From NCBI GenBank assembly GCA_026770705.1, contig JANJGN010000188.1, positions 620,001 to 684,000 on the forward strand: 64,000 nucleotides of DNA, written 5' to 3'. Position 1 is the first letter of the stretch, and each line of letters starts with the position of its first letter. Positions 1 through 64,000 of this stretch are shown here, piece after piece. The translations under genes were made by a program, and so were the position numbers. The notes under the pieces were generated by a model that worked only from the letters and a program-made list of their open reading frames with translations, ran no database searches and was not told where the DNA came from. Source of the stretch: Isurus oxyrinchus (lineage: Eukaryota).

Positions 1-971
1 GGCGCTGAGTCCGAGGTTCCCGGTCAGCGGGAATAGGTTTGGGCTGATCTTACCTATTCAGAGTTACAAAAAAAATGTATCGAATCCCTTCTGCAATCGT
101 GGGGAAGGACCTCGGTAAAGCAACAGTCAGTGAGTTAAATGTAGGCACTGAGTTGCTTCGGGAATTGAAGAGGGTTAGGAGTGAGTTCCAGAGGCAAACA
201 GAGGTACAAAGAAAGAGAACGGAAAGATTGGCGAGGAGGAAGAGAAAGGACTATGAATGGCGTTCACCATCTTTCAATTTTTACTCAATGAAACATCAAA
301 AGAGAAAAATAATCTCTGTGCCAAGGAGCTGCTGATAGTGCAGAGAGCAGTAAATAGGGCTGGATTTAGGAGAATCATCGTGTTCACTGAGGGAGAGGCA
401 ATGGGATTAGAAGCATAAAATTACGAGGGGGCCAGGGATGAAAGGCAGGATCCTGAATAGCTGCTGTCCGAAACCAAAGGAAATAAAGGGAAAACATAAA
501 TTTTCAAGATGAACAAAATGGTGGCAGAGATTACAATGTAAATTACTGTGTGATGTTACAGTCACGCTTTACAAGATGCGCGTTTAATGTCAATTATTAA
601 TGAATTCTGCTTCGTTAGTCATTACTAAATCGCGTGTGGCCGGTTCCTCTTGGTTTGAAAATACCTTCTTTCAGCGAGCTGTCCTAGTTTCAAGGTACCA
701 ATTCACTGATTTCACGGAAATTCCGATTTAGCCCTGTTTAAATGATAGAGCCAGCATCGGTGTTCGGACACATACGGAACTGTCGGCTGACTTGGTGTGA
801 AGGGCCGTTCCTGTCAAGGAACTCCCATATTCCGGATCTCTGAAAACAGCCGCGTTTCCTGAATCTCCCTGTCGCTGATACGACATATTTATCTGCACTG
901 TCTCCTACATCTGAATTTAAAAGTACATTTCCAATTTCGTGTGTTTTCTACTTTAAAGATAATAAAAAGCA

Positions 972-1043
972 CTCCTCGTCGGGGAATTGAACCCCGGTCT
1001 CCCGCGTGACAGGCGGGGATACTAACCACTATACTAACAAGGA
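972..1043 (-). tRNA. tRNA-Asp(GTC), apparently intact
   Basis: Reverse complement TCCTTGTTAGTATAGTGGTTAGTATCCCCGCCTGTCACGCGGGAGACCGGGGTTCAATTCCCCGACGAGGAG, 72 nt, near-identical to vertebrate tRNA-Asp. All stems pair, A and B boxes are intact, and a TTTTT Pol III terminator follows 3 nt downstream. Confidence 0.95.
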
Positions 1044-1613
1044 GTTACCTGACTTTATTATAGACAGGCCTGGGGCTAACTTTACACAGTAACAGAAGAA
1101 AATGCTGAATGTGGGAATGGAGAGGTTGCGGGCTTCATTCAGTTTTTTCAGAGACTTGAAGGATGACCGGATATCTTATCTGATTGAACTCGCTGTTCTT
1201 TACTCGTTATTAGGAACCTTATGATGCGTAATAACCCACAAATTGATAGATTTGTTGAATGAAAGAAATTGAATTGTCCTCCGATTAGCACGTTCATATC
1301 GTGAAAGATTCCTCTGTTGTGTAGTGTCTCGATTTAACAATGGGGAAATCTGACCGCCAGTGACAGTCTAGGAGAGTTCGGAGACAATGAAATGTCATCA
1401 ATTCAGGTTATCTGTTTTGTGGCAAATCCTGTCAAAATAACACTTCTTCTGACCCCAATTTGGGACTTTTTAAACGGATAGTGATTTATTTTTTCCTCTT
1501 GACTCATTTCCCGACCAGGAACACAATGAGGGAAAAATACCCAAATGTTAAAATGGAAGGTGAATATATAGATGTTCACCCTGCAGTGACTGGGAGATTC
1601 CCACTCTCATTGT

Positions 1614-1729
1614 AAAACAAAAACAGAATTACCTGGAAAAACTCAGCAGGTCTGGCAGACCTGCTGAGTTTTTCCAGGTAATTCTGTTTTTGTTTTGGAT
1701 TTCCAGCATCCGCAGTTTTTTGTTTTTAT
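1614..1729. mobile_element. Penelope-like terminal-repeat fragment collapsed into a perfect palindrome (41-bp arms, 1-nt spacer)
   Basis: 1614-1654 is the exact reverse complement of 1656-1696. It is followed by the GATTTCCAGCATCCGCAG tail shared with other Penelope-like fragments in the window. Confidence 0.75.
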
Positions 1730-1862
1730 CCCAGTCTTATTGTGTCCAACCTCCTGCTGGGCCGCCGTCTTGCATTTGTGCAGCAGCTGTTTATTATTCA
1801 GTTGAGCTCTGTCTCTCCCGTCACGGGTTCACCATCCTGTCGATGGTGCTGTCTCATGAACT
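1726..1862 (-). pseudogene. BEN-domain gene relic, last exon
   Basis: Translates (E)FMRQHHRQDGEPVTGETELN*IINSCCTNARRRPSRRLDTIRLG*. NSCCTNARR resembles the BEN C-terminal motif (NACC1-type DMCTNARR). There is an in-frame TGA at 1798-1800, and the acceptor reads cgg instead of cag. Confidence 0.75.
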
Positions 1863-2019
1863 CCGAGAAGGTTAAAATCACAAGAGAGACGCTCTTTTAC
1901 TGAAACATTTGGTCCCAGACCGAGTGTTTAGTTCACCATCCAACAGCTCCTGGGAATTACATGCAATACATTAACTTTTTTTTATAAATGCCTGGCTACT
2001 GGTTGATATGTGCACTCAC

Positions 2020-2245
2020 CGTTGACTGTCTCAATGACCTTTAAGGGTAAAGTCTTCCTCCCGTCTGCTGTAGAAGCTGTGCCCCTGCAGCTTGAATTCA
2101 GAAGGATATCACTAGTGAAGAGTGCATGCACCAGGCGGCTTATAACCAGATTTCTCTTTTCTAAATATTTCAGAGTCTCCAATTTTTCCGGTGCAACAAA
2201 AAATGTTTGACGATGTTGCACTTTCACTTTCTCTTGACCAGGTTT
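2020..2245 (-). pseudogene. BEN-domain gene relic, BEN core exon
   Basis: tttcag acceptor and gtgagt donor (phase 0/1). Open frame KPGQEKVKVQHRQTFFVAPEKLETLKYLEKRNLVISRLVHALFTSDILLNSSCRGTASTADGRKTLPLKVIETVN matches the BEN pattern RLLxxxFxxxxLxNSxxxG...RKxL. Confidence 0.78.
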
Positions 2246-2372
2246 CTGAAAGTTAGGGAATTAATTTGAGATCCTGATAGCATGATGGCTGCAAATGCGT
2301 GTTGCTGCTAAAACACGATAGGATGTGAAAACTACACAATGTGCTTTCATGTCCTGAGTGAATTGTACTTGC

Positions 2373-2450
2373 CTCAAATCTTCATTCCCACTCCCATTCT
2401 TCAATCCTGCCTCCAGGAGGTATTCTTTGTGTGAAAATGCGGCTCTGCAT
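2373..2450 (-). pseudogene. Candidate small internal exon of the BEN gene
   Basis: catag acceptor and gcaagt donor, 78 nt, phase 0-0, compatible with the flanking exons. Translates MQSRIFTQRIPPGGRIEEWEWE*RFE. Confidence 0.35.
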
Positions 2451-2734
2451 CTATGTAATTTCGGCATTAATAGGTGGTTGATTGGCAGTTACCCCCTGAG
2501 GTCGGCATAATGCTGGGAATAACTGCTGGTCGCTTTGAAAAATATTATTAAAAATGTTTCAGTCATGGACATTGAACCATCGTAAAGAACGAGTCAAAGC
2601 GTGTTCGCTGCGATTTCTCATTCAATTTCCTAACTTGGTGACAAGAATCACTCAAAGCGTCGAGGCTGAACTAGGCAGGCCACTATATGCCTGACAGAGT
2701 GATAGAGCAAGGACTTTCTTCATTCTCTCCAATG

Positions 2735-3030
2735 TAACATCCCTGACAAGGCCAGCACCCCAATCCCTTGAGAATGGTTAAGTGTCAACCACATTACTGC
2801 AGACCAGGCTGGGCAAGGACAGAAGATTTCCATCCGCATTGGACATTTATGAACATGCTTTTTTTTACAACAACCGACGATACTCTAATGTTGGCCAACA
2901 TTATTTAAATTGGTTTTATATCCCAGAATGTCTCAACTGATTTGAAATTCGATCAGCTGCCATAGTTGGATTTGAACTTATGTCCCCTGAGCATTAGCCT
3001 CTCTGGATTACTAATCCAGTGCCGTCACCA
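2735..3030 (-). mobile_element. tRNA-derived SINE (shark type)
   Basis: tRNA-like head (CACTGGATTAGTAATCCAGAG...GTTCAAATCC on the minus strand) and a tail resembling the 3' end of the LINEs at 9050 and 32420. Confidence 0.7.
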
Positions 3031-3547
3031 GAGAACAAGGCCAGTCAATTGATGCAGGTACCATTGTCTCTGATCCATTGCTTGTGAGCATATTCTTGGC
3101 AAAATCAAGGGTGAGAACATAATGTGATCTCTCAGTTTGACCTAAATTCACATATTGTTGGGAGGGTTCCACAAGCACTCACTGACTTTTCATCTTCACG
3201 CCTGCTGTCAATTACCACTGGGACCAAAGGAACCAAAAATCTCCCGCATGAGCTTTCCAGGATTCACAGCTTCAATGGAAAGGGGAAAGTCGCTGGTTGC
3301 TTTATCTTGCTCTCCAGAGGAATCCAAGGGCTATAGATTCAGAAGCTGTGGAGGGGGCAGAAGGGCGGGGGCCACGTGGTGATGATCCACGTGAATTTCA
3401 TTACATTCAATTGCAGGATCTCTATTCACACAACTCTGATTTCAGGTGCCTCAAACAATTCATCATAATATGCAGGGACCTGGCAATCACTGACTGTAGA
3501 GGAAGCTGCTGATTTGTGGAGTGCAGCATGGAACAGGGAATTCTTAC

Positions 3548-4330
3548 CCAGCTTGTCACAGAGAGGATATCAAGTGCCTTGGTCCAGCTGTTCAACTGAG
3601 GCCGCGGTCTATGGTACTCTGCACACAGGATACCATTCCCCTGCCTCTGGGCTTGCATTTCAGCCTGTCATACTCGCTGTCTGACCACTGATATTTATGG
3701 AGATGGATAAAGTGATGTTCGATCTGCGATGCTGGACTGTGCATGTGCATTACCCACCCATGTAAGTTCAGCTGTTACCAAAGGAAGCTTAGCAGAATGT
3801 GACTTTGAAAGCAGCTGGTGAGGGGCTCTGATTGGCCTGATGTGGCTGTTGTCATTATGACTGGGAATAAACGTTGAGACTCAGCCTCATGCTGCCATCC
3901 GTCCTTCCCTCTGCCTGCCTCACTTGGCTCCTTTCCACTGTCACTGTACAGAGTGGCAGTTTTCACCAATGCTGACCACTGCTCGGTGCCACTGGTGCAG
4001 GTTCACACCGTCCTGTTGGTAGGTCGTTCCTCCTCTTGGTCATCCTCCAGCTTGGCCATTAACCCTGCACACTTCTGTCGGCTAGTCTACAAACTAGGCC
4101 CAGGTGAATGACGCTACTTTCCCTTTTTTCTGTGCTGAGCCACCCTCATTGCCATGGAGTCCAGCGGCAGGAGGGTGCACACTGCCCTTGGTCTACACTA
4201 TTTCCACCTTCTGTGTGCTCGCTCCTGCAGCACGGTCAGCAGCAGTGCCCAGCTGCAGATCAACAGGTTGCTGAGCGGTCCTCAGCTCCTTCTTTAACTC
4301 TCCAAGAGTAATATTTGAATGTCTCAGAAA
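3548..4330 (-). pseudogene. BEN gene relic, large internal exon (low complexity plus coiled coil), copy A
   Basis: Paralogous to the long frame at 15585-16340. Ends ...MQAQRQGNGILCAEYHRPRPQLNSWTKALDILSVTSW followed by a gtaaga donor at 3547. Contains several stops and frameshifts. Confidence 0.5.
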
Positions 4331-4508
4331 TCAGTCAATTCACAATGAATAGGATTGAATAAAAGGGTTCTTTGTTTATTGCAGCTATTAATATCTGCCT
4401 CTGTAACAGTACAATGATCATTGTTTGTGCTGCACTCTGACAACAAGAACCTAAATAATTTACATGAGTTCACTATTGCAGGCGGTCAAGTTGATCCTCT
4501 GAGCAGAG

Positions 4509-4920
4509 ATGGCTCATACCAAACAGATAGCCTGGAAGTCCACCAGCGGCAACGCGCCCAGCAAGCAGCTGGCCTCCAGGGCAGCTCAGAAATATGCTCC
4601 GTCCACTGGCGAAGTGAAGAGATCTCGTCGCTACAGGCTGGGTACAGTCGCACTCTGAGAAATCTGCCGATGCCAGAATTCCATATAGAGTTGTTTATCT
4701 GCAAAGTGTCCTTCCAGCGCCTGGTGAGGGAAATTGCCCAGGGCTTCGAAACTGACCTGAGGTTTCAGAGTGTGCCATTTGGAGCATTGCAGGAAGCCAG
4801 TGAGGCCTACTTGGTTGGCCTGTTAGAGGACACCAAGCTGTGTGCCATCCATATCAAAAGAGTGACCGTTATGCCCAAAGACACCCAGCTGGTACAACGG
4901 ATCCGGGGGAGCGTGCTTAA
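4509..4920 (+). pseudogene. Histone H3.3-type processed pseudogene
   Basis: [34 protein letters not shown]...[37 protein letters not shown]... with an in-frame stop and frameshifts. S31 and G90 are H3.3 signatures. It is intronless, has no 3' stem-loop, and is followed by AATAAA at 5128 and then an A-rich tract. Confidence 0.9.
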
Positions 4921-5366
4921 ACTCTTTGCTTTATTACATCACCTCCAGACTATTTTGAGGTGATATTCAAACATTTTCTAAAACATTATTGGACTGTAGG
5001 TTTGGCTTCTTGTGGACGCTGGGCCTTTATTTTGTATTTTTGTTAGTTTTGAGTATTGATCATGTCTTAAAGTGGAAATAGCGAAACATTTTGCAAACAT
5101 TCCTTTGAACTCTTGCTCAGGTTGGAAAATAAACTTTAGTATCTTTTTTAAAAAGTGAAATGGTCGTGTTTGACCTATACACTCCCATCTAAACGGGAGC
5201 ATTGAAGAAATTATTGTGCAGAGTGTTTTATTTTATGCAGTTTTCTGGCTAGTTTTGCACTCTACATTGTTCGCCATGACCCCAGGCCTATTTACTAACC
5301 TCGCTTTTCCCTGTCACTGCGGCCTACCCTATGTTGCACGAGGAGAAAATAAAGAACAAATGCTTC

Positions 5367-5589
5367 CACTTATTCTCAAAATTTTCCCCAAGACCTTTCC
5401 TCGCCCCTTCCATTTGACACAGAACGTCCCCCCTTCCTCTCGATCCTTCTTGTTGCTCATGGCAGACAGCGGCTCAATCCTGGTCAGCAGTTCTGCGCTC
5501 CAGAAAACCAGACATAAATTATGGGTCGCTGCAGCTTGCTCTGCCGGGGATGCTGAGTCCTTGGCAGCAATAAGGTCACTGATGTCCAG
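5367..5589 (-). pseudogene. BEN gene relic, putative first coding exon, copy A
   Basis: LDISDLIAAKDSASPAEQAAATHNLCLVFWSAELLTRIEPLSAMSNKKDREEGGTFCVKWKGRGKVLGKILRIS. The peptide is recognisable in all three copies, and copy B retains the ATG and a GT donor. Confidence 0.55.
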
Positions 5590-6984
5590 ATGGCCAAAAG
5601 GCACGGTAATCACAGTGGACAATGCCTGATATGAACCTGCTGATGGACTGAGAATGGACAATGGTCAGAATGGCAGCATTGGTCAGAAAAGACTGAAAAT
5701 TAGGGGCGGGAAGCAAAAAGATCTGGGAACACGTTATGACAAGGATTGATGACTACACCAATCTAGAGTTTTGTTTGACCTCTATTGTACTGCAGATGTT
5801 TCTAGTCCATTTTCAAGTGGGTATAATTATTAAACCTCAAATGGACATTTTGTCCACTGTAAACTAACTTGAAGAAAACATCTCCCTATGTGCGGGGGTG
5901 GCACTGAGAAAGGATGGAAACTGAAACAATTCTCGAATAAAGCACGAGCGGCAGATGAAGAGACTTTTGTGGTTGAGATAAACATGTCGCGGGGATCATC
6001 TCCCAAATGTGCTGGAGGCTTTTCAGATCCCCTTGAGGCGATGGCTGGCCTGCGGTCATATTTTCTTTTCTCTCTATCCCGAAAGCAGGGAGTCCAATTT
6101 GTAGCCCAGGATGCACCATGCAGTCTGACTCAGCACAGGGCTGAGTGCTGCATTACGAGCGGCCTCATCATGTGGAGGAGGTTTCAAACTGCAGCAGCCA
6201 TGTGCCCCGTCTCCCTAAAGATCACATTCGGAGGATGAAGCAGAGAATTCTCTCACTGTAACAGCTCTTACACGCGGAAAGATTCTGTTAATGGGCCACT
6301 TATTTCAAAGAATATCCCAAAAAAAAATCAGGGTAGAAGTTTCAATCCAGTTCTTCCGCCCTCTCACCCGCCTCCCCCATTAAAAACAACACCAGTCTGG
6401 TCTCGCTTCCCTCCACCCACCCTCTATCACCATGCCATCCTGGCTCCACGTTCCCCATCTCCATGCATGCCTGACTCCTCAATTACCACCCCCGACCTCA
6501 CCTCTACTATGCCCCAATATCAGAATAATTGTTTGCATTCGCCACTCCTCGCTCTCTCGGGATCCACATGGTTCCGGCCTCTACCTCTACCCGTCACCTC
6601 TACCCGACTTAAAACGTTGTGGCCTCTCCCGGCTCGGGCCAAAGGCTCCAACCTCTCATATTCTCGGTCCCGCTCACTCCTGATTCACCTGGAACTTTTA
6701 CAATTACCGATAACAAGCAGAAAAAGGGCACCGAACAGCACAGGATGTGGAAATGCCCCTGGGAGCAGCAGGTACTGTGGGTGCGGCCTCTGGACCACAC
6801 AAAGGGTTTTTAATGTGCCCACCCTTGTGTGGCCGGGAGAGGCCGAGGCCAATCCTCTAATACTGACCGTCCCAGGTACAGGTTGCATTCCCACTTCCTG
6901 TCCCGGAGCAAGAGGGGATTAGACGATTGTTGGAGAACTAACAATGCGCGGGGTTGCGGGGAGAAGGCATTCACAACATTCTAA

Positions 6985-7250
6985 AAATGACAAATGAGAC
7001 TTGAACATGTGGCAAGGCTGTTAAGCAAGTACGACACAATTGTAGGTCGTAAACTAAGTTGTGAAGAGGGCGTAAGGATCTTGATATGTTACGTGATTGG
7101 ACAAAGATCTGGCAAATGGAGTAGAAAGTAATAAAACGTCAGCTTGTCCATTTTGTCAGCACGGACAAAAAAGAGGCACATAATCCAACCGGTGAGAGGT
7201 TGCAAAGCACTGAGATGCAAAGGAGTCTGGGTGTCCTAGTGCATGAAACT
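6985..7250 (+). mobile_element. CR1 LINE RT fragment (paralog at 18355-18610)
   Basis: Degenerate CR1 RT C-terminal region (TGGCAAATGGAGT = WQME, TGGGTGTCCTAGTGCATGAA = GVLVHE). Confidence 0.7.
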
Positions 7251-7821
7251 TTTGGTTTCCGTGTGCTGCTAAACTCTCATTGAAAATCGGACAGTCCAGA
7301 GTCCCAGGCGAGATCCTTCCTGTCTCTGAGACCAGAATGGTTGCTTTTGAAAAGTTCCCATTCGCTGAAAAAGCCTCAGTTTCGACTTAAACCGATTTTA
7401 TTGCTGCAGAGATCGCGCTGTCTCGCTCATTTGCTGACATGTTCTCTACTTTCCTACTGAAATCATAAAATCAACTAAATCTTTCCGTTTAACTCCCACT
7501 TCAGAGGTGAGTAAGTATTAATTATTGCCCGGTGCCAGCAAATTCGCTAGCCTCCTCAATCCTCCCATGTTTCTGCAGGATTGCTTTGTGAAAATGGGCT
7601 CGTAAAAAGCAAATGCCCTGTGGGGAATGGTCACAAATTGAGCTTCCTAAAAGGACAAGTCCAATTTTTTCATTCTTCTCTGAACTTTCCCCATCTCCAG
7701 TTCTTTTGTTCAGATGCTGATCAAAGTGAATTGTAGAAAATGTTGATTTCAGTTGCTGATTTGCAGCGGAAAACCACGCATGAGGTATTTAGTCCCATAC
7801 CGAACGCTGCTTGTTTGAGTC

Positions 7822-8095
7822 GGAGACTGAAAGATACAGAATCAATCACACACTCACAGCTAGTAGCAGAAATTGATATTTACCGAATCAATCTCAGACC
7901 CACCGATGGAAGCAAAGACTGATATTCATCGAATCAATCACACATTTGCAGATAGTGCCAGGGATTGCAATTGATAGAATCAATCCCACAATGACAGACA
8001 GTATCAGAGACTGATAGTCCCAGAATCAGTTCCACAATCACAGACAGTACCAGTGACTGTTATTTATAGAATCCATCCGCACTCACATGCATAGA
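7822..8095. repeat. Degenerate ~46-bp minisatellite, ~6 units
   Basis: Units approximate AGAGACTGATATTTATAGAATCAATCCCACAATCACAGATAGTACC. A paralogous array lies at 19960-20170. Confidence 0.85.
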
Positions 8096-8731
8096 AAAAC
8101 ATTGCAGGGTTACGGGGAGTGGCAGTGGGTGAATTGTTCCTTTAGAGGGCCTGCACATATTAGATGGCCCAAATAGCCTCTTTCAGATTTGTCGCCATTC
8201 TATGATTCTAATGGAAAATACTGGAAAAACTGCGTAGCTCTGGCAGTATCGATGCTTCGATAGCGGGTCTAATTGTTAAAACTTCTATCAAGGTGAAATG
8301 TGAAACCCCATATCCTGTCTCCAGAGATGCTGCAGGACCTGCTGAGTTTTTCCAGCACCTTCTGTTATTATTTCAGATTCCCAGCGTGAGCAGTCTGTCA
8401 CTTTATGAACAATAAAACAATCCCTGTGCAGGAATCGGTATTCAAATAAGATATTGGAAGCAGCAGATGGAAAATATTCAGAGAATCGCTGAATGTTACA
8501 AATCCGAGTAATTCTATCCCGGCTCCACACTACAGCTCAGGAAAAGCCTTTATTATCATCAAGAAGGAATATATCTGAGCTACATTTTAAATGGAAGATA
8601 AATGGAGGTGGGAAGTAATTATATTTCTATTAAACCCGCCCATGTGTTCGAAGCAAAATTTCATTGAAACGAATCAAATTCAGCTTCATGCTTGGGGTTT
8701 CCGATTTGAGAGGTTAAAAAAAACAAGAAAT

Positions 8732-8804
8732 TGCGGCTGCTGGTAATCGAACTGGGGGTCAAATACTTGGAAAGCAGCTACGCTCACCACTGTATCACCA
8801 TCGA
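8732..8804 (-). pseudogene. tRNA-Gly(TCC) pseudogene
   Basis: Reverse complement TCGATGGTGATACAGTGGTGAGCGTAGCTGCTTTCCAAGTATTTGACCCCCAGTTCGATTACCAGCAGCCGCA aligns to vertebrate Gly-TCC with broken stems. Confidence 0.85.
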
Positions 8805-8849
8805 TAAATACTGATATTGGCACATAGCCATAAGTCACAAAAGTCTTAA

Positions 8850-9040
8850 CAAGAGGGTTATAATGACAAATAAAGCAAAAATGATGCTGAGCCACAGAAG
8901 GAGATATTAGATCAGATGACAAAAGCTTGGTCAAAGGGGAACATCTTAAAGATCAGAAGGAGCTGTAGAAGTGGAGTAGTTTAGGGAGGGAATGCAGAAT
9001 TTTAGACCAGATCGGCATTAAGCACGGTTGTCAATTTGTA
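8850..9040 (-). mobile_element. L2-like LINE 3' fragment
   Basis: AAAAGCTTGGTCAAAG...TTTAGGGAGGGAAT...CAGA pattern, typical of L2 3' ends read on the opposite strand. Confidence 0.5.
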
Positions 9041-9049
9041 GAGAATAAA

Positions 9050-10175
9050 ATCCCATCTCTAGTTTCCCTTGAGAAAATGCTGCCGAATTGCCTTGTCCAT
9101 TCCACGTGGTGTATGTACACCCACAGTTCCATTAGCGGTGGGGTGAGGGGGGTGGTGGGGGAGGGGGGTTTCTAGGGTATTGATCCAGAGGTAGTGAAGG
9201 AACAGCGATATGTTTCCATGTCAGAATGGTGTGTGGGTTGGAGGAGAACTCTCAAGTAGCGGTGTCCCCGTGCATCTGCTGCCCTTGTCCTTCTAGATGG
9301 TAGTGTTCGTGGGTTTGGAATTTGTTGTCCAAGGAGTCTTGGTGAGTTCCTACAGTGCATCGTCTGGGTGAAGAACACTTCTGTTACTATACTCTCGTGG
9401 TGGAGGGATGTTGGGTGGATAGGGTGCCAGTCAAGCGGGTTATCTTCTCCTGGATGATGTCAAGCTTCTGGAGGTTTGTTGCTGCACTCATCCAGGCCAA
9501 TTGAGAGTATTCAAACATGCTCTTGACTTGTGTCTTGTAGATGGTAGACAGTCTTTGTGAGTCATGAGGTGAGTTACTCGCCGCAGGGTTCCTCGCCTCT
9601 AACCTGTCTTGCAGCCATTGCATTTGTATTGCTACTCCAGTTCAGTTTCTGGTCAATGGTATCCCAGGATTTTGATAATGAGAGATTCAGTAATGATAAT
9701 GCCATTAGACTCAAGGAGCAATGGTTAGATTCTCCCGTGTTTGAGGTGGTCATTGCCTGGCGTTTGTGTGGCACGAATGTTACTTGCCACTTGTCAACGG
9801 AAGCCTGGAAATTGTCCACGTCTTGATACATTTGCACATGGACTGCTTCAGTGTGTGAGGATTTGCGAATGGTGCTGAACATTGTGCCATCATCAGTAAA
9901 CATCAGCACTTCTGAACTTAAGATGAATTGAACGTCATTGATGAAGCATCTGAAGATGTTTAGGCCGAGGTCTCTATCCTGAGGAACTCCTGCAGTGATG
10001 TCCTGTAACTCAGCTGATTGACCTCCAACAACAACTTACATTTGTGATAGTATGACCCCAAGCATCGGAATGTTTTGTCTCTGCTTCCCATTAACTCCAG
10101 TTGTGCTCGGGAACCATGACGTTGCACTCGGACAAAAACTTCCTTGATGTCGACGTTAGCCAAGCTCATCACACC
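9050..10175 (-). mobile_element. CR1/L2-group LINE, 3' part of RT ORF2
   Basis: Minus-strand frames MFTDDGTMFSTIR...DKWQVTFVPHK and LSTIYKTQVKSMFEYSQLAWMSAA (FADD-like motif). Same family as 32420-33575. Confidence 0.85.
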
Positions 10176-10735
10176 TGTAAAGGGGAAAGTACTGAAGACA
10201 GACATAATGAAGAAGGGAAAAAAATATCTCCATAAATCAAGGCAGTTGGAAACATTGAATCCCTGAAAAGAAAAAGAAAAAGAAAAATTGTGCAGGGATC
10301 ACGGAAGGTGGGGAAATGATAGTAGAATAATTTCTCCTTCAAAGAACGAGCACAGACACGATGGGCCAAATAATCCATTCTATGCTTATAAGAATCTGGG
10401 ATTAGGAAACTTGAACTTCAAATGTAATTTACTGAACCCCGGAATCACAATGGTGAATCAGCATTGCTTCCAATCCAAGTTAGATATAACACCAGTGTTT
10501 CCTCTGTGTGGTGTCTGCAAGAACATGAGAAATAGGTGCAAGAGTATAATGTGTCTTCCAGCTTCTCAAACCTTCCACAACTTCCTGGAGTAATATCCGC
10601 CTTAATTTACCTTCCTGCAAATTCTCAATTCTCGCTGCCACCCAGCCGCTTAGCAGATGAAGAATTCCCAATGTGTTTGTAGCAAAATAGTAGAATATGG
10701 TTCAAAATATTGCAGCCTGGTGTTGTTCATAACTT

Positions 10736-10808
10736 TGTGCTGTGGTTTGGTGCATGATATCTTGTATCAGTAATGCAGGTGATCCTGAGTTCTAATTTCA
10801 ATGGCGTT
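10736..10808 (+). pseudogene. tRNA-Thr(AGT)-like pseudogene, highly degenerate
   Basis: TGTGCTGTGGTTTGG...TCAGTAATGCAGGTGATCCTGAGTTCTAATTTCAATGGCG versus Thr-AGT ...CTAGTAAACAGGAGATCCTGGGTTCGAATCCCAGCGGTG. A T-run follows, and a paralog lies at 46009. Confidence 0.6.
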
Positions 10809-11719
10809 TTTACTTTTTTCAAATTAACCAGGCAATGAGCTGAGCACTTTTAATCAGGGGAAAGTATTTAGAATATTGTGTGAATATAAAGAAGAACAAT
10901 AGTATCGGAATTCCCTTTAAACCGAGTACACACAGTTGTGCTGAAGCATCTTTTCCTCTTCAGATCATTCTAATGAACGAATGGGTTTGTCTGGTTAAGT
11001 GAATGATAACCGCTTCTGGCTCAGAGCAGAAGTTATACAGGAAATCCCATTTTCTTATGCTCTTTGACCTTGATCTGGCGCACACACCTTCACAAAGAGG
11101 GATATAATGGATTAAGGGATGTCTCAAGGGATTTGAGAAGTAATTCTGGCAAAAAAAAACAATGCTTTTAAGGCATCTCCATCAACTACAATTTATTTCA
11201 GTATTTTTTGTTCCCCTGTTTCATGCCTACTGGAAACTGTCCTTGACATGAATCTCAGTGAAACAGAGGGTGACCTTGTGATATCTGTCAACGTGTCGGA
11301 GAAGCGGATTGGGCCACTGTGGAACCCTTTCAACAGCGACTGGAATTGGACCTCACAGTAGGATTGTTGCGATTCCCGGAATACATTGACAGCTTTTTAT
11401 TATTGCTTCGTGGATGTGACAACCACTGTGAAAGCCAGTATTTATTTGTGGAGCTTCCTTCTCCAGTCAGTGTTTAATTGTCCACCACTACTCACAACTA
11501 GATGTGGAAGGCCTGCACAGTTTATGTCTGATCCGATGCTTATGGGGTCACTTCAAAAGTCTGAGAGGGCAGGAGTCAAAGGTTTTCACGACACTAAAAC
11601 CAAAGAGTGTTGTAATGGGAATAAGAGAAACAAGATTTGTAGAAGGCTCTGGTTCAGCCTCAGCTGGTGCATCCCACCCGGTTCTGTTCGCTTCTCTTTC
11701 GGAAGGATGCGAAAATGTG

Positions 11720-12205
11720 AAGGATGTTGGAAGGAGGGCAGAAAATGTTCACGAGAATGTTTCCTAGGATGAGGAGCTTCAGTTGTGAGGATAGATTGGA
11801 GAAGTTAGGACTGATTCCCTGGGAGAAAGGAAGGTTGAGAGAAGATTTGCTAGAGGGATTGAGCATCACGAAAGGTCTGGAGAGGTTGGAGGGGAAGCAA
11901 GTGTTCCCATCCGTGAAATGATCAAGTTCGAACTAGCACAGTTGTTTAAAAAAAACAAAAGAGACACGACGAAAAAAAACCACATTTCTTTCTCGTGGAA
12001 AGTGGTTAAGTTCTCGAATGCACCACCTGACAGTGTGGTGAAGGTAGGTTCAAGGGAATCATAAAGAGCGGAGTGAGACTGCTATCTCGAAATGAAGACC
12101 GCCAATACTGGGAGAAGGCGGGGAACGGCACTAAGTGAATTGCTCATTCAGACACGATTGATCGAATGACCTTCTCCTGTGTTGTAATATTTCCAAACCT
12201 TTGTG
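11720..12205 (+). mobile_element. CR1 LINE 3' end (paralog 46985-47505)
   Basis: QKMFTRMFPRMRSFSCEDRLEKLGLIPWEKGRLREDL is the CR1 ORF2 C-terminus, and a CR1 3' tail follows. Confidence 0.9.
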
Positions 12206-12209
12206 ATTG

Positions 12210-12465
12210 TGGGAGTATAATAAGGAAAGTGAAGTTGTGTCCAGTTGAGGTGTGATTGGAGACACAGCAAAGGCCCGCATGTAACATGGAGAATAAAGAA
12301 AGAAACGTCACAAACCAAACCAACAAGAAGAAAAAAAAATACACTCTCGAAACAACATTGAGGCAGATATTAGGATCAAAATTTGTTGAACTCAACGTTG
12401 AGACCAGAAGGCTGTAGATTACCCAGTTCGAAGTTGATCTGTTGTTCCTTGAATTTTGTTGCTCT
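12210..12465 (-). mobile_element. Penelope-like element 3' fragment (GIY-YIG C-terminus)
   Basis: Minus strand encodes KFKEQQINFELGNLQPSGLNVEFNKF, the Penelope GIY-YIG C-terminal motif. Paralog at 47510-47750. Confidence 0.75.
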
Positions 12466-13019
12466 TAAGGCCATTTAGTCCCTAGAACATGTTCAATGAT
12501 GTTGTGTCTGATTGGTGACTATCGCCATATGCTCGCCTTTGCCCCATAGCCCTTAATATCTTCTACCAAAGCTCTTGCATTCTTAGAGTTAAAATACAAC
12601 AATCGATCAAGGATTAATTTCCTTGTACTGAAGAGAGTCCTGAAGTTCTGCGACCCTTTGTGCATAGAATTGTTTCCTAATTTCCATGCTGGAACTCCTG
12701 GCTTGAATATTTTCACTGTGGACCTTAATTGGAGATTCCCAGGAAACTGAAATAGGTCTTGGATTGATTTTCTGTTTCCCTTAGCATTCCAGAATTGTGG
12801 ATCAAATCAGTGCAAAAATCACGGGGGAGAATCCGTTACAGGGGTAGCCACTGTCTTCAACAAAGAGCTGCATTTTAGTGTCCGGAATTGAGGGACGTTC
12901 GGACGAAGCTGTAGCGGCAGACTTGCGGAGCTAGAAAGCTGAAAGATTGGCGGAGAAGAAATTGAGAGGAATATGAATGACGTTCAAGATTTTTTCCAAA
13001 ATGCTTTCAGATTGTAAAG

Positions 13020-13480
13020 GAAAGTAGTACAGACACTGGAAATCCTAAGTGAACAGAAAATTGTGGAAATATTCAACAGTTCATAAAGCATCTGTGGAGA
13101 CCCAAGGCGAACTGTTCAGGTCGATGATTTTTTTTATCAAAATGGAGGAAAGATGTAAATGTAACAAGGGTTTAAACCAGTGGAGTGCGGGTGGAGGTTG
13201 GATGTGCAAAAGAGAATGTCAATGAGGGTAGAGAGCAGGAGGAGAGTTTCCATGGTTACAAACAAATTGTAGTGGCTGTAGGAAAGAAATAAAAAAAGAG
13301 GTGTCCATCTGAGTTTGTGAATGGCTGCTAAGGCACGGTCTGAATGTAACATGAGGGAGTAAAGAAAGAAACGTGACCAAAAAATATTGAGGCAGATGTT
13401 CTGATCTAAAATTGTGTTGAGTCCAGAATGCTGTTTCCTACCCAGTTGGAAGGTCAGGCGCTGTTCCTTGACCTTTACTC
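13020..13480 (-). mobile_element. Penelope-like element 3' fragment with terminal repeat
   Basis: GIY-YIG C-terminal remnant at 13410-13475 plus a terminal repeat (ATCGACCTGAAC...CTCCACAGATGCT on the minus strand). Paralog at 48300-48775. Confidence 0.7.
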
Positions 13481-13995
13481 TTGTTGAGACCCTTTATTCG
13501 CTGGAGCATGTTCTGTTTTTTTCTGTTTGTTTGGTGACTATATCTTCGATTTTCCCTCATATTTCGTAATAATCTCTTTGAAGAAAACTCTTTGAATCTC
13601 AGATTTCAAATAAATCATTGGGTGAAACATTTATTGCCGAGTAGAGAAATTCTAGCTCCCTTTGTGTTTAGAATTATTTTCCCATTCCCACAGGGAAATC
13701 TCTGGCTTTAATTCTTGGACTGTGACACTGGGTCAGTGGCAGTAGTTTATGGACTGATCTTACCCATTGAACATTATAAAAAATATGTACTGAATCCCTC
13801 CTGCCATCAGGAGGAAAGACTTCAGTTTTGGGACAGTCAGTGGGTTAAATGTAGGCGCTGAGCTGCGGTTTAGTGACAAAAATTGAGGAAGTTTAGGAGG
13901 GAGTTCAAGGGCCAAATAGAGTTAGAATAAAAGAAAACGAAAGATTGGCGAGGAGGAACAGAGAGGAATATGAATAGCATTCACTATCAGATTTT

Positions 13996-14115
13996 CACAG
14001 AATCACAGAATCACAGAGCAGAAGAGGCCCTTTGGCCCATCGAGTCTGCACCGGCACGTGAGAAGTGCCTGATTCTACCTATCTAACCCCATTTACCAGC
14101 ACTTGGCCTATAACC
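13996..14115 (-). mobile_element. Short CR1 3'-tail insertion specific to copy B
   Basis: (CACAGAAT)n octamer tail plus GGCCCTTTGGCCCATCGAGTCTGCACCGGC. It sits at the junction where copy B lacks the tRNA-Asp segment. Confidence 0.75.
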
Positions 14116-15584
14116 TTTTCCCAAAGTAACCAAAGTAAAGAAACCTAGTGTTAGCTTCTCACATTCACAAATGAAACTGAAGAGGTGGGTTCAGTGTGGT
14201 ACTGTAGGGGTGCCGCCTTCCTTCAGTTACATCAGAGGCGAAGATGAATGGATACCTTCTCTCAGTGAACTCACTGTGTTTCAATTAGAATCTGGATTTA
14301 TAATGCTTAATAACCCAAAAAATGGCATAATTGTTGAATAAAAAAATTGAGTTGCCCCCTGGTCAGGACAATTCTTCGTGAGACTAGTGGCTCCATTTCT
14401 CAATGCGAAAATGTGCTAATAGTGAAATCTGCACATTTAATACTCACAACAAACTTGGAGGAGAGCAGCCAGTGTCGGCGATCGCCAGGCTTCTGATTTA
14501 TTTCTCTATTTCAATTTATTTATTTCAGGATTATTGTTTGTCTCAGCTTCCCCGCCATATGCGTGAAACAGGCTGGCCGGCAATAGGCAGTTTAACATTT
14601 ATCCCATTTTTTTGAATCTGGATGTAACATTTTCAATCATCCACTCTTCTGGAAGCAATGGGTGACTCTGTCTCTCTCTCTCACCAAACTTTTGATAGTT
14701 ACCTGCCCTTCTGTCTCACACATTTTCACAATTGCACTTTGCAGTTTTATATATAATTGATTGTTTTTACAATTATTGTCATTTGAGTGAGTCGGATTTA
14801 TGAGAACACTGTATACAATATAAATATGATGAATAACTGTGCATTATAGTTATGTGGATGAACGTTGCTTCCAGTATTCCAGATGCAATTAATTTTGAGC
14901 TCGCTATCTGTGTCAGGAGGGTACAGAACACATTTGTATGGCGGGCTGCCGGTGATCTCCAGTCCAATGTTTGTCGCAGAAACTGTGTGTAGTGACTTCA
15001 GTCTGGCTCGAATTGTTTAGATAACAATTTACTTTTGATTTATCAGATTGCTAATCCAGTTGCATTACAAGAGAGAGATGCCATCCAATTGGCATAAACC
15101 CTGGTCCCACTGATCCACTGCTTGTGAGCATGTTCACGGGAAAATCAAGATTGAGGGCATGATGTGACCTCTCAGTGTGACCTAAGTTCACAGCACGGAG
15201 AGACAATTCCACAAGTATTCAGCCCCTTTTCAACTTCAGGCCTGCTGTCGAAGCCACCATTACCCTTCAAGAGATCAACATTGTGCCACATGACCAGCAG
15301 ATTTCCAGGATTCACATCTTCAATGGAAAGAATAAAGTCACACATTGCTCGATATTTCTACCCAGAAAAATCGAATGGCTATAAATTCAGCAGTTAAGGG
15401 GTGGGGATGGTTAAAAAGGGGTAGGATTGATACACATTCATTGCATGACATCCAAATGCAAATCTCTACCAGGGTTAGGTATGGTCAGTTCCAAGTTCAC
15501 AGTTCACCGTTTTCAGGTCCCTGAAACAATACATCATAATGTGCAGCAATCATACACTGTAGTGCAGTGTCCTTACTCAACTGC

Positions 15585-16340
15585 TCAATTGAGCCCGCGC
15601 CTCTCGTTCTCTGTACGCAGGTTACCATTCTCCTGCCTCAGGGTTTCCATTTCACCCAAAGTCTCTCGTAGGGCCAAGTGCGATTGTCCATCTACCACAC
15701 CTCGGAGTCTGTCCCCTGTTATGTATGGAGTTGGGTAAAATGGTGTTGGATCTGTGATGCTGGGCAGTCCTTGTCCATTTAGCACCCATGTATGTTCGGT
15801 TGTTACCAAGTGAAGCTCAGCCTCTTTTGGCTGCGAATGCAGCTGGTGAGCAGCTCTGTGCCTCATTGGCCTGATGTGGCTGTTTTCATTCTGACTGAGG
15901 GTAACGTTGAGCCTCAGCCTGATGCTGCCTTTCCTCTTCCCTCTGGCTGGCTCACTCAGCTCCTTTCCGCTGGCACTGTGTGCAGTGCCCGTTATCATCA
16001 ATGCTGATCATTGCTCGGTTCCATTGGTGGGGGTTGACACGTTTCCAGCTGTGGGTGGTTCCTCCTGCTCCTCGTCCTCCAACTTGGCAATTATTCCTGC
16101 ACACAGCATTCGGCTAGTCTCCAACCCAGGCCCGGGTGAATAACACTGTTTCCCCTTTCCCTGTGGAGGGCCACTCCCAGTGTCATGGAGTCCAGTGGCA
16201 GGGGGCTGCACACTGTCCTTGGTCATCACATTCCTCACCTTCTGTGCGCTCGCTCCTGTAGCACAGTCAGCAGCAGCGTCCAGCTGCAGGTCAACAGCTC
16301 CTTCCTTAACTCTGCAAAATTAATATTGCAATGTCCCAGA
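15585..16340 (-). pseudogene. BEN gene relic, large internal exon, copy B
   Basis: ORFs 16008-16238 and 15585-16001 are in the same frame, separated by one TGA (~218 codons together). They end in coiled-coil-like LRETLGEMETLRQENGNLRTENERR. Confidence 0.55.
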
Positions 16341-16707
16341 AATCAGTCACCTCACAATGAATACGATTGACTAAAAGTTTCTTTATATCATGCTTATCGC
16401 AGATATTAGTATCTGAATCTTTAACAGTGCAATGGTCACTGCCTTGGGCTGCGCTGTGTAGATAAGAGCATAAATCATGTGCCTTAGTTCATTACGAAAT
16501 GATCAAGTTTGTCCTGTAGACACTCGCATAAATGGAAGTATTGAAGAAACAATTGTGCAGGCTGAATTTTAAACATTTTTCTGCTCAGTTTTACATTCTA
16601 ACTTGTTTGGCATGGTCCCAGGCCTATTTATTTGTTTAGTTTCACCCTGTCAAATGGGCTCCAGTTCAGCTTCTATGCGCTATAACAGAAGAAAATAAAA
16701 ATCCTAC

Positions 16708-16929
16708 CACTTACATTCAAAGTTTTCCCGAAGAACTTCCCTCTTCCCTTCCATTTGACCAAGCCCATCCAACCTTCCTCTCTATCCTTCTGCTCACTCA
16801 TGGCAGACAGCGGTTCATCCTGGTCAGCAGCTCCGTGATCCAGAAAACCAGACATAACTTTCGGCTCGCTGCGGCTCGCTCTGCTGGGAGCGCCGAACTC
16901 CCGGCAGCAATAAGGTCACTAAAATCCAT
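16708..16929 (-). pseudogene. BEN gene relic, first coding exon, copy B
   Basis: ATG at 16929. MDFSDLIAAGSSALPAERAAASRKLCLVFWITELLTR/(1-nt deletion)EPLSAMSEQKDREEGWMGLVKWKGRGKFFGKTLNVS, then a gtagga donor. Confidence 0.55.
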
Positions 16930-19900
16930 TTGAGAGGCCCTGATATGGCTGTAACAGATGATAATAAAAGCGGAGAAGTGTGGTAAGAAGCAACTGATGG
17001 AGTGAGAATTGTCAATGACAGAAAGGACTGAAAATTAGTGGCGGGAAGCAAAAACATCTGGGAACACTTAATGAGAAGAATTTGGGTGACTGTACCATAT
17101 TTTGTGATCTCGATTGGAATGCAAATGTTTCTAGGCCATTTTTAGCTGGATATAATTATTAGACTTCAAGCAGGTAAAAACAGTCTGTCTACTCTTGACT
17201 GGGAAACAGTCTGTCCACTATAAACGTAGTTGAAGAAAACATCTCTCTATGTCCGGAGATAGTACGGAGAAATGTTGCAAACTATTATAATGTTTGAACA
17301 AATATCGAGCAGCATTTGAAGAGGCTCCTACAGTTGAGATTAAAATATGTAGCGAGGAACATCTCCCGAATGTGCTGGAGATATTGCAGGTCCCTTTGTG
17401 ATGAGGACTGGCCTGTGGTCATTTTTTTTTTGCCCTGCATCGAGAAAGCAGAGAGTCCAAGTTCTAGCCCAGGTAGCACGATGCAGGCTGACTCAGCACA
17501 GGGCCGAGTACTGCATTGCCAGAGGCCTCATCGTGTGGATGAGGTTCCAAATTACAGTAGCCATGTACCCCACCTCCGTAAAGATCACGTTCCAAGTTAA
17601 AAGCAGAGAATTATCTTACCTTGAAGTATCAAGTTAATGGACCATTTATTTCAAAGAAAATCCGAAGAAAAACACGATGTTTGCCTCAAGCCAATTCTTC
17701 CCCCCACCCCCTCACTGCTCACCCCTGCCCCCACAAACCCACCCCCCCACCCCCACCGCCGGACCCTCTGAAGCCAACGCCATGCTAGCCTAGCTTCCAT
17801 CTTCCCACCTCCTATATTCGTGCTGGCCTCACTCCCCCCTCCCCATTTCTATGCTAGCCTGCCCACCCCTTCCCCAGAAACTCCATTATAGGCCCCAATC
17901 TCTCTCATTCTCGACCCCACTCACTCCTGATCCATATGGCGCTGTTCCACTTACCGATCAGAAGCAGTAACGTGGCATACACCAGCACAGGAAATGGAAA
18001 TACACCTGGGAGCAGCAGGTACTGAGGAAGTGGCCTCGGGACCACACAATGGATTTTTAATGTGTCCACCTTTGTGCGGCTGGGAGGAGCAAAGTCCACC
18101 CCTCCATTACCCACCTTCCAAGCTATAGGCTGCATTCCCACTGCCTGTCCAGGTGCAAGAGGCGATGAGATGATGGTTGGAAAACCATCAATGCGCAGGG
18201 ATGCGGGGAGATAGCAGTAGAATGGACCTTGTTGAAATGCTTATATTTCAAAATACTTCCTTGATTGTGATTCACTCTGCTATTACTTTCAAACTTTACC
18301 AGGCAGGCATAATTCCCCATTCACAACAATCCTTGAGCAGAAACATTTCTAAAAGCGACACATGAGACTTGAACAACCGTCAAAGTTGATGGGGAAGTAA
18401 GGATCAAACAAATGGAGGTAGGAAAATTAGTTGTGAAGGGGATGGAAGGATATAGATAGGTTACGTGATTAGAGATGACAAATGGGGTGTAAAGTAGGAA
18501 AATGTGAGTTCGACCATTTTGGCAGGACAAACAAAAAAGAGGCACATGGAATAAACGGTGAGAGATTGCAGAACTCGGAGTTAGAGGGAACTGTGTGTCC
18601 TAATGCATGAAATATTTTGTTCCTTTCTGCTGTTAAACTGTCCAAAGCCATTGCAATTCGGAAACTCCAGAGTGCCAAAATGGTTGTTCTTGAAAACGGC
18701 TTCATTCACTGAAAAAGCCTCAGTTTCGTTTTAAACCTCTTTCACTTCTGCACTGGTCACGCTGTCTCATCCATTCGCTGACACGCTCTCTTCTTTTCGA
18801 CTGAAATCTCAAAATCAACTCAATCTTCCCGTTTTATTCTCACTTCAGAGCTAGCAGCAGAGTGATCCTATGGCAGGGAAATCATTTTGTTTCACACAAG
18901 AGGGGCACAGAAATCAGGCACTGAGAGCAGACACAGAAGCACAGGGACATCATTTAAACCCGCCAGCCCCTTTCACACTCTCTGTCCTGCATAATGTTCA
19001 CGTTTGCACATTCACAGGACAAACCTCCCCCAGACTGACATTTCCTGGGATAGGCTTCCCACTCCGCTCGGCCTCTGCTATGTATTCTCCAGGGTTATTT
19101 ATAGTTTTGCAGCTCTGTTCACGGTGTCCCCAGATTCAGGGGCTGAAACGCATCATAGCTCTGGCTGGATTAAGACAGGTCTAATTTTACATTATTAGAT
19201 GATTCAAAATCAGCAATATGTTTAATTAATATGGAAATACAAATGTTGTGCTCTGGCCCTTCAGTAAGCATATCCCACGTTGTTTTATAGGGCAAGGGAG
19301 AAAAGTGAGAGAGGACGGAGTAAAAGATAAAGTCAGAGTGAGTTCAGGCAATGAGACACAGACAGTCAGGCAAAGTATCGATTGCAGAATACATTGTTCA
19401 ATCCAGTTTTACGAAGGTACAATTGGAATGGTAGAAGTTGCTGTCTCATTTCTCACTGATATTTTACTGGAGAAAAATACATTATTAATCACACACTCAG
19501 GGCCAGTGCCAGAGAGTGATCCAAAGCCTCATATTATTGCCCATTTCCCCTGTTGTAATCTCTGCAGTCTTGCAGGACATGATTGCTAGGTATTGCTCTC
19601 AGTCACGGAGTGGTTCACTTCGATTAAATGAATCTGGGGTCTCCCTGTCAGATATTAACTATTGCACGGTCCCAAGAAATCACTACCTCCCTCATTCCTC
19701 CCATGTTTCTGCAGGATTGCTTTGTGAAGATGGGCTCGTGAACAACAAATCCCCTGCAGGGAATGATGCCAATTTAGAGTTGGTAAAGCTTCAAGCCCCT
19801 CACTTTTCAATGATCTGTGAACGTTTCCCAATCCCAATCCTTTGGCTCAGATAATGATCTAAGTGAATTGCAGAAAAAGTTGATTCTAGTTGCTGATTTA

Positions 19901-19959
19901 CAGCAGAAAACTGCACATGAGTTACTTAGTGCAACCCGAACGCTGATTGTTCGTGAGTC

Positions 19960-20170
19960 AGAGACTGACAAATACAGAATCAATACCACACTCACAGGTA
20001 GTAAGTGAGACTGATATTTACATAACTAATCCCACAATCACAGATAGTACCAGAGACTGACATTGATAGAACGAATCCCACAATCGCAGGTAGCATCAGA
20101 ATCCATTCCACAATCACAGATAGTGCCAGAGTCTGATATTGATAGAATCAATCCGCACTCAGATGAATAG
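19960..20170. repeat. Degenerate ~46-bp minisatellite, copy B
   Basis: Same unit as 7822-8095, ~5 partly truncated units. Confidence 0.8.
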
Positions 20171-20803
20171 TGAAACATTGCAGGATTACAGAGAGCAGCA
20201 TTCGGTGAATTGCTCTTTCAGAGGGCCAGCACAGAATGGACAGCCCGAATAGCCTCTTTCTGTGTTGTTGATATTCCATGATTCAAATGGAAAAAAAGAA
20301 CTGGAAGAACTTAGTAGCTCTGGCAATTTCGACGTTCCGATATCAGGTCTATTCGTTAAAACTTCATTCGACCTGAAGTGTGAATCCTCCTTTCCTCTCT
20401 CCACAGATACTGTCGGAGCACAGATGAGTATTTCAGCAAATACAGTCATTATTTCAGATTCCCAAATTGAGCAGTGTCTCGCTTTTTGAACAATAAAAGA
20501 ATCCCTGTGCAGGAATCCATATTCAAATAAGAAATGGGAAACAACAGAGGAGAAAAATTCATATAATCGGCGAATTTTACTAAATCTTAGTCATTCTATC
20601 CTGACACCATACCACAGTTCAAGAAAACCTTTCATTATCAGCAACAAGGAATAAACCTAAGCTACATTTTAAATGGATGAGACGTGGAGGTTGGAAATAT
20701 GTTTTTTATAAAAATAAACCAGCTCGTATTTTTGGAAGTTTCACCAAATCAGATGAAATTTAGCTGCGAACTTCATATCTCAGGGGTTTAGAAATGAACA
20801 GAC

Positions 20804-20875
20804 TGCGGCGGCCGAGAACCGAACCCGGGTCAATTAATTAGAAGGGAGCTATGTTTACCACTATACCCCCATCAC
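20804..20875 (-). pseudogene. tRNA-Gly(TCC)-derived pseudogene (anticodon now reads TCT)
   Basis: Reverse complement GTGATGGGGGTATAGTGGTAAACATAGCTCCCTTCTAATTAATTGACCCGGGTTCGGTTCTCGGCCGCCGCA. Positionally paralogous to 8732-8804. Confidence 0.85.
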
Positions 20876-21353
20876 TGGCTGCCCAGGGCACAATGGCCTG
20901 GAAAGTTCCAAGCCTCTTAACAAGAGAGTTGACATAAAAAAAAAGCAAAGTTAATGTTGAGCCACAAAGGGATATATCACATGGATCAAAACAATTGTAT
21001 CCTCCCCCTCCTATTCCAGATTCATCTCCAGCCTTAAAACGGACATTTTGCGGGCAGCAGGACTTTCAGCTCTTAGCTCATGCTGCAAAGATTAGTATCT
21101 ATATGCCTGACTATGCTGTCCTCTTCTACAGCTAATTTCAATTCTTTTACTCTGCCTCGTGGAATGAGACCCTTTAGGTGTGCATTCATCCACGGTATAG
21201 TCACTGCTGTCTTTTATGTAAGCTGCAAGCAATTAATTCCTGTTGGACAAGCACAAGGGCTGAGGCTCGTCCAATGCTACTTGCTGGATCCAGTTACTTG
21301 CCTCACTTGTAGTCACACCCTCCTGTCTTTGACCGCGCACCAATTCTGAAGTA

Positions 21354-22670
21354 TGTACGGTTATCATACTTAATGTTCTAATCCTGTCACTTGAAGCGCA
21401 TGCTCTAGTTATAAGGTTCTTTTATTAGTTGGGAGAAATGGTGATGCAATATTATTAAGCATATAAAATAATTGGTTTCCACCCATGTGGATGGAAGGAA
21501 AATTAACTTTGTGCCTGTGTTCTCTGGGTTTTGTGACTAAACCAATGTTAAGAACGACTGTCTCCATATTCTTCCTTTATTCAGGGAATGAGTATCAAAT
21601 CGCACCATGGTTCCAGAGAATGAGCGGCGAGCTGTAGTGGCTGTAAGGTGAATAAGCATTCTTTGTATCTATTTTTGACAAACGTATTACTCCAGGAAAT
21701 CTCTGGTGAAAAATGGCTGAAGCCAGAAGCGACTTTTCAACCTTTGATTGCAACTGATTTTTCGGTTATTTGAACGGTAGAAGCAACGGAAAATGAGGTG
21801 GAAATGAGCACTCGAGTTACCACGTTTTCCAAGAGGAAGAAGGGCACCGCTTTGAATTCGGCAGCAGCAGGAAGCAATAAGATTAGGAGTCAATTATTTT
21901 TGGAGCTGGTTTGGACATTAAGGAGGGACTAAGTCTTCTGTGACAATTGGTGGTTAGGTTTTATATTGAAGGTGATTTGTTAGAAGACTACGTAGCGTGG
22001 TCAACGTCTGATAAATTTGCGATGACAGACCATCAGTCCATGGACCAGTATTTTCTAGAGTTTAATAGGTGTTATCAGAGATCGACAAAGTTTGCCCTAG
22101 ATGTTCCGAGTCTGTGTTTCTATTAAAATTACGAGACTGTACCCAAATTTCACATATTTCTAGAACTGACGGGGTTTCCATTTCACGGAGGAGACTCTCT
22201 TAGAACAAATGGCGACCTTCCTAAAAAGAAGGCGGGAATTCATTCATTTCCGACCACGACCATTTTCAGTTCAAATGCAGACGCTTCTGCATTGATTAAA
22301 AGTATGGAGGCCTCCATGATTGCTGAATTTGGAGATCGACTGAACGTAGGTGCTGGCATCAGTGCAACTACAGAGTTGCTGATAGGCAGACTGAAGGTTG
22401 TTGCTCTTTTAGCCAATTTTGGAATCTGAGCAAAGGTGGGCCTCGAATGGCAGTGGAGACGATTGGCCCCTAGAAATTCATGGGGAATGATCAAACGTTG
22501 CTTGTTGTGATTCCCAATATATTGTCCAAAGCTGAACAATCAAGTCTTTTAGGCAACGTGTGGAATGGAGACGACCGACGTTGAGTATGATGATGACTGG
22601 CCTGAGAATTTGTATTGGTTGATAGAAGATTTAGGCAGAGATGAGCGTTTTGGTAGATGTGCGGTGCTGC
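21354..22670 (+). mobile_element. Ty1/Copia LTR retrotransposon relic (GalEa-like): 5' LTR, PBS, gag, start of protease
   Basis: Candidate LTR TG..CA at 21354-21607 and PBS TGGTTCCAGAGAATG (degenerate tRNA-iMet complement TGGTAGCAGAGGATG). Gag NEVEMSTRVTTFSKRKKGTAL...KIRSQLF...DLLEDYVAWSTSDKF...QSMDQYFLEFNRCYQR, a degenerate knuckle KRC..CDSQY..CPK, then CAVL at the protease start. Confidence 0.7.
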
Positions 22671-22721
22671 AGGGCGATACCAGATTCTGCCTCGCATATT
22701 CACATGTTTTGCGGTGTAGAG

Positions 22722-24400
22722 AGAGAATCACAGAATTGTTACAGTGCAAAAATTAGGCCATTCGACTCATCATGTCTGCAACGGCTTTGTGAATGAGCAC
22801 TTTATCTAATGCCATTCTCCTGCCTTCTCCTCATAACAGTGAAATTATTTATTTTCGAAGGAACCCAATTCCCTCTTGAATGCATGGATTGAACCTGCCT
22901 CCACCTTCATGAAGTCCATTCCAGACCCATCCACTCACTGGTTAAAAAAGTTATTTTTTTCATATTACTTTTGTTTTGTTTTGCCAATTAGCATAAATCT
23001 GTGCTCTTTTTTATTATATTCCTTCCACCAAGTGGGACACTTTATCCCTAACCTCCCTCTCCAGTCTCCTCAGGGTTTTGGATACTTCTATCAAAGCTCC
23101 TCCCAGCTTCTTTTATCCAAAGAAAAGTGTTCCAATTTCTCCTACCTCTCTTCGTAAGTAATGAATCCAACAGCTTATTCCTTTAAACCTCTACTGCTCT
23201 CTCTCTTCAATGACATAAATCCTTCCTAAAATGTGAGCCCAGAACTGACCGTAGAACTCTAGTTGAGGTCTAAATACAGCTCAACATAACCTCCTTGGTT
23301 TTGTACTCTGTGTTCTTATTAAAAATGGCAAAGAAACTTTACACTTTATTAATTGCCCTCTCAACTTATCCTGCCACGTTCAACTAAATATACACCTATA
23401 CACCTATATCCCACTGATCCAGAACCTCCCTTGCACTTGTATGCCTTACCTTATATGGTCTTTTTACCAAAGTGTACCGGCTCACATTTTGCTACGTTGA
23501 ATTCATCTGCCACTTATAAACCAATTCCAACAACTTGTATATGTCCTTTTGCAGCTCTAAACTGCACTCCCCACAGTGTACAAGGCTTTCAAGTTTTGTA
23601 TCATCCGAAAATTTTGAAATTGTTCCCTGTGCACTAAAGTATAGATCATTAATATTTTTCAGGCGAAAGCAAGGGTGCCATGCGGACGTCTGGGGAATTC
23701 CAACACAAGCCATCCTCCAGCTTGAAAGATATGCATAAAGCATTACTATCTGCCTCCTGTCACTCAGCCAGTTTTGTAAACATGTTGCTACTGTCCCATT
23801 TTTTCCATTAGCTACATGTTTTTCCTCACTTGACTGTTGTGTGGTACTGTATTAAATGTGTTCGGGAGTCCATGTACACCAACAGTTTTGCCTTTATCGT
23901 TCCTTTGTGTTACTTTTTTAAAAGTAAGTTAGTTAGCTATGATTTCCCATTCAGAATTCTATGATGGTTTCCTTAATTAACTCGCATATGTCCACCTCTA
24001 TTAATCCTGTCGCTAATTGTACTTTCTAGAAGTTTCTGATCAGCGAATTTAAACTGACAAATCTGTCACTTAATCCCTTGATGCTTCTTTGAATAAGGGT
24101 GCATTGTTTGCAACTTTCCATTCGCTAGGACGATCCTTTTTTCTATATAAGACCGAAACTTTATAGCCAGTGCCGCTTCAATATTTACTCTCGCTTCCCT
24201 CATTTGATGACTTTCGGTGCAGCTAACCTATCCAATACTTCCTCCTTATTAACTTTTAGCCTTTTAGTGACTTTATTCCCTCCTTTTGCACTATGGCCTA
24301 GCCAGCATATTCTTCCTTCGTAAAAACAGGTGCAAAGCATTCATTTATTATCTCACATGCCCTGCTTTCCCTGCAATCCTCTTTCTGGTCCCTAAACACC
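22722..24400 (-). mobile_element. CR1 LINE, degenerate 3' ~1.7 kb
   Basis: ISKFSDDTKLESLVHCGECSLELQKDIYKLLELVYKWQM (FADD motif). Octamer tail at 22722-22745. Confidence 0.9.
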
Positions 24401-24823
24401 CCTGCTCTCCTTCCGCAGAGGAACAATTTATGATGGATCAGGGCTTAGTTGTCGATAGAAAATTTTGTCAAAAACGTGTCAGGACGTCCGCGCAGATTGG
24501 GATGTGTAACAGCAACTTAAATTCACTGCAGTGGACATTGGAAGTTTTGGGACCTTCGCTGTTTACTAAACTGGAGCTTCTTATTGCAGTTTCTGCCGTG
24601 CACCGGAGTTAAGGCCAACGCAGAGAGGGTTTACTCCACTGTTGTAACATGTTGATGACTGTTCTCCACGTACCATGAGTAGCAAGCGCGCTTCAATTGG
24701 AAGAAACAATTCTAATCCACGTTCAAAATGAGCAAACATGAAACACATGACACAAAGTGGTCAATGTTTTCGGATATTATTTAAATAAAGCAACATGTTG
24801 TCGTGGCAGCAGAAAGTGCACAA

Positions 24824-25774
24824 TCAAACCGGGAACACTGGAGAAAATTTAACTATGGTCAGAATAGGAAGAGTTTTACTTTCATTTTGCATTTTGTTTA
24901 TTAGTATCAGAATAATTGTCCAAGGAGATTTCACTATCTGCTTCAGCTCTTCCCGGAATTTAGTTTGTGTAGTGCATAAATAAACGCGTTTGTGCAGGAA
25001 CTCAAATACATGAGCATTTGTCCAGTTTGAGTGGCGATGTATGCGGGAGCTGTATAATCCGGTCGTACATGAGTGACCGCACCACTGACTAACGAACAAA
25101 CGACTGCTGTCAGCCACAACAGTATAAAATTACCCGATACAGTGAACAGTAATCTAATCGATTTCCTTCGGTTCTGCATTTCCGGATCACTGTGATTCTC
25201 GCTGCTGTGACCCCGGAACTTCTTACGGGCTCCACTGGCTACTAAAATCCGTCTGACTGTCAAACAATTAAGCAGTAATATCAAAGTGAAAGGAATCCAA
25301 GTCAATAAAATACTTTGTAGCCAAGTGAATGTTACACCAATAGGAGATGTATAAAATTCCAGGCTGGGTTGGAAACCCCAGTGAACATTGTGAACCATTC
25401 GCTTAGGGTCAAATGCAAACCAAAAAGGGATGACCTGTAAACATGAGAGGACAGAGATTGCTGTTAGAACTGTCACCGCAGTTCACACTGTGCAATACCT
25501 TGCCTTAAATTGGTGACTACAGATAGATACAAATCGGTCAAATGTGAGGGAGACTGTAAACCACACCGTTAAATACAGGTTGACATTATGAACTTGCAAA
25601 TGGGTGTAAAGGACAGGATTATAGGTGGAAAATGCTTACTAAGGATGTTATATACGAGAACATTATTGAGCATGACCAGTAAATCAGCTATTGCCATGGA
25701 CACCATATAGAAATAAAAACATTTTGAAAGGCCGCAATTTCCTCTGAAGAGAATCACCATTGTCATGAGGTTTG
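24824..25774 (-). pseudogene. GPR139/GPR142-like rhodopsin-class GPCR pseudogene, exon 2
   Basis: cccacag acceptor. ANLMTMVILFRGNCGLSKCFYFYMVSMAIADLL..., frameshift ~25580, VWFTVSLTFDRFVSIC, TGA at 25483-25485, NRRKSIRLLF, SSCTNAFIY, frameshift ~24975, TQTKFREELK. Confidence 0.92.
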
Positions 25775-27981
25775 CTGTGGGAAAAGGGGAGAGAAAGTAG
25801 GTAACATGAATGCTCACAAACATTTCACAGAATATTACAGGAAATAGTACTGTGCATTTCTACCTAGCGTTATATACACCTATTGATTTATAATATTGTA
25901 AAATGTTCATGAAATTCCTAAAATAAATAAATGAATATGCACTCTCGTGTGCTCATTTTTAAGAGCAGTATTTTTGAGATGGCCCCTAGCTGAAGCAGCG
26001 ACCGGAAACAGGTTTCTGGCGGTGGGATCTACAAATTGGATACCGGACTTCTGAGAAATGAACCTGTGCATCTAATTAGGAAGTATAAACAGATTAGGAG
26101 ATAGGATTTCATCTGTGGTCAAAAAAAGCAGAGAATAAAAAATTCAATTGCTTTTCAGCAGAGGCGATGCAGGCCCAGGCGCTCTCGCTGAATCTGTGAA
26201 TGGGAGCATTCTTAAAAGACTGAAACTGAGACAATCTGTGAGCCAACCAGGCAAGCTGAAGAGCTGGGAGTTATTTCTTTTTAACCAGAGCTGATCATAC
26301 TGTGTACCAGAGAGCCATTGAATGGTGGGGTGACAGTCCCTCTGGGAAAACTCTGCCATCAGGAGTGTTGTGACCCGAGTGAAATATGCTACACAGAAGT
26401 GTGCCTCGTTGATGATTATCATACCCGTGGAGCTTGGATGGAGTCAATTGGCTGTTGGAGGCCAATTGAGAATCAGACCCTGCGGGAAGAAGAGTAGTTG
26501 AGCACTGTTGGAGCAAGGTGGAGTTGTGAGAGACATTGAGACTGAACACAGAGCCAAATATGTGCTGAGGACTGGCCGAGAAATCCATCAGGCTTACCAT
26601 TGTTGTATCAGCTACTATAATAATAATAAACACTTTCTACAGAATACAGTTATCAATTAATTATATATTTTTGTCTATGGTTTGATTTTTTACAGTAAAT
26701 GTTAAAAGAAGTGAAATCTTGTCCATTGTTTCCTTCCATCGGAGTCCTATGAGAATTTCTTTTCCATCAGGTAATTGATTCTCAAGTGTACTGTAACACT
26801 ATGTACAGGAACTGGGACTCTGTCGTTTTCCCGGTAAGTTTCAGTCTGATGTTTTCATAGTGCTGAGAGAAGGGTCACTCGAATTCAGTTCACAGGATGG
26901 CAACGGAGAGTCGCCCCAAGCTGACTCCTACTCTCACCGACACTGATGCATTGATGCCTCAACTGGAGCTAATGTTGACTTCGGTTAATAGTGCAAAACT
27001 GGCAAAATCTGATCAACCGTCCGTCAAACATCTCTCCTGATTCCCTTCCAAAGACCATCGCCACTGGCATTGGATTGAGGCTCAATTTGCATTTAAACTG
27101 TACAGTGCAGGTCACCCGTGAGTACCTCATGGAGACTGTCCACTTACCGATAAAAAGTTTTGTAAGGGGAAAATGGGATATTTCTATAACTTGTTGTATT
27201 TAAAAGGTCAAATAATAAACAGATTTCCTGACATGTAATCTACCTGTCATCAAGCCGTTCCCATGTGAAACACTGAGTGAATTTGATAAATTGCCATTGA
27301 GGCTCCATGTTACACTAAAGAGAATTTTACAAACGGTTCCTCCTGAATATTTGGTGATGGGAATCTCGGGAAGGACATCAGGTGCCAGCGGTGTTCAATT
27401 TAATTTCCAATCCATTACAGGAAGCAATAAATTGAAATAAAATATTCAGCTGAAGAAAACAACTATCCATTTGAATTCAACACAGCACCCTTTGACTTTT
27501 TATAATCGCTCTGAAGGACCCGGTCATGAACTAAACAGGAACAGATGGATCCGCAAAGATTCTTTGCGAGGGAGGAATGAGGAGCAACTTCCTCTTCCTC
27601 AAAATATCTTCTTGTTCCCTGCTGGGTGGAGGACGCTGCAGTACTTGGACTTATCACTGTAATGTGGACAATGGGCAACAGGACATCTGAGATTGTTAAT
27701 ATAGACACTAAGCAACACATTCCTAAATGATCTATGAACTGTTGGAGTGGCGGCAATTCAAACCCCCTCTCTTTCAGGGTGAGCAGGAAAATTAAACTCC
27801 AGGTGCCCACAATCTGCTGAGCAGAACCACGGCTCCCAGGCCCTGTGAACACCTATATTTCCCGTTGATATTCAGCATTCATCCCGGTAGAAATATGACT
27901 CGGCAGTGAGACATTCCCACAATCAGCCACATAATCACTAGCAGTAAAATTCTCAGCAGGTACCAGGCAACAACGACTTAC

Positions 27982-28051
27982 CGGGAATACAAAAGGCTGC
28001 TAGAATTGGGTAGTAAATTTGCTTTACTTGTAGAATCGTTGGCATGATCAT
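27982..28051 (-). pseudogene. Exon 1 of the GPR139-like pseudogene
   Basis: MIMPTILQVKQIYYPILAAFCIP + G|gtaagt donor. Phase 1 matches the exon 2 acceptor (G+CA = Ala). Intron 25775-27981. Confidence 0.88.
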
Positions 28052-28117
28052 GTTTGTAGAAGAATGCGATAGATCTCTCAGTTTTCTGAATTGCATTAAA
28101 GATCCGTAACTGTTTTC

Positions 28118-28330
28118 CCCTTTATAGGCCAATTCATGTCGCGGTGAGGAAATCAGCTTACACAATAATTCGTGTTAGTTATAGTCACTTAACAAACAAG
28201 CGAGTAATTTTCCTCTTAGAGATCCCGGTCCGTCAATGGGGAAATTGGCCAGCTCAGTTCCAGAAACTTCGTCATTTAAATTAATGATCAGGAAGCAACC
28301 CCAGGTGGAATGTGTTCTGCGCATGCTCCC
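28118..28330 (-). promoter_or_regulatory. Putative promoter of the GPCR pseudogene
   Basis: TATAAA at 28121-28126, ~70 nt upstream of the ATG, with an adjacent ATTGG. NRF1-like TGCGCATGC at 28318-28326, and CpGs are retained locally. Confidence 0.5.
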
Positions 28331-28714
28331 CTTGAAAGTGGAAAGGAATACCCCTCTGTACAGTGTTGGATTCCTGGGGCTTCATATTATTCTTTTGCGA
28401 TCGTGACTCATCCATTGCAGAACGTAAACGTGTTATAAACTGTAATTCTTAAACTTAATCTTCCTGTCTTCTGTGCGAAACCTCGTGATGAATCGGCGTT
28501 ATTTTTGCTGACGATGATATTGCTCTGACATTAAGAATACTGGCGATGTCCGTATATTTATGCTGTTGCTATCAGTCAGCTACTACTCATTATAAACTCT
28601 AACATTAATAGTGAGAAACAAATTGGAAAATAATCCGTGCTGACTTTAATCTATCATTAGCAATGCAAACTCCACTCAAACATCGGGATGCCCTGCTCCA
28701 ACATTATTAGTTGG

Positions 28715-28858
28715 GAAATACGAGCAGAAAATGCTGGGAATGCTCAGCAGATCCTGCAGCATCAGTGGAGAGTCAATCAGAGTTAATATTTCAGGTAACG
28801 GTCAGCATTGACTTTTTCAAATTCAGGTTTCCAGCATCGCTGTATTTTGTTTTTGGAT
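28715..28858. mobile_element. Penelope-like terminal repeat fragment
   Basis: GCAGAAAATGCTGGGAATGCTCAGCAG...AGAGTTAATATTTCAGGT...TTTCCAGCATC. The same family occurs at 8213-8400, 20288-20480, 30485-30595, 37930-38080 and 50215-50425. Confidence 0.65.
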
Positions 28859-30967
28859 TATTGTTTTTCATCCTATTCCAGAATTTTCACGGTGACTCTA
28901 TTCTCGTGTTGATGGTGATATTGGCATAACATCAGTGGTGGTAACCCAGCTGTCGGGTTACAGGACAGGCTGCTGCTCAACTCTTACTCGTGATTTCCTT
29001 TCACTAACATTACCGTTGGTGAGGTTGCCGTAGCTTTTCTTACGGTGAATTTAGTATTACTGAGGAAGACCCTACTCCAGCATTAATAGTTGTGTCCGTG
29101 CAGAGAATCATTACAGTATTTCGAGCTGTAACCCTACTCTAACGTTATTTTTGAGGCCCCTACGCTATGTTATTCGTGATGAAATCACTCAAACATTGCT
29201 GGAGGTGATCCAGTGCCTCCAAGTCTTTTTCCTGTTTTGTTTTATTTCCTCCCTAAATCAGATCGCCCGATTATAAATTAAAATTCCGCATCGCCGTAAT
29301 TAATGAAGTTATATTTTAATCCATACTCTGGATAAAATGGGAAAGCCCCTATTATATGAAAGCGAGCTTCTGACAATCCTCTATTTCACACTTGGAATAT
29401 TTTTAATGCTTTGGTTAAGTATCATGACACACGTACTCTTGGGCATAACTAAAAGAAGAATAAGGAACATTCTCAGATACATTTAGGTTGTAGCTGGGCT
29501 TGGAGAGTGAAAGGGTGGCATGACCTGTCACGGAAAAAATGTTGATAGATCAGAGCAATGTAATATTAGCTCAAATTTAATGCAGGAGGAATGTTTTTAT
29601 CCTTGAATATGCACAGTTGATATTGACGTTTACACCGCACACACAAAGCGGAGCCACAAAATGAAACAGCACGTCAACCTATGGAGAATATAACTGCTTC
29701 CAATTGGCGAGACACCGCTTGTGTATCACACCAATCGACAGCGAACAAAACAGTAATAATTCACTTAAGCACAATGGATTTACGAACGACAATAGTCGTT
29801 TTAAAGAGAGCGGATAAATGTAGCTATTGAACTAAGAGCAGATGCAAGGGACAGCTGCACCTATCTGCCAATAGCTATCAGTTATCCAATATATAGCGGG
29901 TAGGAGAACAAACTCCACATGTTTCTCACTCATACACCAATTACGTAACACGTGTTTAGTTTGTTGTGAAGCAGCCATTTGTGGCATGTGACAGCGGTTA
30001 ATTCAAGGACTCTGCTCTCCACATCTTGCAACCAGGTAAAAAGGCTCCTTGTGTTTCAGAAGCGAGCGATCACTAATTCTTTCATTTAACTGTTGTTTCT
30101 TCATTCCACCTGCTATAATTCAAAGCCATTGTGAGTGGCGAGTGTCAACCGTATTTAAGTTGTGTTTGCCGCACTTGTTACTGGCTTTACAACATCGGAG
30201 GCGATGCTTGTATCAATTTCTGCGTCAATATAATTTTCATTGTCAACCCTGTAGTGACGCACGGAGCTCGTCAACAGAGAGCCCATCTTGGATAATTGTC
30301 ATTGCTTGCAAAACAGGCCTCAGCAAAGTAAGAAAACTGCTATTTCACGCCTCCCATGGTTTGTTCTGTAAACCGATCAAAAAAGAGAGGGGGTTGGTGG
30401 TGTGCGGTGTGGCGGCGGAGCGGGAGAATTCTTCATCCCTCAGAAACATACAGGAAAAGACTGGCCGCAACTGTCCTTACAGGTTAAAAAGAAACAGAGA
30501 ATCCTGGGAATACTCCGCGGGTCTGGCAGCTTCTGTGATGAGAGACAACAAAGTTAACGTTTTTAGGTCGATGGGCTTGGTCAGAACTGACAGATTTATT
30601 TCGTCTTTGTGGGGAGTGTGCCGCAAGTTTGATTGTCCAAAAATCACGCTGAGGAATTACTTACCATCACGATTAGGTTTCTAGATTGCTGGGGGCGGAT
30701 GACAGGGGTACGTGGGGAAGCTGGTGTTGCGGGAAACTTCTAGTCATGTCTTACATTGTGTGCATCTATAAAGCAAATTATTCCCTAGTGGTTGTGTATA
30801 AATAATCTGAAATAAATGATTTGGATGCACTTTATACATAAAATGTGTGCTAATCCCTCGGAGTGTGCTTGTCTTCCATTGTCCTGATTCTTAGATGTAG
30901 TGCAATCAGTTTTCTTGTCCCCAGTTATTGCGTAGTTTGGGTAACAGGGCATTAAAGCAAGGTTACC

Positions 30968-31875
30968 CATAGATTTATATAGTGGTTATAGGACAGAAGG
31001 AGGCCATTCAGCACAGTGTCTGCCTGCCGGTTCTCTGCAACAGCAACTCAGCCAGTCCCATTCCTTCGCTTTTTTCCATGTGGCCCTGAAAATATTGTGT
31101 TTTCAGCTAATTATCTACTGCAATTGAATCTGCCTCCACCACACACTCAGCCAGTAGCTTCCACACCATATCACTTGTTGCATAAAGAAGTTTATCTTCA
31201 TGTCGCCTCTGGTAATTTTTGAAATCAGTTTAGGCTTCTCAACCTCCCGCCGATGGGAGCAATTTCACCATGTTAACTATCTAGATCCCTCATGATTTTG
31301 AGTACGTCTAAAAAATCTCCCCTCAAACTTCTCTTCTCCAAGAAGAACAGCCACAGCTTCACCCATCTATCCACATATCTGAACTCTACCATCCTCGGAT
31401 TCATTCTCGTAAATCTTTTCTGAATCCTTTGCAAAACCTTCTTTTAAGTTGAACCAGTATTTTATGAACGTTGACAACTTAGTTCCTTTGGTACTCTATG
31501 CCCTGATTAATAAATCCAGTATTCGGGGCCTAGTGCTGCTTTCTCAAGCTGCCCTGACAGCTTCAATGATTTTTGCAGATACACATCCAGGTCCTTCTGC
31601 TCCTGCATTAATTAAGATTTACTCTCTTCATTTTATGTCACCCCTCCTCGTTCATTTCGCAGTCCTACACATTATCACTTCGCAGTCCTACACATTAAAA
31701 TTCACCTACTCCGAGTCTTCCCATCCCACCAGCCTATCTATATCCTCCTGAAGTCCATCATTATCACCACAAAGTTCACAATACTTCCAAGTCTTGCATC
31801 ATACTCAAATTCTGAAACTATGCCCTGCACATCCAGTATTCGGTTATTGAGATCAATCAAGAAATGCGATAGCCC
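30968..31875 (-). mobile_element. CR1 LINE 3' fragment
   Basis: CR1 3' tail (ACAGAAGGAGGCCATTCAGC) and degenerate RT C-terminal sequence. Confidence 0.8.
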
Positions 31876-32419
31876 AGCTACATACCGCCACCACAGCACA
31901 GCACCCGCAGCACACCCGCACCTCCCACCCCTCCCAACCCTCGCCCCCCGCCAGCACTTTCAGAAGTAAATATTTTTTTTTTCTGTAATCATGCTTTAAT
32001 AGTCTTGAATTCAAATATTGAGCTTTGGCATAATGAAATTCTAGCTATTCTAACGACTAACCGTTCACAACACAACATGGTTCGAAATAAACTGTTTCAG
32101 GGAACTGATCCTGTTCACTAAAAAGCATAGTTTTACTGAAATTTGGGGGCTTAAATGATTAACACAGAGCGAAAGAACGTAAGAGTCGAATTAGAAATGA
32201 TATGGCCAACTCGTTTGACTAGAACTCCTGCATCTCAAAATCTCCCACTTTATCACTGCATTTGTATCAGTCAGTGTTATTAATAACTACATCAAGTTGC
32301 ATGGAAATAGCACTTCTAAAATAGCTGATAAGAAGGACTTGTGGACTCAGCCAGAAACACCGGTTTCAAGTCCACTCCTGGGTGTGATGGCCAATAAATA
32401 TTTTTATTAATTTACAAGA

Positions 32420-33575
32420 TATTGTCTTCGCTGTATCGGCCAACATTAACTACCCATCCTTAGTTACCCTTGAGAAACTGGTGAGCTGCCTTCTTGAACC
32501 GCCACAGTCCTTGTGATGTAGGTACATCAGCAGTGTTGTTAGGAATAGCATTCCAGGATTTTGACCCAGCGACATTGAAGGAAGGGCGATATATTTCAAA
32601 GTCAGGATGGTGAGCGGCTTGGAGGGGAAAATCCAGGTAGTGCTGCTCTCATGTATCCGCTGCATTTACCATCCTATTTGGTAGCGGTCGTTTGTTTGGA
32701 CAGGGATGGCTAAGGAGCCCTTGCGAATTTCTGCATTACATCTTATAGATGTTCCACACTGCAGCTTATCTGCTTTGATGGTGCAGGGTATTAATATTTG
32801 TGGATGGGGTTCCAATCAAGCGGGCTACTTTGTATTGGATGGTGCAAATCTTATTGAGTGTTATTTGAGCTGCACTCATCCAGGAAAGCGGCGAGTATTC
32901 CATCACACCCCTGGCATAAGCATTGTTGATGGTGGGCAGGCTTTGGGGAGAAAGGAAGTGAGTTACTCGCCGCAGGATTCCTAGCCTCTGACCTGCTCTC
33001 GTAGCCACAGTAATTATATGGTTATTCGAGTTCATTTCTGTTCGTTATTAATTCCCAGGTTGCTGATAGAGTGGAATTCATTATCGTTTTGCCATTAAAT
33101 GCCAAGGTGTAATGGACAGATTCTATCTTTCTGGAGATGGTGATTGCCTAGCACTTGTGTGGCGCGACTGCTACTTGCCACTTGTTAGCTCAAACCGGGA
33201 TATTGCCCAGGTCTTTCTGCAATTGGATATGGGCTGCTTCAGTATCTGAGGAGTTGCAGATAGTGCTGAACATTGTGCAATCATCAGCAACCATCCCCAC
33301 TTCTGACATCCTGGTGGAAAGAAAGCCATTCATCAAGCAGCTGAAGATAGTTAGGCCGACAGCACGGCCGTTGGGAATTTCTGCAGTGATGTCCTGGAAC
33401 TGAAATGATTGACCTCCAACAATCATACTCATCTTCATTTGTGCGAAGAATGACTCGAATCAGCAGAGAGTTTTCCCCCTAGTTCCCATTGACCCCAATT
33501 TTGCAAGGGCTCCTTTATGCCACACTTAGTCAAATATTGCCTTGATATACAGGGCAGTCATTCCCACCTCACACG
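32420..33575 (-). mobile_element. CR1/L2-group LINE 3' part
   Basis: GMVADDCTMFSTICNSSDTEA and AGQRLGILRRVTHFLSPQSLPTINNAYARGVMEYSPLSWMSAA. Confidence 0.88.
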
Positions 33576-33599
33576 GGGAACATCACTGAAGACAAACAA

Positions 33600-35380
33600 A
33601 TCGAACTGTTCAAGCCAATGACTTTTCATTGGAACTGTTCAAAGCTACGAATGAGATTTCTTGCTTTCAGCAATAAGGTATCACACTTTCCCAAAACAAA
33701 CACCTTATGAAATCGTTTACTCACTGGCGAAATAAACCGCACTGGCATTGTATATTCGTGGAATTTCTGCAACTTAATATCTCTCCGAAAAAACATGCAA
33801 TATTCAAAGTTGTGCTTGTCTCTACTGCTGTTCGCTGGGTGAGGTGAGTGTGACTGCATTCTATATCAGAGCAGCTTTTGACCGAGTGTGCATTAAACAA
33901 CCCTACACAAATTCCAGTCATTTGGAATTCGGGGTTAAACTTGCTGCTGGATTTAGTGCTGGAGTTTTTTGAGGAAGGCATTGGGATTGTTATGAGTCTC
34001 AGAATTTAGAACATTATTCCCAACGAGCTTTCTTGCTTTAATAGTGTCAATATCTCACTTTCCCACAACAAACACTATATCTATTTTTTTTAACCATTCG
34101 CAAAATCCAACTCTGTGAGCTTGGAGTTTTCCTCTCCAATTTCTTCAACTTAACTTTTCGGTGCAATAAACACAATCTGCAAAACGTTGAAGGTTCAGTG
34201 CAGACAGCTGTGTAACAACAGTTGTCACATCACAAGCCTCAAGTGAGGAGCGAGTAGTCGGTGTCAATTTGGAGATTGGTGAAATGAAGCCAAATGGAGG
34301 CTGCTGGTCTGCTTGTGAGGGAAAGGCGCTGAATAGGGAGAATTACCAAACACGGGAATGCAAGCAAAATATTGTTGCAGTGCCTCATGTCAGATTATCA
34401 AGGCATCTGTGATAAGCATGTGTGATCCAGCTGGATATCTCAAACAGTAAAACATAAAATCTGCGGCTCTGTGGTTCGAGTCTCGGTCCAAACGCTGCCT
34501 TCTGACTGCACGTGATTTCCCCCTCTGCGCCCCTACCCCCCACCCCCGCCGTGAGGCTACTGGGAGGAAAAGGGTAAGGGATGCAGAATTCTTCAAGACA
34601 GCAGAAGAGACATTTAGTTATTCATTGCAAATAAATACTTCCTTCTGGAAATTATAGTAGATTCGATCAACTTCTAAGAATTATTTCTCGATTTCTAACT
34701 GCCCTAAATATGAAAAGAGCATCTTCATTTTCCTCTTGGTTGGCCTAGACACCATCGCAGGGAATTTGTGACAAAAGTATGACCTCATTTCACCCCACAC
34801 CTACCACCGTGGAAAGCAGTTTCTCTCCTTTTAACCTAACTTGTGGTTTAAATGGAATGGAAACTTCGATCAGATCAACCTTCATTCTTCTTTTCACAAG
34901 AGGAAATAAGCAGGAATTAGCCCTGAAAAGGAAAAAAAAAATGTGCGGGTCAAGGCGGCAATAGGTGAATCTCTCCTTCAGAGAGCCAGCACAGACAACA
35001 TGGAACAAACGTTTTGTGCTCTATCCATTCTACGGTTCTACCTTTCTATAATTATCAAACCTGAACTCTTGAAGTAACGGACTGAACTCTGAAATCCCAC
35101 TGGTCAATCAGCACTGTTCCAACTCCAAGGCCAACACACTCTTGGTGGTTCCTCTGAGTAATGCCTGTAAGAACATGAGAAACAGGAGCAGGTGTATCAT
35201 AGATTTCATGGCTTCTCATCCATGTTCTCAATCTTTCTGGTTGATCTTCTGCCTCAACTGCACCTTCCCGAGAATTCTCAATTCCCCCTGTCGTACAGCG
35301 CCATCAAAGATAAAGAATGTCTGATCAATTTCAAGCCACAGAAGAGGTGAACAATGATGTCTACTGCACAAATAATAGGC
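33600..35380. repeat. Partial duplication copy D (tRNA-Lys part of the cassette)
   Basis: 34030-35380 aligns to 44660-45960 and in part to 10180-10690. Contains an internal ~180-bp duplication (33660 vs 34030). Confidence 0.8.
34429..34494 (+). pseudogene. tRNA-Lys(TTT)-like pseudogene, very degenerate, anticodon region missing
   Basis: GCTGGATATCTCAAACAGTAAAACATAAAATCTGCGGCTCTGTGGTTCGAGTCTCGGTCCAAACG. Positionally paralogous to 45036-45096. Confidence 0.6.
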
Positions 35381-36329
35381 TACAACTCAAAACATTGTAT
35401 GAGAAAACTTGTTTCTTGGTTTTTATGCCTCCTTTAGTGGCATTAATTTGTACTCTAATTGCAGCAGCAAATACAGGACAGTTGTCTGATTATCGATTGT
35501 AATGAGTGTTAACTCAGATATGACAGCCTGGAAATTGTCGTCTTCAAATGACTTCTTTGTGTGCATGTGCACTGAGTGTTTGTGAGCCCAGTACCTGGAG
35601 AATTAAATCTCTTTGCTTTTCTACAGCCCCTTGTTTCTCACCATATGGAAAATACTCTCATTTCTCAATTGGTCCATGAAAGATATGTTCCTTGTCTATT
35701 CTCCATGCTTTTACTGATTGGCTCTCCATCTACTGTCCATTGTTTTCCCATTCCATCTCTTGTGTTCCAAATACACACACACAGCCTCAGGAAGCAGATT
35801 CTTTCGATCCATTGTATTGACTCCACAAGCACTTTTCTTGGTAGTTTACCAAATTTAGATTGCAGAATGAATCGAAACTTGAAAATGATTGTCGAATATA
35901 AATGGATTTTCTTTGTGTTTCTGTCAACAAAATCTTTATTTCCTGTTGCGGATTGGGTGACAGCAGATTCTCAATGTATAAATATTTTTAAGTAACATTG
36001 GAATGTTTGAAAATGGATTTCGTGTCTCTTGGTGTGCCAGTTCTGAATTATTATGTGTGAAACTGTGTTATCTCTCAATGCACTTGTGCGTACCTGCGTT
36101 GTGTGTAACTATATTCGGGAGTGATTGAGAAAAGAAAAGAAACAGGCAGAAAAAAATATTTCCACATCAAAACAGATTCAGACCGAATGAGGAAAATACA
36201 GATCTCTGTAACCAGCAGAATGATAAAGTACACATATTCAACACAATAAGTCAAACTCACACCAAAGAGGGTCACTTTCTGAGCGTTGTTTTGGGCGGAG
36301 ATCAGTGTGGTTTATTGATACCAAGTTAT

Positions 36330-36411
36330 GTAGTTGTGGCCAAGTGGTTAACGCGATGAACTAGAAATCCATTCGGGTATTCTCACCGAGATACGAATCC
36401 TGCCAACTGCT
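36330..36411 (+). pseudogene. tRNA-Ser(AGA) pseudogene
   Basis: GTAGTTGTGGCCAAGTGGTTAACGCGATGAACTAGAAATCCATT...GAATCCTGCCAACTGC, 82 nt, aligns to Ser-AGA. The B box is mutated (GATACGAATCC). Confidence 0.9.
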
Positions 36412-36689
36412 CAGCTTCTTTTACTTGCTCAGTTTCAAAATTTGACCAAGTTCCTTTTACAAGAACCATATCTTAGGTGGGATGATACCCCACATCTTTC
36501 AACAACAGAATTCGGTTTCCTTGTTCTTATTCATCTGCGTGTATTCACGAAATTCATGTCATGAATACAGAAAATATCAGCTAAATTAATGAGAACCACC
36601 TTTTCATCCCTCTCTCACACTGCAAAGTCACTTTACGTCGAATTATAAATGTCTTACTGTGTGCACGGGCATATGTGTGTAAGCATTTG

Positions 36690-37425
36690 TACTGTACCTT
36701 TGTGCATTGTTTTTGTTTAATGCTTCTGATTAGTTCTTGTTTATCGTGCTTTTGTAAGATGCTCTCCTTCAAAAGCCTTTCCAATTTCCTTCTAAAATTA
36801 TTCACTAAATTATCTTGTACCACCTTTTCAGGTGGGGCGTTGCAAATCCCACCAACTGAGTGGAAATGTCTCTGCTAACGTCCTCTGTATATCTCTTGGT
36901 CAATGACTTTGTATCCACGGCCCTTATGTATTGACCTACAAGCAGAGAGACTATTTTCCTGTTTACCCTCCCCAAACCTCAGGTGATTTGGAAAACCACC
37001 AATCGGTGATTTTCTAATCTTCAATGTCCATAGTGCAACAGCCCAAACTTCCCCAGCAACAACTCATGAGTGAACTATTTCATCCTTGAAAACCTCCCTG
37101 CGAGCGTCCTCTTCACCCTTTCTCATGACTTGCTGAAGATCAGTGACCATCCTTACCCAGAGGGCTCCTTGCTAAAGTCGAACTGCAGTTGCTAACGGTC
37201 TAGTATGATCCCGATGCTTGAATACACTATTTCTAGATGTGTAAACCCAAATAACCAATATGCCTTTCGATCTACATTGCAAACCTTGCGGTATGGAGAC
37301 AAATGTCCCTCTGCTCATCCATAATTTACAAAAATCTCGCACTTAGAATGTAGCGACTTTCCATAATAGTCCTCCCAAAGTTCATAATTTCATTGCTTAC
37401 ACCCAGGTATTGAAATTTGTATACT
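36690..37425 (-). mobile_element. CR1 LINE fragment, old
   Basis: CR1 3' end features (NNFRRKLERLLKE) and degenerate RT region. Confidence 0.65.
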
Positions 37426-38084
37426 TTTAAGTGTGTTATTATTATGTGTGCGTCTTACCTTCTGAACGCCTTTCTCAGCGGGTCTTTCTTTCCCTGGAAG
37501 CCTTTCTCATTGCCAGTTTCAACGAATGAAGCGGTAGAATTGCGAGGTGTATCTCTGTCCTTCATTTTCTACCTCACAGTGTTTGAATGTCTGTCTGTTT
37601 GTCTCTGTTTCCCTCTCCTTGACCTTTCCATTTAATAAAAACAATCTTCCAATCGGACGGATTAATAGGTGCAGGACCATTCTCATATCCCATGATCTCC
37701 TCAGTATTCAATAATCGATGGATTTCAGCTTTGAATATATTGAGCTATCACAATCCTGTACGGTAGGGAGCTTCAAAATTACACAAACATTTGAATGAAG
37801 AAATTTCTACTTATCACTAATTATACTAAACTCCAAAGAGAATAACCTCATTTTACTCAATCACTGTCCTGAATCCAGGAATGGATCTAGGGATCAAGCT
37901 CTATTATCAGCACGTGCAGTTCGACCTTTAGAAAATGCTGGATTTATTCAGCAGGTCAGACAGCACCTTTGGCTTTCCGACCTGAAAGATTAATATTGAT
38001 TCTCTCCAAGGAAGCTGTCGTGTTTGCAGAGTATAACAGGAATTTTGTATTCTTACTTCAGATTACTGATATCTGCAGTTGCTA

Positions 38085-39345
38085 CGAACATACGAAATAG
38101 GAGCAGAAGTAGGCCAATTGGCCCCTGGAGGCTGCTCCTCCATTCACCAAGATCATAGTTGATTTGTTTGTATTTCGAGTTCTACATACCCATCTACCCC
38201 GAAACCTTTGAACCCCTTGCTTCACAAGAATCTATCTACCTCTATCTTTAAAATATTAAATGACACCACCTCCACTGCTTTCTGAGGCAGGGAGTTCCAA
38301 TGTTGCATAACCGTCTGAGGGAGAAAAATATCCTACTTTCTGCCATACAAGGAACACATCTAATTTTGAGAGTACACCCTAGTTTTGGGCTTACCCACAA
38401 GAGGAAGCATCCTTTCCATGTCCTCAAGGCCAGTTAGAATCTTATATACATCAATGAAGGCACCCCTCACTCTTCTAAACTACAATGGAAACAAACCCAG
38501 CCTGTCCAAACTATCCTCATAAGAGAACCCGCTCATTCCAGGTAGCAATGTAGTGAACCCCCTCTGAACAGCTGATAGCTCACTTACACCACACCTTAAG
38601 TAAACTGCAATACAGTATTACTGATGTGGCGTCATCAATCCCCAAAAAATTGAAGCATAGCATACTTACTTCGGTGATTCATTCCTCTAGTAATAAAGGA
38701 ACGCATTCTGTTAGACTTTTGCACTACTTGCTGTATCTGCATGCTAACTTTTTTTGACTCATGAACTAAGACACCTAGAACCTGGAAACTCTACAGTGGT
38801 TCTCAAAGTAATTAACGATTTTATTTAAATTCTCCATCGCAAAGTGAATAACTTCGTGTTTTCCAACATTATAATCCATCTGTCAGATTTTTGTCCACTC
38901 ACTCAACCCATCTATTTCCATGTGCAAATTGCTTCGGTCTTATTCACAACTTTCCTACCTATCTTTGTGCCATTCGCAAATTTAGCTTCCAGGCCTTCAC
39001 TCCCCTCATCTAAGCCATTGATGTAAATTGTAAAAAGTTGAGGCTCCAGCATGTATCCCTGCGCTACCCCACTCGTCACATCCTGCCAATCAGACACAGG
39101 CACATTTACACTTACTCGTTGGTTCTGACAGAAAGCCAGCCTTCTCTCCATGTCAATGTGTTACCCCCTATACCATGAGCATTTATTTTCTGCAATAACC
39201 TTTGATGTGGCACCTTCTCAAACGCCTTTTCAAAATCCAAGTACAGCATGTCTACAGGTTCCCTTTCATCCATGAAACATGCTTCTCTTGCCAAAAAAAA
39301 ATCAAATAAATTTGTTAAATGTGATTTCCCTTTCACAAAACCATG
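38085..39345 (-). mobile_element. CR1 LINE 3' ~1.3 kb
   Basis: KGKSHLTNLFDFF...VDMLYLDFEKAFEKVPHQRLL; VTSGVAQGYMLEPQLFTIYINGLD...KFANGTKIG; 3' tail AGGAGCAGAAGTAGGCC. Confidence 0.92.
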
Positions 39346-40612
39346 CTGAGCGTGGCTTTTGCGAGAGTCTGGTGAACCATCGTTATATCATATCTATCGG
39401 AAATATATCCTATTTCAGGGAGGGACTCCATACTGACATTTATTCGTTTATTTCAGGTCCTTTGCAGCAAAAGCTGCCCAGAACAAAGAGAAACTGGCAG
39501 ATGTCAACATCCTGGGACTCCCTCCCTCGCAAGACTCTTAGTGTACCCACTCTGCTAAGGTTGAAGAAGTCAATACGTGACCAGGTTCTCTATGGGAATT
39601 AGGGATAGGCAAGGAATGATGGCTTAGCCAATGACGCCCACGCCCCATCAATGAATTAACAATTACACCGGCCTTCAGTATAGAATAAGCAATGTGATTG
39701 TGGTGATTGTTTTTACACAGACGGTGCTGGGTGTGTGTAATGGAGCAGCAAAGGAGGCAGTGGGAGCTGATTGTCGCAAACAGTTTGCGAGAGTTGTTTA
39801 AGCCCTTCATAGCAGCGATGGGCAATGCCTTGGGTTTGACTGGCTCGAAACTGGGAGTTTAACAGTATTTTTCGTACACATCTAGAAGTACTGATTGAAT
39901 TTGTACTGGGAAACCAATTCCACTTTGCTTCCTTGCTCCATGTTTCCTAGTTTTGCATCGCTGAGAAAATATTATGCTGGTTTATCACCTGGTGCCTGCA
40001 ATATCTGCTCTTTGTGTTAATCCCACATTCTTACTGACAGGCTCTGCTTCTACTGTTCACTATTCTTCACTTTCGTCCCCCTGTGTCCTGGACACACAGT
40101 TCAAGGAGGGAATTATTTCCATTCATTGTGTAGAATCCTGTAGCCATTTCAGTTGGTATCCTTTCAAATCGAAATAATACAAGGGATACGGGATTATTTA
40201 GAATATGGAAATGGGTTCTCTACGCATTTCTAGAAATAAACACTGGCATCTTTATAGCTCTTTTAACACAGCTGCTGTGGTGTCTCCAATCTGGGTTACA
40301 TCTGCTTCGAGGTATGTTTATTTATGAATAATATCGTGATATTTGCAAACGGATTGTGGGTGTTTAATATTCGGGAGCGCTGTGTGAACCTGTGTGCTAG
40401 TTCTCATTGTAATTGGATTTTGAGAGGTATTTCAACGTAAATATTCTAAAAAAGTCAGATCATTCGAATTAATGAACAGAAAATAGAATAAATTTCAGTA
40501 GAGCTGTAACCAGCTGAGTCATTAAATACATCACACAAAGTCAAAAGGATATCAACATGAGCTCTGGTCGGTTCAATTATATTTTCAATGATCCCTGAAG
40601 AATCGGAACCGT

Positions 40613-40671
40613 TTCCTGGTGACCTAGTTCTGAGGTTTGTGCGCTTTCACCACCACTGCCTGTTCAGGAAA
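40613..40671 (+). pseudogene. tRNA-Glu(TTC) pseudogene with a T-arm deletion
   Basis: TTCCTGGTGACCTAGTTCTGAGGTTTGTGCGCTTTCACCACCACTGCCTG|TTCAGGAAA equals Glu-TTC minus 13 nt. A TTTTTT terminator follows at 40677. Confidence 0.75.
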
Positions 40672-40929
40672 GTACATTTTTCAGAAAAACTAACCTCTTA
40701 GATAATTCTTGTCGGTGAAGGTCAATTCTGTTTGTACCATGAAGAGCCACTGCACGTGGAACCAAACAGTTGTCAAGTGAGAAAGGACCTTTCACGTGTC
40801 ATCAACATTCATAATATCCACACAATGCAAGCACTGAATTTTATGCTCGCGGGTGAAAGGAAGTCTTCAGGGAGACAGTAAAATTCAGAATTCCACAGAT
40901 GAGCACTGTTCTGGGAGAAAAAAGAAAAC

Positions 40930-42285
40930 CGACATCGCCTCTTAAAACGGAGACCTCTCATTTTTCAACTGTGCCCCCAACTGTAGCCTCAACCCAAAAG
41001 AATCCCCTCGGGATCGCCTATGAGACCTCTAAACTCCAATGGGTGCAGGCCCAAACTGTCATCATAAGATAAACCATTCATCCTAGGAATGAATTGAGTG
41101 AACTTTCTCTGAAATGCTTCTTATGCATTTGTTATGACCTGGCTGATGTTATGTGCCAGTTGGGCCAAATACACAAGGATAACTTGGCCACTCTATGACA
41201 ACGGTTTTGGCAATTTGTATTTATTACGAGAAGGTTTTTACAATGAACTCAGAGGAATTGATTCCAATAACACATTTAGATATTTGAAATTAAGTTAAAA
41301 CATTTATTAACAAAAGGAAAAAAAATAAACGCACAAAGGATTAAAGTTACACCGATAGCTAGTATTAACATTTCTCAAAATTCTTAATTAAACAGGTCGC
41401 AAACTCCACTCCCCCTATAACGCAACAGTCCAAGATAAGTTTGCAACTAAAAAATCAACTGAACACACGAACTACTGGACAGTGGATTCCCAAAGTCTTG
41501 TAACCCAACATTTCTGTTACTGGACAGAGCAGACTTCTGCTAAAGAAGCTGGAAGCTTTGCCACAAGGAGTGCTTCACACGGTGCACTTTTCAATCTCAA
41601 AATGTCAAACCCCCTATCCAGTCTTTCATCCATCTTCATATATGTTTCTCTCTCTTTAATCTCTAAATTTAATTGTTTCACAGCTCTTTGGAAGTTTAAT
41701 TTTCCCGGTATATAAAAATCTTTCATTAAGTCAATATGGCCTCTCTCCTTTTGGGAAAAATAAACATAATAATCTTGCCCTATTTATTTTGTCAATTGCA
41801 AACACCCTATTATATCTTTCAACCGCAACCACCGTTCCACTTAATTTAAAATGCAAATTTATTTCACACCCTACATGCTGCTCTCATTCATGTTTACTCA
41901 TTAGCATTGCAAATGTATTTTTGCACCTAACATGTTTTGATCAGTTCAACCTTACAGTCTATCTGACTTTTCTTCAATTAATTCAGTCACTTAGGCAGAA
42001 CCAACCACACACACATACACATATAAACCTACAATAATATTATGAAACATATTATCGTTTCATGACGAATTCATTTTTTTTTCAAATAGGGAGGCCAAAA
42101 CTGTACACAGTATTCCAAATGTATCCTTACCAAGCTACTGTACAGCTGCAGTAAAAGTTCACTACTTTTATATTCCATTCTTCCTCAATAGACGTCAACA
42201 TTGCCTTTGTCTTCCTAACTCTTGTTGGACTGGCATACAAACTTTTTTAGCGATTCATGTAATCGGGCACCACTATCCCTGTACA
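40930..42285 (-). mobile_element. CR1 fragment split by a solo LTR
   Basis: GAACTTTCTCTGAAATGCTTCTTATGCATT (to 41129) continues as ...AAATAGGGAGGCCAAAACTGTACACAGTATTCC after 42068. Confidence 0.75.
41130..42067. mobile_element. Solo LTR (~938 bp)
   Basis: Termini TGTTATGA...TCATGACG (inverted, terminal CA changed to CG). Imperfect 4-bp TSD CATT/AATT, and the element cleanly interrupts a CR1. Confidence 0.75.
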
Positions 42286-42819
42286 GATATAGTCAGTTGA
42301 AGAAACTCTTTCTGTTCGCTTGGAATCTGGGACTATGGGCGACAGTTAAAAAAAAAAAGTTAGATTTCAACATTGAAATTAGGAAACAACCCCACACACC
42401 AAGAGTGCTGTAAGTTCAGAGCTCCCTTCTGTACATGGTAACTGGTGGTTTTAATATAAATCTGTGATCGATAGCGTTTTATTGCAAAAAAAATCATTAA
42501 TGTGCAAAAGCGACTTGGTTCCCAATTGACCACGATATCTCTGAATAACCGAACAGAATCTACTGACTAAATCGCCTTACCAAAAGCAAGATTGAGGAAA
42601 AGTGGATCATCTTTCGGCTCAGCACTCTGCAGCCTCCAGAACTCAAAACTGTGTTCATCAATTTTAGAACATAATATTCGCCTCCATCTTGTTTACTATT
42701 TTTATTCCCTTTGCTGGCTTGGTTTGGTCCCGTTTATTTAATTATTCTTTCATATTGTCTTCGGGCGGCTACTATGCAGCCATTCATGACCTCACATAGA
42801 CAAATTGCATTTTACCCTG

Positions 42820-43030
42820 TATTACAAGGGGATTTGGACTACAAGAAGAAATAAGTCTTACAAAAATAGCCCAGGGCTTTGGTGACACCATAACTTTAAT
42901 ATTGCTTGCAGTTGTGGTCTCCATATTTAAGGAAGGATACAATTTCATTAGAGGTGGCACACAGAATGTTCACTAATAGGTCCCCGGGGTGAGGTGTCTG
43001 TCCTATGCTGAGATGCTGAGTAAAATGGAG
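42820..43030 (+). mobile_element. CR1 fragment
   Basis: GGGCTTTGGTGACACC...TGGTCTCCATATTTAAGGAAGGATA, the CR1 ORF2 C-terminal WSPYLRKD motif. Confidence 0.7.
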
Positions 43031-43563
43031 CATCATTCCGGTTCTCCCAGGCGGTGGTTCCATATGTTACTATCCTGAACTACCAAACCAGGCGTCCATC
43101 ATGCTCCCGGCTTAAGTTCCATTGCCATCGCCCCTGACATGAGGTTCAATCTCTCCTCGCACCATAACTGAGCAGATGAGGCCATCCCAAGTAGCTCGGA
43201 GGGACAGCATAGTTTTATATGTAAAAGTCCGTTTAAGGAAACATTGAATTTGTTCTATAAATTGAACATTTTTGACAGTCAATAAAATAATGGAGTTACT
43301 TACATAACTCCACATAGATACTTCATTGCAGTATTCAGCACTAAAACCATCCCACAAAAGGGCTTATGCCTTATGAAGACTTGTTATCGGTTACCCCCGT
43401 GGTCTCAGGATCAACAGATGGATGGCTTCATTTAGTTACTAGTTTTATGTGGAGGGAGCGAATCGCTGGAGGCGGAATCAGAGGACATCCTATATACTTT
43501 CCAAATCTTTACTGCAAAGATAGGTTTTTTTGAAAAGCCCTGCACAGGAATAGTACTCCTGTG

Positions 43564-43652
43564 CACAACCTGTGCACCATCCACGCCAAGCGAGTCACTA
43601 TCTTTCCCAAAGACATCCAGTTGGACGCCGCATCCGCGAGGAGCGAGTCTAA
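43564..43652 (+). pseudogene. Replication-dependent histone H3 3' fragment
   Basis: NLCTIHAKRVTIFPKDIQL/(frameshift)RRIREERV*, the H3 C-terminus. Confidence 0.85.
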
Positions 43653-43675
43653 AACACGGCTTCAGTACCAAGTGT

Positions 43676-43720
43676 AACAACAGCTCATTTCGGAGCTACC
43701 AAATGGACAAAGGGAACAGG
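43676..43720 (+). promoter_or_regulatory. Degenerate histone 3' stem-loop and purine-rich HDE
   Basis: AACAAC-AGCTCATTTCGGAGCT-ACCAA versus consensus GGCTCTTTTCAGAGCC-ACCCA, followed by CAAAGGGAAC. Confidence 0.7.
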
Positions 43721-43794
43721 CGTGATCTGTCATTGCTGAGAGCAACATTTCCTCATCCGCTAAATATTCTGTACAACTGAGTGATTTTAGAAAC

Positions 43795-43990
43795 ACCCAG
43801 TGCTTTGCTGGGCCATTTCAGGGGGACAGTTAAGAGCCCTGTGTCTGGAGTCACATGTTGACCAATCCATCGTCATGATGACAGATCTGTAACCGGTGAT
43901 CTGTATCTGATTCCAGCGATGGGGCTGGTCTTTAATTAATGGAGTGTGGGCCTGATATCTGACCTGGAATTCAGAAGCAGCATCTCCCGC
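43795..43990. repeat. SINE 3' fragment plus flank, duplicated at 56278-56465
   Basis: ACACCCAGTG...ATTTCAGGGG...CTGGAGTCACATGTTGACCAAT...ATCTGTAACC...TGATTCCAGC...TGATATCTGACC is shared between the two loci. Confidence 0.8.
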
Positions 43991-45035
43991 ACCTGTCGGA
44001 ACCACACTTTCCCACTAGAAACAGAATATGAAATTGTTTCCCCATTCGCGAAATCAATCCCTGTCCCTTTGTACCTCTCACTGGAATTTCAGCAACGTAA
44101 TATCTCACCGAAATAAATGCAATCTTCAAAGCTTTGGAAGCCCGGTGCAGATCAATGTTCTCATTTTGCACTTTCATACAGCTCGTAACAGATGAACAAC
44201 AATGTTTGCAGGAAAGCAGTGGGATAAAATTCATAACTTTGCATTGTAAATCTTGGGTTGGAGTAGGCGTTGTGAATTAGTTGGTTAAAAAGCCTTTTGA
44301 ATACACATAAGATTCTGCGTTCAAATCTTAGACGTCCCTTTATCCGTTTTGTCGGTGCATGGTTTTGAATTAAACCAATGACGTTCGGGAACAGCATTGA
44401 GAATTAGCCGCCTATATAACGAAGCCGAATCGGACAATCGTTTCCTCGGGAGGTTCATGCAGAAGGATAATTTTGAAATATTGCCGGCGATAACGGTGAG
44501 CGAGTTTTGAATGATTTATGCAAAAGCGCGTTAGGCAGGAAAGAGCAGGAAAGGATAAGTGCTGGAGTTTCTTCGATAAAGGCCCTGGACTGACATGTCT
44601 ATTTCCACACCACACTTTGTGATTCGCTCAATTTGGAACGTTGCTCCGAATGAGCTTTGATGTTTTCCATGCGATGGTGTCATACTTTCCCACAACAAAC
44701 ACCCCATGAAATTGTTTAACTAACTGCAAAATCCATCTCCGTGTCTTTTTAGCTTCCCACTACAATTATACCTTCCAGGATTCTTCGTAATATTCAAAAC
44801 TTTAAAGGCCCAGTGCAGATACCTGGGTATTAACAGCTGTCACATCTCACGCCACTGGTCAGGAGCGAGTAGTTGGTGCAATTTAGAAGATTTGTGAAAT
44901 GACACCAAAGGGAGGCTGCCGGTCTGTCTGTGAGGAAAATGCTCTGCATCGAGTGAATCCACAAATAAGGAAACACATAAAAAGTTTGACTTGTTTCTTG
45001 TTAATGAAGATGAATATCGGGAAAGGCAGAGTGAA

Positions 45036-45096
45036 GTCTGTGTTGCTCAGTCGGTAGAGCATCTGAGGGTCCAGGTTTCAAGTCCCTGTCTAGCCG
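45036..45096 (+). pseudogene. tRNA-Lys(TTT) pseudogene with a 12-nt deletion in the anticodon arm
   Basis: GTCTGTGTTGCTCAGTCGGTAGAGCATC|TGAGGGTCCAGGTTTCAAGTCCCTGTCTAGCCG equals Lys-TTT minus AGACTTTTAATC. Confidence 0.9.
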
Positions 45097-46008
45097 CTGC
45101 CAATTGACAAAAGGTGCTCGCTACACATGAAACGGCAAAAAAACCAACAATGGTACCTGAATTTTTCAAGGAGAACTGAAGAAATGGAGACGTTTCCTTG
45201 ATGTGCAAGAAAAGATCCATCCCTTCGAAATTGTGGTAGCATCGGTCAATTTTAAGAATTGTTCCAGATATTCCAAGTGTAGAAAGTGCTCCTTGATTTC
45301 CTCTTGTTTGGCACTATCGCTCTAGGCCTGTGCCAGGAATAAATGTTAAAATTCAGCCCGGTTCCTGCCGCCGGGGGAACGGCTTCTCCGTGTTTAACCT
45401 AACAATTGATTTTAACAGGTTAGAAACTTCGATCAAATCACAAAGATAAAATCAAACTACTGCAGATGCGGGAAATCTGACACAAAAACAGATGCTGGAT
45501 CAGACCACACTTCATTCTTTAATAATCAAGAGAATAGAAAACAGTTAATCCCTGAAAATTAAAAACAACGTGCAAGGAGCGGGGAAAAGGCGGGGGATTG
45601 ATTGTCGGCCAGCAGAGAAAGGATGGACCAAATGACTCCTCTTCTTCTGTACCCAATGTATGATTCTTCGAATCTAGGATTATGAAACTTGACCTCTAAA
45701 TGCAAACTACTGAACTCTGGAATCCCACTGGTGAATCAATGCCGCTTCCACTCCAAGGTCAATGTATTCCTCAATGTGTCTGGTGTCTGTAAGAAAATGA
45801 CAACAGCGGCAGGTGTGTCATGGGTTTCCGGATTCTCAAACATTCAAGGATCTCCTGATTGAATATCCACCTCAAGTCCCCACTCCTGAAAATTCTCATT
45901 TCACACTGCCTTACAGCCCTGTAGCAGGTGAACAATGTGCAATGAGTTTGCTGCCAAACAGTGGAATGCGCTTCAAAACATCGCTGCCTCGTGTTGCTTG
46001 GAATTATT

Positions 46009-46081
46009 TTGCCTTTGGTTAGTGGGTGATATCTTAGATCTAGTAATGGAGGCGATCCTGTGTTTGAATCTCAAAGGCACT
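46009..46081 (+). pseudogene. tRNA-Thr(AGT)-like pseudogene
   Basis: ...GGTTAGTGGGTG...TCTAGTAATGGAGGCGATCCTGTGTTTGAATCTCAAAGGCAC followed by a T-run. Confidence 0.65.
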
Positions 46082-46984
46082 TTTACTTATTTCAAACTCA
46101 TCAGGCAAAGCGCTGCGCATTTTTGAGTAGGTGGAGAGCGTTTAGAATGACGTGTGAATATAAATGAGCACAACAGGATCGAAATTTCCTTTGCAGCAAA
46201 CGTGCACCGTTGTCTTTATGTATCCCTCCCTCTTCAGTTCAACCGAATGAACCAATGGGTTTGTTGAGTTACGTGAATGAAAACTGCTTTGGGGTTAGTG
46301 CAGAAGCTTTGCAGGAAATCCCATTTTCTTTTCTTCTTTGATCTGGAACGCCGCACACAATATCATAAAGAGCATCATTAGGGATCAATCTCCGAAAAAC
46401 TCGAGGGATTTGAGAAGTAATTCTGGCAAAAACCAAGGCTTTAAAGACATCTCGATCAACCACAATGCATTTCAATGAATTTTGTTCTCCGCTTTCAATC
46501 CACATGGAAACTGTTCTCGACATGAATCTCACTGAAACAGAGGGTGACCGTGTGGTATCTGCCAACCTGTAGGTGATGCGCTTTGGGACACTGCAGGACG
46601 CTCTCCTGGGACTGACACAGGACCCCAGGGGAGGATTGCTGCAACGCTTGGGACACATTGACAACTTTTTCTTTTATTGCTTTGTGGATGTGAGAATCGC
46701 TGGTAAGGCCATCATTTATTTGTGGAGCCTCTTTCTCCAGTTAGTGTTAAGTTGACCACTACCATTCAGGACTGCAGGTGACAGGATTACAGAGCTTAAA
46801 CCTGACCCGTTGGTTATGGGATTAATTCGAAAGCGATTCTCTGTGAGGACAGGAAACCGAAGTTTCATGGCACAAAAACCAAAGGGTGCTGTCATTGGAA
46901 TAAGATAAACAAGATTTGTAGAAGGCACTTGTTCAGCCTCAGCTGGTGCATCCCGTCTGGTTCTGGCCGCTGCTGTTGAGAAAG

Positions 46985-47505
46985 GATGGGAAGATGTGAA
47001 GGGTGTTGGAAAGAGGGCAGAAAATATTCACGAGAGTGTTTCCTGAGATGAGGAAATTCGGTTATCAAGTTAGATTGGAAAATTAGGACTATTTTCCTGA
47101 GAGAAAAAAAAGGCTGAGTGGAGACTTGATGGGGGAATTGAAAATCACGAGGGATCTGGACAGATTGGATGTGAAGAAAATGTTCCCATTTCTGAAAGGA
47201 TCAAGTTGGAGCTGGTGCAGATTTAAAGTAGTTGTTTAAAAAATGCAATAGTGACACGAGAAAAAAAAAAGATCCTTTATCGCAGAAAGTGGTTAAGGTC
47301 TGGAATGCAACACCTCAGAGTGTGGCGGAGCAGGTTCAAGAGAAACATTCAAACCAGAGTTAGACTGTTATCTGGAAAGGAGGAACGTTCATCCGGGAAG
47401 AAGGCAGGGAATGGCACAAGGTGAATCACTCATTCGGAGAGATGGTACAGACAAAATGGGTCGAATGACCCCCTCCTACGCTGTAACATTTCTGAGTTTC
47501 TGTGA
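46985..47505 (+). mobile_element. CR1 LINE 3' end (paralog of 11720-12205)
   Basis: Collinear with the copy B insertion. Confidence 0.85.
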
Positions 47506-47509
47506 TTCT

Positions 47510-47750
47510 GTGAGTATAATAAGGAAAGAAAAGATGTGCCCAGATGAGGTTGTGAATAGCAGCACAGCAACCGCCCGAAGGTAACATGGGGAATAAAGAT
47601 AGAAACGTGACAAACCAAACTGGCCAGAAGAAAAAAAATACCCACTGGAAACAACATGGAGACAGATGTTAGGGTTAAATTCGCTGAACGCAATGTTGAG
47701 GCCAGAAGGCTGCAGTTGGAAGATGAGGTGTTCTCCTTGGAATTTTGCTG
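47510..47750 (-). mobile_element. Penelope-like GIY-YIG 3' fragment
   Basis: EHLIFQLQPSGLNIAFSEF. Confidence 0.75.
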
Positions 47751-48299
47751 TTGTTGCCGCCATTTAGTCCCGAAAACACGTTCTGTGACGTTGTGCTTGA
47801 TTGGAGAAGAGCTGCATATGCTTGGCTTTGGCTCATATTCTCTCCTACCCTTTAATAAAACTCGACGAATATCAGATTGAAAATGCAACAATTGATCAAG
47901 CATTAGTTTCCGTGTACAAAGGGAGCTTTGAAGTTCCAAACTCTTTCTGTGTAGAACTGTTTCTCAATTTCCATTCTGGCTTTAGATTTTTGACTGTGGC
48001 CCTTAGTCCGAGATTCCTAGGAAACAGAAGTAGGTTCCGGCTCCGATGTTATGTTTCCCTTGGCATCCGGAATTCTTGGATCAAATCAGTGCATGAATCA
48101 CGAGGGAGGCAGGGACAGTCAGTGCCTTCCAGGGGCTGAGCTCTGTTTTACTGTCTGGAATTGAGGAGCATGAGTAGGGAGTTCAAGAAGCAAACCGTGT
48201 TGCAGATCAACAAAGTTGAATGATTGGCGATAAGCGAGAGAGAGGAATATGAATGCCATTCAGGAAATCTTTTCCAAAATGCCTTCAGATAGAAAAGGA

Positions 48300-48775
48300 A
48301 AGCAGTACAGAAACTGGAAAACCGAAAGAAAAAAAAACAGAACATTCTGGAAACATTCAGCAGCTCATAGATCTTGTCTGGAGATGAAATGGGAACTGTT
48401 CAGGTCGATAACATTTTATCAAAATGGAAGAAAGATGTGAATATAACAGGGCTTAAAGCAGTGGAGTGTGGGAATAGGTGGGATGTACATAAGAACATTT
48501 CAATGAGGATATAGGGCATGGGGAAAGGTTTCATGGTGACAAAAATATATAATGACTGTAGGAAGTAAAGCAAAAAAAACAGGTGTCCATATAAGTTTGT
48601 GAATGGCCACCTAGCAAAAGTCCGAATGTAACATGAAGGAATAAAGAAAGAAACGTGACCAAACAATGTTGAAGCAGATGTTCTGATCAAAAATTGTTGA
48701 ACTGAGTGTTCAGTCCTGAAGGATCTATCCTACCCTGTTGAGTGACCAGGGGCAGTTCCTAGAGCTTTGCTGTTG
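48300..48775 (-). mobile_element. Penelope-like 3' fragment with terminal repeat
   Basis: Paralog of 13020-13480. GLNTQFNNF on the minus strand. Confidence 0.7.
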
Positions 48776-49960
48776 CAGAGAGCCTTTAATCGCTGGAGCA
48801 TGTTCTGTTTTTCTGAGATCCTGGTTGTTTGGTGACTACCTCCATATGTACATTTTTCTCTTATATTCCTTTAAGACCACTTTTAAAGAAAACTCTTTGA
48901 ATCTCAGATTTAAAATAAAGCAATGCGTTAAACATTAATTACCGTAATCAGAAGCTCCAGCGTCATTTGTGTGTAGAATTATTTTCTAATTCCCCTGTTA
49001 AAATCTCTGGCTTTAATTCTTTGACTGTGACCTGGGACCTTGATTCCCAGTCAGCAGCCGTAGTTTATCGGCCGATCTTATCCGTTCAACGCTACAAACA
49101 AAATATCAAATCCCCCCTGCAATCATGAGGAAGGAGTTCGGTAAAGGGACAGTCAATGGGATAAATGTAGGGACTGAGTTGTTGTTTGGTGTCGGGAATT
49201 GAAGACAGTTAGGAGGGAGTTCAAGAGACAGTGTTACAGAGGAAGAAAACTGAAAGATTGGCGAGGGGCAAGAGCGAGGGATATGAATGACGTTCAGCAT
49301 CTTTCAAATGTTGCTCAATGAAAGACAGAAGGAGAAATTAATCTCTGAGCCAAGGAGCTGCTGATCCGTGCAGTGACCATAAAATAGAATTGAAATTTGC
49401 AGAATCATGGTTTTTACTCAGGGAGAGGTAATGGGACGAGCAAATAAATAAAAGATGGAGGATAGTTGGCAGGATATTAAATAGCTGACGTCCGGAAACA
49501 AGAATACAAGGGGGAAAGTAAATTTTAAAATCCGTGAAAAATGATAGCAGAAATTAGAATGTAAGTCACTATGTCATGTTACTGCCACCCTTTTAAAGAT
49601 GCACTTTTGCCATTGGATTATTAATGAATTCTGGCTCGTTACTCATTACTAAATTCAGCATGGCCGGTTCCTCTCGCTTTCATAGTGTCTTGTTTCAGCA
49701 AACTGCTCTTGGTTGAAGCTACCGAATCACCGATTTTCCGATTCAAGCCAGTTTAGGTGAAAAAAACCGTTTTTTATGCTAAAACACACACAGGAACGTC
49801 GTCCAACTATTGCCATACAGTTTCTCACACTCACACACCTCTGAAAACAACCGCTGTTCCTTTACTTGCACGAAATGTCTACTTTATATCAACCAATTTC
49901 CAATTCTAAAGCCGATTCAAATTTTGTGTGCTTCCTTTGTGTTAATTTGTAATAAAATGC

Positions 49961-50032
49961 CTCCCCGTCGGTGAGTTCAACCCCTACCTCCCGCGTGACA
50001 GACGGCGTTACTGACCACTATAGTAACGAGGA
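49961..50032 (-). pseudogene. tRNA-Asp(GTC) pseudogene
   Basis: Reverse complement TCCTCGTTACTATAGTGGTCAGTAACGCCGTCTGTCACGCGGGAGGTAGGGGTTGAACTCACCGACGGGGAG. The B box and stems are broken. Paralog of 972-1043. Confidence 0.9.
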
Positions 50033-52700
50033 ATAAACATAAATTGTTCGAAGTAAAGGAACCTGGGGTTAGTTTCACACTTTAACAAATGAAATCGAAG
50101 AGTTGGTCTAATGTGGGGCTGCAGGGTGTGCCTTCAGTGATCCCAGAGAGAAGGATGGCAGGATAAGCTCTCTAAATGAAGTCACCATGTCTCAATTCCA
50201 ATCTGGGTTTTATGAAACGAAAACAGAACATGCTGGCAAAACTAAGCGTCTCTGACAGTAGCTATAGTGAAAAAGGTAAAGTTAACTTTTCGAGTCCATA
50301 GAGTCATATGGACCTGAAACGTGAACTCTGCCTTTGTCTCCACAGATGCTGTCAGAGGTGCTGCGTTTATCCAGCATTTTTTGTTTTTGTTTCAGATTTC
50401 CAGCATCCACAATATTTTACCTTTAGCTGGACTTAATGATGCTTAATAACTCACAGATTGACAGAATTACTGAACAATACAAATTGAATTGTCGCATGCT
50501 CAGTACAGTTATATCCTGAAGAATTCCTTGTGAGTATCGTGGTTCCATTTCTCAATGAGAACCTGCGGCCGACAGTGAGACCTGCGCATGTAATACTCAC
50601 ATCATATTTCCAGGAAAGTTGCCAATTTCGGCGATCACCAGACTTCCGATCTTATTTATTAATTTCAATGTATTTATATCATGATTTTTGTTTGTCAAAG
50701 CTTTCCCGCCACTGACTGGTTTGTAATAGGCAGGTTGATTTTCTTCCCTTTTTTGAATATGGATGGAACATTTGCAATCCTCCAGTCCTCTGGCACCAAT
50801 GGATGACTCTGTCTCTCTCTCTCTCTCTCTCACCACATTGCTACCACTACTTCCTCTTCTCCCATATATTTTCATAATAGCAGTTTGCATTTTTATATAT
50901 ACTTGATTGTTTTTACACAGAACGATAATTATTCTCGTTTTGGTGAGTCAGATTTATGAGAACACACTCTACAATATTGATACGATCAATAATTACTTAT
51001 TATAATTATGTACATGAATATTGCTTACAGTATTCCAAATATGATTAAATCTGAGGTCGATGCCTGTGGCACAAGGGAGTTGAAAACATGTGTATGGTGA
51101 GCTGTTGATGAGCTCCAGTCCATTGTTTGTTGTAGAAACTGTTTGTTGGAATTTCACTCTGGCTAGAATTGATTAGATGATTAGATTACACATGATTGAT
51201 TAGATTACTAATCCATTGGTATTGCAAGACAGAGAAAGAGAGATGCTATCCAATTGGCATAAGACGGGTTCTCTCTGATCCACTGCCTGTGAGCATGTTC
51301 ACAGGAAAGTCGAGGGCGAGGGCTTAATGCGACCTGTCGGTGAGATCTGATTTCATGTAATGGAGAGAGAGTTCCACAAGTACTCACCCACTTTTCATCT
51401 TCAGGCCTGCTGTCAGTGCCCCCTAAGAGAGCAACAATGCACGGCATGAACTGCAGCTTTCCAGGAATCACAGTTTCAGTGGGGAGATGAAAGTCACAGG
51501 TTACATTCTCTGCCTAACCAGAGGAATCCAAAGGCTATAGATGCAGCAGGCATGAGATGGATGGTGGATGCGGAGGTGGCGGGGATGATCTACATACATT
51601 GCATGACATCCAATTGCAGAACCTGCACCAGGTTTAGGGGTGGCGAATTCAAAATTCACACAACACCGGTTCAGGTGTCTCAGACAACACATCATAATGT
51701 TTCAGGGACACAGCAACCACACACTGTAGTGTTGTGCCCTAGTCCAAATGTTAAATTTGAGCCGCAATCTCTTGTTCTCTGCACGCAGAACACCATTCTC
51801 CAACCTTAGGCCTTCCAATTCACCCAGAGTCTCTCATAGGCCAGAGTGTGCATGTCTACCGAAAAACACCCGGGTGTCTCACCCCTGGTATTTACGGAGA
51901 TGGGTAAAGTGGTGTTGGATCTGTGATGTTGGCCCATCCATGTCCATTTCCAACCCATGTAGGTTCAGCTGCTGCCAAATGAAGCTCAACCATATGTGGC
52001 TGTGAATGCAGCTGCTGAGGGGCTCTGTGTCTCATTGGCCTCATGTGTGACTGTTTTCATTCTGACTGAAGGTGCAATGATAAGCCTAATCCTCACGTTC
52101 CCTTGCCACCAACTCTCTGGCTGTCTCACCTGGCTCCTTTCAGCTGTCACTGTGCACACTGTCCATTTTCAGGAAAGCTGACTGCCGCTCGGTGCCACTG
52201 CTGGAGGTTGATACAATCCTGATGCAAGGTAGTTGTAGCTCCTCCTCCTCATCCTCCATCTTGTCCACTATCCCTGCACACAGCAGCCGGCTAGTCTCCA
52301 AACTAGGCCCAGGCGAATGACAGTATTTGATTTTTCTTTTCTGTGATGAGCCACAACCATTGCCATGTAGTCAAGCAGCAGGAGGCTGCACACAGCCCTT
52401 GGTCTTCAATTGATTCATCATCTGTACGCTCGTTCAGCTGCATATTAGCAGTGTGCTGGGGGGGGATCTTCAACTCGATCCTTAACTCTGTAAGAGTGAC
52501 ATTGGAATGCCTGAGAAATCAGTCAATTCACAATGAAGATGATTGACTGGAAGGATTCTTTGTTCATCGCTTATCGCAGCTTTTATTATCTGCCTCAGTA
52601 ACAGTGCAATGATCATTGCTTTAGCAGCGCTCGCAGACAAGAGCATAAAACATGATCTGAGTTCACTATTGCAGGCAGACAAGTCCATCCTTTAACGGAG

Positions 52701-53110
52701 ATGGCTCATACCAAACACGTGGCCCATAAATTCTCTGGTGGCAAAGCGCCCAAGAAGCAGCTGGCCACCAAGGCAGCCTGGAAATGTGCCCCCTCCACTG
52801 ACAAAGTGAAGAAACCTCATTGCTACAGGCCGGGTACAGTTGCACTCCAAGAAATCCACCGATGCCAGTATTCCACAGAGTTGGTTATCCGTAAACTGTA
52901 CTTCCAGCGTCTGATGAGGGAATTTGCCCAGGGCTTCGAAACTGACCTGAGGTTTCAGAGTGATGCAATTGGAGCTTGGCAGGAAGACAGTGAGGCCTAC
53001 TTGGTTGGCCTGTTTAAGGAGACTAACCTGTTGCATCCATGTCAAAAAAGGTGTCCGTAATGCCCACAGACACCCAGCTGGCACGACGGATTCCAGGGGA
53101 ATGTTATTCA
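52701..53110 (+). pseudogene. Histone H3.3-type processed pseudogene, copy C
   Basis: [49 protein letters not shown]...[21 protein letters not shown] with a late frameshift. S31 and AIG are H3.3 signatures. AATAAA at 53301 and A-rich tail at 53321-53340. Confidence 0.92.
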
Positions 53111-53560
53111 TTATGTTTTCTCCAGACGATTTTGAAGTGACATTTAAACAATTTCTAAAGCATGGACTGTAATCTTGGCTTTTTGTGGCGGCTGGGCCTT
53201 TATTTGATTTCGTTGTTGGTGTTGAGTATGATCATGTCCTAATGTGGAAACAGCAAAACAATTTGCAAACATTCCTTCGAGGTCTTGGCTCAGTTTGAAA
53301 AATAAAACATGTGAATCTTTAAAAAATAATAAAAGAAAAATGCCGACTTTGACGTATACACTCAGGTCTAAACGGACATGTCGAAGAAACAATTGTGCAG
53401 TGTGATTTCGTTAAACAGTTTTCTGGCCAGTTATACACTCTACGATGGTTGGCATGACCCCAGGCTTATTCAATAATATACCTTTTCCCTGTCAAATGCG
53501 TTCAACTTCAGTGCGGCCTTCCCTATGTTACAGTCGGAGAAAGTAAAGAACAAAACTTGC

Positions 53561-53782
53561 AACTTCGTCTCCAACTTTTCCCCAAGAACTTCACTGGTCC
53601 TCCCATTTTACGTGGCCCGTCCCCCATTCCTCTCTATCCTTCTGGTCGCTCACGGCAAGCAGCGGCTCAACCCTGTTCAGCATCTGTGCGATGCAGAAAA
53701 CCAGGCACAACCTTTGAGTCGCTGCGGCTGGATCTGCCGTGGTTACCGAGTGCTCAGCACCAATATGGTCACTGATGTCCAC
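53561..53782 (-). pseudogene. BEN gene relic, first coding exon, copy C
   Basis: VDISDHIGAEHSVTTADPAAATQRLCLVFCIAQMLNRVEPLLAVSDQKDREEWGTGHVKW..., then a gcaagt donor. Confidence 0.5.
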
Positions 53783-54059
53783 ATGGCTGATAGGGAAATT
53801 AATAATAGTGGACAAAGCCTGATAAGAACCTGCTGAGGGAGTGAGATTGTCAATGGTCAGAATCGCAGCAATGGTCATAAAAGACCGAAAATTAGTGGCC
53901 GGATGTTAAAAGATCTGGGAAGACTTTATGACAAGAATTGGTGTGACTATACCGTTTTGTATGATCTCTATTGGAATGCAGATGTTTCGAGACCATTTTC
54001 AACTGTGTTTAAATATTAAACTTCAAGACACTTTCCTCTATAAACTAAGTTGAACATAC

Positions 54060-55050
54060 AGAGCGCAGAAGCGAAATGGAACAAACTTTGAGACAGTGTC
54101 TCCAATGCCACACTCTAAACATATGTGTAGCAGTATCGGGAAAGCACTGATTGCTTCGAGGCTAGCATCACTGTGGTCGAAGCTGCCATTGAAGCCAAGC
54201 GGTCCATTCATTATTTACAAGAAAGATTCGAATAACAAAACTCTGAATGCCGTAGGAACCATTTGAGGTAAAAGTCCAACATGCTGCCAGGTGGTGCATC
54301 AGTGACTACTGGCTATAAAACTGCCAGAACATTGAGATGTCCTTCCACACAGGGGTGTCGGTGTTGGGGAGTGTGGGGGTGGGGGTGGGTGGGGGTGGAT
54401 TAATGGATCAAATAGGCAGCAGATTCATCAGCAAAACAAAAATAACATAAATGAAATCAACGCCAGTGGAAGCCATCACTTGCTGCAATAAATAGCTGGA
54501 CAGATGGTGGAACTCCTCCTTGAGGGACATGATAGGGTAAACATTGTCACCTAGGAAGATCTAGACACGGGAGAAAGCCTGCCTGCCTTAGCAGAGCTGC
54601 ATGTCGAAGCGACGGTGAAGACCTTAGCAAACATACTCAATCGCTTGCCATAGGCAAAGCTGCAGATGTTGATACTAGCCCGCCTGCACTCAACAAACAC
54701 AGAAAATAGGCATTCCTGCTGCAGCTGCACGAAGTTCTCTATCTCTGCTGGAGCGAGGGGGCAGTGGCCAAGGAAATGTACAATGCAAATATTGTGACGC
54801 TGCGCAATAACAAAAATGGCCACAGTGATTGCAACAACTATCCAGGCATCACCCTGCTGAGCATCATGGGAAAGGTATTTGCACACGCTGCCCTTGTCAG
54901 ACTGCCGATCTTGGGAGAACGCCTCTCATCCGAATCCACGTTTGGTTTCATAAGTGAAAGATTTACAATTGACATCACCTTCTCAGCCCGGCAGATGCAA
55001 GTAAAATGACGTGAACGAATGCCTTCACCTACCTCACCAAAACATTCGAC
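54060..55050 (+). mobile_element. RTE-clade LINE fragment
   Basis: NANIVTLRNNKNGHSDCNNYPGITLLSIMGKVFAH...ESTFGFISERFTIDITFSARQMQVK, the RTE RT N-terminal motifs. Confidence 0.85.
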
Positions 55051-55569
55051 AATATGAGCGAAGCAGACTATTTCTTTGTTTACTATATCAATTACAAATC
55101 TCATTGGCCTTTGTACAATGAGCCATTTGTATCCTGCCCACCATCCTCACAGACTTCGTAATTCCCAATTGTTACATTTATGCCTTTCTTCAGTTTTGAT
55201 GAATATTGATTGGATGAGCAGTTGGCTCCATTTATTTCCACAGATGGTCCTGGCATTATGAGAAATTCCAACGTTTTTAGTCCCTTTCATGTTTCCAGTG
55301 TGCACCATATTTTGTTTCTCTATGTGGCAGGATGGAGGAATCAGATTCAGGTAGAACTAAAGAGAACTGATTTCACAGGATGATGGGGAACAGCTGAATT
55401 GTGGGCCAAAACTGACAACACTTTCCAAGGCTCGAGGGGCAGAAATGCTTCTTTCTGAACGGTAGGGTTTTATGATTCCACGAGTTATTTTCTACATGAA
55501 CTGCTGGATTGAGAAACGGCCGAAATCGTGAAGGTGATGGAACAATGATCCCCAACAATTATCTGATGT

Positions 55570-55970
55570 TCGGTACCAAGCACTTTATGGACATAAGAAG
55601 GCTGCATTTGTCCAGCTGTGGTGAGAGAAATCTGGAAGATGTGTTGGGCTTGAGGAGGCTCCAGAGAAGGGGAAGGGCGAGGTCATGTAGGGATTTGAAT
55701 GTAAGGATGAGAATTTTAAAGTTGAGGTACTGACAAGCCAGGAGCCAGTGTGGGTCAGCAAATAATGTGTGATTGGGGAAACGAAATTGGTTCTGGTGAA
55801 GTTTCGGGCAGCAGACTTGTTGATGAGCACAACCATATGTAGGGTGGAAGATGGGAGGCTGGCCAGGGGAACAGTTGAATAATCAAGTCTCAAAGATGAG
55901 GGTTTCAGCAGCTGATGAGCTGAGTGGGGCTCGGAGTTGGGTAACGTTTCAGATGTGGAAGGACAGTGCA
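55570..55970 (-). mobile_element. L2 LINE 3' fragment
   Basis: RLDYSTVPLASLPSSTLH...NKSAARNFTRT...SPIT, the L2 ORF2 C-terminus. Confidence 0.8.
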
Positions 55971-57079
55971 TTCAGCTGACAACATTCTGCTGATAACATT
56001 CTGACATCTTGTCCAATATCATGTAGTTTAGTCAGGGATATTGTGGGTGAAATGAATACAGTGTCAGTCATTATTGTCGAATGTATCCTTAGAAAAGGAC
56101 TCTATCCAACTAAGTTCTGTTGGTGAATCATATTCTACTCAAAGCATGAACTCTGTTTTTTCTTTCCACAGATACTGTCAGAACAGATTGGAGCATTTTC
56201 TGGTTTTCAACAGAATCAGCAGTGGTTTTTTTTTTTAGCCCCCTAAGTGTTCTTTACAGCTGAGTTATTTTAATAACACCCAGTGTTTTGTTGGACTATT
56301 TCAGGGGTCATTTAAAGGCACTGTGCCTGGAGACACATGTTGACCAATTCATGGTGAGCATGACCGATCTGTAACCAGTGACCTGTGTCTGATTCCAGCA
56401 ATGCGGCTGATCTTTACTTAATGTAGCATGTGTCTGATATCTGACCTAGAATTCAGAAACAACTTTTTCCATACATGACAGGCCTCAGATGACAGGCTTT
56501 CTTGGATTAATGAATAATGTTGCTGATTTATAAAGAATTGTTGTTTTCAAACATTATTTTTAGAAGGAGATATGTGTGAGCAGAAGGTGTAGGGAAATAA
56601 TTGCGGGTAAACTGAAAAATGGGCCGGGGTTGTGTTATTCGTCCAGTCCTTGAATGGGTCTGACGCCGGTATACTGGGCAAACCAAGAAACAAACGTGGC
56701 CCAACCTGCGGATGTAACCAGCATTGTCTGAATTTAATACTGGTTAAACTGGCCGCTATAATTCAATTGCTCTGGAGAATTGAACAATGTTTTTGATCTC
56801 TTGGGAATCGCCTCGCGCCTTTTAGCTATTGTATTCAGTGCTTACATTTCAGGATTTTGTATCATTTTAAATAATTCAGTTAGAACAGGATATAGTGCCA
56901 ACAGCTGAATCTCACACATGGGAACAGATTAATCTCATAGTTATTACTAGGAACTAGGACAGTAATGAATGTCTGTAAATACCTTTCACGGCCTCAAACA
57001 TCGAACTCTTTTTCCCAACTCATTCCACTCCGCTCATTTCTGGTATCATTACATGAGTGAAACTTTTCGGACAGTAAAC

Positions 57080-57125
57080 AATCCTTTCACACAGACTGTG
57101 GAGAGCTCTGAAAAGAGCCTTTGGG
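57080..57125 (-). promoter_or_regulatory. Histone 3' stem-loop and HDE of the H2A relic
   Basis: Minus strand CCCAAA-GGCTCTTTTCAGAGCT-CTCCA...GAAAGGATTG, one mismatch to the 16-nt consensus. Confidence 0.9.
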
Positions 57126-57151
57126 CTTATTCAGCTGAACCTTTCTCTACA

Positions 57152-57557
57152 TTACTTGCTATTTGAGCTCACAGAGCTGCTATTCCTGGGCAGCAGCCCG
57201 GCCTGGATATTAGGCAGCGCCCCCGGCCTGCGCGCTGGTCACACCTCCCAGCAGTTGATTGAGTTCCTGATGGTTGCGGAACGACAGCTGTAGGTCTCAG
57301 GGGACGATGCGGCTCCTCTTGTTGTCCGGGGGTCGTTTTCCCGGCCAGCTCGAGGATTTCAGCGTCAGATACTCGAGCACAGCAGCCAGATTGACCGGGG
57401 CTCCGGCACCCACACGATCAGCATAATTCCCATTTCACAAGAAACAATGAACATGGCCCACAACGAACTGCAGTCCGGCCCGGGATGAGTGGAATTGGCG
57501 TTGGCCCGAGCTTTCGCGCCACTAGTTCCCGTTCCGAAATTTTCCAGTGCCAGACTT
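57152..57557 (-). pseudogene. Replication-dependent histone H2A pseudogene
   Basis: Start codon AAG in place of ATG, then SGTGK...SSRAGLQFVVGHVH...[30 protein letters not shown]...DNKRSRIVP...LNQLLGGVT...LPNIQAGLLPR...SK*. Multiple frameshifts and stops. Confidence 0.93.
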
Positions 57558-57732
57558 TTGCAGGGAATAACCAGATTATTCAGCATTTACTTTTCTTATC
57601 GACCGAGAACTGCTCTGATTGATCGGTCTTTAATGCACCTCATTTGCCTATATTTTCCCCCTATCTGATAATTGTGAAACAGAAGAGGTGTAGGAAATGA
57701 GAGGTTTAAAATAGAAGAGTTTTAAAACCTTC

Positions 57733-57838
57733 AATGTTCTGAAGAAGGGTCATTCGGATTCGAATCGTTAAATCTGTCTTTCTCTCCACGGATGCTGTCA
57801 GGCCTGCTGAGTTTTTCCAGCATTTCTTTTTGTTTCAA
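57733..57838 (+). mobile_element. Penelope-like terminal repeat with a minimal hammerhead-ribozyme-like core
   Basis: GTT-CTGAAGA-A-GGGTC-ATTCG-GATTC-GAAT-CG-TTA, followed by the common CTCTCCACGGATGCTG...CCTGCTGAG tail. Confidence 0.6.
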
Positions 57839-57839
57839 A

Positions 57840-59890
57840 TTCTTCTTCTTATCGTGTCCACGGCGAGTCTATACATGGCCCAGCCAGAACTGGACACATT
57901 TTTGCGCCTTGTTGTTTAATTCGGCAAGATTTGCAACAGTGCAGTTTCCTCTAGCGATCGCCATTGCAGGAAATGTTGCATCATCTGTGGCTCAGTTTCA
58001 TATTCGCAAGTAGTCGGGCTGGTTGCATATCCCTATTGACCTCGTGACAGCTTTGAACGACCTACACTAGTCCCAAGTCTTTTAAGGCACTTCCAGGGTG
58101 CCCAGTTGCAATTAGGTCCTGGGGAAGGCTTTCATCCGGTAGAATTTCCAGCACTGGGAGTTCTTTGAGACTGGCAAGCCGGTCCTTCCACTAGGCATTG
58201 TGGGCTTCGGATGGAGTTGATTGTAATGGAACAACACTGTTCATGAAGCTCTTCCTTGACTTTAGGCGGCAGGGTGTAGGTGTATGGTGTATGGTCATGT
58301 AGACTGTGCCTCTCACCTGATGTTTGATGGAGTCGCTCTTTCTTGCTGGTTACTATTCTTCATATATCAGGGGGAGTGATACCCGCCAGCATGTACGAGC
58401 TGTTGGTGTTTGTTGGTTTTAAGCAAACTGTGATAATTCAGCACCTTGCATTCAGAACGGCATCCATCTTCTTAGCATGAGTAAATATTTCCGATGCTGT
58501 GCAGGCGTATTCGGCAGTGCGATAAGAAAGAACAAGTGCACCGATTCGCAATGTTTTTGACCTTGCTCCCCATTTTGTGTTAGTGATCTTATTCAAGATC
58601 TTGTTTTGGGCCCTCACTTTTGCCTTTGTCTTTTCGATGTGGTTTTTGAAGGTGGGCCATCTGTCAAGGGTGACTCCTACGTAGATAGGGCACTCACAAT
58701 GCGTCAGTGTTGCTCCACACCAGGTTACTTTAAGCTGGCGTTTGGCTTCATGATTTCTGAAGTGGAATGTACAAACCTGAGTCTTTGATGCGTTTGCACA
58801 AAGTAAGTTTTCCTCAGAAAGTGTTTTCTCCACAGCGTTAAAATCAGTGCTTTGGGCAGTGACACATAAGGCATCAGCATATATAAAAAGGCGTGTGACA
58901 CCGTCTATAAGTTGGTCATTCGTGAAGACATTGTACAGCAGTGGTGCAAGCACGCTTCCCTCAGGAAATTCATTGTTCTGAATATGCCATCTGCTGCGCT
59001 TCCCACTCAGTTCAATATAGAACAGGCCACTCTGAAGCATGATTTCTAACAGCTCTGTTAAATGAATATCTTTTCTCATCTCAAGGATCTTGTGGATGAG
59101 ACCTCTATGTTTCACTGTATCGTATGCTGCTGACAGGTCTACAAAAAACAGCACCTGTTAGTATCCGTTGCTCAAAACCATCTTCGATATGTTGTGTGGG
59201 GTTGAGCAGTTGACTTGTTGTTGATTTGCCGGGGCAGAAAACTGCTTGCTCTGGAATGATCTTCTCATTTACACTTGGTGCTATCCTACTGAGTATCAGG
59301 CATTCAAATAGCTTATTGGTTTGGCAAATCAGTGAAATGGGCCAAAAGCTCTTAGGATCTGATGGATCTTTTCCGGGCTTTAATAGTGCTATTACATGTA
59401 CCTTCTTCCAAATATTTGTAAGCTTGTGTTTTGCCAGACAGTGGTTGAATAATTGTAGGAGCCACTTTTTTGCTTGCTGTCCAAAATGCTTTATTTGCTC
59501 CGTTGCTAAGTTGTCAAGACCAATTTCTTTCCTGTGTTTTAGGCTAGATATAAAAGTTTCCACCCCTTCCATGGTGAATGGTCCAGTGAAGACAGGGTCA
59601 TCGCTGTACATCTTCCTATCTATTTGTACTCTTGGTTGTTTCTTGTCGATTTTTCCATTTAGGAGCCACTGGTGTGCAAATTGGTTAGCAGACACATTTG
59701 GATGTTGGGCAGCTTTCTTGGGGTCGCCTCCAAGTTTGTATATGAGAGACTGTGCCTTCATGTTTTTTCTTGCAAGAACTGCTCTCTCTACCAAGGTCTC
59801 CTAGGTATTTTGACGCTCTTGAGAGATACTTAACATCACTCTCTCACAGTTAGATATTGTTTCCTCTGAGAAAGGATCAGATTAAAATAT
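57840..59890 (-). mobile_element. Vingi/Ingi-like (I-group) LINE, 5'-truncated and frameshifted
   Basis: ALLKPGKDPSDPKSFWPISLI, FVDLSAAYDTV, GSVLAPLLYNVFTND, FIYADALC, YVGVTLDR, TKWGA, AEYAC. The 3' end is GACACGATAAGAAGAAGAA, a (GAA)n tail. Confidence 0.8.
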
Positions 59891-59939
59891 TGAAACATGT
59901 AGAGGAACAGGGCGACACAGTTATCAACATCGGCGAGGA

Positions 59940-61575
59940 GGGCTATGAAATTTTAAATGAAATTAGCAAAGAGAGAGAGGAGTGACTAGCTGGTTCAGGG
60001 GATTTAAAAATGGAGCAAAGCACAGATCCGGGTGAAATGTATCTCCTGCTTTTGATGGAGGCAAGAGATGTTAAATAAGGGGCTTAAGGGGCTCTGGGAT
60101 TAATTGCCAAATCCTCATTCGTCACAGGTGAGATGTCAGAGAATTGGAAGAATATCAACGGTGTCCCATTATTTAAAAAACATGATGATGGCACCGATCA
60201 GCAAAGTAGAGGCCGATCAGCCGAACCTAAGTGGTAGGTCATTACCACGAACGATTTATAGGGACTTAATATATAGGCAGTTAGAGGGACAAGGGCTAAT
60301 CACTGATCGTTGGCATGGATTTGTTAATGGAAAGTCGTGTTTGCCATACTTGATCGAATTTTTTGAAGAGGTTATTAGGAGTGTTGATCAGTGTAATGTA
60401 CTTTTGGCGTTTACATGGGCTCTAGTAAGGCTTTAGTACATCCTTCAAGGCCGGCCGGTCAATCAAATAAATACACATGGGATCCAAGGCAAAGTGTCAC
60501 GTTGGATCCTAAATTGGCTGAGAGGCAGGAAGCAGCGTGTCATGGTAGAGGGATGTTTATGTGACTATTAGTCTGTTTCCAGTGGGGTTATGCAGTGCTC
60601 GGTGCTGGTAACCTTACTGTTTAGGATGTACATATATGATTTGGAGTTGAATTTAGGGGGGTATGATCAAGAAGATCTCGGATGACACTAAAATTGCAGG
60701 GTGGTAAATAGTGAGATGAATAGCCCTAAACTCGAAGAGTATGTCAATGGACTTGGCAGCTGGGCAGAGTAGTGACAAATGGAATTCAACTCGGAAAAGA
60801 ATGAGGTAAGGCGCTTGCTGAAGGCAAAACAGGCAAGAGATTGCACTATGATGAGTAGAGCCGCAGAAAGTATTGAAGATCAGTGGGATCTTGGTGCAAA
60901 TATCGACAAATCCCAGAGGGTAGCAGAACAGGTCCACCAGTTGGTTAAGAAGGCATATGGGATAGGTGGCTTTATTAGTCGAGGCTGAGAATATAAGGGC
61001 AGTGAGTTTATGCTGGAAATCTACAAAACTATGCTGAGGCCACAAGACCTCTGGTCCTGATACCACGTTAAAGACAGAATGTAATTGAGCAAAGTGGGTG
61101 CAGAAGGAATATACGGGGATGTTACCTGGACTGGAGGGCCTGACCTATGAAGAAATATTTAATAGGCTGTTGTTCTTTCCCAGGGATCAGCAAAGTTTGA
61201 GAGCAGACGTGATAGCATTATGACGTCATAGATAGGGTGGAGTGAAAGATAAACTTTCCCTTTGTAGTGGAGTCAATAACCAGGGGCCAAAGATTGAAGG
61301 TAAGATGAAGAAGGTGAATGGGGGAGCTGAGGAGAATATATTTCACCAGGGGCATGTTAGGTGCACGGAATGCACTACTTGATTCGATGGCTCAGTCAAC
61401 ATGTCTTATAACACTTAAGAAGTTTTAAGATATTCACTTGAGTTACCACAGCCTCCAGGGCTCTGGGCCAAGGCCTGTCAAATAGGATTAGTGTAGCCAG
61501 GTGTTTGTTGATTGACGTGGACACGATGGGCCAATGGCCTCCTTCTTTGCTGAACACGCCCACGAGTCTATGAGA
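59940..61575 (+). mobile_element. CR1 LINE 3' ~1.6 kb
   Basis: HGFVNGKSCLPYLIEFFEEV, SDDTKIAG, MEFNSEK, and a 3' tail GACACGATGGGCCAATGGCCTCCTTCT. Confidence 0.92.
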
Positions 61576-62359
61576 CATCCTGTAGCCATTCAGTCCAGGA
61601 TTGCCGTTTTCCCTTTCACTGCAGCACACCACATGACCACTCTGTCCAGTCAATTTCACTTTCAGTTTTTCTGCTTATCTCAGGATTGATCTTGATTGAA
61701 ATGCGCACTGAATGCCTTCCTGTCTCTGTTTTAAAACATGACTGACAACACGGTGGTCATGTATTATATTTACAAATGACTTATGTAGAGATTTCTGGGG
61801 TGTGGGGGTTTGTGACAGGTGTGTAAAATGGATGCTAGCCACAATCAAATCCTCAGTAAAACTCATTGACCCTGTGACGCCCTTGTTACAACTCAGGAGA
61901 GGCTGCAGTTAAACTGTCCGCAGCATGGTCCAACAAGCTGCGATGTGTCATTAGCCATGTATCCTTCCCCCACTATCACCCAATCTTCAGAAGCGCCTAC
62001 GTTCCCCTATAAAAATGGGATGGGGGATACAACTTCTGATAGCTTCCAAAAACCACACCCCCACCAGACCAACACATTTCACCTGTCCAATGTGTCATTT
62101 ACTCTAAATCCCAGGAAGCATTGAAGGATGGCAGTAAACATTTAGAGAGCCCCATAACATTTCACAATTCAATTCCAGACCATCAGAGATGTTCCACTGT
62201 GGATGAAGTAGTTTATTTCTTAAAGCTTTAATGTGAAAAAGCTGCAAACGGATTGCCCACAGCAAGATGCCAAAAGCAGCACCACATTGCGTAACGGAGA
62301 CACTTCCACATCGTCACCAGCTACGTTGTGCTATTCAGACCTTCTATTTCCATTTGTTA

Positions 62360-62670
62360 CACCATCTGTCCCCCTCTCTCACTTTTTCCATCAAATGCTC
62401 CACTCTCCCATTTTTCTGCATGTCTCTTTGTCTTCCTCTAAATTTTTCCTCAATTTTTCCACTCTCTCTCTTTGTCTCGCTCCCTCTATCCATTTGTGGC
62501 TGTATCTCTATCGCCCTGTCTCTCTCACAGTATCTTCAATCTCTGCCTCTCTTTCTCTAAATCCTCAATCCCTCCTCTGTCTCTGTCTCTCTGCCTTACC
62601 CTCCTGCTCCATCGCTCTCTCTCACTTCCTGTCTATTTCCTCAATTAGCCAGACCCCTCCCCCCAGTGCT
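62360..62670. repeat. CT-rich low-complexity (polypyrimidine) tract
   Basis: Degenerate (CT)n and (CTGT)n runs. Confidence 0.8.
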
Positions 62671-62959
62671 CTGTGGGAATTGCCTTGCTGGTTTTCAACT
62701 GTTGGATTTCAGTCCAATCAGCCTGAGGTATCATGATTACGGTCAGGCAGTCTGGCCAATGCCGGGGTACAGAGATGTCTGGAGATGTTTTATTTTCTGT
62801 CCTGTCAATAATGGGTAGCAATAATATGCAGTCAGCTTGGCCAATGGGATTGAGAGGTGTTCGGCGTTGTGTGTGTTTTTTTTTCTGTTCAGTCAGTGAG
62901 GGATATCTATGATGGGAAGGCAGCCCAGACAATGGAAACACTCAGCGACTGAGTTCTTC

Positions 62960-63861
62960 TCATCCTTGTTTGAATTGAAGGAATAGGTTTAAGGGATATT
63001 TCAAAACATTCTTCAACTGCTGTCTGAATGGCGTCTGTGTCACAGTATAAATCGCAGTGTTAGTGCAGCAGCTGAAAAGCTGCAGCATGAAGCCCAACTC
63101 CTTAAGAAACCCATGCAACTGTACAGAAGCAAACCCCAAATTCCACATCCGCCTCCATAGAGAATAAACCATTAACATTGACCATAGCAGGATGAAATTG
63201 GCTGAAATCACGAATAGTAAAATGATGGATTTCCTTCGACTCTCCAGCTCTGCGTCTCTGGGAGTCTGCCCACTGCTGTGAGCCCGGAGTCTCCTGCGGG
63301 CTCTGCTGCTCACTAAAATGTGTCTGACAGTGAGAACATTGAGCAGCAGAATCAGGACAAATGGGACACATGGAGTTATAATGTGATGGAGGAACTCGAT
63401 TTTTATCCAGAGTGGAGAGATTTGAGCATCGACTGTGACCTCACAAAACCAGGGGGTTGTCATCAACCAATACCGACCTGTAAACATAAAATACCAGAAA
63501 AGGTTCTTTAAACAGCTCAGAATGGTCACTATTCTCATCACCACAGTCGCTGTTCTCTCGTTGCAATATTTTCTTTTCAGCTTTGTACAAGAAATGACCA
63601 CAAAACGATCAAAGGTGAAAGTAACGGTGAACCAAACAGAACAGTCAGTTGCTGCATAGAGCAGGACGGCGTGGATATTACACACGGGGATAGAAACCAG
63701 GAAATAAAACTGTTCCCGAAAAACAATCGGAATCTGTCTCAATATCAGGTCCAGGATGACGACCAGTAGATCTGCCACTGCCATGGCCACCAGGTAACAA
63801 GTGACACATTTGGATAGACCACAGTTTTTGCTTTTCAGGATCACAATTGTAATTATGTTCA
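62960..63861 (-). CDS. GPR139/GPR142-like rhodopsin-class GPCR, terminal exon 2 (exon 1 outside the window)
   Basis: ctttcttacag acceptor at 63862-63864, phase 1. Uninterrupted ~300-codon frame with LVAMAVADLL, VWFTVTFTFDRFVVI, RRKSIILLF, SCCTNTAIY and TQTPFRQQLK. Confidence 0.9.
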
Positions 63862-64000
63862 CTGTAAGAAAGGTGGAAATGAAATAAACATTAGGCTGGG
63901 AAAGAATTTACCAATTTGATGCAGATCTTGTCAGCTCCAATTGATTAACTGCACCTTGTGATTTTTAGAATTAAATTGGCCCCGTAGAACATCAGAGAAG

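Follow-up and report, generated by a model that had tools for sequence, protein, structure and literature searches.

An end-less EnSpm/CACTA relic with a BEN gene in tRNA-gene DNA of Isurus oxyrinchus, very probably spread by tiered segmental duplication

We analyzed a window of 64,000 nucleotides from Isurus oxyrinchus (contig JANJGN010000188.1, positions 620,001 to 684,000), in which copies of a composite unit had been described. The unit is very probably tRNA-gene DNA that carries an EnSpm/CACTA relic devoid of its ends, together with a broken histone H3.3 sequence, and that has been spread passively by tiered segmental duplication. As judged from its sequence relationships, the "BEN gene" inside the unit derives from a fossil DNA transposon of the EnSpm/CACTA type, of which it was the second gene. 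The whole region is real and is a mostly ordinary duplicated stretch holding a known kind of transposon.

Self-BLAST of the window recovered three collinear copies in the same orientation, A (17-8907), B (10329-20977) and C (44003-54054), as well as a partial copy D (33682-35318), and thus upheld the arrangement given in the preliminary description. Identity among A, B and C was 70-76% over long pieces and at most 82% over short ones, and D consists of three short pieces of 67-76% identity. As annotated, without assignment to a strand, copy A covers 1..9053 and begins before the window edge, copy B (10329..20977) lacks H3.3, tRNA-Asp and the BEN-domain exons, and copy C (44003..54054) is truncated at 54054; the homology of C with a neighbouring copy extends upstream to 36600. 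To compare the copies, 16 features were tabulated by copy and scored against shuffled controls. None of the window copies holds the full part list, and the "cassette" as described is pieced together from partial copies. Only copy A contains the BEN-domain exons and also the element's 3' part, and only copy C the tRNA-Lys-labelled relic. Two features, H3.3 and tRNA-Asp, are found in A and C and missing in B. A and B have in common the tRNA-Gly relic, the 46-bp minisatellite and the second CR1 piece, and B and C the tRNA-Thr relic, one CR1 piece and the Penelope 3' end. The claim that the copies have these parts in common therefore holds for pairs of copies (A/B, A/C and B/C), but not for any complete set, nor for copy D, in which none of the 16 tested features was present.

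Among the tRNAs of the window copies, only the intact-looking tRNA-Asp(GTC) gene of copy A (972..1043, minus strand) passes both ARAGORN and Rfam (59.3 bits). Its relic in copy C (49961..50032, minus strand) was recognized by its bit score and in the feature table; two tRNA relics of copy C score 21.5 and 20.7 bits. The tRNA-Gly relic at 8730..8805 (minus strand; a second one at 20804-20873) was scored in the feature table, and ARAGORN at default stringency calls the collinear copy on C17 tRNA-Gly(TCC). Low-stringency ARAGORN returned many false calls and served as a hint only. The relic at 10736..10809 (plus strand; a second one at 46013-46078) was placed by such calls and the feature table, and its Thr label, which comes from the low-stringency calls alone, is probable. 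At 45036..45096 (plus strand; 20.7 bits, E 1.1) lies a putative tRNA-Lys relic whose isotype is unreadable because the anticodon arm is deleted. Of the tRNA labels proposed at the outset, Asp and Gly are thus supported and Thr is probable, while Lys cannot be read. Searches by tblastn with ORFs from other loci of the genome confirmed the CR1 and Penelope identities: a CR1-type fragment at 7071..7253 (plus strand) is common to A and B (18473-18580), another at 11628..11939 (plus strand) to B and C (46907-47230), and a Penelope 3'-end fragment at 12379..12456 (minus strand) also to B and C (47677-47745). The 46-bp minisatellite occupies 7824..8078, with a second stretch at 19959-20100.

The assignment of the BEN gene follows from the homology of the segment at 1358-6370 of copy A with dispersed solo elements. 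The family of these solos has inverted ends, a 2-bp target site duplication (TSD), a transposase and a spliced BEN gene. The window segment itself (~1358..6370, BEN gene on the minus strand) is a truncated EnSpm/CACTA relic without both inverted ends and without the transposase, and it is interrupted by H3.3. Further relics lie in copy B (15046..17705, minus strand; with an empty H3.3 site at ~16495) and in copy C (51201..54054, minus strand; with H3.3). Since the segment is a truncated EnSpm/CACTA transposon, we read its BEN gene as the accessory gene of the transposon and not as captured host cargo, the reading implied by one of the two alternatives in the preliminary description. A sharp boundary at 1358 (9 copies), considered as an end of the element, proved to result from a deletion of 132 bp that is found in copy A alone.

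The BEN domain is encoded on the minus strand by two exons. Exon 1 (2020..2260, with an approximate 5' end) keeps an open frame and is followed by a GT donor at 2019. The frame of exon 2 (1740..1862) was taken from P0001; in copy A, the acceptor of exon 2 is mutated and the exon contains an in-frame stop. An initial Pfam search missed the domain because it is split by the intron. The identity of the gene was corroborated indirectly: the BEN exon matches P0001, a basking-shark gene model with a spliced BEN domain (E 2.3e-12), and P0001 in turn matches the BEN domain of NACC1 (E 3.3e-8) and groups with BEN clusters in a protein atlas (0.93). Pfam matches of the BEN protein itself were weak and below cut-off (E 0.09-0.12). 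A structure predicted for P0001 from its single sequence was poor (pLDDT 48), and Foldseek with this model gave no significant match, with the NACC1 BEN domain at rank 3 (E 0.71). A search of the genome with PF10523 returned 5 matches, none of them inside the arrays, and a homologue search with the ORF at 15588-16007 returned none. Of the 100 window ORFs (>=90 aa), 79 were scanned with Pfam, as were 51 read-through frames, and the only matches detected were to histone, RT and 7TM; in line with the preliminary description, no transposase, integrase, recombinase or Helitron protein was found in the unit by these scans.

The histone part also retained its identity as H3.3 (best PDB match, E 5e-47). 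Both window copies are frameshifted processed pseudogenes on the plus strand, at 4475..5157 in copy A, with a polyA signal and an A-rich tail remnant, and at 52669..53337 in copy C. The insert is intronless, whereas the parent gene presumably contains introns, and it ends with the polyA signal and the A-rich remnant. A clean empty site is found in copy B, C17-B, C20b and the solo element on C10. Taken together, the lack of introns, the frameshifts, the polyA remnant and the empty sister sites identify H3.3 as a retrocopy inserted into the relic, an event that would be later than the founding of the array. A candidate 20-bp TSD around H3.3 was dropped after alignment.

The dispersed family was characterized from six solo BEN-exon matches on five large chromosomes, C7, C10, C11, C15 and C23 (42-63% protein identity). 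A DNA search with the solo element on C10 was swamped by a SINE. This element is collinear with window positions 1425-6270 at 65-73% identity and lacks H3.3. The solos on C15 and C23 have an extra stretch of ~500 bases downstream of BEN in common, which ends sharply across a dispersed family. The opposite terminus of this family is an imperfect inverted copy of ~21 bp that begins with 5'-CCCTAC, so that the dispersed family possesses terminal inverted repeats. We found the right terminus downstream of BEN in 4 of the 6 solos and the left terminus upstream of BEN in those on C11, C7 and C23. TSDs were scored on sister elements, because no BEN-bearing solo retains both termini intact. Among 17 elements with both ends in the examined locus, 12 were scorable, none of them BEN-bearing; a 2-bp TSD was present in 8 of the 12 (mismatched-pair rate 0.076, p 4e-7), and a 3-bp TSD in none.

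A transposase is physically linked to this family. In the solo on C11, a broken transposase lies between the left end and BEN; it is 43% identical to P0005 (E 4e-45), which carries PF02992 above cut-off (45.8 bits), and its alignment to P0004-P0006 reveals both the C(2)C and the H(3)H motif. On C23, the N-terminal part of a transposase stands head-to-head with the BEN gene as on C11, and the transposase loci on C3 and at C10:161 Mb have window-homologous DNA upstream, so that the linkage is seen at 4 loci. Three other transposase relics match PF02992 at E 4e-5 to 4e-6, below the cut-off (23-26.5 bits versus 28.6), and a direct PF02992 profile search of the genome gave no match. None of the 30 transposase matches in the genome lies on the small array contigs, on C20 or on C17.

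CCC ends occur in some animal EnSpm families, and we found no printed report of them. The termini of the dispersed family read CCC..GGG and not CA..TG, the latter being usual ("in most cases") for the EnSpm/CACTA clade in the available text of PMC12730594, which also gives C(2)C and H(3-4)H transposase motifs as criteria. For zebrafish, the available part of PMC13189230 describes an EnSpm insertion (ichabod) with a 2-bp target duplication. As far as these sources (PMC12730594, PMC13189230) extend, the family resembles EnSpm/CACTA elements (CMC/CMCT) in its Transposase_21-like (TnpD-type) transposase, the C(2)C/H(3)H motifs, short inverted ends, the 2-bp TSD and the presence of a second gene beside the transposase. 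Its TSD length also lies inside the 2-5 bp by which the superfamily is recognized. It differs from the elements described in the available text of PMC12730594 in having CCC..GGG instead of CAC..GTG and in that the second gene is BEN; the window copies differ further in lacking both the ends and the transposase. Among the literature matches listed, none joined BEN with EnSpm/CACTA; Repbase entries were outside the scope of this search, and the family may already be named. Other superfamilies were considered and rejected, namely piggyBac (no TTAA), Harbinger (3-bp TSD in 0/12) and Helitron (inverted ends and a TSD are present).

In maize, TnpA is the DNA-binding helper of its element, and by analogy the BEN protein is probably the DNA-binding helper of the element studied here. 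A broader proposal, which we regard as improbable, is that animal EnSpm/CACTA elements use a BEN protein as a TnpA-like helper and that this cartilaginous-fish family took up H2A, carrying it to at least 17 loci, and gave rise to a BEN array of more than 150 copies in tRNA clusters, some of which might have been domesticated as a chromatin-binding family with continuing expression.

The array copies stay aligned beyond both ends of the relic, whereas the solos diverge there; the flanks that the array copies have in common lead towards tRNA-Asp at one end and towards a C-rich repeat at the other. Neither a terminus of the family nor an EnSpm transposase was detected in the 794 kb of array DNA scanned, of which 240 kb surround the C20 block and another 240 kb the C17 block. 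An unrooted tree of 48 rows separates 2 solos from 46 array copies (branch 99/95), with the bootstrap unsettled; the solo on C11 was lost at the length filter. The missing ends and transposase together with the common flanks fit one truncated insertion beside tRNA-Asp, and the array relics would thus descend from a single founder insertion.

The extent of the duplication was assessed by searching the genome (4.98 Gb), in which the window contig is labelled C188. For the H3.3 region, 258 candidates were obtained; 25 of the 40 scored were 94-100% identical (self included) and 15 were 79-85% identical. The B segment showed the same tiers, with 17 matches at 93-100%. At least 150 BEN-exon matches were scored (220 candidates) on 46 contigs, of which 133 of 150 lie on 39 small contigs, 10 inside a 2-Mb stretch of C20 and 1 on C17, the other 6 being the solos. 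Overall, the duplicated patch falls into identity tiers of 70-80%, ~85% and 93-99%. The ~85% blocks, which measure tens of kb and contain several units, are located on C20 and C17; their breakpoints differ, and they contain deletions as well as a junction made by inversion. Within single contigs, the 93-99% copies occur in either orientation at a spacing of ~0.5-1 Mb. Junctions of the unit differ from copy to copy, the outer ends of the 93-99% blocks being outside this comparison, and a long-query search for block ends returned a single match. The tRNA-Gly segment and similar modules recur with different neighbours, and the positions at which homology among C20, C17 and C188 is interrupted are many and varied. 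Lengths above 1 kb, identity above 90% and common internal insertions, by which segmental duplications are recognized, were all found, with the older tiers below 90%. Segmental duplication, offered as one of two alternatives in the preliminary description, is thus borne out by the identity tiers and the ragged junctions.

The other alternative, that a very large mobile element carries the unit as cargo, was not supported, in view of the differing junctions and of 794 kb of array DNA without a terminal repeat or EnSpm transposase. Conserved TIRs or TSDs, which had been suggested as a check at the unit ends, were not found there. A variant of the idea concerns the young larger blocks of tens to hundreds of kb, which could be a giant element with tRNA, BEN and H3.3 cargo that an EnSpm transposase, working on far-apart ends, might mobilize in trans. 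The spacing and both orientations of the 93-99% copies on single contigs, as well as the interstitial position of the ~85% block on a second large chromosome, C17, would be compatible with such movement; we nevertheless consider it scarcely probable, given that the 240 kb around each C20 and C17 block are devoid of a terminus and a transposase, that the homology of these blocks is broken at many points, and that the modules stand beside different neighbours. Passive segmental duplication could also be overstated in its recent extent if much of the copy number reflected assembly redundancy, that is, uncollapsed haplotypes, with the real family being smaller. Some near-identical copies on small contigs, where most BEN-exon matches lie and some pairs are 98-99% identical, may indeed be uncollapsed haplotypes. 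As an account of much of the recent copy number, we judge redundancy unlikely, because several contigs carry multiple copies in both orientations and the 70-88% tiers cannot be allelic; it is compatible with the main reading, as it touches the count and not the mechanism.

A further possibility is that the BEN genes of the arrays were domesticated into a functional multigene family, and that selection on this core duplicon drives the expansion. The at least 150 exon matches, the absence of stops in 22 of 28 distinct copies, the dN/dS of 0.66 for the coding frame, which is the lowest of the six frames, and the spliced BEN domain encoded by the basking-shark gene model speak for it. However, this dN/dS falls inside the range of a non-coding control (0.48-1.46), and no codon periodicity was found along the body of the relic. 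In all copies read (A, B, C and C47-type copies), the exons upstream of BEN are broken by stops and frameshifts; moreover, A has a mutated acceptor, and the BEN exons are gone from B and C. Domestication of the array BEN is accordingly highly unlikely in our view.

Under passive duplication, the history of the region might have proceeded as follows. One element would have inserted beside tRNA-Asp and then lost its ends and transposase, after which the CR1 and Penelope pieces and the H3.3 retrocopy would have inserted. An old tandem duplication would have given rise to types A, B and C, and larger blocks would later have been re-duplicated, inverted and scattered. Unequal recombination is the most likely duplicating process and would account for this last step.

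Hierarchical segmental duplications of primates are organized around core duplicons. The region studied here resembles that model in its nested identity tiers, mosaic modules, inversions and old insertions in common; it differs in that its core is a dead transposon, with no evidence for a selected, expressed core gene. Teratorn, Maverick/Polinton and Starship are giant elements with mixed cargo. The unit is comparable to them in size range and mixed cargo, but conserved ends, a TSD and mobilizing genes were not found in it. Clustered tRNA and histone loci are described for sharks and rays, zebrafish chr4 and human chr6 in the available text of bioRxiv 10.1101/2025.06.08.657570. Compared with the shark and ray clusters as presented there, the region is similar in its clustered tRNAs, histone sequences and tandem gene families, but here the tRNAs are mostly relics, and H3.3 is a retrocopy in a transposon fossil instead of a clustered replication-dependent gene. 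The removal of the giant-element reading leaves a datable history for the growth of tRNA-rich duplicated regions in cartilaginous fishes. In addition, tying the BEN gene directly to an EnSpm transposase and ends provides a concrete route by which a transposon-borne BEN could seed host gene families.

Apart from the window unit, a sister non-autonomous family was observed to carry a histone H2A fragment in 17 of the 52 loci examined. As far as the available text of Tan et al. 2021 (PMC8277862) describes animal Pack-TIRs, this family resembles them as a multicopy TIR element with a captured host-gene fragment and differing TSDs, a likeness that concerns the dispersed sister family and not the window unit. 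The survey of 100 animal genomes in that paper lists only four multicopy cases in the text available (PMC8277862), and the words "shark", "EnSpm" and "CMC" are absent from the available main text. In the H2A sister family, a vertebrate has a multicopy DNA transposon that carries a gene fragment, of a class reported to be rare in the accessible part of that survey (PMC8277862).

Elements of a non-autonomous sister family, observed in the shark genome, carry inverted ends as in the EnSpm/CACTA family and span about 1.7-8.6 kb from end to end. Inside these elements, adjoining a LINE-like piece, we found a C-terminal fragment of histone H2A (Pfam Histone_H2A_C, E 1e-6), which was present in 17 of the 52 loci examined (L216-L227, L234, L235, L241, L250, and L258; for example L225:745-975) and partial in three further loci. 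The H2A-bearing loci are located on contigs C1, C2, C3, C4, C5, C6, C8, C9, C10, C15, C17, C19, and C21 of the assembly (G000), and their 2-bp TSDs differ among elements. The H2A-bearing sister family is multicopy and Pack-TIR-like.

Other histone remnants occur in the window itself. A second H3 fragment, distinct from the H3.3 copies, was detected at 43510-43640 (Pfam E 2e-4), and a match to the histone 3' stem-loop, scoring 28.6 bits (below the gathering score), at 57079-57124. These two features suggest remnants of a replication-dependent histone cluster.

On the large chromosome C20, ten BEN-exon matches form a cluster spanning about 2 Mb (G000:C20:79.37-81.30 Mb), which is likely an anchored portion of the arrays. 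The window also contains a pair of rhodopsin-type 7TM frames on the minus strand (62963-63907 and 24946-25859), presumably GPR139/142-like, of which one member is open (315 aa) and the other is a broken paralogue; frames resembling them are repeated in the C188, C20, and C17 blocks. Two long overlapping ORFs of a non-LTR reverse transcriptase (window 58441-59800, minus strand; RVT_1 E 1.6e-12 for one ORF) sit outside the repeated unit. Two long ORFs also adjoin the C17 block (L054:6995-8755, at G000:C17 ~88.33 Mb); from their appearance, we take them to be putative NACHT/NLR-like frames.

Among the dispersed BEN-bearing solos, L146 (G000:C23:45.69 Mb) and L230 (45.81 Mb) are 93% identical and lie about 124 kb apart, and they probably represent a single local duplication rather than two insertions. 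Elsewhere, locus L071 (G000:C6:151.43 Mb) contains a single-exon frame of 758 aa with four BEN domains, which we assume to be BEND3-like and whose similarity to the transposon BEN is weak.
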